Assembly (NCBI GenBank): GCA_001179505.1 | Contig: CDMY01000374.1 | Span: forward strand, 31,439-95,438 | DNA from: Vitrella brassicaformis CCMP3155 | Taxonomy: Eukaryota > Protista > Chromerida | DNA length: 64,000 nucleotides | Reading direction: 5' to 3' | Shown here: positions 1-64,000 of the stretch, piece after piece | Layout of the letters: every line of letters starts with the position of its first letter | Numbering within the stretch: position 1 is the first letter of the stretch | Position numbers and translations under genes: made by a program | The notes under the pieces: model-generated | Databases searched by the model: none | What the model was told of the DNA's origin: nothing | Seen by the model: only the letters and a program-made list of their open reading frames with translations

Positions 1-1040
1 GAAGCGAATGGATGGCATCTCCTGCATGTGTGCGCTGACTGTCTGCGAATGCTTCAGGAGGCGCATAGACAACGGTCCCACCTGATTATCACACACAACG
101 TACGGTCCTCAACCCGTATGCAGTGAAGTCAGTGACTCACCGAAGTGGCTGGAGCTGTGGTGTGTGCCCTGCAACTCTCTGGAGAGTCCGAAGTCGGATA
201 TTTTCACGTTTTGGTCATCATCCAGCTGGCGGACCCCCAGATGAGAAGAGACGTGCAAGGGAGACACATCGATCATGCGGTCTCATTCATCTGAACACTC
301 CCTAACCAGAACATTTTCCGGTTTGATGTCTCGATGGATGCCGCCCTTGCTGTGTATGTAGGCCAGCCCCTCACACAGCTGAGATGCATGAGGGCAGCTG
401 TCATGGCGATGTGTTTGTGTTACCGATGTGACCTAACCTGCCTGGCCAGCATGTATCTCTTGTTCTCGGGGAGGCCGCCCCTCCTTTGAAGTATGCTGAG
501 ACACTTCCGCAACGAGTCCACATAGAACTCTGCACAACAGACACCTGCACAAGACTGTCGCCAATGGTGCGGCCAGCCCTACCGAGGACAAGAAACGGGA
601 TTCTCTTGTCGTAGCAGACACCCAGGAGCTTGGCCACGTTGGGATGCTTCATACCTGCCACGAATTTGGCCTCGGCCTCGACCTCCTTTACGAGATTCTG
701 ATGACACAAAATCAGCGGCGTTGTTGCCATACAGAGGACCTGGTCGAGGCTGACTACACACGCACCTCCTTCCCCAAAGAATTGATGAGGTGTTTCTTCG
801 GAATCTTGAGGGCAACAGTCTGGTCCCTCCACTGCCCCTTGTACACCTCAGCAAACGCACCGTCCCCTGACACGGACCCCACAACACGAGGCAGTGGATG
901 CCACTGGATGGTTGGTTCGTACCGATGCAATCCACTTCATCGTCCCAGTAGAGCTCATGCAGTCGTATGGAGTCTATTTGGACAGAACCACGCCTCATCG
1001 GGGGAGGAGCGGGAAGGGGAGGGAACGCGCGAGCTTGCAT
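1..1040 (-). CDS. TKL-like Ser/Thr protein kinase; 5' part only, continues off the left edge of the window
   Basis: Spliced exons give [72 protein letters not shown] and [10 protein letters not shown]. Start is ATG 1040 or, more likely, ATG 998. Closest paralogue in the window is the kinase at 5550-7000 (shared DKRIPF, EFYVDSL, GGLPEN). Confidence 0.9.
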
Positions 1041-1084
1041 GCGGGAAGCCCCCGTCTCCCCCCACCCTTCTTTTGTAGTCCCCT

Positions 1085-4000
1085 ATGGAAGTCAGAGGGG
1101 GTCAGGCAGCGGGCGAGGCCATTTTGGCCTTTGTCCTGGACCTGAAAGGCAAAGTAGGGCGCGGGACGGACTCACTATCAGCACTCGCGAATAGCATATC
1201 GAAGTTCATGGAGGAGTACGATGACAGCAGTGAGGATAAACGACACTTCCGATGGATCATCGACAACGACGAGGCCACACAAGTACTCATCGACTGGGGG
1301 GGATCGGGGGCAGGCAGGGCTTGTCTACTTTCCTTTGCAGGACGGGCGCACGCTGCTGCACTGGGCAGCGAGGACAAGTCGGGGGGACGTCGTTGAGGCC
1401 TTGCTCTACTTTGGCCTCCAAAAGTTGATTGCCACACAGGACGATGTGAGACAAATGGCTGGTGGCATTGATGGCATGCACTCAAATTTGTCTGGCTTTC
1501 TCCTACAGGAACAGAAGACTCCCATCCATGCAGCAGCCGAGGCCGGCAATGCTCAGCTCGTGGCCCGGCTCGTCACGCTCACTGACCCCGCTGTCATCGC
1601 GCTCAAAGACAAGGTCAGCTTTACTTTGATTCGAGGGACGCAGATGTGTCTGTGTTTGCTCAGGATGGCAATACCGCCCTTCATCTGTGTGCCCTTGGAG
1701 GCCACACACACGTCACTCGGCTGCTGGTAGCCGCGGAGCGTATCAACACTCGGAACACCAAGGTACTAAGAAACCAACAAACATTATGGCAAGACACCTG
1801 TCTCACTCAGTTTGCTTCTTGTGGCTGTAGAGCCGTACGCCTCTTCACGAGGCCGCTGCCAATGGAAGTCCATCCGGCATGGAGGTGCTGCTGCAGGTGG
1901 CCGACATAGAAGCTCTGCTCATGAGGGACCACGTAAGGGCGCGACTAAACAGGGAACTACGCAACTCCGACTGTGATGCATAGTGTGTGTCTCCTGTCTG
2001 TCCATCAGGCCAGCCAGACAGCACTGTGTGTTGCCGCGGATTGCGGCAAAGGTGACTGCGTCCGCCTGCTCGTGACGGCTGCCCAGGCCAAGGGCTGCCC
2101 TCAGCTGCTGGACATGGGCGATAGGGACGACGATTTGCCCCTTTACCTCGCGCTATTCTCGGACAACTATGATGAAGAGATCGTCTTCCTTCTGGCTTCA
2201 AGAGAGCGCATTGTCAAACAGAGAAGGGTACCAACAACGATAAGTATCAAACAGGGCTTGGCAGCATCAGTGCTGATTGGCTGCAGCCTGATGGCCAGAC
2301 GCCGTTGCATCTGGCCGTCTCGAGAGGCGACGACGTGTTGCTGGTTGAGAAGCTGCTGAAGATGTTTGGCACGGACGCTTTGCAGATCAGAGACCACGTA
2401 AGGAAGCCGGATGCACGGAAGTCCAACACCAATAGTTCTTTGTGTCTCCATTGCAGAGTGGCCGCACGCCTTATGATGTGGCTCTCGAGGATTGCGATAC
2501 GGAAATGCAGCAAGTGCTGCGGGAATGGATGCCTACTGTCGGCGAATCCTCGCAACAGAAGCAGCAGCGGCTGTCTGAAGAAGCGGACGGCCGCCTCAAA
2601 GAGCACTACAACGTCTTCGGCTCGATCGAAGTCCCTCTCAGCACCACGAACTTTCCTCAGCAGATGGCACGTGCCCTCGGCCTGCCCGACAGATATGTGC
2701 AGCAGCTGCTTGCAGGTCAGGCTGCAAGGTCGCCCAACAAGGTGATTGCGGCCCAGCTGGCAGAGATTGAGGGCATCCTCGAGGAAGCGCGGGAGAAGCT
2801 GCTTCCAGGCTTCCCCGCCACGCACATCGGCTCAGGTTTCATCATCGTCCCCAGTTGGCTGCGAAAGCCCAAGAGCGAGCGGGAGATCCTCGATGAGGGG
2901 AGCAGAATTGGCGGACGAGTGTTCCCTTTGTGGCGAGACGGTGATTCAGATCTTCTCGTCTCGAACCATAGCAGTCAGCGGAAATTCGATGATCCTGATG
3001 AGCGGTTGCCGCTTAATGAGAGCATCGGGAACGTCTTCTCACCCTCGTTTGACAAGTGGAAGCGTCTGCCGGATCTTTTCCAGAACCCAGTGGTGGCCGC
3101 TCGCTCTCTTTCAAGTGACAGTGTCGTCCAGGGCCGCATAGGCGACTGTGCCTTCCTCAGCTCTCTTGTGGCACTCGCCAATTGTGAAGAGCAGAGCGGC
3201 CAGCGGCATCTGTCCAGCGGCATATACCCCAAAGTGTCCCTGTCGAGTACGGAGCCGGTCATCAGCCCCGAGGGCAAGTACGTGTGTCGGCTATACTTCA
3301 ATGGTGGTCCTCGCAAGGTATTGCTCGACGACACTATTCCTTCGCTGACCCCTACTGGCAGCGAGGCTCCTCGCAAGCTCACCGCGGTGTCTTCGATCCC
3401 TCGAGAGACCTGGGTCACATTGTTCGAGAAGGCATATGCAAAGGTAGAAAGGTGCGCGCTCCAACCATGCATTGGTGTTCTGTCTCCTGTTCATTGCTTC
3501 ATGCAGACGATGGGTGGATATGACGCGATAGACGGAAGTCATGCGCCAGACAACCTCTATCTGCTCAGCGGATGGATCGTCGAGTTGCTACATTTTCAGT
3601 TCTCAGTCGTCAAGGGGTTTGACGCAGACAAGCTGTGGAAGGAAATCTATTGGCCTCTCAGCGGCCGTCAAGCCGTTGCGTGCCTGTCCTCGCCGGCACG
3701 AGTAAGCCAATTGTCGACAGCATATACATACATTCTATGTGTCTCTGCCATTTCCCTCTCAGCCTATTGATCCCGTTGAGGCTAGGGACAAGCCAGAGCC
3801 CATATCACGCAGAACGGATGGGATGTCTTGCTGTGTCAGCAAGTCAGAGCCCATGGCTTCTGTTTCCTGTGGCATCAGGTTTGGCGTACGGGCATGCGTA
3901 TTCAGTGCTTGAGGCAGTGGAGGTTGATGGACGTCAGCTGCTGCTGGTTCGCAATCCTTGGCGAGAGCAGCGATGGAAAGGCAAGTATTCGCCAGACGAT

Positions 4001-5364
4001 CCCGGTTCGTGGACATCCAAAATGAGGCAACAGCTGAACTACGACCCTGATCAAGCGGTACCCGACGGAGAATGTATGTGGCTGACATGTCTTTGTCTCC
4101 TTCCTCTCCTGTCTCAGCGTCGGTCTGATGACGGGAGGTTCTGGATTAGCTGGGATGACGTTACGAAAGAGTTCCGTGGCATGTCCATTGCCTATAACTT
4201 CCACCCCTCGCGATTCCCTCATCGAGTCGACATTCATTCATGGTGAAGCGACACACAGGCACATACCTACAAATACAACCACGACACTTGTCTCTGTCTG
4301 CTCTTATCAGCTTCAACCCGAGTGGGCAGACGGCCTTTGTTTCGAGCGCGCGCATGATCTCGGGCTTCAGTCCTCAGTTTGCCCTCGTGTTCCACCCCAC
4401 GACGGCCGATTTCTATCAGTCGGAGCTGAATGTGTGGGTGCAGCTACACCGCCACGTCACCAGCGGCAAGAATGTCAAGAAGGCCAAGGAGAAGATCATC
4501 CGGATCTCCACCAACATCTATGCCGGCAGCGAGAGGATCCTAGGCGAGAATACGGCTCGCGACTGCTACTACGGGTCCTCTATCAACCTCATGATCAAGC
4601 TGGACAAGTTCAAGCTGCCTTGGAAGTAAGTGTGACTGAGACGCACCCCAAGGCATGATTGTGCTGTCTACGTCAATTCAGGAAAGACGGATGGCATCGG
4701 TGCGTCGTTCAGGCGCTTCAATCAGCCGTCTGACTTCAATCTCGACACAGATTCAGCAGCTTTCCATGACTGCATGACTGTCAGGAGGACTTAACTTCAC
4801 CCTATCAGTCTTCTCGACCGTCCGAGCCACCATTCACGAGCTGCCTCCCCTGATCCCCCGCGGATGGATATCGCAGCACTATGATGGTGAGTGGGCTGCA
4901 GAGTCAGCAAAAGGTCCAAGCCCGTCATCTTTTGATAAGAACCCCACCTTTGCCGTTACGACCCCTGAGAACGTCAAGGCTGTCATCCTGCTTGAGTCTC
5001 TCGAGGTGAGTGAAATGCATCAATCGACTGAGCTTTTGGTCCGTATTGTCTGTGTATCTGTGTAGTCGCATCGTGTGGGAATCACTGTGATTGACTCGCA
5101 AGGGAAACGGACGAGCAGTCCTGACCCTTACGAGACGAATGCAACACTGCTCACTGACGTCACACTGATGGTACGCGCTCGAGCAGGCGAAGACACAAGG
5201 ACATGTTTGATAGGCTTGTGTCTCTTTGGCTGCAGAAAGGCGACAATCAAGTCATTGTGTTCACGAGTGTGGCGGGCAGAACAGGCAAGTTTCGCTTGAG
5301 CATCCACACACCTGCTGTCAAGAGCGAGCGGAGACACCCACTCGTGAGGAGGGGCGCTAAGTGA
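1085..5364 (+). CDS. Ankyrin-repeat calpain-like cysteine protease (PalB/CAPN7-type CysPc plus C2-like domain III region)
   Basis: About 7-8 N-terminal ANK repeats (DGRTLLHWAA, QKTPIHAAA, GNTALHL, RTPLHEAA, GQTPLHLAV). Catalytic triad is Cys in QGRIGDCAFL (TGT 3147-3149), His in GHAYSVL (3893-3895) and Asn in RNPW (3953-3955). Also KAYAK and DDGRFWISW. Domain III-like tail: GEWAAESAKG..KNPTF and KGDNQVIVFTSVAGRTGKFRLSIH. The junction near 4690-4790 has no clean canonical solution by eye. Confidence 0.88.
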
Positions 5365-5549
5365 AGTGATAAGTCAGTCTGTGGTGTGGGGCCTCTGTCT
5401 GTCACTTTTGTGGACTGACTGCAAAGTGTGTCGTTCTGCAACACTCATAGTTATCCCGTATAGTTCACAGACATGGATAAATAGAGTGTGTATCTTGAAC
5501 TCGTGGGGCGGCCCCCTCTCCAAGCTCGCCGTCTCCCAAAATTTTAAAG

Positions 5550-8459
<2,910 letters not shown>

Positions 8460-8895
8460 GTTCTTCTGGTCAGACTCTGATGTGTGTGTGGAGTGTGTAA
8501 GGCCTTTCGTCTGTCCAGCTGGGTTTGCCTGACAGACAGCAGCTGCCACTTTTGTGTTGCGGTGCAGAGAGATCAAAGGGCAGCGCGGGAGATAAGTGTG
8601 CTATGACCTGATGTGTGCGGTGTGTCTTTCTGTCTGTGTGGTGTCTGTGTCGGTTCCAGTTGACGTGCAGGGGTCTGCTTCGGTGTTCGCTGGGTTAGGC
8701 TGTGTGTGTCTGATTGCCCGGGGGTAAAGTGCCTGTCTGTCTGTCTGTCTGGCTTGCCGGTTTGACTGTGTGAGTGTGGCAGCTGTCCGATGGCCCTTTC
8801 TGTGTCTGTCTGGATCGTGCTGCACTGCATCACATAAACCCCGCAGACAGACGACACCCACCTCTATCCCCAGTCAGCAGCTTTGGTTGACCAAG

Positions 8896-9024
8896 AAGGG
8901 CGACAGTCAAGTGATTGTGTTCACGAGTGTGGCGGGCAGGACAGGCAAGTTTCGCTTGAGCATCCACACACCTCCTGTCAAGAGCGACCGGAGACACCCA
9001 CTCGTGAGGAGGGGGGCTAAGTGA
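8896..9024 (+). pseudogene. Orphan copy of the calpain terminal exon
   Basis: KGDSQVIVFTSVAGRTGKFRLSIHTPPVKSDRRHPLVRRGAK-stop. About 7 differences in about 140 nt versus 5237-5364, by eye. Confidence 0.85.
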
Positions 9025-9408
9025 AGTGATAAGTCTGTGGTGGGTGCTAGGCTGTTGGACAGGTAGGTGAGGCTCTTAAAAATCTGACATTGTGTCGTCT
9101 GTGTGCTTGATGGATGGAAGCAGCACAGACGCATCGTGTCCATGAAACAACACCGCAGAGTTTGAAGTGTCAGCTGCGCCGGTCTCGCATACAACGTACA
9201 TCTTCGTCTACACAGACAAAGGTGTCTCCCCCGAGATGCAACGTTTGTTCTCTATGTGTCGCGTGCCTCTGATTGATCAGCGAGAGAACCGATGTCCACT
9301 CGTGTGCACAGGACTAGTGGAGAGAATTGTCGCGCGAAAAGCACTGCACTCTATCCTAGAAGGTCTCTTCTTCTCGTTCCTAACGGGTCCTTTCTTGTCG
9401 TTGACTAA

Positions 9409-10399
9409 CTAGGCCTTTGTCATTGTGGCCACATACTCCATCCCGTTGACGTTGGCCATCAGACTCGACAGGGGGCATCGACGCTCCACCTTCTCGAGCA
9501 ACTCCTGATGACACACCACACACACACACACACATACATACAGAGAGAGAGAGAGGGAGGGAGGGAGAGGTATACACATACATACGTATATGTGCATAAG
9601 TATATGCATATGTGTGTATACCATGTGTGTGTGTGTGTGTGTGTGCTGTGGTGTACACATTGGCTCACGTGGATGCGATCATCCGATTCATTTGTGGCAA
9701 TCTTCCCCTCGACCGTCACCTTCTGGAAGTGGCTCTGAACGTTTGGGTCTCCCTTGAGGCCCTTCACATCGAGCTCACCCTTGGCCGTCCAGTCGATCTG
9801 ACGGATGACCCACACATGCCGACACACATGCGTCACTCAGTGTAGGTGTGTTGATGTCTGACCTGCATGACGGCCACATCTTACTCACCTTGTCGAATTT
9901 CATCTTCATCTCGTTGGCCACTCCCACACTCAGCACGTGCAGACAACCACACAGGGCACCCAGGCTCGTCTCTGCAGCACACAGTTCTCACACACAAACA
10001 AACATCATCATATGTGACACCTTCAAACAGACACACTCATGTGCCTGCATCACACACATACGGATACGCACCAAGTGGGTTGGGCCCCTTGTCCTGGCCG
10101 CCCAGCTTCGCCGGCTCGTCAGTGAACTGCACCCATCCACATATGCCACACACACACACACACACAAAATCAACACAGATGCTCATCGACAACCAAAAAA
10201 TGTCCCAGCTCCTCCCCCTTTCCTCACCTGCGCGTGTTTGCCCGAGGTGTACTTACACGTCACCGACATGGCGCCTGAACAGACAACACACAGAGTGGAA
10301 GCAGCAGATCTGCATGAGCATCTTTCGTGTCAGCTGACCCTCGGCCTTGACGACAAAAGGCATCAACGCCAGGCGACGCATCGATAGACGCAAAGCCAT
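9409..10399 (-). CDS. OsmC/Ohr-family peroxiredoxin-like protein with a putative mitochondrial presequence
   Basis: Spliced product is MALRLSMRRLALMPFVVKAEGAMSVTCKYTSGKHAQFTDEPAKLGGQDKGPTHLETSLGALCGCLHVLSVGVANEMKMKFDK-IDWTAKGELDVKGLKGDPNVQSHFQKVTV...ELLEKVERRCPLSSLMANVNGMEYVATMTKA. It has the DEP..GG.D.GP motif and two catalytic-position Cys (GC, RCP). Confidence 0.88.
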
Positions 10400-10559
10400 C
10401 GCGACGACGATGAAAGGCCACCGAAATCCGGACGAAGACAGTGCGAGCTTCAAAGCAATCGCCAGACGAGAGATCCGGCCAGACAGCTCATTCAGCCTCT
10501 CGTCGGTCAGCCGGAGAGGCCCGTGTGACGTCGATGCCACAACACGCCATAGTTGATGA

Positions 10560-12281
10560 ATGACGAGCTCCACCAATCTGCTGTCTGAGCCGGTGACGCT
10601 CACTAATCTGGAGAGGGTGGCTGAGCTGCACTGCGGCTCACGCAGCAGCGTGTGGGTGGTCCGCAACAGAAAGAACGACAGCCAACTGTTCGCACTCAAG
10701 GTGGGAATTTCACACAGAAGGCCAGGGCTCTGGTCATTGGCAGTGTGTGTGTGTGTGTGTGCAGGAGATCTTTCTGGATGAGTTGACGACGGCCAAGCAG
10801 GCCGAGCATGTGTGGAATGAGCGAAGGGCACTGGAGGAAACCACTGCTGCCAATATCAAGGGCATCAACCACCTGTAAGTCACGCCGTGCGAATGCACTA
10901 ACACTCATCTGTGCGTGTGTCTGTGTGTCCCGTGTATATGCAGTGTATCCACATTCAAGGATCCCTCTGCATTATATTTCTTGCTCGAGTACGTCCCTGG
11001 TGCGGCCCTCTTTACGCACATTCGGTGCGAGAAGGGATTCGACGTAGACAAAACCAGATTCTACGCTGCAGAGGTGCGCACACACACTCAGCTGTATGGA
11101 TCTCCTCTGCGAAGGAACGTGTGTGTGTGTGTGTGTGTGTGGCAGCTGGTGTTGATACTTGAGCGGCTGCATGGGTTGGGGTGGGTGTATCGTGACCTCA
11201 AGGCGGCCAACGTGATCGTCACGCGCACAGGCCACCTCAAGCTGGTGGACCTGGGCATGGCCAAAAAGATCCACAACAAGTAAGACCTAAAGGCGCACAC
11301 CCACACGCACATGGGTGCCCCCATCTCTGTAGTGTGTGAATGTCAGTCGCACTCATTCGATTTGCGGCACTCTCCACGCGATGGCGCCCGAGATGTTCGG
11401 GCAAGAGGTGGATGCAGATCGGTTAGGCGACGATGATGGCGAGGCTGCCGCTGCTGCCGGTGGGGCTGGGTATGGCCTGGCTGTGGATTGGTGGGGTTTG
11501 GGCGTCATTGTCTATGAGATGATCGTCGGGTAAGGAGCCCATAGAGAGGATGTGTGTGCCGCGTCCACTCCTATCTGTGTATGCTGTGTGGCTGCAGGGA
11601 CGCCCCATTTGGCTACCGTGACTTCGAGCAACAGGGGTACCTGAGCATCCTGGCACATACACACTCAGGCACCAACACACTGTGTCTGTCCGTGTGTCTG
11701 GGTGTCTGCAGTGATGGTCCGTCAGGCCGCATAGAGGAGTTGGCAAGGCGGTCGCCGGAAAGCATTCGCTTCCCACCCCGATGCAAGATCGATGCACACA
11801 CAAGGGACTTCATCACCAACCTGATGCAGGTGAGGCGGGTGGCTCTGTGTTACGCATGTGCCCATGTGTCTTGCCGTCTGTCTACAGGCCGATGAGACCA
11901 AGCGGCTGGGGTACAATGGTGCGGCAGAGGTCAGAAAACACCCGTTCTTCCAGGTAATGGCAGAACACACGTGTATCTATCGTTTGCACAGATTCACGTG
12001 CGTTAGGGTTTCGTGTGGTCGTCCCTGACTGACCCGACTGCCGTGCCGCCATTCGACAAGAAACTCGGGCACAACGAAGAGGTGCGTCGATCAAACCACC
12101 AACCCGTTCACACTCTCGTGTTCCTGTCCGTGTACACGTGTCTATACGTATGTGTGTGTGTGTATGTGTGCAGGGTGTGGCCGCTGATGACGACAGCAGC
12201 TCCGACAGTGCCAGCAACAGGCGCAGCAGCCAGAAGACCACCGCGTCGCGGGAGGCGCAGGACATATTTGCCGACTTTTAG
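10560..12281 (+). CDS. PKA-like AGC-group protein kinase
   Basis: Contains [83 protein letters not shown], and an AGC tail PPF...DIFADF-TAG. Confidence 0.9.
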
Positions 12282-12388
12282 CTGCATGCACTGGTGGGAT
12301 GACGTAATGCGCATGATGCGCATGAAAAATCGGCAAATGAAATTTACAGCAGGACTGGTCTTTTGTTGGACCGACGAAAAACAACATC

Positions 12389-14143
12389 ATGAAGAAGGGT
12401 GTTGAAGTGGTGATGGGCGGCAAGTGGGGTGAGCTCCAGGCCGAGAACGCATCACTCGCCGCACAAGTAGCTGACATGACGCGGAAAGTAGCCCAACTGG
12501 AGCAGCAACTGATGGTCAAATCCGACGTGCTGCAGGTGCACCCGATTGCATACATGGATGGATGGATGGATCAAGCACCTCAAAGGAACGACCCCAAATG
12601 TATCGTGTAGAGGCTGGACGAGTCGGAGAGGATCACAAAGGAGAGCTACGAGGCGCTTCTGAGTGACCACAGGGACCTCACTTCCAACCATGCGCTGCTG
12701 GAGGGAGAGATGGAGGAAATGAAGATGGAGAAGGGCACTCTGCAGGTCAGGCAAGGAGTGACAATGACCCACAATCTCAATCTCCATCACGCACACACTG
12801 AATGGTCATGCCTGTCTATCATTATGCAGCGTCGCGTTTCTGAGTTGGAGGGGGAGTGCGTGGACAAACAGGGGAAGATAGAGGTGCGCACAACTAATCG
12901 ATGATCGCTGGGTGTAATTAGTAGTTGATTGTCTACCTGACTGCATGCAGGCGTATGAGAGTGAGATTGCCTCCCTGAGTGAGGCCGAAAGGCGACTGTC
13001 GAGCACACTGACGGAACATGTACCACGTGGCAAACTTGCAGACGGGGAGAGATGGTATCATGCCCCTCTCTCTCTGTGTGTGTGTGTGTGTGTGTGTGTG
13101 AGTGCAGGAATTGGCTTACCACAATCTCTACAACGACTACGCAAAACAGCTGGACTACACAGACGTGAGCACACGTAGAGCACACAGAAAGTGGTCGGGT
13201 CATGTTATGTGGTGTCTGTGTCTCCTTTTGCGCGTCAGCGTCTGAGAACCAATATCGAGTCTCAGAAGCGTCTGCGTGACCAGAAGGACCGACACATTGC
13301 CACCATACTGAAAGAGAAAGACAAACTATACAGACAAGTGTACGCAGGGTGAAGAAAGATGCACACGTAATTGTTGGTGCTCTTGTGGTCCTCATTCGTC
13401 AGCACGCAGACCCGCGTTCTCCTGTCCAACACGCGCAACTCTGCCCAGCGGGTGCAGAGGGCGGCGTACGACCATGCCGACGAGAACCACCCCAGGTGAG
13501 AAAAGGAGACAGATAACAGAACACCCGAGTGTGCCCCGTTTGCTGCCCTGTGCATGTCTCATGTCAGTGCGATGTCTGCCCGCCGCCCCCCTTCTCGGCA
13601 GCACGTCTCATCTGTCAGGGCGGCCTCTGACGTACCACTGGCGTGCATGCGCCGATCGCCCTCATGCCCTGTGGTCAAGGAGAAGAAGAAGACGGAGGGG
13701 CCGCCTGGTGAGAAGAAGGGACAGAAGGCACGTGAGGCAGTGAAGAAGGCGGAGGCGTCCAAACAGCAGGAGGGCAAAACCATCGAAGACGTAAGGGGCC
13801 AGATTATGCACGAATCGGGGAGGGTTTGTGTATATGTGTGTCTGTCCATGCGTGTGCGTGTGTGTGTGTGTGTGTTTTTTTTGGCAGGCGATATTGCGTC
13901 TCCAGCGTGAGTCGCAGGCGGCTGCCTTGGAGAATCGGCGGCTCAAGAGCTGCCTCGACAAGGAGAGGACCAGACAGACTGTCAACCAACAGGTGTGTAT
14001 GCCAACAGAGGCTGCTGATCGGCGTAGGTGTGTGTCTCCTTATGTCACTGACGCAGACGTTTGGCGCTTTGCAAGAGGAGAATCGCAGCCTCCGTGAGCA
14101 GCTGACCAGCAATCAGGGCAGCATCAATGCAGAGAGAAAGTGA
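12389..14143 (+). CDS. Coiled-coil protein of unknown function
   Basis: Multi-exon with heptad-rich segments: ELQAENASLAAQVADMTRKVAQLEQQL, LRTNIESQKRLRDQKD, LQRESQAAALENRRLK and LQEENRSLREQL. The middle exons (13400-13700) are not resolved. Confidence 0.7.
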
Positions 14144-14397
14144 GGGCTGCATGCTCACGTGTTGATGGACATCTCCAATCAAGTCTTGATGTCTCATGCA
14201 TGGCAAGAACACAACATCTCACCCCCCTCGCAGTCGCTTACGCATATATCCATGCCCCCTCACATGAAAACACGAGAAAGAAGCTGAGGGCTGCCATTTG
14301 TATTCGCCATGTCATTTGCGACGACACATGATCACCCACTCACAGTGCCTCCTGGCTTCTTATTCGAAGCACACCCGAGCAACTGACAGACTCTGAC

Positions 14398-17300
14398 TCA
14401 CATGATCATGCAGCAAGGCCCACAAGCAGGCTTGTACGGCCGCATGATCTCTCTGATCTCCGGCTTGTCGTTTGCCAATCCCCACGGGGTCTTCCCCTGT
14501 CGTCATGAAATGAGATGAGCACACCACTTAGCCCATCGATGGTGGGAATGTCTGTGGGCACTCACCCTGTTGTTTTCGATGTTCAGCAGCGCACCGCCGC
14601 CCCACTCGAGCCTTTGAGAAGGACACAGAGAGAGTGGATGAGACATTCGCGTTAGTCGGTCATTTGTGTCGCTCACAGCTGAGACACAGCTGCGGATTTG
14701 CCACTGAGTACAGCCACATGGAGTGCCGTGTCTCCGTCCTGTGTGTGTCATGCACACAGGAAGAAGGCAATCAATCAGACAAGGGGCATTCTGTGTATCT
14801 CCGTTTGTGTCTCTTCACATTGTTTGTCTGTGTCAGCAGGTCCTTTCGTTTGGCATACAGGGCCGCCATCACATCGACATGACCACCCTCGGCAGCCATC
14901 ATGAATGCCGCCACTCTGCAATCACCACACACACAATCGACACACTGAGGCGTCAGAGACATGTGTGTGGTCTCTTACCTTGTCGCGTGCATCGATCAGT
15001 TTGGGATCCCACGCCAGCAGCTTATTGACCGCCGCAACATGGCCATTGGCGGCAGCGAAGTGCAAAGCGGTGTAGCCATCCTATTGCATTCCATCACACC
15101 CGACACACATCTCATTATCACCAGCAGCACACAAGATGGTTTGTCTGTGTGTGGGTACCTCGGTTATTTGCTGCAGTACGTCAGGTTTGCTCTCATGCAT
15201 AAGAGACATCATGTCAGCGTGACCTAGCATGGTAGCTCGAATGAACGGTGTCCACTGCGCGCAGAAAGGATGAAAAGAGACCCCTCCATGAGTGCATCTC
15301 TTGCTCACCCCCTTTCCATTTCTGATGTCGAGAATCTCGCTGCCCATTTCTTCGACAAGCAAACGAGCCCACTCCACGTCGCCGGCCACCACGGCGTCGA
15401 ATATGGTCTGCACAGAATCAACACAAAGATGGCGGCCCATTGGCATGTGTGCAATTCAGTTGCTGTCTCCCTTACGTGTTTGACCTGCGGTGATGGCTGC
15501 TCCCGGGCAGGCGCCTCTGTAAAACACATCGCAACAGATAAATGAGAAGCTCCTCTGTGCACGCGAAGCCCACCACACCTGCTTCCGTCAGCCATTTGAC
15601 CCTGATGCCATCAGCCCATTCACCTCTCCTCGATATACCTGCCCGAGCGACATCCGCACACAACCCCTTGAGCTGTATGTGTGTGTGTGTGTGCTTACCT
15701 GATGCAGTGGTATATGTCCCTTTTCCATGCTGCTTGCCGTCCTTCCACTCGCCCTGATATACCAGACAGGACACATATGATGAAGTGGCTTAAGGGATTT
15801 GAGTCTCTCATGCACCTCGTAGCAGCGGCCGTCGGGCCACACGAATTTGCCCCATCCGTGTTTCTTGTCTCCGTGGTACGGGCCCTCGTAGTGGCGTCCG
15901 TCGGGCCACTCCATGAGACCCTCACCGTGCATTTTGTTGCCCTCCCACTGCATTCACAGCGGGCAGACCTTTGCGATGGTGTATGACACTGTATGTGTGT
16001 GTGCTGCGTATGACCTGTCCCCTGTAGAAGCGTCCTTCGGCCCATTTGTACGTCCCGGATCCTTGCAGGTTGTTGTGCACGAAGTGGCCCTCGTATGTGC
16101 TGCCATCGGGCCACGTGAACACGCCTTCTCCGTGCTTCATGCCGTCCTTGCAGTCAGAAAATGCACTTCTGTGTCCGAATGGTCGATTGTTATTAGTTGT
16201 GTATACGCACGTGTAGTATCCTTTGTATGCCGATCCGTCAGCCCATGTCTCGACGCCATAGCCAGTCTGCTTGTCGTCTGCCCAATCGCCCTCGTACCTG
16301 CAGCATTCACGACCAGCCCTGCCTGCATATGTCTTCGTCTCGTCCCTCGGGCACCTGGATCCGTCAGCATGTGTCAATTTGCCTTTGCCATGTCTCCTGT
16401 TGTCCTTCCATTCGCCCTCGTACACATCACCATTGATTTTTATGCATTTTCCGTGCCCCTGCATCAATGCATTGAGTGGATACTCGTCAGACCCCTTCCT
16501 TTGTCAGCAGCTCACGTGATATCTATTGGTCTTGAATTGTCCTTCGTATTTGCCCTCATCTGCTTTTTCCAGTATACCGTAGCCATCGAAGGTATTACCA
16601 ACCCACTCGCCCTCGTACTGCGCGCCTCCTGCAACAACAGGAGTCAGCCAGCTGACAAACTGCCAAATCGTCCTCATGGTGTCTCCACGCACCTTTGAGT
16701 CTCACCATAGACCGCCTTTTCCTTGCCTGTGGGAAAGAGAGCTGTCCTGGCCACACTTGGTGCATCGATTCGTTCGTGTGTACCTGGCTGGTGTTTTGTT
16801 GTTTGGTGGGGGCTGGTGTGGGAGTGACTGCAGTCAACGGATCATCTATAGTGTATCCTTGTGTGTATAGATGCCTCACACAGACACGCGCAGCCGACCT
16901 GTTTGCTCTTCCGCAACCGCAAGCTTGATCTGTGCGGGAGAGACCGAACTCGACGGCCCCGGCACTGTGCTGGCCATGCTCACGTGAATACCCGATGAAA
17001 CGCCGGCAGGAGGCACGTCAACGGGAGACACAGGGAGAGAGGGGGCCAACACCGCTTCTGCACGCAGCCAGAAAAACATCGGCCAATGAAGGCTTTTACC
17101 TGTGGCAAGAGCGCAAAGCAGTGGAAGTGTATTTTCTGACGAACCAGATGGAGAGTCCAGCATGGCCAACACCTAGCGAGCAGTCAGGCAAGCAGATAGT
17201 CGACATGCGCACGCCTTCGCCCAAAAGTCCATGTGAGGTACCTCTTTGGCTGTGGGGCGATCTTTTGGATTGAAGGCGAAACAACTCTGAGCAGCAATCA

Positions 17301-18713
17301 CAATCGGAAGGGAAATGCAGCACGAGAAAGGTTTTCGGCTTACCTTGATGGCACCCTTGATGTGCTCAGGCAGGGAATCGGGGATGCGGGGAACCTGACA
17401 CGCGTGTGCAAAAAAAGGCCTTCAGGGAATCTGTCAACATGTGTCAACGTGGCAGGTCACCTGCTTTCGGACCACAACGGCCATCATGATATTTACGGCA
17501 CTTTGGCCTTCAAAGGGAGGCCCACCTGAACATCACATATATAGGCTGCAAGTGTGTCCGAGTGAAGGTTGCATCTGCTGACCGCCACACAGCTCCGCAA
17601 TGATGCATCCAACCGCTCATATGTCCGCCTCCATAGAGGGCTTCCCCACTGCACACACCGGCAGTCATTCAAGTTCCCAAGCCCATCGGCTTTTGTTGTA
17701 CTTACAGTTGTCTGGATCCAAAGCTTCAGACGACATATAATTGGAGGTCCCCTTAATGCCATCTGCAGTGCAGGCACGAATGCACCAACACACACAGAGG
17801 CACCTCGCTCGCCGCCTTCCGCCATGCCATGTCTCCGCTTACCTGCAGCAGAGCTCGACGTCACTTGAACATTCCGCGTCATACCGAAGTCAGATATCTT
17901 GATCACCAAATACTCAGCCAACTGACAGACACGAGACACAACAAGAGGCTATGGCCACCGACCGAGAGGTGAAGGTTGTCTGCCCTCACGAGAATATTCC
18001 CCGGTTTTAGGTCTCGATGCAGGATTCCGTGGTCGTGCAGATACTGCACGCCCTCACATATCTGACGGCAATCGACACACAGATCTAGATGAGACGCGTG
18101 ACGCTGTCTGCTGTGCTGTACCTCTCTCACGAATCTGTTTCGCACATCTAGCGGCAGCCGTCTGTTCTTGGCCAAATATTTGTCCAGTGATCCGCCCTTA
18201 CACAACTCTGAGAATGATGGACACGCGACGCACAGTCAGGAAGCAGATGAATGAATCGAGGTGACCTGAGACGATCATGAGGCCGTGCTTGCCGTCCGTG
18301 CAGACACCGAGGAACTGCACAATGTTGGGGTGTCGCAGATGCTGCATCTCCTGAGCCTCGGACAGAACATCCTCCATCGCGCTAGCCATCAACTCCTGCA
18401 TGACAGTTGCATGACATTCGCGAGTGTCGTGTGATTTCACACACACCGCGATACTCACGCTGTCGGTAAGTTCCTCCCCGGTGAGAGGGGCGGCCTCCCT
18501 CAATTTCTCCATGTTTGTGATCTTTACAGCCACGTCCAGCCCCTTCCATTGGCCCTGGTACACGATACCGAACGCTCCACCCCCTGATACACACACACAG
18601 ATCACCCAATCGATGACATCGGGGCAGCAATTGGTCGTGAGCGCACCAAGCTTCTTGTCGCCCACAGTCAGGTCCCTCGCCCTGATCAACAGGCGAGGAA
18701 CGGGTGAAGCCAT
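14398..18713 (-). pseudogene. Kinase-MORN-ankyrin gene, copy B (nonsense + frameshift)
   Basis: Starts MASPVPRLLIRARDL, then [23 protein letters not shown] and KISDFGM. In-frame TGA at the Trp of ADIW (17617-17619; copy C has TGG). Then about 9-10 MORN repeats and an ANK block with a 5-nt deletion near 14910 (AGTGGC-GGCATTC versus ACTGGCTGGACGGCATTC in copy A). Confidence 0.85.
15590..16840 (-). repeat. MORN-repeat coding cassette inside copy B
   Basis: Successive YEGEW, YEGQF, YEGEW, YEGDW, YKGYY, YEGHF, YRGQW, YEGPY, YEGEW and RRGEW motifs with HG.G spacers. Confidence 0.92.
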
Positions 18714-19980
18714 GAGGAGCGAACTGTGCTCGTTAGCCCCGCTGTCCGTTCGGCCCCCAACGCTCCCAGGATTCTCGACTATCCGCCGGCAGATTGGTAT
18801 CCACAGAGACATTTTGGTCCACGTGCGGGTGCTCACGCGCCTTTTTGTATCTCAACTGACTGAGGACGGTCCTTGTTACATACACCCACCCCATCATGTG
18901 ACCCGGCATGCGTCTGTGTGGATGAATTCTACTCGATGCGATGGAGGAATGTCACTGCATGGTGATGCGATCGATCAACACTCACGCAGCCGCGAAAAGA
19001 GTTCTCATTACAGGCGCTCATTTCTGACCGTAAAGGCAGCAGTACACTGCTAATTGTGGACCGAGTAGCAGCGCCCACATTAGTCAATCACCCTTACCGG
19101 CCGATCTCCTCCCTCTCTGTTGGTGTGTGCTATACTTGTCAGCCACCGAAACTCATCTCGTTGTCCATCCATCTCAACACCGTAAAACTCACAATGATCG
19201 AACCGATGAGCCGTACAGCCAGAGACTGCATGGTGTCTGCTTGTCTGTCTGTCTCATCCGTGTCTCTTCCTTAACTGCACCGCCCTTCCCTGTATGGCGG
19301 TCGTGACGTTGACCATGTGCGCAGGAAGGGAAGGCATGAGTGGCAAAAACAGATGGGTAACAGAACCAGCGCGTTTGTGCATTGTTACGCAGCTTAGACA
19401 ATGCATGTGTGTGGCAAAAAGCGGTCGGGTGGCCACGCGAGAGAAGTGGGAGCAAAAAGACGTTCGTCTGTGAGGGTGCTGGTTGGTACGTACGTACACA
19501 GGTTAAATACATACACATACACAGATGGATAGGCACACGACGGTTAGATAAATACATATCACACAGCGTCATGTGGCCCGAACAGTGGAACGTGTGCACT
19601 ACATGTGCACATGTGTGTGTATGTGCCTGGCTTTCTGTCTGTCTGTCTGTTTGTCTGTTGGCTGGCAGGGATTGAACTGAACTTTGACCGCGAAGTCGTG
19701 CAAGTGGTCTTCAAGTGGGCAGCCGAAAGGAAGCCTTTGCAAGGGAGGAGGCCATTCGACTCGGTGCCTTCCTGACGGAACGCATCACTGACTTGCCGTG
19801 CAGACGCGCGCATACAGATTTATCTCTGTGGTTGCATCTGAGACACTTTGGTCCACGTGTGGGGACCGTCAGCTCGTCTTCTTGTGTCATGTGACTACGG
19901 ACGGTCCCTATTAAGTACACCCAGTCACTTCAGGACCCCTATCGCACTCATGCCCGGAATGAAAGGCAGGATACGGGCGC

Positions 19981-20310
19981 CTAAACGGCAGGAGGGCAAG
20001 ACCATCGAAGCTGTGAGGAAGGGTGTGTGTGTGTGTGATTGTTTGTCAGGCGATATTGCGTCTTCAGCGTGAGTTGCAGGCGGCAGCGTTGGAGAATCGG
20101 CGGCTCAAGAGCTGCCTCGACAAGGAGAGGGCCAGACAGACTCTCAACCAACAGGTGTGTGTGTGCCAAGGACAAAGGCTGCTGATCGGCGTGAGTGTGT
20201 GTCTCCTTATGTCACTGATGCAGACGTTTGGCGCTTTGCAAGAGGAGAATCGCAGCCTCCGCGAGCAGCTTACCAGCCGGCAGGGCAGCATCAATACAGA
20301 GAGAAACTGA
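19981..20310 (+). pseudogene. 5'-truncated duplicate of the 3' exons of the coiled-coil gene
   Basis: QEGKTIEA / AILRLQRELQAAALENRRLKSCLDKERARQ / TFGALQEENRSLREQL matches 13765-14143. No upstream exons are present. Confidence 0.85.
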
Positions 20311-20541
20311 GCGCTGCGTGCTCACGTATTGATGGACATTTCCAATCAGGTCATGATGTCCCATGGCAAACACACAACACCTCACAGCCCCTCGCAGTGG
20401 TCCAGATGGAGACACAAGAAAGAAACCGAGGGCTGCACTTCGTATATTCGCCGTGTCATTCGCGACGACACATGATCACCCACTCACAATGTCTCCTAGC
20501 TTCTTATTCGAAGCACACCCGAGCGACTGACAGACTGTGAC

Positions 20542-23500
20542 TCACATGATCATCCAGCAAGGCCCAGAAGCAGGCTTGTACGGCCGCATGATCTTTCTGA
20601 TCTCCGGCCTGTTTGCCGCCCAGAACCATGGCGTCAGTCCCTGTTGTGATGAGATGAGCTGAGCAAACCACTCAGCCCATCGATGGTGGGAATATCGGTG
20701 TGCACTTACCTTGTTGTTTGTGATGTCCAGCAGAGCACCGCCCCCCCACTCGAGCCTTTGAGAAGGACACACACACAGAGAGAGAGAGAGAGAGTGGATG
20801 AGATGTTCGCATCAGTCAGTCATCTGTGTCGCCCACAGCTGAAACACAGCGGCAGATTTGCCCCAGAGTACAGCCCCATGGAGTGCCGTGTCGCCCTCCT
20901 GTGTGTGTCATGCACACAGAGGAAAGGCAATCAATCAGTGAGAGAAGATTGTGTTGTCTCACCTTGTCGGTCTGTGTGAGAAGGTTCTTTCGTTTGGCAT
21001 ACAGGGCCTTCAACACATCGACATGACCATTCCCGGCAGCATAGATGAATGGCGTGGCGCCCTCCTGCAATCAACACACGTACACACACAATCGAGACAC
21101 TGAAGCGTCAAAGACATGTGTATGCTCTCCTAGATTGTCGCGTGCATCGATCAGTTTGGGATCCCACTCCATCAGCTTATTGACAGCCGCGACATGGCCC
21201 TCGTAGACAGCCTTGTGCAGGGCAGTGTCACCACGCTGCATTGCGTCACACCCAATACACTCTTTATCACCATCAGCAGTACAAGATGGTTTGTCTGTGT
21301 CGGTACCTTGGTCTCTGTTTGCTGCAGTACGTCAGGTTTGCTCGCATACATGACCGACATAACGCCCACCTCACCCTTCTGTGCAGCCTTGAGGAAGGGC
21401 GTGAACTGTGCGCAGGAATGAGAAGACACAGACCACTGAGTGCATTTCGATCGTCTTCACGATTCCATACCTCGAAATTGTATTTGTCTCGTTCCCGTTT
21501 GTCGAGTATGTCCTTGCCATCCCTCTCGATGAGCAAACGAACTGACAGAGACCATGACCGATGGATGGTTCGATGGATTCTTCACTTATATGTTTGAGTG
21601 TCTCGCGATGTCTCTGTTTACCCATCCCATCCCATGTTACCGGACTGCTCATCGGCGGCCTTGACGGCTTCGAAGATGTCAGTCTGACAGACAATCAGCA
21701 CAAGAACAGCGGCCCATTGACGTGTGGGGTTTAGTTGCTGTTTCCCTTACGTGTTTGATCTGCGGCTGTGGAGGGCTCGGCGATGTCTTCACTGACGGCT
21801 GCTGGACGGGGAACGCTGCACGACACACATGACACATGAAACGATTCAATACATGTGCGTGCCTTCCACAGCTGACCTGTTTGCTCTTGCGGAACCACAA
21901 GTTTGATCTGTGCTGGCGAGACCGCACTCGGTGGCCCCGTTATGGTGCTGGCCATGCTCGCATGGACACCCGCTGTATGGCCAATGGGAGACACGACAGC
22001 GGGAGAAACAGAGGGAGGGAGAACCGACAACACCTCTGCACGTAGTCAAGCAGTCTAAATTAGGCGACGGGGGCTGGCCCAAGGCGTTTAACCGGCAATT
22101 GACCTGTATCTTTCGACGGACTCGCCGGAATACCCAGCTTGGCCAACAACTACCAAGCGGTCAGGGAAGTAGACACTCGACATGCACACGCCTTTGTCCA
22201 ATGTCTATATCAGGCACCTCTTTGGCTGTGGGGCGATCTTTTGGATTAAAGGCAAAACAACTCTGAACAGCAACCACGATCAGAAGGGAAACGCGGCAAA
22301 CAGGAAAGGGCCCTCGGCTTGTCTTGATGGCACTTTTGATGTGCTCAGGCAGGGAATCGGGGATGCGGGGAATCTGACATGCGTGTGCAAAAAAAGACTT
22401 CCAGAGAATCTGTCAACACGTGTCAACGTGGCAGGTCACCTGCTTTCGGACCACAACGGCCATCATGATATTTACGGCACTTCAGCCTCCGAAAGGAGGC
22501 CCACCTGAACATCACAGATATAGGCTGCAAGTGTGTCCGAGTGAAGGTTGCATCTGCTGACCGCCACACAGCTCCGCAATGATGCATCCAACCGCCCATA
22601 TGTCCGCCTCCATAGAGGGCTTCCCACTGCACACACCGGCAGTCATTCAAGTTCTCAAGCCCACCGGCTTTTGTTGCACTTACAGTTGTCTGGATCCAAA
22701 GCTTCAGGTGACATGTAATTGACGGTTCCCTTAATGCCACCTGCGGTGCGGTGACGGATGCAACAAGCACAGACGCACCTCACTCGCCGCCTTCCGCCAT
22801 GCCATGTCTCTTGCTACCTGCAGAAGAGCTCGACGTCACTTGAACATTCCGCGTCATGCCGAAGTCAGATATCTTGATCACCAAATACTCAGCCAACTGA
22901 CAGACACGAGACACAACAAGAGGCTATGGCCACCGACCGAGAGGTGAAGGTTGTCTGCCCTCACGAGAATATTGCCCGGTTTCAGGTCTCGATGCAGGAT
23001 TCCGTGGTCGTGAAGATACTGCACGCCCTCACATATCTAACGGCAATCGACACACAGATTGAGATGAGTCACCTGATGGCTCTGACGCTCGTATGCTTTG
23101 CTGTACCTCTCTCACGAATCTGTCTCGCACGTCGGGCGGCGGGGGTCCGTTCTTAGCGAGGTAGGACGCTAGAGAGCCGCCCTCACACAACTCTGAAAAT
23201 GACAAGCAGACATCACGAGACAGCCTGGCTGGACAAAGCGAAGTGTATGACCACCTGTGACGATCATGAGTCCGTGTTTCTTGTCTGCGCAAACACCTAA
23301 CAGCCGCACGATGTTGGGATGCCGCAGTGAAAGCATCGGCTCAGCCTCGATCAGAGCGTCCTCCATCGCTCCAGCCATCAGCTCCTATGCACATGCCACA
23401 ACAAGGCATGCGATAAACAATGCACGAGCGGCGACATCTCACACCCTCACGTCGTCATCGACCTCCTGTCCGGTCTCCCTCGTTTCCTCTCTCAGCTTCT

Positions 23501-23721
23501 CCATATTTGTCACCTTGACCGCCACTGGCTGGCCGCGCCAAACGCCTCTCAACACCACCCCGAATCCTCCACTCCCTTAGAAATGCACACACAAAGAAAC
23601 CAGCCCACTGACACTGACAGGTGGTTGCGGCCCGCAATTAGATTTTGTCGAGCTGACCAAGCCGCTTGTCCTCCACAGTCAGGTCCCTCGCCCTGATCAC
23701 CAAACGAGACGTGGCAGCCAT
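20542..23721 (-). pseudogene. Kinase-linker-ankyrin gene, copy C (frameshift, nonsense, dead donor)
   Basis: Starts MAATSRLVIRARDL, then [22 protein letters not shown] and MSPE. Relative to copy B there is a 1-nt deletion at about 22623 (ccc vs cccc) and an in-frame TGA at 22482-22484 (B has CAA). The donor after AIK reads AC instead of GT/GC (about 22321). ANK block follows. Confidence 0.85.
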
Positions 23722-23834
23722 GGCGAAGACCTGAAGACGCGCCGGCGGCGGCGGCGGAAAGGCCCCCAAGAGCCCCCACCAAAAGCCCGGGGGGCCCCTC
23801 TCGACCCGGACTCGGAGAGCATCTTCATCTCGAG

Positions 23835-26382
23835 ATGGCTTCGGGCGTGCCCCTCCCCAAGGAGACTTCCCTCGACATCCTGAACAAGGCCAATTGCGAA
23901 GCATCGGTAAGCGGGCAGTCTTCGTGAGTCAGACGGCATGTCAGCCAGTGTGTGGTCATGTCAGGTGATGCTTGTGCCGGCGGGTGAACCTAAGAGAGTT
24001 CGAGAGCGGCTGAAGAAGGAGGAGAAGAAGTACGATAGAAAGGGCATCGAAATGGAGCTCACTGGGGAAGTCTGTGGCGTCGAGGTCGGCGCAAAGCCAG
24101 GGTTCAAGTGGGAGAGTGGGTAAGAACAATGCGGAGACTAGGGCGGAAGACATTTTTGATGATCGCCCTTCTCCCATGCAATGCAGTGAGGAGAAGGAGG
24201 AGGAGATCGATGTGGAGGTTGAGTATGCGTATTTCCGCCTGGCCAAGGAATGGCACAAGCTCGATCCTGGCAAGAAGATGACCCTGCACACCATCAGCCC
24301 CTGCTACATCTCCATCTTCATCGACGGCAGCAAGCACAAGGCCATGGACCGAATGATCCACCCTAACGAACTGCGGGATGAGAACGGCATTGTGCTTGTC
24401 AGGAGTAACCCTCCCTTCGTGTCCTACAACGAGTATTTCCACCAAGAGAGAAACATCGAGGCTACCGGCTTCCGGCTGCATATGTACAACCTCGGTAGTG
24501 GTACAAGTGACACCGTGCTTACGGCTGTGCATGGCGTCGGTCCCGGTGCAAAGGCTTCTGTGGTCTTGAAAACGAAGACGCCGGCGCCCCGCAAGGAGGA
24601 CGAGCCTGTGGACAATTCGCAGCTCTGGATGGACCACACAGATCCCTTCTGCCCCGAAGAGACCTTCCGCCTTGTGTCTGCAGCCTTCCCTCAGTCAACC
24701 CTTCGAGTGCACAAGGAAAACAAGACGCTTCTACTGGATACGCCGACGATCACGACTCCTCAGGCGAGGGAGAAGGGCACGGCCAGCTTGGAGCACTGGA
24801 AAATGACAGGGGCCGCCTTGAGCAAGCCACTTGATTTGTGCCAGTCTTTCTCTGCATGCTGCAAGCCCTCGGTGTCAAAGGACGACGAGATCAACACGCA
24901 GAAGCACACCTCGGGGCGCAGGATCAGTGCCACGTACGGCGTGGCGTCGACTCTGTCGTGTGAAGGCCTGCCGGAGCATCTGATGTGTGTGGTGAACGAC
25001 ACCGTCGTCATGAAGAAGATCGGATGCTGTGACCGGACGCCTCACCTGTGGCAAGCTGGTGAACCAATCGTAATTAAAGGTACTCATAGGCTGCAGAGGA
25101 CGTGTGGTGCGTGCATTTGATAGTGTCTTGTTTCTGTCCTCAGGGCAAACGGTCCCTATCGATCGGAAAGGGGCGGCTCACGACGCAGACACGACAGCAA
25201 GCGAAGAGGTCAAGCAGGGAATGAATGCTTTGAAGTCCTCTTCATGTCTCTTGTCTCTCGTTCCAGAACAAAACCATCTTTGAAGCGTGTGCCGAGGGCT
25301 CCGAGGGCGACCTGAAGGCGTTGATCAAATTCATCACCAAGAAAAGGCCCCAAGTGTCTCGAGGACGCTGACGACGACGGCTTCACGCCTCTGCACTACA
25401 GCGCCCAGAACGGCCAGGAGATGTTGGTCAAGGAGATTGTCGAGCGAGGAGGGAAGCACCTCATTGAGAAACGGACGAAGGTTCAGGAAGAGCCCACTCC
25501 TACACATCTTGCGGCGAAACGAGGGCATGTGTCGGTGGTCAACCTGCTGCTGAAACTGGGAGGAGACCGTCTTCTCACCATCCAAGACAAAGTAAGTGTC
25601 ATCTTCGTGCTTTCAAATGACAGACTGGCAGACAGTTCATGCAACTTTCGCGTGTCTGCTGTGTCTCTTGCGTGTAGTATGGTCGCACGATTGCCGGCGT
25701 CGCTGCGGAGGAGGGACAGCTGGCGGTGCTCAAGGCCATCGTCGAGCGAAAAGGCGTCGACTTCATCCTCTCACTCGAATCCAACGTACACCTGTTTCGC
25801 ACAAATCATGTCTCCTGCACAAAGGTCTTCGTATTCTTTCAGGGTCGGACGGTTTTCCACGACGCTGCCTTTGGTGGCCATGTGAGCGTGTTGCGGCAGC
25901 TAGTCGAGTGGAGCGGCAGCCCCCTGGCCCTCAAAATTGGCAACCAACATGGCCTCACTCCTTTGCACATGGCTGCCAGCGGCAATCGTGTGGAGGCGAT
26001 GGAGTATCTGCTGAAGGAGGGAGGGGTGACCCTGCTTCAGAAGACCAACACGGTCGGCGGAGACACAGAAGAGAAGTGTTCTCTGTTGTCACTCTTTTCT
26101 CTTCATTTCCGCTGCGTGCAGTTCCGCAACACCTCAATGCATCTAGCCTGCCTGCAAGGGCACAGGGAGGCCGCCATCTGCATGGTCAACAAGCAAGGAG
26201 GCCGCGATCTTCTCAAGAAAACCAACAAACATGTAAGGAATGCACGCACAGAGTCATGGCAAGCGATCTCCCTCTCTCGCCGTCCCTGTGTGTTTGTGTG
26301 TGTAAAGGGGAAGACGCCGATTGATTTGGCAAAGTGGAGGGGCCATGGGGATTTAGCGACAGAGTTGGAGAGTAAGGGCTGA
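23835..26382 (+). CDS. Unknown N-terminal domain + about 8 ankyrin repeats (apparent +1 frameshift)
   Basis: MASGVPLPKETSL..., then a single ~870-nt exon (24187-25058), then TIFEAC, GFTPLHY, PTPTHLAA, GRTVFHDAA, GLTPLHMAA and GKTPIDLA repeats. An extra A in gaaaag (25341-25346) shifts KKGPKCLEDADDDGFTPLHY out of frame, so it is either a pseudogene or a homopolymer error. Confidence 0.78.
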
Positions 26383-27058
26383 TGTGGGCGTGCGGGCAGA
26401 CAACACGGTGGTCTGATGTGGTCTCCTGAGTGCTACTTCACCTTAAGCCGTTAAATGAGGTTGCGAATCGATGGATGCACTTGGCTATCCACTACACACC
26501 ACTAAGTCGTCGTGGCGTGTGAATTGCGCTGCCTGCACTGCACTGCATCACTCACTCAAATGCCTGTCAGACCTTATGGCAAGATTGCACAGCGGGCCCA
26601 CACACTGCGCGTCAGTCAGGGATTCAGTGCAACACAACGCACCTCAACTGAGTCTCCCCCACATCCATCCATCCATGAATGGCAATACGTCTGTATGTCT
26701 CGAGTATGTATGTACATCAGACCAATGAGCGTTACAGCAGCAGAGCATCCAAGCCATCCGTTATGCAGAGAGAAAGCTGTACACACCAGGAGAGCTAGAG
26801 GGAGTCGTATCATCTGTATCCATGTATCCACCAGCAACAAGGAGAGATCGAGATAATCGAGACAAAGAAGGCCAAAAACGGCCCGACTGACTGTCTGTCC
26901 GTTCCACCCACCCACCCATAGCACAGACAGATGGATCGTTGATCAGCGGACTGACACCCACCAGCAGAGCAACCAGCATTCAAAAACACATTCCATCAAG
27001 CAGGCATGAATGACCTGGCCCCAAAACGACCCACCCTCACGCCCTCCTTCCTTCCCCC

Positions 27059-27586
27059 TCATTTGTCGCCCCCAGCCGCCTCGAACCTTGCATCTTCGTG
27101 CGGCCCATCTGGACCGCTCTCCTCATCATCAGACGAGCTGCTCTCGTCTTCTTCCTGGTCGCCTTCCTGCCTCTCACCAGCCCCACCACCACCACCACCA
27201 GCAAGCATAGCGTGCCGCGTCAAGCTCTTCCTCAGTCTCTCAGCCAGCACCTCCCTGTCCAATATGACGCTCGCCCCACCGCCACAAAAGTCCCTGTTCT
27301 TGACATCCTTGATAAGTGACCCGTCCTCCTCGCTCAAGTCATCATCAGTGGCTATCTCTGCCAGCTGCCGATACTGGGGGTCCTTCGCAGTGAGGAACTC
27401 CAGGCGCACACTGTCTGGCGTGAACTCGATATGCGAGAAGGCCGACTTTCTGTTGGGATTGAGCACCACGTTCTTGTAGGCCTTGCCGAGCTCGTGAGGC
27501 TGCTGGAGGCGCGAGAGGAAGCCTGCTTGCGCCTTGGCACCTTGCAGGGCCTGCGGGAAGATCTGCACGAGGGCTTTGCCCTTCAT
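27059..27586 (-). CDS. Single-exon hypothetical protein (175 aa) with an acidic C-terminal tail
   Basis: Uninterrupted ATG-to-stop ORF free of intronic microsatellites, with protein-like composition. It is divergent from the RBR gene. No recognisable domain. Confidence 0.6.
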   Translation of the reverse strand: MKGKALVQIFPQALQGAKAQAGFLSRLQQPHELGKAYKNVVLNPNRKSAFSHIEFTPDSVRLEFLTAKDPQYRQLAEIATDDDLSEEDGSLIKDVKNRDFCGGGASVILDREVLAERLRKSLTRHAMLAGGGGGGAGERQEGDQEEDESSSSDDEESGPDGPHEDARFEAAGGDK

Positions 27587-27802
27587 TTCGAGAAGAGAAG
27601 AAGCAAAACAAGGACGCCCAGAGCCTCACCAGGGGCTGACAGAGGGGAAGAGAGGAAAGACGCTGAAAACGGATGCGAGCTAAAGTTGCGAGCTCCGATC
27701 GCTGAAGACAGGAAATGACGTTTTCGAAAACAAACGGGAGATATCCATCAAGAAGATATGGTGTGAGGCCGTGAGGCCATCGTCTTTCGCTTACAGAAGA
27801 GA

Positions 27803-29726
27803 ATGAGCGTCATCAGAAGCTTTTCGTCATCCCCCGCCTCTGAACAGCAAGCACAGCAGGCAGGTGCTACCCGGTCCATCTCGTCGCCGTCGGCCAGCGG
27901 CTCCCAGCCCCAGGAGCAGCGGTGGTGGCAGCGGGTGCTCTTCGGCTGCTCGTCCGTCACACTCCCTCACGACCGCTTCGAGGAGGCTGCCGTCATCACC
28001 AGAGTCACGCCAGCCATTGAGAGCATCTTGGACCAACAGGTTGATGAGGATTGGGAAATTGTCGACTTGGCCGTCCCCGCCGCAGCTGCTGTGGCAGATG
28101 ACGGCATCATCACCCGAGATGGCGGTGTGGCCGGGTTTGGTGAGGTGGAGAGCAGCCACAGCACGACGCCCGTGAGGCGCGAGAAGAGCGGCAGGAAGGA
28201 GGGGACATCGAGTGCGGACGAGGAGGGGGCGACGCTGCTGCTGCCTGCGATAGTGATGACGAGTGGGGACGGGGAGGAGTGTCCCATATGCGGTGAGGAG
28301 AGGGGTGAGTTGGTGTGGTTCGGCTGCTGCGAGAGGGTCAGTGGAGATGTGGCCTATCGGGCGTGCCACGAGTGTTTGGAGAGGCACATCGAGGTGCAGC
28401 TCAAGGTGAGCATCTCGTCATGGGCAGACGGACAGACAGACAGACAGACAGACAAACGGACAGGCGCCCGTGTGTTCTGGTGTGTGTTAGGATCTGTTCT
28501 TCCTTCCCAAGCTGAAGTGCATCTGCGGTCAGTCCAACGGTCTGTCTTTCCTCGCCGTCAAGCCTTACATATCCAAGGACCTCCAGGCGCGCATCCACGA
28601 GCTGGCACGACGCGCACTGACTTTCAGGTACGCCCTAGTGCGCGTGGGCTGACGAGACCGTTTCTCATCATGTGTCGTGTGTTGGTGTGTGTGCTGTCAG
28701 GTGTGCGTGTGACGAGACTGACAGTTTGTATCATGAGAGCGGCGGCAACACCGATCGCAGGAGGGAGGTCATGAGGAAGTGAGTCAAGAAGATGATTGTG
28801 TGTCTTCCGCCGTCACAGCCACGTGTGCACATGTGTGTCTGTGCATCACACAGGGTCGGCCGTGCGGTGCGAGCTCTGGGTGAGGGGGAGAGCAACAAAC
28901 TCAAACAGGCAGCGTGGAAATACCAGGTCACCACACCACAGCACACGCGCCTCACCAGCCACCGAATACTCATACACATGCTCTCCCTTTTCCCACACCT
29001 GACTGCAGGCGTATGCGACTGGTGCGCGTGAGTGTCTGAATGAGGTGATCGGGCTGTACGAGTCGGCGGATGTGGCCGATGAAGGGTCTGAGGGCGCCAA
29101 GAGGCTAATCGAGGCCATCGAGGAACCTGAGAGGAAGTGAGCAGACAGACAATCAAACACACAGATGTATGTGTATCTGCGTGTGGATGCGTGGGCGGTC
29201 ATCAGGGTGTCGCTGCATCTGCGCTTCTTGGCCACGTGGCCAAGATTCGAGACGGAGTGCTGCGAGGACGTCAGTGGCCTATAGCAAACGAGAGAAACAC
29301 ACCATCATGACGGTCATCTATATGTATTTTTTGTGTGTGTGCTCATGCAGATATTCTGTTGGAGGTGTCAGATGGCCCACGGGGACACCGATGAGTGCGA
29401 TGCCATGTACGATGAGGACAACTTCCAACGGCTCTTTCAACAGGTCAGTTTTGACACTATCAACATCCACACACACACACACACACATACACAAAGCGTA
29501 CGCTCTGTCTGCAGGAAATGTCTATCGAGCCGAAGCACTGCCCAGAGTGCGGCATCGCCGTCCTGCGGTCAGAGGGATGCAACCAGGTGTGCAGTCACAT
29601 TTCTCGTCTGTCGCGCACACCCACATCTGCATCTCTGTGTGTGATGGTGTGCAGATGACGTGCGTGTGCGGCGCGTCGTTCTGCTACGTGTGTCTCACCA
29701 CGAAGGGCGACTGCCACTGCGACTGA
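27803..29726 (+). CDS. RBR (RING1-IBR-RING2) E3 ubiquitin ligase-like protein
   Basis: RING1 is CPIC..GCC..ACHECL..KCIC, IBR-like is CCEDIFCWRCQMAH..C, and RING2 is [29 protein letters not shown] with the catalytic-position Cys. Confidence 0.88.
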
Positions 29727-30724
29727 CGACGGGGGCGTGATTGTATAGGCCTGCTTGTCTGTGGAGATATCTGTGTATCGATGTGTATGTATTATTTGTG
29801 AACTTACTCTGCTGGGATGAATGGGTGCGGTCTTGACTGCTGGCCCGAGAGACTCACTCTGAGGTTGTTTTTCTTCTGGCTGTCGATCGATGCATCATGT
29901 CATGTCTCTTCTGACGATCTCATTGCTTGTCGTCATTCATTCTTGCATGGCGACATGGCACGAAGGCGAGAGACGCATAGACACAGACAGCCAATCCTGT
30001 GCACTGTTTTCACCTATCGCAAGCCAATCGATGAGCGCGTGATGAGCTGTGACGTATACATACGTATTTGTGCACACCTACACGTCAGTCATGTCATGTA
30101 TACCGTCCATACACATCTATACACGTCTATACGCATCAACAACAGACACGATTTGCTGTCTGCCTGTCTGTCTCTATGCATGTGTGGGTGTGGGTGTGGG
30201 TGTGGGTGTTTTTGTAATCAAGCAAAGATGTGTCTCCTCCCTCCCCATTTGCTGTTTGGGTGTCCGGAGGTGCAGAGAACCTGCCCACCTGCCTGTCCGC
30301 CTCACTGTCTGTCTGTCTGTCTGTGTGTCTGTGTGTCTGTCTGTCTGTCTGTCTGTGTCTCCATTCATCTGGATCTGCGTGTGTGTGCATTCATCTGCCT
30401 ATGTGTATAATCATCATGATGTGTTTGTGTATCATATGATGCGATTCACTCATTTCACGTTCGTGTGTTTGCATGATGACAGGGTGTATGCTGAAATCTC
30501 TATTTACACACATAATTCCGACAGACTCTTCACTTGCATGGGTGTGTGTGCATGTACTTGTGGCTGCTGTATCAATTGATTGAAATTGCGTTTCCGTCCG
30601 TCCGTCCGGCTGCAGCGGCTGGTGTCTCGACACAGGATCGATCCTGTGGGGGCTCGGTGGGGGCCCCTCCCGGTTCCCCCTCCCTCCCCTCTCCTTTTGG
30701 AGCGCGAAAAGGCATCGCCCCATC

Positions 30725-33700
30725 ATGTCGGCCGCTCCCCGCCTCCGCATCGGTCGCAAGGACCTCACATTCAACGAGGCAGACAGGCTGGGTGAGCTCG
30801 AGACCTTCGCGCACCACACCGTCAGGGGAATGCGTGTGTGTGGCACTGTGGGTGTGTTCAGGGAGGGGGGGCTTCGGAACGGTCTTCAAGGGCATGTGGA
30901 AAGGTCAGCCTGTGGCTGTCAAGGTGGTCGACGAGGACATCAGACAAGAAATCGACAGAGATGTGGGCAAAGCGATACCTCCCGAATGAATGACGACTGT
31001 TACGAGTGTCTTTTGCTCATGCAGGACCTCTACGACGAGGTCTTGAAGGAGGTGGAGCCGATGCTGCACGTCAAACACCCCTATGTCATCAAGTTCCTGG
31101 GCATCTGCACCGACAAAACATATGGGCCCATGATCATCACAGGTGAACTCTGCTGTCTGCTCGTCGCGCCCACTTGCCTGCGGATTGTTTTCATGTGTCT
31201 CAGAGTTGTGTGAAGGGGGCTCGCTGCAGTCGTATCTCGAGAGTGGGGAGCCCCTGTCAGCCGACCTCCGCGCCAAGTTCACCAAACAGGTGAGAAACAA
31301 ATTAGGGCAGTAAGCCGAATCATCATACCGGCTCTTTGCTCCCTGACAGATTTGTGAAGCCATGCAAGCTTTTCACGACCATGGCGTTGTGCATAGAGAC
31401 CTAAAACCTGGCAACATACTCGTAAGCTGCACGCTGAGCCGTGCATTGTCCATTTGCTGTTTGTTTATGCTGCAGGTGACCAAACTATTTGACCTGAAAA
31501 TCACAGACTTCGGTCTCGTCATTGACCTCAGCAAGACACTGTCGACGGCACAAGGCGGTAAAGAGACGCATACAGAAAGAGACTCCGATTCAAATACACA
31601 TCACACGTCTATGTGCAGGGGCTGGCACATTTTTGTACATGGCCCCTGAGGCACTCGATTCGAATGGTGAAGTCAATCCAGCACCAAATAATGTTGTGTT
31701 CATGCATGGCTTGTGTGGCAGCCAAGGGGTTGACGACAGCGGCGGACATCTGGGCCGTCGGGGCGATCATCCTGCAGCTGCACGGCGTCTCAGTGCAGGT
31801 TCTGTTTAAGTGCCTCGTCAGATTGCGGAAGGTCCACCGAAGCGAACCCAAGACAGAAAGATAGAGTGCTATAGCTGGAGCCATTGTCACTGCCTTTAAT
31901 ATATGCAGGCACCCGACATTCCCGACTCCATCCCTCCACAGGCCAGAGACATCATCAAAGTAAGCGGACTGCTGTTTTCACATCGATTGCCGTACTTCGG
32001 AAAGGCCCTTGTTTTTCTCTGCGTGAAATGGATGATTCATCAGAAATGCTTTGCCGAGAAGCCCGCCGATCGGCCCACAGCCAAACAAGTCACATACAAG
32101 CGATCCGACACGGCAAATTGAGGGTGCTGATACGTCTGTCGCTTCTTGTTCACAGATTCTCGAGAAGCTGGGGGTCTCGTACGTGCCCTCAACTCAACAG
32201 GGGGCTGCTCCGCATACTCGGAAGGGCCCAATGGGGTGGCTGTTAGGAAGCTTCAAACGACAAGGTGCGTCTACACATGCTTAAGCTGCACACGATCGAT
32301 CGCATACGTGTTTGTCATTTTGTCTCGTTCTGGCCTCCAGCGGCTGTTTCGCATTCTCCGACAAGTGCATCGTCCACCAATGTGTCTGCCGTCGGGCACT
32401 CGTCCAGTGTGCACATGAGCACGGCCAACACCACAACGGGGCCGCCCAGCAGTGTGGCCAAGACCTCTCAGCCGCCCCCACAGCACATTGGTCGGGGAGA
32501 CACACACACACAGAGGGAGCCACACCTTTCGATGCTCTGTCGGTGTCGTGCAGCGCCTCCCGCCCAGCAGCCGTATGTGAAGACACCGGAGAGCGCCCCA
32601 CCGCCGCAGATCAAACACGTCAGGGAGACAGCAGCTTGAATCCCACACGTCAATGGGCCGCTGGTATTGTGCTGGCTGTGGGCAGACTGACATCTTCGAA
32701 GCCGTCAATGCCGCCGATCCGCAGTCCGACAAAGACACCCACACCCACCCATTGGCACTCGTGCGCGTGTGTGTGTGGTGTGTGTCAGGAATGTTCGTTT
32801 GCTCATCGCGAGGGACGGCAAGGGCATACTCGACAAACGAGACAACAACGGGGTATGCAACCATGAAGGCGACAGAGATTCCCTCAGTGGTCTGTCTGTG
32901 TGTTCTCGTTCATGCAGTGGACACCCTTCATCAAGGCTGCAACAAAGGGTCACGTGGGCGTCATGTCGGTTATCTATGAGAGCAAACCTGACGTACTGCA
33001 GCAAACAGACGAGGTACCTTGTGTGCTGCTGGATGAGCAGAAAATGTGTCTTGGCCGTGCCGAATGCAGACGTATGGATCGAATGCCATGCACAAGGCTG
33101 CCCTGTATGGCCATGTTGCGGCTGTCAATCAGCTGATGGCGTGGGATGCCAAACTGCTCGATGCACGCGGTGGCGCGGTAAGAGACTTCACACATGTCTC
33201 TGACGCCTCACTGTGTCACTTGCGTGTGTGTGTTGATTGCAGGATGGCAAGACGCCATTCATAATGGCGGTTTGCAACAAGGGTCACGTCGATGTGATGA
33301 AGTTTCTGTATGCCAAACGAAAGGACCTGCTTACACAGACGGACAATGTGAGACAACACAGTCTTCTCTCACTGATTGATTGCCTTCTTCCTGTGTGCAT
33401 GACACACACAGAACGGAGACACGGCACTCCATTGGGCTGCATTCTGGGGCAAATCTGCGGCTGTGTCTCAGCTGTGAGCGACACAGATGACTGACTGACG
33501 CGAACATCTCATCCACACTCTCTCTCTCTCTCTCTGTGTCATTCTCAAAGGCTTGAGTGGGGCGGCGGTGCGCTGCTGGACATCAAAGGCAATTACGTGA
33601 GTGCACACAGACATTCCCACCATCGATGGGCTGAGTGGTGTGCTCATCTCATCTCATGACCAACAGGGGAAGACGCCGTGGGACGATGCAAAGGACAAGC

Positions 33701-34878
33701 CGGAGATCAGAGAGATCATGCAGAAGTACAAGCGGTACGCAGCGTTCCCTACCCAGCAGCCGTCAGCGAAGACACCGCCGAGCGCCCCACAGCCGCAGAT
33801 CAAACACGTAAGGGAGACGGCAGATGAACCCCACACGTCAATTGGCCGCTGTTCTTGTGCTGGTTGTGTGGCAGACGGACATCTTTGAGGCCGCCAAGTT
33901 CGGCGATTTGCAGTCCGTCCGTTTGTTCATCGAGCGAGACGGCAAGAACATTCTCGACAAACGAGACGGCGGGGTATGCAATCGTGAAGCCGACAGAAAT
34001 GCCCTCGGTGGTCTGTCTGTGTGCTCTCATTTCTGCAGTTCACGCCCTTCCTGTAGGCTGCAGCAAAAGGTCACGTGGGCGTCATGTCGGTGATGTATGA
34101 GAGCAAACCCGACGTACTGCAGCAAACAGGCCTGGTACCGACACAGACAATGCATCTTCTGTGCTGCTGCTGGTCATGGTGAGAAGATGTGTGTTGGCTG
34201 TGATGGAATGCAGTCTGGTCGGAATGCCCTGCACTGGGCTGCTCGAGAGGGCCATGTTGCGGCGGTCAATAAGTTGATGGAGTGGGATCCCAAACTGATC
34301 GACGCACGCAACGAGGTAACAGAGCACACCCATGTCTCTGACGTTCCAGTGTGCCGATTGTGTGTGTGTGTGTGTTGATTGCAGCATGGCACCACGCCAT
34401 TCATCAAGGCTGCCAACAAGGGTCATGTCGATGTGATGAAGGCCCTGTATGCCATACGAAAGGACCTGCTGACACAGACCGACAACGTGAGACAACACAG
34501 TCTTCTCTCATCTGATTGATTGCCTTACTTTGTGTGCATGACACACACAGTTTGGACACACGGCACTCCATTATGCTGCAGGCATGGGCGAATCTGCGGC
34601 TGTGTCTCAGCTGTGGGCGACACAGATGACTGACTGACGCGAATGTCTCATCCACTCTCTCTCTCTCTCTCTGTGTGTGTCATTCTCAAAGGCTCGAGTG
34701 GGGCGGCGGTGCTCTGCTGGACATCAAAAACATATTTGTGAGTGCCCACACATATTCCCACCATCGATGGGCTGAGTGGTGTGCTCATCTCATCTCATGA
34801 CAACAGGGGGACACGCCCTGGGACAAGGCGGAGGGCAAGCCGGAGATCAGAGAGATCATGCAGAAGTACAAGCGCTAG
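30725..34878 (+). CDS. Kinase-linker-ankyrin gene, copy D, with tandemly duplicated ANK block (premature TAG in block 2)
   Basis: [41 protein letters not shown] and ADIWAVG. ANK block 1 (32690-33740) reads through KYKRYAAFPTQQP into a second linker and block 2. In-frame TAG at 34054-34056 (FTPFL-stop-AA; copy C has AAG). The terminal TAG is at 34876-34878. Confidence 0.8.
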
Positions 34879-35355
34879 GTTCTTCTGGTTTGATGTTTTT
34901 GTGAAGTGTGTAAGGCCTTTCGTCTGTCCAGTCTGTGTGCGTGTTGGGGAGGGGGGAGCTGATAGACGCCAGACTGCCCCTCTTGTCGTGTGTGTGTGTT
35001 TGGATGGTCGGCTGCCTGAGTGCACAGCAGGTGCTCCTCGGTCAACTGAGCCCATTGCAGCCAACACAGACGCGGACCTTTGACATACAAATAGCATGCG
35101 TCCAACGTCCGCCATATGGACGAACAAACAAACAAACACACACACACACACAGATAGACAGCCAGACATCTGGGGAGACCCTGACACATGGATGGCTGAT
35201 TGGCTAACTTGCCGGTTTCGCGTCTGTGTTGGCCCGTAGCGGGTGTGAACTATCTGTTCGTTCTGTTGGCTGTACAGACAGACAGAGACCCCCAAACTTC
35301 ATCTCCGTGTGTGGATCACATCACATCACATCACAGACATCCTCACACCATCTCT

Positions 35356-37820
35356 TTATCCCCAGTCATCGCTCTCGTCGGCGAATGTCTGGGGCACCAA
35401 AACGTAGCCATTCTGTCGGTCCTGCTGGCCCCTTCCGCCACCAGACACACGGGAAGCAGACACATCCCCGTGGCCATGTGAGCCGTGTGGGTGTGTCCGC
35501 CGCCACACGCGCACCACGCCATAGAGGGCCCCCAGCACCAACACGAAGCCGCCGGCCACAACCCATGAGTAGCCGCCGCGAGCAGTGGCCAATGGGGAGG
35601 CGGGCGAGTAGCCCCGCTGTGTGCTGACGAGGGAAGAAGAGGCCGTCTTGTCTCTGTCTGTGTCAGAGGCGGCGGGCAGCTGGCCGGTCTCTGCCCAGTG
35701 CGGTGTCTTGATGGCCTCTCCCTCTGGCTGCTGCTGGTGGGCTGCTGGATCGGTGTCCTCTGTGTGGACGGCCGCCTCGTGTGTGGCGGTGGCCGGCGGC
35801 TGGTAGTGGTGGTCGTCCTCAGCGGTGGCTGTGGTGTTTGTGTCGGCTGCTGCCTCTGTGGTCTCGCTGTCTTTGGGCACACAGTGGACGGCGCCCGTGG
35901 CGTCTTTGACACAGACCTCATCGGCCCTCTCCGTGAGTGTGTCGGTGTGTGTCTCGTTGAGCCGCCGTCTCCCTCTCTCTGTGTGGGTGTCTGTCCGCTT
36001 GTGCGCCCAAATGAGCAGGTCGCCCCACTGGCTGCTGGTGCTGCTGTCGTGTTGGTCTGATGGGAGGTCCTCTGCAGTGGCCGACTCGATGGCCGACGTC
36101 GACTGATAGGCCGACGGCAGAGAGAACCTGACAAAAGACACACAGAGAGAGAGATGTCAGCCGGTCGGTGTGCAGAGGGCTGAGTGTGTGTGTGTGTGTG
36201 TGTACCAGTAGTCGGAGTATGTGTCTGTCGACCATGGGCGAGTCATTCTGTGTATGGCCACGCCGCCGCCACGCAGCAGAGCGGTGACCAACCCAACGGC
36301 CTCAACTGAGCTGACATTACACACACACAGACAGAGAGAGGGACACTCGAGTGTGCTTGTGTGTGTGTGTGTGTGTGTCTGTGTGTTGGTCACACTGTTG
36401 GTGTGTGTACCTGCATTGGTTGGGTGTGCCGTCGATGTGGTATGACGGGCCGAGTGCGTCCACAATGATGACGTCATAGCTCTCATGGCCCTCATCTGAC
36501 AGACGCCGCAGCGCGTGTAGGCAGCCCTCACCCAAAGACACTGAACACACACACACACACACAGAGAGACAGAAAGTGGTAAATAGGCATATATGTCTGT
36601 CTGTGTGTGAAGTACCGTCATTCTGTTTTGGTCTGTGTTGGAATCCGAAGAGCCCCTCAGCGATGATCAGCAGATTGCTGACGACATCCACACTCACCAG
36701 CCTCACACCCTACACACACGACCGTCTTGACACAATCCCTCCCTCCCCTGTATGTCTCAGCTCACCCTCGGTGTGTCGTGGCATCCCTCCCACACCCTTT
36801 GTGCCATCACGCCACCACCAAACCCGATAATCAGCACATTCAGTGGCGGCCGCGATGACACCTCCCGTATGTGTGTGTGGGTCTTGATGGCCGGGCGGAC
36901 GGCATTGGGCGAGAAGGGGACGGGGGAGGGGCTGCTGCACTGATCCGTCAACCTGAACACAGCCATCCACACATCCACTCAATGCACTCAATACAAATGT
37001 CAGTGTCATCAAGGTCACACACACACATACCATTCGACGATCCACTTGACGTATCCGAGCTGCTTTCCCCGCCCACCTCTCCCTTCGCCAGGCGCAAGAA
37101 CTGCCGACAATGGTCCATGTGTGTTGTCATGGTGGTGTTTATAGGGGTCGGTCACATCGGCCGGCGAGCAGCGGCAGAGGGGGACCAGGTCGGCACATGA
37201 CGACGACACCAAAGACGGATGACGCAACCTGAAGCCATCGACCTCCCACACGCAGTGTATCGTTTGCGTGTGCGCGTCTACCTGAATGTGGTTGACTGAC
37301 CTTTCAAGGCAGTGATCAGCGGGTCCCTCACAAGCAGCCACCGACTGGACAGTTCCCAATCCATCGCTCTTCCGGTTTCCCCTCAGGCTGCTGCTGGTGG
37401 TGTTTGCCATGGGCACATAAGTGAGCGTCCTCTCGTTGGTCACCGGGTCAACCCATATGCTCATCTGCATGTGACAAACGCCAGACAGACAGAAACATGG
37501 CAGAAATATGAATGCATCTGGAATGCAAAGCTGACCATGACGTCCAGCAGCCCCTCTGCAGCCTCCTGGCACAGCAGCACACCGTGAGATGGTGGCCGCG
37601 GCCGACTTCTCTGAGATGCTGCCGCACCACCAAACACACAAAGCGATGAATCCCACTCATGCCTGCTGACAGTGTGCTGCTGCTTACGAGGCCTGTAGCT
37701 GGCGCCCGTGCCCATGACGGCAAGCGGCGCCTTTCTGATCTCCTGTATGACGAGGGAGAGGAACGCCCACGAGGCGATGCTCCGCACCAACGCCGATATG
37801 TGACCCAACATCGCCTGCAT
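35356..37820 (-). CDS. Signal-peptide + spermidine-synthase-like class I SAM methyltransferase + low-complexity stalk + single TM helix
   Basis: N-terminal hydrophobic MQAMLGHISALVRSIASWAFLSLVIQ. Motifs SIWVDPVTNERTL..TVQSVA, LNVLIIGFGGGVMA (motif I), LVSVDV and YDVIIVDA. A T/E/D/A-rich stalk leads to TM WVVAGGFVLVLGALYGVV and a tail with GYVLV. Confidence 0.75.
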
Positions 37821-38003
37821 CTTTCACACTCTTTCTTACTTCCCACTTCGATCGGTCTGCGAGCTTGGCTTGCAGAGGCGATCGCCTCAAATTCGCCTCT
37901 TTTGGCGCCTGACGGGAAGCCCTGTTGGCCTCTGAGGTCGTCTTAGTGGCTGGTGGCCATTATCTGACGAGCCGCCTTGACAGATCTGCACGGCGCAGCA
38001 GAC

Positions 38004-38364
38004 ATGGGTGAGTGCTGAGCAGCCCATCTCCATCATGCGGCAATGCACAGTGCACATGCATTTCCCCTGTTGTGTCTGTTGTGTATGTGTGTCTGTCAGG
38101 TGAGCGCGAGGCGGAGCATGACGGCAACAACAGCCGTGAGAACGGTGCACCGGGTCCGCAGGAGGGCTTTGGTGGTCGGATGTCGCCGCCGGCAGATGTG
38201 GACAGTCTGTTTTCGATAAAGATCGACCCTTTGCCGAGCCACATCGATGACGACATGCTGCGGCAGACGTTCGGCAAGTACGGCCAGGTGCGGGACGTCT
38301 ATATACCCAAAGTGCACGGCACGTCCCTTGCAAAGGTGAAGACACACACACAGTCATACACACA

Positions 38365-38398
<34 letters not shown>

Positions 38399-39294
38399 GC
38401 AGGCAAACAGCCCTCACAAAGTCAGGCAGACACAGGGAGAGATGGGTGTTGTCTGTCTGTCTGTCTGCCTGTTTGCACGCGTGTGTGTGTGTCATTAGGG
38501 ATTTGCGTTTGTGCGTTACGGCAGCCGCGATGAGGTGGAGCGCATCCTGTCCGAGGCAGCGGGGGACGGCGGCAAGCTGCGGACTGAGGGACTGGGGGAC
38601 ATATCGGTGGAGTGGGCCGTCGCCAGAAAAACTCGGGACGACAGAGACCGGTATGTATGTAAACAGCCAGCCAGCCAGCCAGCCAGCCAGCGGAATCTAT
38701 TAGTTGGTGGTGGCTGTTTGCCTGCCTGGCTGACAGCCGTGGATACGACCGAGACAGCAGGGGCACCAATGGATACTACCGCAAGTAAGCAGAGTGAGTG
38801 AGTTCGTCACCCAAACACACACACAGACACAGAGAGAGAGAGAGAGAGATGCATGCGTGTGTGCGTGTGTGCGTGTGTGTGTGTGTGTGTGCAGTGGTCC
38901 ATATGAGCGGTATGACCGCTATGGCGGCGGGCGCGACGACCGGGACTATCGATACAATGACAGGGGGTCAGTAACAGGACACACACGGCTGCATGTGTGT
39001 GTTGACATTTGTGTGGTGTGGTGTGATAGGAATGACCGGGATTCCCGTGAGTATGGCTATTCGCGAGGCGGCGGGGAGTACGACCGTGGCGGCAATGGCC
39101 ATGACAGACGGGGCGGAGGCGGCCACGACGACTATGGGTGAGCCAGCTGACTGCATCTCCGACGGATTCACACACAACAATGCATCTCTCTCCCTCTCTG
39201 TGTGTGTGCGTGTGCGTGTGCGTGTGCGTGTGCGTGTGCGTGTGCGCGCGCGTGTGTGTGTGTGAATGTGAGCAGGGGTAGGGGCCGCTACTGA
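38004..39294 (+). CDS. SR/SC35-like RRM RNA-binding protein with an RD/RG/Y-rich tail
   Basis: RNP2-like FSIKID, TFGKYGQVRDVYIP, RNP1 KGFAFVRY, then DRYGGGRDDRDYRY and RGGG repeats. Confidence 0.88.
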
Positions 39295-40689
39295 CTGATT
39301 GATTGAGGTGACGTTTATTGGTCATGTCGGTGTGCTGCAGGTTATGTCGCATGAATGAAGGCAGGCGAGTTTTGTATGGTGTGGCTGTGGGTGTGGGTGT
39401 GTGGGCGCGGTGTCATCGCTTTTTGCGTCTGTCTGTCAGTGCTGTCCTGTGCCGTCGTGTCTTTGTCTGTCTGTCTGTGCGTGAGGGTAGGTATGTGTGT
39501 GTGCCTCACACACTGAATGGAGAGAGGAAGAGAATGGTTTTGTACGTCCCTCCTTGCTTGGCCTGATGCTATAGCTAAGGCGATATCACCCTGTGTGCTG
39601 CCTGTGTCTGTCTGTCTGTCTGCCTGTGTCTGTCTGTGTGGCTGCATCTTGAACGATCTTGATGTGGATTACTGCCTAGCAATATGCACGCTCTCATAAC
39701 TCCACCCACTGAGACACACTTTTTGCGTTGAGATGGAGAGAGAGAGAGAGAAAGAGAGAGATGGACAAGCAGGACAGCTGCAGGGGGGGAGGGGGGGGGG
39801 TCGTGTCGATATGCGCATCGTTCGTCTGCAATGCTTTCATTGCTGTGTGCAGAGGCGATTGACTCTGGGGTGTTTTCGACAGAGAGAGAAAGAGAGAGAG
39901 GACTGATCAGTTTCATGTGTGCGTGTGAGTGTGTGAGCGCATGCAGGCTTGATGACAGTTTGCTGCGCGAGTCATGATCAGTGGCCGGTCACACCGCCTT
40001 AATTCATCACTGCGCGTCTTACTCATTCCAAACTCGCTGGACCTGTCTGTCTGTCTGTCTGTCTGTCTGTGTGTGTGTGTGTGTGTGCAACACAAAACCA
40101 TCAGACCAGACTGCACTCACCGATGGATGGATGGATGATCCTTCAAAGCCGAACAAGTGAGTGAGTGATGAGAAGCATGATGTGATGCCTCAACCAATCG
40201 ATATCGCAGCCACAACCCACTGCTCCCTCCCTACGCACACCACGCCACAACACATTCTCACCCCCTTCACCCTCCTCGGCCAGACAGACAGACAGACAGA
40301 CAGAAGACGCCCTAGTGTGAATCATTCTCATCTATCGCTGGGTGGACGGATGGATGGGTATATACACACACATATGCACAGACGTAGAAACGGGAAGGCA
40401 GCTAGGCAGGCAGGCAGGCGGGGGTGGGGTGGGGTGGGTACGGACGGCCTATGCCCCTAGTGTGGGCCCCTGTCGGCCCTCAAACCAAACCCATACAACC
40501 ATCAACCAATTGCAATCAGTCAGCCGGCCGGCCACTCTTAAATGCCCCCCGCCCACACACACTTTCGTCTGTCTGTCTGTCAGTCACATCCAAGTAGGTA
40601 CTACTTGATGCGTGACGCTACCAGATGATATCTTCTACACTGCTGGACGGCTCGGTTGCTGTTCCCCGTTCATGGGCCGCTTCCGCCAT

Positions 40690-42905
40690 TCAATCGTGGC
40701 ACTTGATGTGGGCCGTCGTGCCGCACTCCTCCTGGCCCATCGAAAAATCCACCTGCACCATCACATCAACAAAACCACATGGTCAACACATCTCCACACA
40801 CACATGGATAGCCCCCCGGTGTGTGTGTGTGTGCCTGTATGGTGGTGTGGAGGATGTCGTATTTCGACTGGCAGACGGCCGTGGCAGACTCCAGAATGGA
40901 ACGGGCCATCGGCTCCTCGCCTGATGGACAGACACACAGACGACAGATGCACACACACACACACACACACGCAGGACAGCACAGGACAGCAGAGCTGACC
41001 AGCGACAATGTGGACAGCGAGTGCGGGGCTGCCGACGGACAGGGACCACACGTGAAGGTCGTGCACGTCACTGACACACACACACACACATGACACCACA
41101 TACGCAGCAATTGCAATTGGGTCTCAGCTCGCCTCTCTCTCTCTCTCTCTGTGTGTGTGTATGTGTGTATGCGTGTTGCTCACACGACTCCCTTGATGTT
41201 GCTAAGGTCGAGCTGCAGCTGTGAGAGGTCGATGTGCTCGGGAGTGCCCTCCATCAAAATATTGACAGCCTGGTTGATTGGCCCACACATGCGGCACACA
41301 CATGTGCCTGCACACAGCAGGCGTATGTGTCGGTAGGTACCTCTCTGACGATCTCGGTAGTGGTCCACATGACGAACGCCTAACACCAGACCGAGACGCA
41401 CACAGGGTGGCTGGAGGGATGGATGGATGGCAGTGCACGAGCCCAGCACAGAAAAATGCATACCGAGAAGATTAAGGTGCAGATGGGGTCGGCCAAATGC
41501 CACTCGGGGTTGTACCTTAACACACACGCACGGAGAGAGAGAGAGGGAGAGAGAGAGAGGCACATGTGCGCGTGTTGGTGTTGTGTGTTGGGATGGCTGA
41601 CCAGATGCACAGGGCGGCGATGAGCACTCCGAGGCTCTGGAACAGGTCACCCAGCGCGTGGATGTACGCAGCCTGGCAAACACACACACACACACACACA
41701 CACAGAGAGAGACGGACACACAAGTGCTCACACAGACGTCAGTGTCTTCCCTCCCTCCCTCCCTCCCTCCCTCTCTTTGTCTCTGTCTCACTGACATCCA
41801 GGTTCATGCTCTTCTGCTGTTTCTTGTCCTGATGGCCGTGGTCGTGGCTGTGGTCGTGGGCGTGGTCATGGCTGTGGTCATGGCTGTCGTGGTGCTCATG
41901 CACCTTGACCTCTATCTTGCCGCCCTCATCGCGTGTATGGGTGCCATGCTCATGGTGTGCGTGTCCGTGGCTGTGCCCATGATCATGAGCATGTCCGTGG
42001 TCGTGTCCGTGGCAAGTGTGACCGATGCCGTGACTGCGGGCAGGTCAACACAGACAGACAGACAGACAGGTGCTGCGTGTGGATGGATGTGTGTGTTTGT
42101 GTGTGGCGGGTTCGACGGACCTGTGTGTCTGCAGCACTTGTGTGAGGATGAGATTGACCGCCACACCAATCAGCGCCTGCACACCACACCACAAGACATT
42201 TCCGTGCGTCCAGCAACTGAGTGCGACTGAGTCAGCAGCCGACCGTGATGGACATGATTTGGCCGTCGACCACAGCGGGGTGGACGACGCGGTCAACAGC
42301 CTCATACAACAGCCACGCTTACCACACAAACACCATTCCACACCACACAAGACTGCTGGATGGATGGAGGGATGGCTTACTCTTCCTTCTCACTCACCGG
42401 TGACGCCCCAGATGATGAAAACGCTTCCGAGTGCGCCGAGGATCTCAGCGCGGTGATAACCAAACGACATTGTGGTCGAACCCTTCTGACTCGCCAACCA
42501 GATGGCAAACAAACTGCAACAACACACACACACACACACACGCACACAGCCGAGCCCCTGTTGTGTCCGCCACGGTCATGAGCGCATCCGGCGGCGGCCT
42601 ACCCGATGAGGTTCGAGGCCAGATCTGAGAGGATGTGTGAGGCGTCGCTCATAAGAGCCAGCGAGTGCGCCAGGAAACCTCCCACGATCTCAACAATCAT
42701 GAAAATCAGCTGCGCACACACACACACGCGCACGCACACACAAGAAGAGCCCTTGTGTTGGCTGTTGGACTGCGCATGTATTGGGTTGACTGACGCAAAT
42801 GACAGATGCGAGGATCAGCTTGCGTGCCACGGCAGCATTCTTCTTGGCGATGGGGTCCTCCTTGTCGGCCTCCTTGGGCAGCAGCTGCTCGTCAGACACC
42901 GGCAT
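40690..42905 (-). CDS. Cation diffusion facilitator (ZnT/SLC30-like) zinc exporter
   Basis: [36 protein letters not shown], a long His-rich loop, [32 protein letters not shown] and HTTIQ. Confidence 0.95.
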
Positions 42906-43034
42906 GACGGCAGATGGACTATGTGTCAGCTGGATTGCACTTAGTCGACGTGTGAGCGGCTGTGAAGCACGTCAAGGCATAGGGCTACACGCTTTTGTGC
43001 TTTTTTTGTGTGCGTGTGTGGAGATCTGCAAAGT

Positions 43035-43041
43035 GCGAGCT
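43035..43041 (+). promoter_or_regulatory. Candidate core-promoter motif (T)GCGAGCT in the CDF/ZIP bidirectional spacer
   Basis: The same 7-mer occurs at 1029-1035, 10443-10449, 27675-27681, 27688-27694 and 37859-37865, all in short head-to-head spacers (the first only if ATG 998 is the start). Confidence 0.4.
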
Positions 43042-43103
43042 TGCAAAATTGAGTTGAGGGTTTGGCCCCCATTTCTCAGTTGAGCCCTCAAGTTGCGGTA
43101 AGG

Positions 43104-45649
43104 ATGTCTCTCGTGCGGCTGAGTGCGGCCGTCTTCTGCCTGACTGCATGGACCCCCTATGTTGTCACCGTCGGGCCGCACGACGCAGCCCTCGAGTCGG
43201 ACTTCCTGCAGGCCCTTGGCAGCGTCTCTGCACTGAGCGACGGCATGCATGACGCCGCCATCATGCCCGATGAGCCCCATAGCCACACGCACGACCACGG
43301 GCACACTCATTCCCACGACCACGATCACACTCATTCCCACGACCACGGTCACGAGCATGCCCACGAGCTGGAAGCCCACGAGGAGAAACCCCCCGAGGAG
43401 AAAAAGGGAGGCGGAAAGAAGGGCGTCAGCACATTCAGTAAGCGAAACCAAGTGGATAACGTCATGGAGACGGAAGTCTGCACCGTGGGTTCATCGCCCC
43501 TGCAGATGCGCTGATGGGCATCCTTGCGACGACAGTTGCCGGGCTGGCCACTGCAGTGGGGGCGAGTCTGACCTTCTGCATCAAAGGTATACCAACCCAC
43601 AATGGATTGCATCTGAGACAGACATGACATTCCCTGCCCTCATTCATTGTGCCCGGCTTTGGTCAGAGTTCAACCCTTTGGTGTTTGCCGGCTGCGTGAG
43701 CCTGGGAGCCGGCGTGATGCTCTACGTGGCCTTCCTCGAAATCATGTACTCATACTATCTGATGCCTTCATGTCTCCATCCACCATGTAATGCTCTCTCG
43801 TATATATGTCTGGTGTGTATCTGTGCAGGCCCGAGGCGGCGGAGCACATGGATCTTGGAGGCGTCAAGGAGCCATACGCATCACTGTGAGTGACCTGAGC
43901 TGAGCTCGCCCTCATGAACGAACCCATCAGTAATCTTGTCGTCTCTCAGTTACGTCTTCCTGCTGTTCTCCGTTGGGATGATCATCACGCCCCTCCTCGA
44001 GTATATTCTCCACAGGTAAAGATTAATGGGATCTCTGCTCCCTCACCACACACATATGTCTCTTCCTTCATCTCTTGTGCTGCTGTGTGCTCACTGTGCT
44101 GTGCTACGTTGTGGTGCGTTGTGCAGGTTCCTGGGGTTCCAGTGCGCCGGCCACTCCCACGCCCATGAGCATGATGAACATAAACACGACCACCCCGAAG
44201 TGCCGGAGACCATGAAACGGTGCGTACGGTCTCCAAACACTCGTCCAGACCACTGACTCCTTGAGCCGAATGTGTGTGTGTGCAGCCTGTCGGCTTACGC
44301 CAAGCCCGGAAGCCGGACTGGGTCGATTTGTTTCGACATGAAGGCCGAGAGGCCCAGGCGGCGCACCAGCATGTTTCAGGAGGGCAACGTCAACCCCCCT
44401 CTCGAGACAGAGAAGAAACACGACCATGACCACGGCCACGCCCACGCCCACGACCACGCCCACGGTAAGTGAGCTGACATCTCCCAGTGTGTGTAAAGGG
44501 CTAGATGGGTGTGCATTGGATGGGTGTAGATCACGGCGACAAGGGCAAGGGTCTGCAGCTCACCGGTAGGCAGACAGACAGACCAACGGTCGACAGTGAG
44601 TGTCTGACTAATGTGTGCATCGACCTTCCCACTCGTTGTCAATTAAGGCATCTTCACGGCCCTCGCCCTCGTCCTGCACAAGTAAATGAGACAGACCGTC
44701 AGAGAGACAGACGCGACTGCAGCATACGTGTGTGTGCATCTCTCTCTCTCTCTGTGTGTGTGTGTCAGCTTCCCTGAGGGCATCACCTCCTTCATGGCTG
44801 CGGTGGCGTCTCCCGAGTTGGGCATCGGTGTTGCCCTCGCCATCGCTCTCCACAACGTACCCGCCGGCATCGCCATCGCCATCCCCATCGTATGACACAC
44901 ACCACACCCCCCCCCACACACACACACAGAGAGAGAGAGAAGTGTGTGTGTGTGTGTGTGGGTGCAGTACTACGGGTCGGGCAGTGCCTGCAAGGCCTTC
45001 TGGATCGCCTTCGCCGTGGGGGCCACTCAGGTCGGTCGACACACACACACACACAGAGAGACAGAGAGACGAACCAGTGTGTGTGTGTGTGTGTGAGTGC
45101 AGCCGCTGGCGGCAGTGCTGACGTATTTGATTTTGATGCCGCACCTGTCGGTTTTGCTGTTTGGCTGTCTGTTCTCCTTCACTGTGGGGACGATGGTGGC
45201 CATCGCCGTCTTCGGCCTCATCCCATCGGCCTACTCATACGACCCGGGTGCTCACACACACACAAAGACAGACAGATGTGGCCATGTGACCCACACACAC
45301 ATGGGCTTTTGTGTGTGTGTGTGAGGTCAGGCAATCGCGTGTCGTCGATTTTGGTGTGCGTTGGGTGTGCCGTCATGTGCTTCAGCTTCCTCCTATTCAA
45401 ACTCGTACACACACACACACACACATGCACCTGTGGCCATCTCCCTCTGTGTGTGCAGGTGGGCAAACCTCATGTGCACAACTACGGCGACGAAGGCGCC
45501 CACGGTAAGTTGACGAGCACAGCCCAAACCAAACCACTCAGCCACTCCGTCGTTGTCTGTGTGCCCCTTTCCCTCACTCAGACCACAGCCACGGACACTC
45601 CCACGGACACAGCCACGGACACAGCCACGGACACAGCCACAGCCATTAG
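43104..45649 (+). CDS. ZIP (ZupT/GufA/SLC39-like) metal importer with His-rich N-terminus, loop and C-terminus
   Basis: Signal-like N-terminus, (HD/HT/HS)n tract, AGLATAVGA, SLGAGVMLYVAFLEI, TM4 LHNFPEG, TM5 LHNVPAG and IAIPIVYYGS. The C-terminal (HGHS)4 is encoded by a 12-nt tandem repeat at about 45590-45640. Confidence 0.92.
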
Positions 45650-46219
45650 GCGGCCACACCCAGAGACACCCATATACACATAGACATTCAGTTGTTCCTT
45701 TGACGCAGAGGGAGGGAGAGAGAGAGTTTCATACGACAGGCCGGCGGCCATTTGTGTGGACTGTGTGCCTGTGAGTGAGTGAGTAAAATGCCGCACACCA
45801 AAGACGGCGGAGAGAAATGGGATGTGAGAAGACAGACAGACCGAGATGGCCTGACTGACTGACTGCGTTGTTTTGCGTTCGGATGGCCGAGGGAAATGTC
45901 AGGACGGACAGACACGGCAGTGACTGACTGATGGGCGAGAGACAACAGTGAGACATGGGTTTGATGAAGACAGTCAAACCATTCGGCGGCTTTGTCTGAC
46001 CGCTCCCATAGATTCAGCCGCCAAAACAGCCAAATTAACCAAACCCGACATTCGCCGACCAGACGACTCTAGGGGAGAGAACAGAGTGCACAGCTGGGTG
46101 TCCTGGGTCCTGCTATGTGCGCGATGTGCATTGGTATGAGTGTTGCAGAACGACACACTTCGCAGTCAGTCCACAAGAGTGACAGACAGAGGCCCCACAC
46201 CACAGACTGACTGATCACT

Positions 46220-46350
46220 TCACGTAGCCCCCCTCCTCACGAGTGGGTGTCTCCGGTCGCTCTTGACAGGAGGTGTGTGGATGCTCAAGCGAAACCTGCC
46301 TGTCTTGCCCGCCACACTCGTGAACACAATGAGCTGACTGTTGCCCTTTT
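46220..46350 (-). pseudogene. Second orphan copy of the calpain terminal exon, inside a ~580-nt duplicated 3' flank
   Basis: KGNSQLIVFTSVAGKTGRFRLSIHTPPVKSDRRHPLVRRGAT-stop. The segment 46210-46790 is the reverse-complement homologue of 8460-9035. Confidence 0.85.
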
Positions 46351-46788
46351 GGGTCAACCAAAAGTGCTGGCTGGGGATAGAGGTGGGTGTGGTCTGTCTG
46401 CGGGGTTTATGTGATGCAGTGCAGCACGATCCAGACAGACACAGACTCGGCCATCGGACAGCTGCCACACTCACACACTCAAACACACAAGTCAGACAGA
46501 CAGACAGACAGGCAGGCAGCCAGGCACTTCGCGCGCAATCAGACACACACAGCCTACCCCAACGAGCACCGAAGCAGACACCTGCACGTCAACTGGAACC
46601 GACAAAGACACCACATAGACAGAAAGGCACACCACACACATCAGGTCATAGCACACTCATCTCCCCCGCTGCCCTTTGATCTCTCTGCACCGCAACACAA
46701 AAGTGGCAGCTGCTGTCTGTCAGGTAAACCAAGCTGGACAGACGAAAAAGGCCTTACACACTTCACACACACATCAGACCAGAAGAAC

Positions 46789-49700
46789 CTATCGCTTGTA
46801 CTTCTGCATGATCTCTCTTATCTCGGCTTTCTTCTTCTCTTTTTCCGAAATCACGAACTCTGCCGCCTCGTCCCACGGCGTGTACCCCTGTTGTGATGAG
46901 ATGAGATGAGCACACCGCTCAGCCCATCGATGGTGTGAATGTCTGTGGGCACTCACCTCATTGTCTTTGATGTCCAGCAGCGCACCGCCGCCCCACTCGA
47001 GCCTTTGAGAATGACACACACACACAGAGAGAGAGAGAGTGTGGATGAGATGTTCGCGTCAGTCAGTCATCTGTGTCGCCCACAGCTGAGACACAGCCGT
47101 AGAGTGGCCATCCCGTGCAGCCCAATGAAGTGCCGTGTTTCCATTCTGTTTGTGTCATACACACAGACGAAAGGCAATCAAGCAGTGAGAGAAGACTGTG
47201 TTGTCTCACGTTGTTCGTCTGTGTGAGCAGGTCCTTTCGTTTGGCATACAGAGCCTCCAACACATCGACATGGCCATTGTAGGCAGCCGACATGAATGGC
47301 GTCCAGCCATACTGCAATCAAAACACACACACACACACAATCGACACACTGAGGCGTCAGAGGCATGTGTGTGCTCTGTCACCTTGTTGCGTGCATCGAT
47401 CAGTTTGGGATCCCACTCCATCAGCTTATTGACCGCCGCAACACGACCACTCCAGGCAGCCCGGTGCAGGGCAGTGTTACCAAGCTGCATTGCATCACGG
47501 CCAACACACATCTCCTCCTCATCAGCAGCAGCACAAAAGATGGTTTGTCTGTGTCGGTACCTGGTTGTCTGTTTGCTGCAGTACGTCAGGTTTGCTCTCA
47601 TACATGACCGACATGACGCCCACGTGACCCTCAGCTGCAGCCACGATGAAGGGTGTCCACTGCAGAAATGAGAACACACAGACAGACCACTGAGGGCATT
47701 CCTGTCGGCTTCACAATTGTTCCACACCCCGCTGCTTTCTCGTTTGTCGAGTATGTCCTTGCCGTCTCGCTCGATGAACAAACGGACGGACTACAAATCG
47801 CCGAACTTGGCGGCCTCAAAGATGTCCGTCTGCCACACAACCAGCACAAGAAGAGCGGCCCATTGACGTGTGGGATTCAGTCGCTGTCTCCCTTACGTGT
47901 TTAATTTGCGGCTGTGGGGCCCTCGGCGGTGTCTTCACTGACGGCTGCTGGGCGGGGGGCACTGCGCGACACACAGAGCATCGGATGGTGTGGCCCTGTG
48001 TGCGTCTCTGTGTGTGTGTGTCTCGCCGACCAATGTGCTGCGAGGGCGGCTGAGAGGTCTTGGCCACACTGCTGGCGGCCCCGTTGTGGTGCTGGCCGTG
48101 CTCATGTGCACACCCGACGAATGGCCGCCAGGAGATGACGCAGTGCCTGCATTTGACCGCAAGACGTCTACAGCAGAGAGGAGCCGCGCATCAATGATTA
48201 CCTCTAAAGCTCTCGCCCGTCCCGCGAAAGAATCCTCAGCGGAATCGCGGTGCCGGCGAGTCAGCTGCCTTCCCGCTTTGACTTCCAGACGAAGACGAGA
48301 TGCGCAACTTGTCGAGGACCTGTAATGGGACGAGCAGCAAGGCCCGACAAAGAGATGGGAAATATCTGCTCGTGTGTCTGACTTGTTTGGCTGTCGGACG
48401 ATTGGCGGTTTTGTAGGCAAAACACATCTGATGGACGCAAAGCGGAAGAGAGAGAAAGATCATGGATACCCATTCTGTTGTCGGTTGCCTTGATGGCAGT
48501 CTTGATGTGCGGCGGCAGAGACGCCGGAATATCAGGAATCTGACACGAAGGGAGACACGAGTGAATGAATAAGACCGAGGCAGTCTAATGAGGCGAATCG
48601 AGTACCTCTTTTTTGTTGACGACCTTTCGACTGATCTGCGCCATAACTTTTCCCTCAAACGGAGGCCGACCTGCACTCAGAGTATGTCGTGGCCGCTGTT
48701 CTTATGAGGAGTGTCACAGGGGATCTGCTGCTGACCTCCATGAATCTCCCCGAGTACTGAAGACGCACACATACACAAATGGACAAGAAAGAGGCGATGA
48801 AGTAGCGGCTTGCAACATGTCTCTCTTGTGTGTGGCATGGCTTGCTTACTGCCGCCCAAAGCCCAAATGTCCGCCTTGGCAGTCAGCTTGTCCACTGAAC
48901 GACATAGCAGTAAGACCCTCCAGCCAGTGACATTGACTCGCTTTGCTTACGATCTGTGTCGAAGCCCTCGGGCGGCATATAGTTGGGAGTCCCTCCAACT
49001 GCAGCACATGAGTCATTTCTGCTCTCGTGAGCCGCACTGCAAACATTGGTCTGTGTGTGACTACCAGCGGTGAGCGTTGTCTTTCTCTGTGCGCTGCGAA
49101 TCATTCCGAAGTCCGACAGTTTGATGTTGTGGCCTTCATCCAACTTAGATGAGTGAGACAACAAAAAGTCTGAACCTCTCATAGGAGGATCTCTATCGTG
49201 GCCGACCAGTATGTTCTCGGGTTTCAAATCTCTGTGGACGATGTGGTTGTCATGCATATACTTCACGGCCTCACAGATCTGTGACCAACATACACACACA
49301 TCTCTAGGCGGAGACACAAGAGACCTCTGCATGTATGCTCCCTTTCAACCTGTTTGGTGAATTTGTCTCGCACATCGAGTGGCAGCGGTCCGTGGCTCGC
49401 CAGGTAGGACGCTAGAGAGCCGCCCTCACACAACTCTGATGAGAACGACGGCAGAGACACCAGAAGGGACAAGGCGGATGGACGAAGGGGAGAATAGACT
49501 GACTACCTATGACGGTCATGAGGCCGTGTTTGTCGTCTCTGCAGACGCCCAGCAGCCGCACTATGTTGGGGTGATCGAGTTTGGTCATCGGGAGGGCCTT
49601 TCGCAGCACCTCCATGAACTGCGACTGCACACAAACACAAAGATGCGCACCGACAGCGGGGAGGCGTCTTCTGAGCATGTACCTCTCGGTCGAGCTCTTC

Positions 49701-49910
49701 ATGGCCCTTGTAGATTTTGACAGCCACGGGCCGCCCTCGGAGCTCCCCTCGACGAACAATACCGAAGCCGCCACTCCCTGAGGAACCCGCATGACAAACA
49801 CATGATCCGTTCAGCCAATGCCCTCAGCCTGGGCCGGGCGGTGAATAATGCTGACCGAGCTCCTTGTCGCTCACAGTGAGGTCCTTCGGGTCGATCAGCA
49901 GATCGGCCAT
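46789..49910 (-). pseudogene. Kinase-linker-ankyrin gene, copy E (premature stops after the kinase domain)
   Basis: [46 protein letters not shown] and ADIWALG. In-frame TGA at 48236-48238 and TAG at 47791-47793 (GDL-stop-SVR; copy D has CAG). The ANK block ends at TAG 46789-46791. Confidence 0.82.
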
Positions 49911-49989
49911 GAGGGGAGGAGAGGGGAAAGGGGAAGGAGACTGCAAGCTAAGCTCGGCGCCCCCACCTTGCCCCAAGAAGAAACATCAA

Positions 49990-52900
49990 ATGCTCCTTCT
50001 TTTCCTTGCGCTGTTCGCTGGCGCCCAGCAAGGGACAGGTACAAGCAATAATGCTGAAGTACTGCAGCCAATTGAACCCAGCTGTTTTTGGTTGTTCTTC
50101 TCAGATGCTGTCCCGGACGTTGAGGGCCATGTGTGCACTCCCTTTCAGGAATGCGTGTTGAGCCTCAATGGGACAGGTGCGACAGACAAACAGGTCACAG
50201 GCATGATTGTTCCTGAGGTTCAATTCTCTTTTTCAGATCTGGACCAAATCAACTCTATTGTGGTGTCCAAGAGGAGTGCTGGCAGCCCATGTGCTCCGCC
50301 AGTCAGAGTGGCCGTCCCATACGATGGCATCCTGTTGCCCACCAACGACGAAGGCTCTGAATATGACCCGCTGAAGATCCTCTCAAGTAATATTCTCACG
50401 GGGGACGCAGTCGGCGTCTATGATCTCTGCTGGTGAGTCCCCAAGTCACGAAGGCACAGGAGGGCGGATTGACTTGCTGCTTTCAGGTGTGCCGGGAACG
50501 TCACTTTCTGCCCCTTTTGGTCGAAGGCCGGAATCCCGAGCTTCGACACGTTTGTCGGAAATCTCACAGTGCGGGGTGAGGAGTGATGCAACGCGCTCGA
50601 TTCCCTCCCCCTTTGTCACAAGCAGGCCCCGATAAGACAGCCACCTACCAGTGCAGTGCCACAACGGACTGCTCCATTATCATCGAAGGAATCGGTACAT
50701 ACATCCGTTCGAAATGCAAGTCCATCGACTCGTGTGTCTCCATCGAGCTGTCTGCAGCTTTAGACCAGAATGACACTATTCTGCTGTCGGCGACCCCATG
50801 TGACAACGCGACTGAAGTCAGCTTTCCCGGCCTGTTTGGGTGGGGTCAGGACCTGGCCACCGCCATTGCTGGCGGAACACCCAACTCACAGACCTATGAA
50901 ATAGGCAGCAAAAGGCCGCGACTCGCAGGCGCATTCCACCTCTGCTGGTGAAGTGGGCGATCGGGCACGGCCTTCGCAGGAAGGGGACCTGTGTGGGTTT
51001 GTGCGTGTGTAGGTGCGGATACAAAGACGATTTGTCGGCGGAGTGTTCCTTTCCTAGTGACAGCGGTTTGTTCAAAGTCCCTGCAGGTCGTCTGACTGTG
51101 AATGGTATGCCACATGCATGTGAGGAGAGACACGAAGGAATGCACTGGGTGCAATCAGGCCCTCTGTACCGGGACTGGGCCTGCGCCGCCGGAAAGCAGT
51201 GCATAATCAATGTGGAGGGCATAGGTACACATGCTCAAGTTCCGTCCTCGCTGTCTGTTCTCGTTTGTTAACGTCTGTCTGCCTGTCTGTCTGTCTGTCT
51301 GTCTGTGAATTGCACAGGTCTGGCCGATGGAGACACGATGGTGGTTTCCCCAACAAACTGCACCAATATCACCGTTGTGGAGAACTCCACCACATTGGCG
51401 TCGGGCGGGAGCGGAGAGACGTATGACTTCGGACGGTATGACCCACAGATACTCACAAGAGCACAGAAGGGCACTGTTTGGTTTACTTTCATTTCGGCAG
51501 GCCCCTTTATATGGGACTTGATCCACTGTACCTGTGTTGGTCAGCCAAACGAGTGAAATCCTCCAGCTGCTCAGCAGTCTCGCTGCCGTCTATCTTTCCG
51601 TGCAGGTGTCCAAAGGGGGCTGCATGCGATTCAGAGTTGAATTTTGGGATCGAAGCAGGCACAATCACTGTCAGTGGTACGTGCAGAAGATGCAACCGTG
51701 CCCACCATTGCATACTTTACGTGTCTCTTGTCTGTGTGGACAGGGCCTGATGGCAATGCAGATATCACATGCGTCGCTGGCCGAAATTGCACCGTCACAA
51801 TTGCAGGCACAGGTGTGAATTCACACACAGAAAGTGGATCCACTCATCAGCGGTAGCATTCATTACTCGCTTCGAATTCTGCTGCCCGCTTGCAGGTCTG
51901 ACGGACGGCGACACGATGCTGCTTTCTGCTGGCGGCTGCGCATCGCCAACGAAAAACTATTTTGGTGGAGCCGACTTGGTTGACGTCGCAACAGCATCTG
52001 GAGGGGATGGGCTCACATATGAGTTCGGCATCGCCAAGCAGGGCGTCGCAAGCCTCTCGCTGTGTTGGTATGTGTGTTTGTAGGGGCACGAGTCTGCTGC
52101 TGGGCGGGTGGATGCTTGTATCTGTGCATATCTAATGTGTGTGTGTGCAGGTGTAAAGGCCCGTGCGATCCAGATGCACGACCAGGGGACTTCATCGCTG
52201 AAGCTGGCAGCCTGACAATTTACGGTACTCATGAGAATGGGCGAGAATGCTGCTCGGTGGGATGGTGACGCCACACTCATTGAATGCTTGTCTTCACAAA
52301 AATACAGGGCCGAGTGGCACTGACGATATTGTCTGTATTGTCCGGCAAGACTGTCCCATCTCCGTCACAGGGACTGGTAGGCGGCCTTGATTGGCATCAG
52401 CGTGTCATGGCTGGACTTGTGTCTCGGTGGACGTCCAGGGCTGCACGAGCTGGACAGTATCCTGGTGTCTGCGACGTCATGTGACAGCCCGACCGAGGTC
52501 AGCCCTGACGGTCTCTTCGGGGCCAGTCAGGACGTCGCGATCGCCATTAGCGGATCGGCAAACTCAAGAACCTATGAAATCGGCAACAAAAGACCGAGAA
52601 GAGAAGGGGATTTCTTCCTCTGCTGGTAACAGAGAATCGCGCAGGCACAGATAAGGCATACAGGCATGTGGTACCACGGGTTGTGCAGGTGCGGATATCA
52701 GACGTTCGAGTCGATGACCACACCATTTCCTCCTCCTGAGGCGTGTGACCATGACGACCCAACTCTCTTCACCGTGCCAGCCGGCATGCTTGTTGTTCAA
52801 AGTGAGTCAGACGACCTATGTGAGATTGAGGTGCCGCATTCAACCCCCTTGCTGTCTATGTCGTGCGTCAGATGATATTTCCGAGTTCTTGGCAGCTGGT

Positions 52901-55900
52901 CACATTAGGATCGAAAACCCAGAGGGACAGACGGAGGACATTACTGTGGTTTGCCGCATGCCGGCGGCCACGACAGTGACTTGTTCGCGTGCCAGGTATG
53001 GCAAGCGGATCACGCTGACAGAGGGCAGCCCCATAACCGATGTCGAGGGCACGAGCTTTGATGATGTGCTGAGGGGCAACTCACGGGCCAACACGCTTAC
53101 CGGCGCGGCGGGGAATGATGTCATTGTCACTGGAGGCGGCTTGGACGGTGAGTTGACGCGTACCCACCCATACACAGAGACACTTGCTCCCCTCGTCCCT
53201 TCGTGTGTTGGTTCAGTGTTGATCGGCAATGCGGGAGCAGACACTTTGTGAGTCAGCCCACTCACCCTCTCTGTGTGCGTGTGATTATAGCATACCCTTC
53301 CTCTGCCTGTCCTGTCTTCAGTGTGATATCTAACGTGGCTGGAGACGTGACCGTGCCATCATTCGACAGAGGGTCTGGCAGCAATGATGTGCTGGACCTC
53401 AGTGCCTTCAGGGACATCACGAGCATGTTAGCCCTCATGTCTCGCGTCAGCAACGGTAAGAGGTATGGCTGAGCGGGGAACCCATCTCGTCTCCTCTCTC
53501 TCTGCCTCCGAACAATGATCGCCAGGTAGTGTCGTTATCCAAATGGCGCCGGGGCGATCAGTCACCGTCGCTGACCTCACGCCAGCCGACCTGAAGCCGA
53601 GCTATTTCGCTTTCGCATCCCCCGAAGACAAAGAAGACGACCGGGACTGCGACTCAGCCTGGTTTATACTTTGGGGACTCTCTTCAAACAAGCGAGCTTG
53701 GTGCGTCGAGACGTGGGCGTCTATTGCCATCCTGGCTGGCGCGACGGTGCTCATATTGGTCGGTGTGTGTTGTGGCTGCTGGTGGTGCCGCTCTCCGGAG
53801 GGCCGCGAGAGACTAGCTGACCGATGTCTGAGGTGTCTGTGTATGAGGCCGGGGCCACAACCCGAACCCGTCGAGCCATCCGAACCCTCAGTGAGGACTG
53901 AGAGGGAGGAATTCATCGAAACGAGACTCAAAGAGAGGTGCGCTCGCATGAGACACTGCATACATCGGCTGGGTCTGTCTGATCGATCGTGCTGCAGGAC
54001 TGTCGTGAGAGCTATTCCCTTGGCACAAGGTACACACACACAGTAGGCAGCGGATGACAGGAACACACGGGACACCGACAGAGAGAAGGACTTGATGTTA
54101 CACAGACATCTTCGGGTTGGCCTGGATAGCCCGCTACGGCGCCTACGCGGTGAGGCGGTACCTCCCTGACACGACGGTGATGTGTGTCTCTCGATGTCTC
54201 CTTTCTTATGTTTGTTGGCAGGTGGTCCCCGGCATAAGAATGAAGGGGTGGGTGACTCACTGCATGGAAACACACACGTCGAATGGAATTTATGGCCACC
54301 TATCGTTTCATCACCTGTCTGCCCCCGTGTGTTCGCTTTCTCCCTGTCTGTCTGTCTGTATGTATGTATGTGTGCAGGCAATTTAAGGTTAAGATCAGCA
54401 AAATGTTTCCCCTCATCCTCTGCCTTGTGGCGTTGGTTCTGCAAGTTGTGGCCTACGAAGCCCTCTTTGATGTCAATAAGACCAGCGATTACATCGTCAG
54501 ATTATTCAAAGCCAGGTCAGTCACGGTCAAGGAATAAACAGAGCACAACCACCCAGTTGCCCATTTGCGTGTCTCTGTCTCCTTTTCTTTCAGGGAGATC
54601 GAGGAGCTGGCTGATGTGCTCAAAGAGGGATTCGACGACTCAACGGAGAATCCCTTTGACGCGAGGTTCATCGCAGTCTATATCTTCACTTCCTTTGCAC
54701 TGTCGGCTTTGGCCAATCGGCTGCGTATCATCGAGCTGTGGCTGTTGGAGCACCGGCTTGTGTGGTGCGCTGACCCAGCTATGATGGGACGACACTTGTA
54801 AGCGAATCTGAGAGTGATTTCAATTGTCACATGACTACATGTGTGTCCCTCCGTGGCTGACCGGCTAAACTGCAGCTATCTGGTGCTCGGTGATTGCCAC
54901 CCTAATTTCACCCAGGAGCAGCTCGCCCAGCTAGATATTGCCAACGTAGGCACGCCAACGAATGGTCATGTGTTCTGGGTCTATCTCTGTGTGTCTATGG
55001 TGCCTCCCTGCAGGTGTGGGAGTGGATGACGGGTTTTCTGTGCCTTGCTCTAAACGTAGTGGAGGTGCTGTGGCTCTTCTTGTTCACCTACAGCGCCGTG
55101 GAAGTCATCATTCGCACGATTGAGATACCAGTACGCATAACTGCCGGGCTCATCTGCATGCATGGTGATTGTGGATTGTCGTCTTTGGCTTTTCGCCGCA
55201 GGAAATATTTGTGATCACTGTCATTCGTGAGTGAATGCTCTGGTGGATTGTAGGTCATGTGCGTATATGAATGCGCACATGTATTGTTTGCGTTTCAGGA
55301 ATTCTGGTCGTCGCGTATCTCGACAGAGCCGTCCTGCACCTGTTCACAAGCTTCTTCGACATGATCATTGCCCCCCGGTGCTGGCTCTTCCAGATTGTTG
55401 CGTCAATCGAGAAGATGGCAGAGGCCCTACAGAGACGCAAGAGCACCCAGGGCAAGCTGTGGTTCTGTTTCGGTGCCTCTTTCGATGTCGTATTCGGTAT
55501 CATCTTCAGGTGGAGCTCAGCAGACAGGCGATTTTGTCCATCACAATTCATTGTACATTGAGACTCATCTCATGCAGGATCTTTCTGCGGCTCCCCGTCG
55601 GCCTCATGTTTGCCGTCGCCATGTCCCCATTCATACGCTTGGGCGCGGCTAAGCTGCCAGACCAATACTCCTTCATTCCCTCCTTCATTTCCGACCTGCT
55701 CGGCTGGGGGATGCTGGCCGCCATTGTGCTCTTCGGGCTGCTCACTCCGTTCATCAACAGAACATGTAATTGAGGCAGGCCAACAACTGCATGGGCGATT
55801 CTTGGTGTCTCCGTCGTGACTGTGTATTTATAGTTGGCCACGTGACGAGATTGGGAAAGAGAGAGTTCGTCGATGACGGCGACCTTAAGGTTGGGACACA

Positions 55901-56489
55901 CACAGGGTGACCACAAGGACGTGTACTGTGTGATGGATGCAATTTCTGCAGAAGAATTTCGACAGCCTGATGACCCCGAGGAGTTTGATGACCCCAAGGT
56001 CTGTCAAACCTCAAGAAGACGATAACGTCTCGGTCAAGAGCGGCAAGAGCAGCAAGAGTGCAAAGAGCAGTAAGAGTGGCAAGAGCAAGAGGAATCGGCC
56101 GCCGAGCGACGCCAAGGAGAGGGCAAGTGAAGGGTCCATCACAGCGCAGCCCGCCAAACCGAAGACCACCACGATCATCAGTATGCGCAGTTTTTGGTAC
56201 CTCTGTGGGCTATCCAAATGCACTCGCCACTTTCTCCCTGTGTCGCTATGTGTATGTGTGCAGTCACCGAAGGCACGTCGTCTGTGACACAGGGACAGAG
56301 ACATGGACTTATGGATTGGTGTGTGTATGTGTCTTCTTTGTTTCAGATACCCGGATTGAGGCAGCGATTGAAAATTTGTTTTCTGCTGCTCTCCCTGCTG
56401 CTGCGCCAGCATTGGCCGCCGGTCCAAGTAGGGCAGAGGCCGGTCCAGACATATTCGATATCGAGTCATCAAGCAGTGGGAGCGACTGA
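49990..56489 (+). CDS. Large surface/membrane protein: signal peptide, five Cys-rich LCWC repeats, RTX Ca-binding module, TM helix and (if spliced through) about six further TM helices
   Basis: MLLLFLALFAGA signal, five repeats ending LCW-C, GTSFDDVLRGNSRANTLTGAAGNDVIVTGGGLDVLIGNAGADTF, DVLDLSAF..VVIQ..SVTVADL..YFAF, and TM WASIAILAGATVLILVGVCCGCWWC. The donor GCG/gtgagg near 54148 and an intron of about 54249-54377 join it in frame to the polytopic exons 54378-55770. An alternative model stops at TAA 54235-54237 with a separate membrane gene downstream. Confidence 0.72.
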
Positions 56490-58094
56490 GAGTGTGTCAG
56501 ACAGGCTTAGTGACTTCATGTTCTGGCTAGGAACTTGCTGTATTGGTGGATTTGGGTACGCCTGTGTGTGCAAGGGGATAGGAGGGGAGGATACGTGCCA
56601 CTTGAGCCGACAATCACAGTAAAGAGCACATACTGGATCATATGCGCATTCACATGCGTCCATCAGCTCAACCATCGACTGTCGAAATATAAATATGATA
56701 CATGATCACAGACACAGACACATCAGTGGCAACACAAGAGGAAGGTTCCACACATAGACACACATCCAGACACACACGTGAACGCAGACACACGTGTACG
56801 TCTGTCTTTCTGGTGTGCAGATGGCCAGCTGGTGAGTGAGTGTGTCCTCCTGTGGCGCCAGCCCTTCTCATCGACACAGACACGGTGGTGCAGCACATCA
56901 GAGGTACGTAAGCACACACTCACACACAGGGAATGCCGACACGATGTCTGTGTTAGGTGCGGCTCTCTCTCTCTCGCCTCTCTGCGTGTGATTCCTTTTC
57001 GTCCCTCTCCCGTATCGGCCCAAGAACCCAACCATAAACTGTCTGCCTTCCAGTGAATCACACGCGTGCACGCAAGCAGGTCATGTAGGTAGAGGAGGGG
57101 TCTGTCTGTGGTCATGTGTGAGTGTGTGTGACTGTGTGTGTGGTGTGATGACGGACTTTGCGGCCTGCAGCACATACAGTTTGATGATCGTCATGGAACT
57201 GGGTGCGTGCCGGGCAATTCGCTCTCTTACTTGGTTTTGTCTCGGTGATGGAAAGAAGTGCTTGGTTCTCTCAAAAACCGTCTGTGCGAAGGAGGTGATT
57301 GATGGCGCATAGGAAAGCTAAGCACACCCTGACAACCTGATCGATCGATCGACTGACTCAGCCACATGTTCAATCAATGGGATGAGATCAATCCACGGCC
57401 GTCACCCGCGGCACACACACACAGGCAGACACACTCCACCACACAATCACCTCGAGAGAGAGAGTTATGGCCGGCACGTGAGTCAGCCAGGCAGCCAAAC
57501 ACACTCACACATCGGCCGGGGCGTCACATCAAAATCGGCGGGCAGCCGACCGGACCGCACCAGGCGTACTCACACCCACACCCACAGGCAGCCAGCCATT
57601 GGGTCACACAGCAGCAGCAGCAGCAGCTGGTCCACACAGTGGGCGGTGAGCGATGTGCCCTGAAGAACAAACCGATCGGCGACAGAGATAAATGACAACA
57701 GCCAGCACCCAACTTGAGATGCCTTCCTGATAACACACACACACACAGAGGGCAGGGCGGCACTCCGCCACATGGTGACAGAGGGGATGTATCGCTGCGC
57801 ACCCACCAGTGCGTGTTGGCTGATGGATCGGTCAGCCGCCGCTCTCCGCCTCAGCTGCGCCACCCTCACCTGCCGAAGGCACAACACACACACACACACA
57901 CAGCCATGACTGTAATGGAGGTCGACGTGGGGGCCTCTTTCGTGTCTGCGGCTGTGTACCTCCATCGCCTTCTCCACTGCCGTCATCCACACCATCAATC
58001 TCATCACCGCCACCATCGCCAGAATCTATGCCACACACACAGAGAGACAGAGGGCATGTCATCCGTCCCTCCATGCGTGTGTGTGTCCGTACCG

Positions 58095-59525
58095 TCATTG
58101 CTGTTGTTCCTGCTGCTGTTGCTGCTGCTGCTGTTGCTGTTGCTGCTGCTGCTGTTGCTGCTGTTGCTGCTGCTGCTGTTGTTGTTGTCCGTCGAATATG
58201 AATGGCGCCGCCGCCCCCAACGCCACGCGAGCCAGCTGAGTGGTCACCGGGAAGCGGTGTTTAAAGGCGGCACCCTCACACGCAGCCGCCTTAGTCGTCA
58301 CGACACGCACATTTACTGCAGACAAGGAAAAGAAAAACTTGATGACAATTGATCAGCAATCAAGACTCCCTTCCTCTCTGTCATTCTCACCGGTGTTGTT
58401 TCCAAGTGTCCCACCGGTGTTGTTTTCAAGTGTCCGAATCTCAACCCATGCGACGAAGGGGTGGCTACTGTTGGTGAGCATCAGCCATCGCTTACGACCG
58501 TCCTGGCTGAATGTGGTGCTGCATCCGGCCACCGGTCTGTGGGGCGATTCACTGAGCAGATCGTCCACACGGCCGCCACCGATACCCCTGAAGAGACAGT
58601 GACAAATGGCTCATGGTAATGTGCCCGACCCGACCTCATTAATGTCGTTGGTGTGGTACCTGTTGAGTGTAGTGAAGGTACTGTTGCTCTGGCCGAGGTG
58701 AGTCAGGTGGAAGTGGTTGAGGATCTTGTCCTTGGCAAATGCCGATAATGACGCATCGGTGAATTTGCCATGGAATGACGTCCATCGGCGGCCGCCGCGG
58801 AGGATCCAGTAATAGAAGTTCCGGCTGCGCACCGGTGGGTCGTGTGGCTGTCTTTGCTGTTGGTACAGATGGTCGGCAGGGAGGGGCGGGTCGACCTCCA
58901 GCTCGAAGCCGGGCTCGTCGTTGATGGCCCGCCACTGATTGCCGTCCCGGAACAGCTGCAGGCAGCTGCCGTCACGGCAGTGGAGGTGGCGGCCGACAAT
59001 CTTGAGCTGCGCCAACACACGGGGAGCCGACACATACGCCTACACACACACAGACACACACAGACAAACAGAGAGAAGAGGCCCTCTCTCTCTGTCCCCT
59101 CCCCGCCCGTCTGTTTGCCGGCTCACCGTTATGTTTGCATGTGTGTTGATGTCATCGGCTGTGAGGATGACAGGCAGCTCACAGTTCCCGCACTGCCCCG
59201 CCAGCTCAATCACCTCGGCCATCTCGCCCCAGCACCCCTCCTCCACCACACACACAGCCGCCAGCAGATCATGTGTGCCGAACTGGTCGTCGTCGAACCG
59301 CAGCCACTGCACTTGCTGCCCATTCACATTCGCCCGCGGCAGCCCCGCCTGTGAGCCCACCAAGTGGCTGAGCCGATCTCTCAGCTGGGCCGCGTCGAAG
59401 AGATCTACGAGCCAGGTGGAGGTGGCCCTCAGCCGCACGACGTCCTTGACGCTGAGGAGGTAGCGGCTCCTCCGGCCCACACACACATATGACACGGGGT
59501 GCTGCTGCTGCTCGTGGTGCTGCAT
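58095..59525 (-). CDS. Lineage-specific hypothetical protein with a C-terminal poly-Gln tract
   Basis: About 4 exons with good GT-AG sites: LLSVKDVVRLRATS, FDDDQFG..DLLAAVCVVEEG.W.E, LPV.L..D, and HRFPVTTQLARVALG followed by about 30 Gln. It resembles expanded Vitrella hypothetical families (recollection, not searched). Confidence 0.72.
58098..58187 (-). repeat. (CAG/CAA)n trinucleotide tract, coding poly-Q
   Basis: Continuous ctg/ttg triplets on the + strand. Confidence 0.9.
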
Positions 59526-60370
59526 GGGATGGATGGGCCAAGACGGTCAGATGAGTGAGGCGGTGGTCGACGAGAGGCTGGACAGATCGACAGAGCCGAC
59601 AGACAGAGGATTGTGTCCATTAAGCACGCTGCTCACAGATCTGTGTGCTGCTCACCTCATTCGATGCTCAGATAGACAGATCAGAGAGGTCAATGAGCTA
59701 CCACCACCACCACCACCATCACCAGCGGCAGGAGAGGAGGCCGCCATCGCTCCTAAGCCACACTGCACCGCTGGGCCGACAGACACACAGAGAGAGAGGC
59801 ACACAGACAGACAGACAGACAGAGCAGGCAGACAGACAGAAAGGCCAACGCATTCATTGAGGTGAGTGGATGAGCGCATCGGTCAGTGAGTGTTGGGCCT
59901 CCCTCACCTCCGATGTCTGTCAGCTCAACGGCCCGCCACCCACAGCAGCAGTCAAGCAGCAGTCGAGAGGACGACTGACTGACTCGAGGGACTCTTCTCG
60001 CCCTCTTGTCGGCCGAGTGCCTCACTCTCGCAACGCACAGCTGTCCGACAATTAAGGCGCACAAACGCCGCACTTTGGCCTCTCATGGCGTGGGGCTACA
60101 GGGTAACAAACCCTTTGACCCCTCGTCAAACCCTCCGGCTCCTTCGGCTCGGTGCGACAGACGGTGCGTCGCGGTGCGGACAGACGGCTGTGTGCTGAGA
60201 TCTGTCTGTCTGTCGTCCTTTGACGTCCACTTTGCCTTAATATCAGCTGAGGTCGGCGACACAGACGCACACACGTGGCGAGTCAGTCAGGTCAGTCAGG
60301 TGAGTGAGGGACGCCTCGAGCATCGCCACAATGTGAGACGGCCGCTCTGCTATGTGTGCTGTGCTGCAGA

Positions 60371-60404
<34 letters not shown>

Positions 60405-60406
60405 CA

Positions 60407-61313
60407 GGTGTGGTTGTCTGGCTGAGTGGCCGACTGCCTCGCTTGGAGGGGTCTCTCGCCGCTTGGAGATGGGTTCGTGTTATACCACACTACGCGGGTA
60501 TATACGGCGCTGGTGGCGCAACCGTTGCGTGAAAAGGAGCACGCTGGTCGCTCTCCGGCTAAGGGTGTTCCGCGGTATCTGCGCCGTGTATGGAACGGTC
60601 CCAGAATGGGCGTTCAGCATCCCAGACCTCCCTTACGTACGTAACACGAAGAGGGAGTGAGAGAGAGAGCGACACATACGTACCTACCGCTGATTGTGGC
60701 CGGTTGGCCATCCTTGGCGCTGTGTCTGTGTCTGTCTGTGTCTGTAGGGGTGTGTGTGTGTGCAGGTGCAGCTATGCGCGGTGGCGAAGCACCTCGGAGA
60801 GAACGGGGACCTGGCGGACGACCAAGCCAAAGAGGCGTTCAGTGCTGCGGTAAGCTTATGTCAACCCCGACAGACAGGGCAAACAGGCCGACAGGAGAAT
60901 GTGTATTTATGTCGTATGTGTGTTGTGTGTGCGCAGGTGGTCCGCATGTCGTGCCAAGTTCGGTTCATGCGTGTGTGGTGGGCCAGCGCCATTCGGGGAG
61001 AAGCATTCGGCCAGTACGCAGCCGCACTCGCCCGCCCCATGCGCAAGTGTCAATGCTGGCGCTTACTTGTGTCTGTGTGTGTGTGTGCTTATGCATTCAT
61101 CTCATCCATCCAAACAGGGAAATGGAGAAGAAGACGCTGCCGAAACCGCCCCACTACCCCTACATCCTCAATCGCCCCCCATCGGAGGCCATTGTAATAT
61201 GTAGAGGGAATGGCCAGGCCAGCACACCTGCCGGCGATACACTGGCGTCACCAGGCCAGGTCGAGGACGCGTCAGTTGGAATGGGTCTTCACGAAAAACA
61301 AGTGACGCGTTAG
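60407..61313 (+). CDS. Hypothetical protein, the last gene before the telomere (5' end unresolved)
   Basis: Four exons join in frame through canonical sites: ..VYGTVPEWAFSIPDLPY / VQLCAVAKHLGENGDL..SAA / VVRMSCQVRFMRVWW..PMR / KEMEKKTLPKPPHYPYILNRPP..-TAG. Confidence 0.5.

Positions 61314-64000: not shown

Follow-up and report, generated by a model that had tools for sequence, protein, structure and literature searches.

A uniform scaffold combined with a diversifying binding face is a hallmark of recognition and immune proteins, known from the LRRs of plants and animals and from the ankyrin (ANK), TPR, and WD repeats of fungal NLRs. In DARPins, a synthetic library, positions 2, 3, 5, 13, 14, and 33 are randomised. 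Animal RIPK4 and ANKK1 join an N-terminal RIP-type TKL kinase to C-terminal ankyrin repeats; both are conserved and of low copy number, and neither is known to have a hypervariable surface or a lipid-anchor motif. The FIKK family of Plasmodium falciparum, which is partly subtelomeric, and the rhoptry (ROP) kinases of Toxoplasma are lineage-specific, secreted or exported families that carry targeting signals, and we know of no ANK sensor domain in either. The chromerids are the free-living lineage closest to apicomplexan parasites, and among them Vitrella brassicaformis is a free-living alga related to the malaria parasites. In the NLR/STAND proteins of fungi, such as the HNWD family, the repeats have a conserved scaffold with a small number of hypervariable, positively selected sites on the concave face, in the inner helix and the beta-hairpin; they evolve in concert, are exchanged within and between paralogues, vary in number, and follow assorted N-terminal effector domains (Dyrka et al. 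2014, PMC4986451).

The window analysed here is a stretch of 64,000 nucleotides at the telomeric end of a 95-kb contig (C374) of V. brassicaformis CCMP3155, a single isolate whose genome is assembled in 1064 contigs. It contains six genes (A to F) of a family with the shared order kinase, proline-rich linker, and ANK cassette, together with one gene (G) that joins an orphan domain to an ANK array and one unrelated ANK-calpain gene (H). A preliminary description had placed this stretch near a telomere, and TTTAGGG repeats do terminate it, with degenerate variant repeats giving way to perfect TTTAGGG at the contig end (63739-64000, plus strand). The family is not mentioned in the published literature searched. 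We lean, with modest confidence, towards the view that this family, so far found only in V. brassicaformis, comprises cytosolic TKL-type Ser/Thr kinases whose C-terminal ANK domain, of at least six repeats, is a rapidly diversifying ligand-recognition module.

Each cassette consists of a linker-end exon, the ANK exons, and a 3' flank of about 580 bp. The linker itself is a proline-rich stretch of 50-100 residues, disordered according to the alignments and an AlphaFold model, and ends in PQIKH, PNIKH, or PQVKH; the ANK block starts with (A/T)DIF(D/E)A and ends with EIREIM.KYK, so both the linker-end motif and the block borders described earlier are recovered. Pfam ANK families match the annotated members. 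In the AlphaFold model of P0160 (mean pLDDT 84.5, with 90-98 over most of the ANK domain), paired helices recur every 33-35 residues, and the linker and tail are disordered. Each internal ANK repeat is encoded by one symmetric phase-0 exon, so that duplication, loss, or skipping of a repeat leaves the reading frame intact. A putative CaaX end (CGPCCVIM or CGPCCMIM) is present in gene B, P0002, P0153, P0160, and some copies on contig C249. A, E, F, and the second cassette of D lack the CaaX and end in KYKR followed by a stop. One relative begins with the myristoylation-like MGSSSSK. The N-termini that were read are short, leading directly to the kinase, and a signal peptide is not evident in them.

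All five kinase-linker-ANK paralogues reported previously (A to E) are present at or close to the positions first given for them. A sixth kinase had been noted at 1-1040; a kinase does lie there, but it makes up the 5' half of a complete family gene, F (P0164, 486 aa). Exact exon mapping and a domain map place the kinase exons of F at 1-998 on the minus strand, and the gene extends upstream of the window, with its ANK cassette at C374:29618-30621. Gene A (5550-8459, plus strand), modelled by three-frame reading and the exon catalogue, has kinase exons at about 5584-7012, a linker-end exon ending PPNIKH at about 7281-7363, and a cassette of exons a1 to a6 at 7431-8459 that terminates in KYKR and a stop. 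Three-frame reading gives no in-frame ATG at 5550 or ahead of the first kinase exon, and the gene is absent among the annotated proteins retrieved. The 3' flank of its cassette, of about 580 bp (8460-9038, plus strand), matches the corresponding flanks in E and F at about 90%, and the tract of homology thus continues beyond the stop codon. Just upstream of gene A lies a solo remnant of a cassette 3' flank (5234-5386, plus strand; C374:36672-36824), with 93% identity to the 3' flank of gene A itself.

Gene B (P0154, 799 aa, 27 exons) occupies 14398-18812 on the minus strand by exact exon mapping, its 5' end being at 18812 or 18713. It encodes a kinase (18812-17146), a Pro-rich linker (17058-16900), a MORN block (16828-15476), and an ANK cassette (15407-14398) in which the a4 repeat is degenerate and which ends in the CaaX motif CGPCCMIM. 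The MORN block matches Pfam PF02493, and PDB matches are to MORN1 and to MLK4/CTR1. Gene C (20542-23721, minus strand) is a tandem copy of B minus the MORN block, modelled by projection from B together with codon inspection and mapping of P0004, a truncated 236-aa protein that is its only annotation. In its kinase exon at 22502-22437 a TGA stands at the position of a CAA in B, and a Trp replaces the CaaX cysteine; gene C is probably a pseudogene. A further reading, in which exon a1 of gene C had been destroyed, was dropped: an intronless JGI contig (L020), which covers exons of C and D, shows that an intron splits a1, as in D. No one-directional, RIP-like mutation bias is seen overall between B and C. 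All searches took exon references, public proteins, or alignments of the latter as input, and the joined models of A and C entered none of them.

Gene D (P0155; 30725-34878, plus strand), placed by exon mapping, the exon catalogue, and codon inspection, has a kinase (30725-32263), a linker (32340-32618), and two ANK cassettes. The first cassette (32686-33596) has its last exon joined, in frame, to another linker-end exon (33667-33807), which leads into the second cassette (33875-34878), where exon a2 contains a TAG at 34054-34056. Gene E (P0159; 46789-49910, minus strand), placed by the same three means, consists of a kinase (49910-48290), a linker (48145-47897), and an ANK cassette (47829-46789), with 3' flank homology extending to about 46206. 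In its exon a1 (47829-47728), which the public gene model omits, a TAG occupies the place of a CAG in the second cassette of D.

The kinase is assigned to the TKL group, since PF07714 scores exceed those of PF00069. Across the full kinase domain, PDB similarity is highest to MLK4, CTR1, and B-Raf, with ABL also among the best matches, and Foldseek matches include CSK, BMX, MLKL, CRAF, IRAK4, and TAK1. The motifs VAVK, HRDLKPxN, and DFG are conserved, leaving the catalytic motifs intact in most members; in P0002 and P0153, which may be pseudokinases, HRD is replaced by HRA. The order of kinase and ANK, and the broad kinase group, are shared with RIPK4 and ANKK1, but the Vitrella kinase is not specifically RIPK-like: the best 60 PDB matches contain no RIPK entry, and no close homologues outside Vitrella were found that would assign the family to RIPK4/ANKK1. 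Neither NACHT nor NB-ARC occurs among the 33 matches listed, which include about 22 family members, the Pfam matches being to kinase, ANK, MORN, or variants only. Lacking a NOD domain, the family is not one of NLRs. What survives of the NLR-like pattern proposed in the preliminary description is the likeness in evolutionary dynamics.

That dynamic is visible in the relation of cassette to front module. The effectors had been called swappable, and the same cassette indeed follows five or more deeply diverged kinase lineages, as well as MORN on its own and kinase plus MORN; a distant ANK relative follows an orphan domain three times. For the same gene pairs, median pS is 0.72 (saturated) in the kinase and 0.30 in the ANK region, and the ANK cassettes are, by this measure, much younger than the kinases to which they are attached. 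ANK blocks are 74-86% identical in DNA including introns, and most of the kinases are not alignable by blastn. The nearest relative of a cassette changes exon by exon; in the second cassette of D, for instance, the closest match is E for exon a1 (93%) and F for exon a3 (97%). As exon-by-exon mosaics, the cassettes have been homogenised or exchanged between genes, including genes on different contigs.

A stronger proposal is that an active cassette-exchange system diversifies the receptors, in which ANK-only exon arrays would serve as donors and frequent gene conversion, mitotic or meiotic, would assemble the mosaics at intron-flanked phase-0 exons. Candidate donors are two kinase-less arrays of 18 and 9 exons on C249, at 62.8-68.9 kb. 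We regard this as a long shot; if true, its function would resemble that of the donor arrays of systems like lamprey VLR and trypanosome VSG, here feeding a cytosolic kinase receptor in an alga. Some 36 cassettes, with an exon for each repeat, make the family a compact model for repeat shuffling.

The earlier remark that ANK surface residues vary over a conserved scaffold, and the proposal to check it by dN/dS, can now be put in figures. Surface sites were set beforehand from the canonical ANK repeat, and the figures come from pairwise counting alone; the trees that dN/dS methods assume do not hold under gene conversion, which is a caveat on these values. Over 38 independent nearest ANK-exon pairs from contigs C374 and C249, dN/dS is about 2.8 at binding-surface codons (95% CI 2.3-3.6) and 0.38 in the scaffold; for the same exon pairs, surface pN is 0.395 compared with a pS of 0.174 and an intron p-distance of 0.158. 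The variable sites are put on the concave face from the canonical repeat and the secondary structure of the model, not from measured exposure. On this assignment the predicted concave face (the beta-hairpin tips and first-helix positions 10, 13, and 14) is under diversifying selection and the scaffold under purifying selection. The family thus keeps a framework and varies almost the same positions as DARPins, plus position 10; unlike in DARPins, canonical position 33 is conserved and the variation falls in an extra hairpin residue. In the repeat domain, a dN/dS above 1 at the surface goes together with a remainder that is homogenised among paralogues.

Fusions of a kinase with ANK are widespread, and variation here falls at the positions where ANK repeats usually depart from the consensus, so these genes might be ordinary signalling kinases in which ANK is a fixed-pathway scaffold, as in RIPK4/ANKK1 or ILK, and the hypervariability is loop variation among old paralogues. 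Against this, the cassettes are young (pS 0.17-0.30, intron p = 0.158) but have surface codons already close to saturation (per-site pN 0.6-0.75). Outside Vitrella, searches at E <1e-20 turned up no relatives other than generic ANK or kinase proteins, and a metagenome scan returned generic kinases only, about 30% identical. This explanation is, in our estimation, very improbable.

A diagnostic exon gives 36 matches genome-wide and none in a reversed control, so that at least 36 cassettes are found on 17 contigs, 11 of them on C374. The second large array, on the 149-kb C249, has at least 12 family genes and no telomere repeat. The family had been described as subtelomeric, which is true of the present array, telomere-adjacent and holding 11 of the 36 cassettes; a general subtelomeric enrichment is not shown, because the 12 other telomere-bearing contigs listed, up to C571, have no cassette. 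The family shares with the FIKK and ROP kinases its place in the apicomplexan-chromerid lineage, its species-specificity, and an arrangement in clusters or close to chromosome ends.

Birth and death of copies, also proposed before, is borne out in the window, where four of seven family genes look damaged. In C, E, and G, and in the second ANK block of D, there are stops or a frameshift, and no in-frame ATG precedes the first kinase exon of A. With more than half of the copies there affected, part of the family may be decaying. The public gene models are correspondingly partial or evasive, that of E skipping an exon and that of C being truncated. Such damage would suit an array made up largely of repetitive DNA decaying close to a chromosome end, shaped by relaxed constraint and gene conversion and having no current recognition function. 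Relaxed constraint nevertheless predicts an omega of about 1 everywhere, at odds with the contrast between scaffold and surface, and B, D, F, and several members on C249 retain long open frames and catalytic motifs. Some members are also transcribed: MMETSP transcripts cluster at ≥90% identity with CEM01724.1 and CEM00691.1, and the intronless L020 takes in exons of C and D. We consider general decay distinctly unlikely.

Gene G (23835 to about 26383, plus strand, from ORF and Pfam reading) had been described as an unrelated N-terminal domain with an IFEA-type ANK block. The orphan domain stands; the array, of a distantly related TIFEA type, lies outside the DNA-level cassette family. The main orphan-domain exon is at 24074-25080 and the ANK array at 25266-26383, with a 1-nt frame break near 25335 in the first ANK exon; the architecture recurs twice on C249. 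The orphan domain has no Pfam match even at E = 10 and no PDB profile match, its AlphaFold model reaches a pLDDT of only 35, and an Atlas search gives only weak beta-trefoil leads. Gene H (1085 to about 4700, plus strand, from Pfam) encodes N-terminal generic ANK repeats (1221-1730) followed by a calpain catalytic domain (Peptidase_C2, 2442-4246), confirming that another ANK array carries a calpain. PF00648 is matched in two consecutive ORFs (E = 2.7e-15 and 8.4e-15), and the last ANK repeat and PF00648 lie within one 442-aa ORF; a search with the calpain ORF, over the range of lengths covered, gave no informative match. The ANK arrays of G and H have no blastn match to the cassettes and only weak HMM scores, a single weak match in the case of H; on these comparisons gene H is outside the cassette family.

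Under the recognition reading that we favour, the proteins would lie at the inner side of a membrane and the variable ANK face would bind changing ligands, most likely molecules of microbes, viruses, or other cells. Binding would be converted into phosphorylation, and the same cassette would also be coupled to other front modules such as MORN. An immune-like sensing role is suggested by analogy with the fungal NLRs, with which the family shares a conserved scaffold, a hypervariable face, concerted evolution, varied repeat number, and varied N-terminal domains. It differs from them in having a TKL kinase or MORN attached via a proline-rich linker in place of NACHT or NB-ARC, in its separate phase-0 exon for each repeat, in the CaaX tails of some members, and in its alveolate host. 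The same signature is here coupled to a kinase where NLRs have a NOD domain, and some members add a putative lipid-anchor motif; if functional, the family would suggest a distinct, kinase-coupled path to recognition inside alveolate cells.

The data do not separate self from non-self ligands, and the same evolutionary signature is found in fungal allorecognition genes (PMC4986451). The ANK face could accordingly follow co-evolving endogenous partners, for example substrates or regulators specific to each paralogue, determinants of mating or kin recognition, or a selfish drive/antidote pair. The joining of several cassettes to non-kinase modules would agree with this, but no candidate partner family was seen next to the genes, and we think such partners rather unlikely.

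Within one cassette, repeats of one type share about 60-75% protein identity. Unlike in fungal NLRs, for which a criterion of >85% identity over ≥100 residues has been used, repeat identity within one Vitrella protein stays under 85%; high conservation is found between cassettes of different genes, not within one gene. One exact tandem duplicate (C374:9336-9880 and 10442-10986) departs from this pattern. A separate observation concerns L020, in which the kinase exons are those of contig C965, the linker exons those of gene D, and the ANK exons those of gene C, with the switches at exon borders. The mosaic could equally be an assembler chimera; its structure also fits cassette exchange.

The window covers positions 31439-95438 of C374, a 95,438-bp contig of Vitrella brassicaformis CCMP3155; the species name is that of public proteins with exact matches in it. 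Genes in the window were called by three-frame reading combined with exact mapping of public proteins; the DNA is rich in GT-AG introns, and exons are typically about 30-40 codons long. The kinase-linker-ankyrin (ANK) genes are A (~5550-8459, + strand), B (P0154, kinase + MORN + ANK; 18812-14398, - strand), C (23721-20542, - strand), D (P0155; 30725-34878, + strand), E (P0159; 49910-46789, - strand), and F (P0164; from 998 to beyond the window start, - strand). Accompanying these are G, an orphan domain joined to ANK repeats (23835-26383, + strand), and H, an ANK-calpain gene (1085-4700, + strand) whose repeats are of a generic type. Two further members, P0152 and P0002, lie upstream of the window on the same contig (C374), bringing the kinase-ANK genes on C374 to nine within 81 kb. 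In P0152 a full kinase comes after an incomplete one, and the ANK region contains an exact tandem duplicate (C374:9336-9880 and 10442-10986), which is either very recent or an assembly artefact.

Comparison of the window with itself revealed a block of 1.0-1.7 kb common to five regions (74-86% DNA identity), 5' of which only B and C can be aligned (82%). The motifs listed in the preliminary description were read correctly: linkers end in PQIKH, PNIKH, or PQVKH, and the ANK cassette starts (A/T)DIF(D/E)A and ends EIREIM.KYK. Exon order is fixed. A 65-nt linker-end exon is followed by a1 (~102-108 nt, the N-terminal cap), a2 (96 nt), a3 (102 nt), a4 (102-105 nt), optional additional a3/a4 units, one repeat divided into 62 + 46 nt, and a final exon of 72-99 nt; each internal repeat exon begins and ends in phase 0. 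The unit of the P0152 duplicate is a3, a4, and the 46-nt exon. The number of ANK units varies widely: six in A (counting the cap and last exon), 13 at C249:71867-74107, on another contig of the assembly, and 18 exons in an array on C249 that has no kinase. In C and D (at 21547-21640 and 32725-32789), a1 is interrupted by an extra intron absent from other cassettes, which is spliced out in C according to the intronless contig L020.

Two types of C-terminus are found. B, P0002, P0153, P0160, and others end in a Cys-rich CaaX box, CGPCC[VM]IM, while A, E, F, and D (in its second cassette) end in KYKR and a stop codon, and this latter group has a common 3' flank of ~580 bp (~90% identity). The N-terminus of a relative, CEM01724.1, is MGSSSSK, which looks like a myristoylation signal.

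The kinase catalytic motifs are complete (G-loop, VAVK, HRDLKPxN, and DFG). The closest kinases by sequence are the TKL members MLK4, CTR1, and B-Raf, and Foldseek returned TK/TKL folds. HRA replaces HRD in P0002 (C374:13109-16673) and P0153 (C249:8828-12970), otherwise intact and CaaX-bearing, making these possible pseudokinases. After the kinase comes a proline-rich linker, 50-100 residues long, which AlphaFold models as disordered. The proposal that modules are swappable is borne out: on C374 and C249 the cassette is preceded by at least five deeply diverged kinase lineages, and it also lies behind kinase + MORN (B), behind MORN alone, and in arrays with no upstream module, such as the 18-exon array without a kinase at C249:62848-65661. 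This array and a second, of nine exons, occupy C249:62848-68943 (+ strand), and the first closes with a CaaX-like tail.

A distant relative is the ANK array of G, which runs from TIFEA to GKTP..., follows another exon plan, and has no similarity to the cassettes at the DNA level. The orphan domain of G (~300 residues; 24074-25117, + strand; also L009:6956-8296 and L008:6928-7707, both - strand) is joined to ANK repeats twice more on C249 and also stands alone in a transcribed gene. Sequence searches of Pfam and PDB gave no match for it. Three QxW-like motifs (SQLW, EQW/EHW, and HLW) are present, a protein atlas search gave weak ricin-B/beta-trefoil leads, and the AlphaFold model has a pLDDT of 35.

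Synonymous divergence separates the history of the cassette from that of the kinase. Kinase pS is 0.63-0.79 (saturated) in all pairs from different lineages and 0.23 in the sole same-lineage pair (g2 and B), while cassette pS is 0.20-0.37 in every one of these pairs (medians over all ten pairs, 0.72 and 0.30). The homology tract takes in introns and the 3' flank, and the nearest relative shifts exon by exon inside one cassette. In the second cassette of D, a1 is nearest to E (93%), a3 to F (97%), and a2, a4, and a6 to other copies (85%), some on C249. The last exon of D's first cassette is joined in frame to the second linker-end exon, the kind of product that would be expected from unequal exchange. 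L020 (JGI sample 3300017297, Ga0186270_101020), the 3.4 kb contig encoding P0163, combines kinase exons of contig C965 (99-100%), D linker exons (32339-32618, 99-100%), and C a1/a2 (21316-21686, 98-100%), with source switches at exon borders. A genuine recombinant, a paralogue missing from the assembly, and an assembly chimera are all candidate explanations for L020. Separately, B ~17237-17770 and C ~22215-22750 differ over ~450 columns by 33 transitions and two transversions (166 and 87 overall); changes are bidirectional (C>T, G>A, T>C, and A>G), so there is no simple RIP-like bias.

Selection was analysed in 168 cassette exons catalogued on C374 and C249, using a codon alignment per exon type and site classes preset from the canonical ANK repeat (positions 3, 5, 13, and 14 plus the hairpin tail). 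The scaffold is almost invariant, whereas ~7 positions per repeat each carry 8-13 different residues. Across 38 phylogenetically independent nearest pairs, compared by pairwise counting rather than recombination-aware likelihood, pN at the predicted binding surface was 0.395 against a pS of 0.174 over all sites. The variable surface on a conserved scaffold noted earlier is thereby confirmed: omega is 2.8 at the surface (bootstrap 95% CI 2.3-3.6; no replicate ≤1), 3.6 at position 10, and 0.38 in the scaffold. For these exon pairs the divergence of the flanking introns is p = 0.158, so the neutral rate has not been set too low, and no rise in synonymous rate was found at the variable codons, which counts against a mutational hotspot. 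AlphaFold places positions 10, 13, and 14 together on one side of the first helix and the remaining variable positions in hairpin loops. The family is best read as a recognition module that is diversifying and is coupled to a kinase, probably at a membrane. Rival readings are co-evolution with an endogenous partner, an array largely in decay, and an ordinary scaffold kinase.

[quoted passage not shown] The NLR-like pattern suggested previously is a likeness of evolutionary behaviour only; the Vitrella proteins lack the NOD domain of NLRs and are therefore not NLRs. Close relatives were found solely in Vitrella records (NCBI, MMETSP, and JGI copies of the genome or transcripts), the next-best matches being generic ANK or kinase proteins. 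Full-text searches found no literature on the cassette family, and the Vitrella genome paper mentions neither ankyrin nor telomeres.

Of the seven family genes in the window, four look damaged, in keeping with the birth-and-death evolution proposed for the family. A has no in-frame ATG and directly follows a solo remnant of the cassette 3' flank. In the kinase of C, TGA replaces CAA; the CaaX cysteine of this gene is lost as well, and the public model amounts to a stump of 236 aa. In E, a1 has TAG in place of CAG and is skipped in the public model; the frame survives because the exon is symmetric. G contains a 1-nt frame break within a stretch of As and Cs; the break could be an assembly error. 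The rival reading of a largely decaying array would draw on this damage. B, D, and F retain long open frames; in D, a hypervariable codon of the second cassette reads TAG.

A degenerate 33-nt pattern, taken from the exon with the highest conservation, occurs 36 times on 17 contigs, with 11 copies on C374, while the reversed control pattern is absent from the assembly. A whole-cassette DNA search returned the same contigs plus C228, C293, and C687, minus C484. At least 12 family genes lie on C249 (149 kb), neither end of which bears a telomere repeat. The family thus occurs in clusters, the largest of them subtelomeric. The predicted nearness of the array to a telomere is upheld, since degenerate and then perfect TTTAGGG repeats close the contig at window positions 63739-64000. 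The contigs covered give no evidence of a general subtelomeric enrichment: the largest cluster adjoins a telomere, but among the telomere-bearing contigs listed (at least 13, in an assembly of 1064 contigs) only C374 has the family, and the 12 others listed lack it. At the junction (63739-63950), runs of the variant heptamers GGGCTTT, GGGCTTA, GGGCTCA (~12 times), and GGGTCTA precede the canonical TTTAGGG.

What the first reader, a model, noticed from the sequence alone, without database searches (positions are those of the whole stretch)
53040..53610. Bacterial-type RTX beta-roll plus T1SS-like C-terminal module inside an intron-rich eukaryotic membrane protein
Seen: GTSFDDVLRGNSRANTLTGAAGNDVIVTGGGLDVLIGNAGADTFV (GGxGxDx-type nonapeptides), followed by DVLDLSAF..LALMSRVS.GSVVIQM..SVTVADLTPADLKPSYFAF. 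Known: this pairing is the C-terminus of bacterial RTX/serralysin-type proteins exported by type I secretion. Here it is interrupted by three GT-AG introns, two at or inside the repeats, lies downstream of a signal peptide and sits just outside a TM helix, so contamination is excluded. Inference: a horizontally acquired RTX module reused as a Ca2+-stiffened juxtamembrane spacer or folding switch in an adhesin/receptor.
Basis: partly seen in the sequence, partly recalled or inferred. Interest (0 to 1): 0.8.

Follow-up and report, generated by a model that had tools for sequence, protein, structure and literature searches.

The report
Bacterial RTX calcium domain in algal membrane protein
A spliced, transcribed gene of the alga Vitrella brassicaformis carries a complete bacterial-type calcium-binding RTX beta-roll just outside its membrane anchor, and at least 15 other surface-protein genes in the same genome carry the same module, so a domain that bacteria use for type I secretion now serves as a stalk in eukaryotic membrane proteins.

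Summary
Window 53006-53614 (+), read across three GT-AG introns, encodes a lead-in, four in-register RTX nonapeptides and a 73-residue C-terminal cap. Exon 17 alone passes Pfam HemolysinCabind (30.5 bits, cut-off 23). All three introns are spliced out in cDNA-like contigs of one public run and are present in three DNA runs.

The genome is Vitrella brassicaformis CCMP3155. My gene model has 20 exons and 920 aa: N-terminal hydrophobic leader, five Cys-rich modules, RTX block, Cys motif, TM helix and tail.

An AlphaFold model of a single-exon paralogue (pLDDT above 90 over the block) superposes on the C-terminal RTX domains of type I secretion (T1SS) substrates up to or near the end of each chain (Z 15-18).

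At least 16 loci carry RTX repeats, and about 11 share the same block plus Cys motif plus TM cassette under different ectodomains. Eleven of 13 sampled Vitrella blocks form one clade. dN/dS is about 0.2. The genome has no TolC or HlyD, so the block cannot act as a T1SS signal here.

Horizontal origin is likely. The donor, the date and the "Ca2+-stiffened spacer" function remain inferred. First readers of this scan made 14 RTX notes on other pieces of this genome; the eight shown to me describe the same kind of module. I found no paper that describes it.

The parts
49990..54046 (+). Gene model: 20 exons, 19 GT-AG introns, 920 aa. Predicted type I membrane protein.
   Evidence: Built. Nine of the 19 introns match joints in run X1. 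The other ten were placed by frame, splice consensus and analogy between repeated modules. The 3' end is uncertain.
49990..50034 (+). N-terminal hydrophobic leader (putative signal peptide), MLLLFLALFAGAQQG.
   Evidence: No signal-peptide predictor was available. An in-frame upstream ATG also exists.
50035..52800 (+). Ectodomain: five Cys-rich modules of about 130 aa, each ending ...LCW, plus one further a-type exon. Each module is built from three exon types.
   Evidence: No Pfam match. The nearest ESM Atlas clusters are uncharacterised eukaryotic proteins, commonest Perkinsozoa, score 0.91. This is a lead only.
52801..53005 (+). Pre-domain with a conserved Cys pair (...C-x11-C...), shared with subfamily A paralogues.
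   Evidence: Alignment A1; coordinates. The part starts on the last base of exon 16 (52801), so it runs across the intron at 52802-52871.
53006..53074 (+). Lead-in strand of the RTX block (RITL..SPITDVEGTSFDDVLR). It matches the motif that opens each CyaA RTX block.
53075..53325 (+). Four RTX nonapeptides in register: 53075-53101, 53102-53128, 53129-53224 and 53225-53325. The last two are each interrupted by an intron.
   Evidence: Pfam PF00353 30.5 bits against a cut-off of 23; register shown.
53148..53216 (+). Intron 1, 69 nt, phase 1, inside nonapeptide 3.
   Evidence: Joint 53147|53217 in X1, absent from DNA runs. Paralogues C520, C323 and C240 have a donor at the same codon position. C651 has none there.
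53217..53247 (+). 31-nt mini-exon (VLIGNAGADTF).
   Evidence: Flanked by two RNA-supported joints.
53248..53321 (+). Intron 2, 74 nt, phase 2, between residues 8 and 9 of nonapeptide 4.
   Evidence: Joint 53247|53322 in X1.
53326..53614 (+). C-terminal cap of the beta-roll (73 aa, ISNVAGDVTVPSFD ... KPSYFAF). It is homologous to the last residues of bacterial RTX blocks, which end ...DFxF.
   Evidence: End-to-end alignment with 22 bacterial blocks. phmmer of the window's own spliced block aligns query residues 14-132 to P0017 residues 370-486 of 487. Paralogue model.
53456..53525 (+). Intron 3, 70 nt, phase 1, inside the cap. Found only in this gene among the paralogues examined.
   Evidence: Joint 53455|53526 in X1. 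C520, C651, C323 and C240 read straight through this point.
53615..53713 (+). Acidic linker plus juxtamembrane two-Cys motif (C-x2-AWF...WC). It corresponds to ECGWF..PEC in the paralogues.
53714..53785 (+). Transmembrane helix (WASIAILAGATVLILVGVCCGCWW).
   Evidence: Highest Kyte-Doolittle 19-residue window of the protein, 2.55. The equivalent segment of the paralogue is modelled as a helix.
53786..54046 (+). Predicted cytoplasmic tail and stop codon. The extent is uncertain.
   Evidence: ORF. X1 contigs cover only to 53842. Further joints at 54029|54106 and 54149|54222 may belong to a UTR or to the next gene.

Best explanation
Window 53006-53614 encodes a complete terminal RTX domain of bacterial type. 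It has a lead-in strand, four Ca2+-binding nonapeptides (about two turns of a parallel beta-roll) and the C-terminal capping sheet.

The domain sits in the extracellular juxtamembrane position of a 920-aa type I membrane protein of Vitrella brassicaformis. It is one copy of a cassette (RTX block, acidic linker, two-Cys motif, TM helix) that the Vitrella lineage most likely obtained from a bacterial T1SS substrate. The lineage gave it introns and a membrane anchor, and it is now found under unlike ectodomains: Cys-rich alveolate-type modules here, an FG-GAP propeller at C240 and bacterial Ig-like domains in subfamily B.

Inferred mechanism: the protein enters the ER through its N-terminal leader. 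The block, which would be disordered without Ca2+, binds Ca2+ in the ER lumen and in seawater. It folds from its cap into a rigid beta-roll about 130 residues long that holds the ectodomain off the membrane. It has no secretion-signal role.

Shown: homology, fold (on a paralogue), splicing, family, purifying selection, absence of T1SS parts. Inferred: horizontal origin, Ca2+ binding, stalk function, surface location.
For: Homology:
- PF00353 scores over its cut-off on the window exon.
- The profile hits CyaA (3.7e-32) and PrtC (3e-14).
- The block aligns end to end with bacterial blocks, including the cap.
- The window's own spliced block aligns over residues 14-132 with bacterial blocks that end at the protein's C-terminus.

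Fold: the AF2 model of paralogue C1045 has pLDDT 86.5, above 90 for residues 1-150. Foldseek's top hits are all RTX domains. VIA gives Z 17.9 with rmsd 2.0 over 128 residues to lipase PML 488-617, Z 16 to PrtC 301-479, and Z 15.6 to CyaA block V 1525-1662.

Eukaryotic gene: three introns are spliced in X1 and retained in DNA runs. The genome is identified as Vitrella CCMP3155.

Family: 16 loci pass PF00353. There are 28 exon-level matches to the module profile on 15 scaffolds, and the same cassette is read. Eleven of 13 Vitrella blocks form one clade, support 97/97. dN/dS is 0.16-0.22 on the block among subfamily B pairs.

Origin:
- A query with cap, Cys motif, TM and tail finds only Vitrella proteins.
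- In the RTX-module searches, every hit outside the Vitrella set that carries a source name is bacterial.
- Paralogue P0281 is nearest to a bacterial Big_12 + HemolysinCabind cluster.

No T1SS: no TolC-type OEP and no HlyD in the assembly.

RTX folding on Ca2+ and the role of the cap: abstracts of PMC9120197, PMC4303809 and PMC8486122.
Against: - The model is of a paralogue (37-43% identical to the window's pieces in alignments A1 and A2), not of the window protein. The spliced window sequence had no reference to hand in.
- The one exhaustive protein search was swamped by giant bacterial RTX proteins. Absence from Chromera, dinoflagellates and other eukaryotes therefore rests on three word-indexed, length-limited searches.
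- Bacterial sampling in the tree is small (22 blocks) and no bacterial sister group is resolved.
- Two internal blocks of the C277 genes fall outside the Vitrella clade on a long branch.
- With only four nonapeptides the roll is short.
- No experiment shows Ca2+ binding, surface location or any stalk role.
- X1 is RNA only by inference.
Confidence: 0.72

Rival explanations
1. The block is more than a passive stalk. It is a working Ca2+-dependent interaction surface. It could form lattices as in the Caulobacter S-layer protein RsaA, bind polysaccharide as in the AlgE R-modules, or bind a receptor as in CyaA. In that case the family would tie surface proteins to the Vitrella cell wall or to each other.
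For: RsaA (Z 13.0-13.4) and the AlgE R-modules (Z 10.5-13.1) are among the structural matches. Conservation extends over the exposed cap and lead-in, not only the Ca2+ positions. dN/dS is about 0.2.
Against: Nothing here tests binding. The same conservation is expected of a purely structural domain. The block is far shorter than lattice-forming RTX regions.
Confidence: 0.2
2. Vertical inheritance: RTX blocks with this cap are an old eukaryotic or alveolate domain, kept in Vitrella and lost or diverged elsewhere. There was no bacterial transfer into this lineage.
For: The family is diverse and intron-bearing, and is fused to alveolate-type ectodomains. Absence elsewhere rests on searches of limited sensitivity (one search was uninformative).
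Against: No non-Vitrella eukaryotic protein appeared in any search, although NCBI, UniRef, EukProt and MMETSP are among the sources. The profile matched 139,925 database proteins. The named hits sampled are bacterial, and the closest look-alike architecture is bacterial.
Confidence: 0.1
3. Artefact: bacterial contamination, mis-assembly, or a decaying pseudogene fragment read as an exon.
For: The genome paper reports removing 620 bacterial scaffolds from the raw assembly. Two paralogues show an in-frame TGA or a frame problem.
Against: The frame is open across RNA-confirmed GT-AG junctions. The sequence is contiguous in three DNA runs. G+C is even across the window. The block is fused in frame to the upstream exons and the TM helix. 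Paralogues are under purifying selection.
Confidence: 0.01
4. The block still acts as an export or sorting signal, recognised by a eukaryotic ABC transporter or another non-classical route.
For: It is homologous to the region that carries the T1SS signal in bacteria.
Against: The block is internal and is followed by a linker, a TM helix and a tail. An N-terminal leader is present. No HlyD or TolC homologue is in the genome.
Confidence: 0.02

Closest known systems
C-terminal RTX domains of T1SS-secreted lipases and serralysin-family proteases (PML lipase 2z8x/2zj7, LipA 2qua, PrtC 1k7g, serralysin 1sat)
   Same: Same fold and same order of elements: lead-in, GGxGxDxUx beta-roll, C-terminal capping strands. 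Z 14-18, rmsd about 2 A, aligned up to or near the end of the bacterial chain. The sequence profile match has E 3e-14.
   Different: Here the domain is internal and is followed by a Cys motif, a TM helix and a tail. The protein has an N-terminal leader, no catalytic lipase or M10 domain and introns. The host has no T1SS. There are only four nonapeptides.
Bordetella pertussis CyaA RTX blocks, especially block V with its capping structure (5cvw, 5cxl, 9p0c)
   Same: The block architecture is the same. Each block opens with an I/V-x-N/D-V-x-G-S/T..D motif and ends in a cap. [quoted passage not shown] Z 15-16; E 3.7e-32 for the whole RTX domain.
   Different: This is a single short block rather than five. 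It has no acylation or pore-forming parts and no toxin context. It is membrane-tethered in a eukaryote.
Bacterial 'calcium-binding proteins' with Big_12 Ig-like domains plus HemolysinCabind (ESM Atlas cluster, mostly Cyanobacteriota), and the alphaproteobacterial RTX proteins found
   Same: Nearest whole-protein look-alike of subfamily B paralogue P0281 (score 0.91). The RTX block plus cap aligns along its full length.
   Different: The bacterial proteins end at or near ...DFxF and lack the Cys motif, TM helix and tail. The window gene carries alveolate-type Cys-rich modules instead of Big domains.
Vitrella paralogues already in public databases (UniRef 'Peptidase M10 serralysin C-terminal domain-containing protein', 'SbsA Ig-like domain-containing protein', NCBI 'unnamed protein product')
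   Same: Same cassette. Automatic pipelines have already tagged PF00353 or the serralysin C-terminal domain on them.
   Different: These are names from automatic annotation only. At least one public model (P0110, scaffold C240) stops inside the block, because intron 2 was read through, and so lacks the cap and TM helix. No paper in the searched library describes the family.

Membership tests
RTX repeat domain (Pfam PF00353 HemolysinCabind; beta-roll) | Profile match above the curated gathering score | tested here: met
   30.5 bits on window exon 17 and 29.9 bits on the junction peptide, against a cut-off of 23.
RTX repeat domain (Pfam PF00353 HemolysinCabind; beta-roll) | Tandem nonapeptides G-G-x-G-x-D-x-U-x in unbroken 9-residue register | tested here: met
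   There are four repeats. Position 6 is N, D, D, D and position 8 is L, I, L, F. The register is the same in the paralogues.
RTX repeat domain (Pfam PF00353 HemolysinCabind; beta-roll) | Parallel beta-roll fold closed by a C-terminal cap | tested here: met
   Tested on paralogue C1045, not on the window protein. pLDDT is above 90 over residues 1-150. Z 15-18 to solved RTX domains. The window sequence aligns without large gaps to that paralogue.
RTX repeat domain (Pfam PF00353 HemolysinCabind; beta-roll) | Ca2+ binding and Ca2+-induced folding | not testable with these tools
   Needs CD, NMR or ITC on the recombinant block.
Type I secretion substrate (RTX protein in the strict sense) | Uncleaved secretion signal at the extreme C-terminus | tested here: not met
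   The block ends at aa 777 of 920. A linker, a TM helix and a tail follow. In 15 of the 22 bacterial blocks listed the block ends within two residues of the C-terminus.
Type I secretion substrate (RTX protein in the strict sense) | Cognate ABC transporter, HlyD-type adaptor and TolC-type outer-membrane factor in the genome | tested here: not met
   PF02321 (OEP) and TIGR01843 (type_I_hlyD) have no match in the 72.7-Mb assembly. The ABC component was not tested, because eukaryotic ABC-B proteins would confound it.
Type I secretion substrate (RTX protein in the strict sense) | No N-terminal Sec signal | tested here: not met
   The gene model starts with a hydrophobic leader. This was judged by eye and hydropathy only.
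Serralysin / Peptidase M10 with M10_C domain | M10 catalytic domain with a zinc-binding HEXXH motif upstream of the roll | tested here: not met
   No Pfam family matched any of the six upstream open-frame pieces scanned. PF08548 itself did not match the window pieces or the paralogue ORF.
Vitrella RTX-TM cassette family (defined here) | Lead-in, four nonapeptides, cap, acidic linker, two-Cys motif and TM helix, in that order | tested here: met
   The window gene aligns with C520, C651, C323 and C240 (subfamily A) and with C1045, C217, C499 (two loci), C349 and C218 (subfamily B). Its sister is C520, 62% identical.

The most novel reading that the evidence does not exclude
One bacterial T1SS substrate gene (Ig-like domains plus a terminal RTX block) was captured by the Vitrella lineage. 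It gained a leader, a TM anchor and introns. Its RTX-TM cassette was then shuffled onto native alveolate ectodomains, founding a lineage-specific surface-receptor family. In that family the Ca2+-triggered, cap-first folding of the RTX block now works in the eukaryotic secretory pathway, for example as an ER-lumen folding nucleus or ratchet, or as a Ca2+ sensor at the cell surface.
Probability: 0.3. Interest if true: 0.7.

Novelty: new variant of a known kind. Interest (0 to 1): 0.55.

Why it matters
RTX beta-rolls are treated as a hallmark of proteins exported by bacterial type I secretion. They stay unfolded in the Ca2+-poor cytoplasm and fold outside the cell. Here the whole terminal RTX domain has been taken over by a eukaryote. 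It is routed through an N-terminal leader instead of a T1SS and tethered by a TM helix, and it is found under several unlike ectodomains.

This gives a natural test of whether Ca2+-driven RTX folding works in the ER and secretory pathway. It is also a clean, RNA-supported example of a bacterial domain acquiring introns, including one intron private to this gene. And it points to a surface-protein family in a free-living relative of apicomplexan parasites that the searched literature does not describe.

Practically, at least one public gene model of the family is truncated inside the block, so the family is under-annotated.

Tried and rejected
1. The single exhaustive search (search of protein representatives with profile A1) was wasted. 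It returned 139,925 hits, and the top 150 were all giant multi-repeat proteins of 1,777-7,743 aa. I should have left the nonapeptides out of the profile. It says nothing about eukaryotic relatives.

I did not pursue it further.

3. Pfam found nothing in six upstream open-frame pieces. NCBIfam gave no match to any T1SS C-terminal target-domain model. PF08548 (Peptidase_M10_C) did not match the window pieces or the paralogue ORF.

4. Literature. 'Vitrella' + 'RTX' gave one irrelevant paper. The Vitrella/Chromera genome paper does not mention hemolysin, RTX, serralysin or beta-roll. Two broader searches gave nothing relevant.

5. The window's own spliced protein was never handed to AlphaFold or to the large searches. 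It has no reference, and I did not type it. I used exon references, one 59-residue junction peptide and single-exon paralogues instead. I could not retrieve the public model of the window gene (one search found only the C240 paralogue).

6. dN/dS between the window gene and C520 was not computed, because the divergence is too high.

7. Contamination, chance Gly/Asp repeats and a live T1SS signal were considered and rejected (see the rival explanations).

Full report
**What is there**

Removing three canonical GT-AG introns (53148-53216, 53248-53321, 53456-53525) joins them into one open frame. The spliced product has these parts:
- a lead-in strand, 53006-53074;
- four nonapeptides in strict 9-residue register (GNSRANTLT, GAAGNDVIV, TGGGLDVLI, GNAGADTFV), 53075-53325;
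- a 73-residue tail ending KPSYFAF, 53326-53614.

Intron 1 lies inside the third nonapeptide. Intron 2 lies between residues 8 and 9 of the fourth. Intron 3 lies in the tail.

**Is it more than chance?**

Exon 17 alone scores 30.5 bits against Pfam HemolysinCabind, whose cut-off is 23. A 59-residue peptide spanning the exon junctions scores 29.9. NCBIfam gives local hits to the C-terminal parts of the serralysin, RTX-hemolysin, polyurethane-esterase and EglC models. A profile of the module, built from this gene and its paralogues (A1), matches solved CyaA RTX fragments at E 3.7e-32. It also matches PrtC/serralysin proteases at about 3e-14 over profile positions 14-128, well beyond the Gly/Asp repeats.

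**Is it a real, expressed eukaryotic gene?**

The assembly has 72,700,666 bp in 1064 contigs. That is exactly the figure given for Vitrella brassicaformis CCMP3155 in the genome paper (PMC4501334). A paralogue is 100% identical over the aligned region (88% of the query region) to an NCBI protein of that strain.

Of six public runs that hold the stretch, I laid four on window 49700-55200. Three are colinear with the genome. The fourth (X1) holds contigs that join 53147|53217, 53247|53322 and 53455|53526, all with GT..AG ends. X1 also shows six further joints upstream in the same gene. X1 is labelled only 'RNA?'. The spliced joints seen only there are my reason to read it as cDNA.

With these joints, and with module-to-module analogy for the rest, I built a 20-exon, 920-aa model covering 49990-54046. 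In order it contains:
- a hydrophobic N-terminal leader;
- five Cys-rich modules of about 130 aa, each ending LCW;
- a pre-domain with two Cys;
- the RTX block, aa 646-777;
- an acidic linker with a two-Cys motif;
- the most hydrophobic segment of the protein, aa 811-834;
- an 86-residue tail.

Ten of the 19 introns and the 3' end lack RNA support.

**The tail is the cap of the roll**

Bacterial RTX proteins retrieved with a paralogue align with the Vitrella module from the lead-in to the last residues. The shared pattern runs GADTFV, then G..TI.DF..G.D.IDL..F, then V.I, then L....F.F. In 15 of the 22 bacterial blocks listed, the block stops within two residues of the protein's C-terminus. In the rest it is internal, and it can recur within one protein. 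The window's own spliced block aligns over residues 14-132 with such blocks, for example to residues 370-486 of a 487-residue protein.

I modelled the single-exon paralogue on scaffold C1045 with alignment A2 (39 rows). It is 37-43% identical to the window's pieces in alignments A1 and A2. Mean pLDDT was 86.5, above 90 for residues 1-150. A low-confidence linker and a long helix follow. Foldseek's best matches are all RTX domains. Structural realignment gives:
- Z 17.9, rmsd 2.0 A, 128 residues, to Pseudomonas MIS38 lipase 488-617;
- Z 16 to PrtC 301-479;
- Z 15.6 to CyaA block V 1525-1662.

In each case the alignment runs up to or close to the end of the chain.

**It cannot be a secretion signal here**

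The block is internal, and 143 residues follow it. The protein has an N-terminal leader. The assembly has no TolC-type outer-membrane factor (PF02321) and no HlyD-type adaptor (TIGR01843). The control genomes did match both models.

**It is a family**

Sixteen loci on 16 different scaffolds pass the HemolysinCabind cut-off. The module profile gives 28 exon-level matches on 15 scaffolds. Reading them shows the same cassette: lead-in, four nonapeptides, cap, acidic linker, two-Cys motif (ECGWF..PEC in most), TM helix.
- Subfamily A has introns: the window gene, C520, C651, C323 and C240.
- Subfamily B carries the whole cassette in one exon at C1045, C217, C349, C218 and one C499 locus. A second C499 locus has one intron inside the RTX repeats.
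- More divergent copies, some with several blocks, are at C1064, C277, C609, C307 and C699.

The ectodomains differ:
- C240 has an FG-GAP propeller.
- Subfamily B has Ig-like domains. UniRef calls them bacterial or SbsA Ig-like. The ESM Atlas places them with Big_12; the nearest cluster is a bacterial Big_12 + HemolysinCabind family at score 0.91.
- The window gene's Cys-rich modules have no Pfam match. Their nearest Atlas clusters are uncharacterised eukaryotic proteins, mostly Perkinsozoa, at score 0.91. This is a lead only.

C520, C323 and C240 have a donor at the position of intron 1. C651 lacks one there. Intron 3 is private to the window gene.

In a tree of 13 Vitrella and 22 bacterial blocks, 11 Vitrella blocks form one clade (97/97). 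The window gene is sister to C520, at 62% identity. Two internal C277 blocks sit elsewhere on a long branch, and no bacterial sister is resolved. Among subfamily B pairs dN/dS on the block is 0.16-0.22, so the block is under purifying selection.

**Origin**

A query made of only the cap, Cys motif, TM helix and tail found seven proteins. All are Vitrella proteins or unnamed JGI sequences that match Vitrella loci. Queries that included the repeats found Vitrella proteins and then proteins whose source names, where given, are all bacterial. No other eukaryote appeared.

These searches use a word index and a length filter. The one exhaustive search was swamped. Absence from Chromera and other alveolates is therefore likely but not shown. 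I rate horizontal origin from bacteria, followed by expansion and shuffling inside the Vitrella lineage, at about 0.8. Donor and date remain open.

**Mechanism (inferred)**

RTX blocks are disordered without Ca2+. They fold on Ca2+ binding, and in CyaA the C-terminal cap is critical for that folding (abstracts of PMC4303809, PMC9120197 and PMC8486122).

In a protein that enters the ER by a leader, the block would meet high Ca2+ in the ER lumen and in seawater. It should then be a folded, rigid roll next to the membrane, stapled by the nearby Cys pair. Its constant position under changing ectodomains fits a stalk or foot. A binding or lattice role, as in RsaA or the AlgE R-modules, is the main rival. 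Nothing here tests Ca2+ binding, location or function.

**Comparison and novelty**

The fold and sequence family are known, and automatic annotation has already put PF00353 or 'serralysin C-terminal domain' on some Vitrella paralogues. I found no paper that describes them. At least one public model (P0110) stops inside the block.

First readers of this scan made 14 RTX notes on other pieces of this genome. The eight shown to me describe the same kind of module. That agrees with the family I found independently.

I class it as a new variant of a known kind: a complete terminal RTX domain working as an internal, membrane-proximal module of eukaryotic type I membrane proteins.

Noticed in passing
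window 49990-52625 (+): Five tandem Cys-rich modules of about 130 aa, each built from three exon types: C..C...G.LT..G, then GP.G..DI.C..G..C...I.GTG, then LD...ILL...C......Y..G....LCW. They have no Pfam match. The nearest ESM Atlas clusters are uncharacterised Perkinsozoa proteins (score 0.91, 200 shared features).
   Followed up: partly
window 54029-54222 and 54403 onward (+): Run X1 also joins 54029|54106 and 54149|54222, just before and after my predicted stop codon (54044-54046). These may be an alternative 3' end, 3'-UTR introns, or the 5'-UTR of the next gene. The next gene starts at ATG 54403 with a signal-peptide-like MFPLILCLVALVLQ and has RNA-supported introns at 54516-54593, 54798-54875 and 54946-55013.
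   Followed up: partly
L006 / P0110 (G000:C240, about 20067-23165): The public NCBI model of this paralogue (601 aa, FG-GAP propeller plus RTX) ends ...GADML. It reads into intron 2, so it lacks the cap, the Cys motif and the TM helix, which the locus does encode downstream.
   Followed up: partly
L004 (G000:C323) and L001 (G000:C651): C323 has an in-frame TGA between nonapeptides (..NKLTG*EGND..). C651 lacks intron 1 and seems to be one base out of frame in the stretch that corresponds to the mini-exon. These may be pseudogenes, assembly errors or different splicing.
   Followed up: no
L003 (G000:C395:243364-246468): A different RTX gene with a longer run of nonapeptides (PF00353 48.6 bits), apparently also split by introns and without the cassette's cap or TM signature.
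   Followed up: no
L030, L033, L032 (G000:C277, C609): Divergent genes that carry two or three RTX-plus-cap blocks in tandem, some with long insertions in the cap. Two of these blocks fall outside the main Vitrella clade in the tree. This may mean a second acquisition or fast divergence.
   Followed up: partly
window 51269-51313 and 54333-54382: (GTCT)n / (GTAT)n microsatellites inside introns or intergenic DNA. The reads tool skipped both as repeats.
   Followed up: no
window 53763-53956: DNA runs X2 and X3 each hold a contig that touches 53763-53784 and 53936-53956 with only 21 letters on a side and unrelated sequence beyond. It is most likely a short chance or paralogous match in the TM/tail exon, not a deletion allele.
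   Followed up: no
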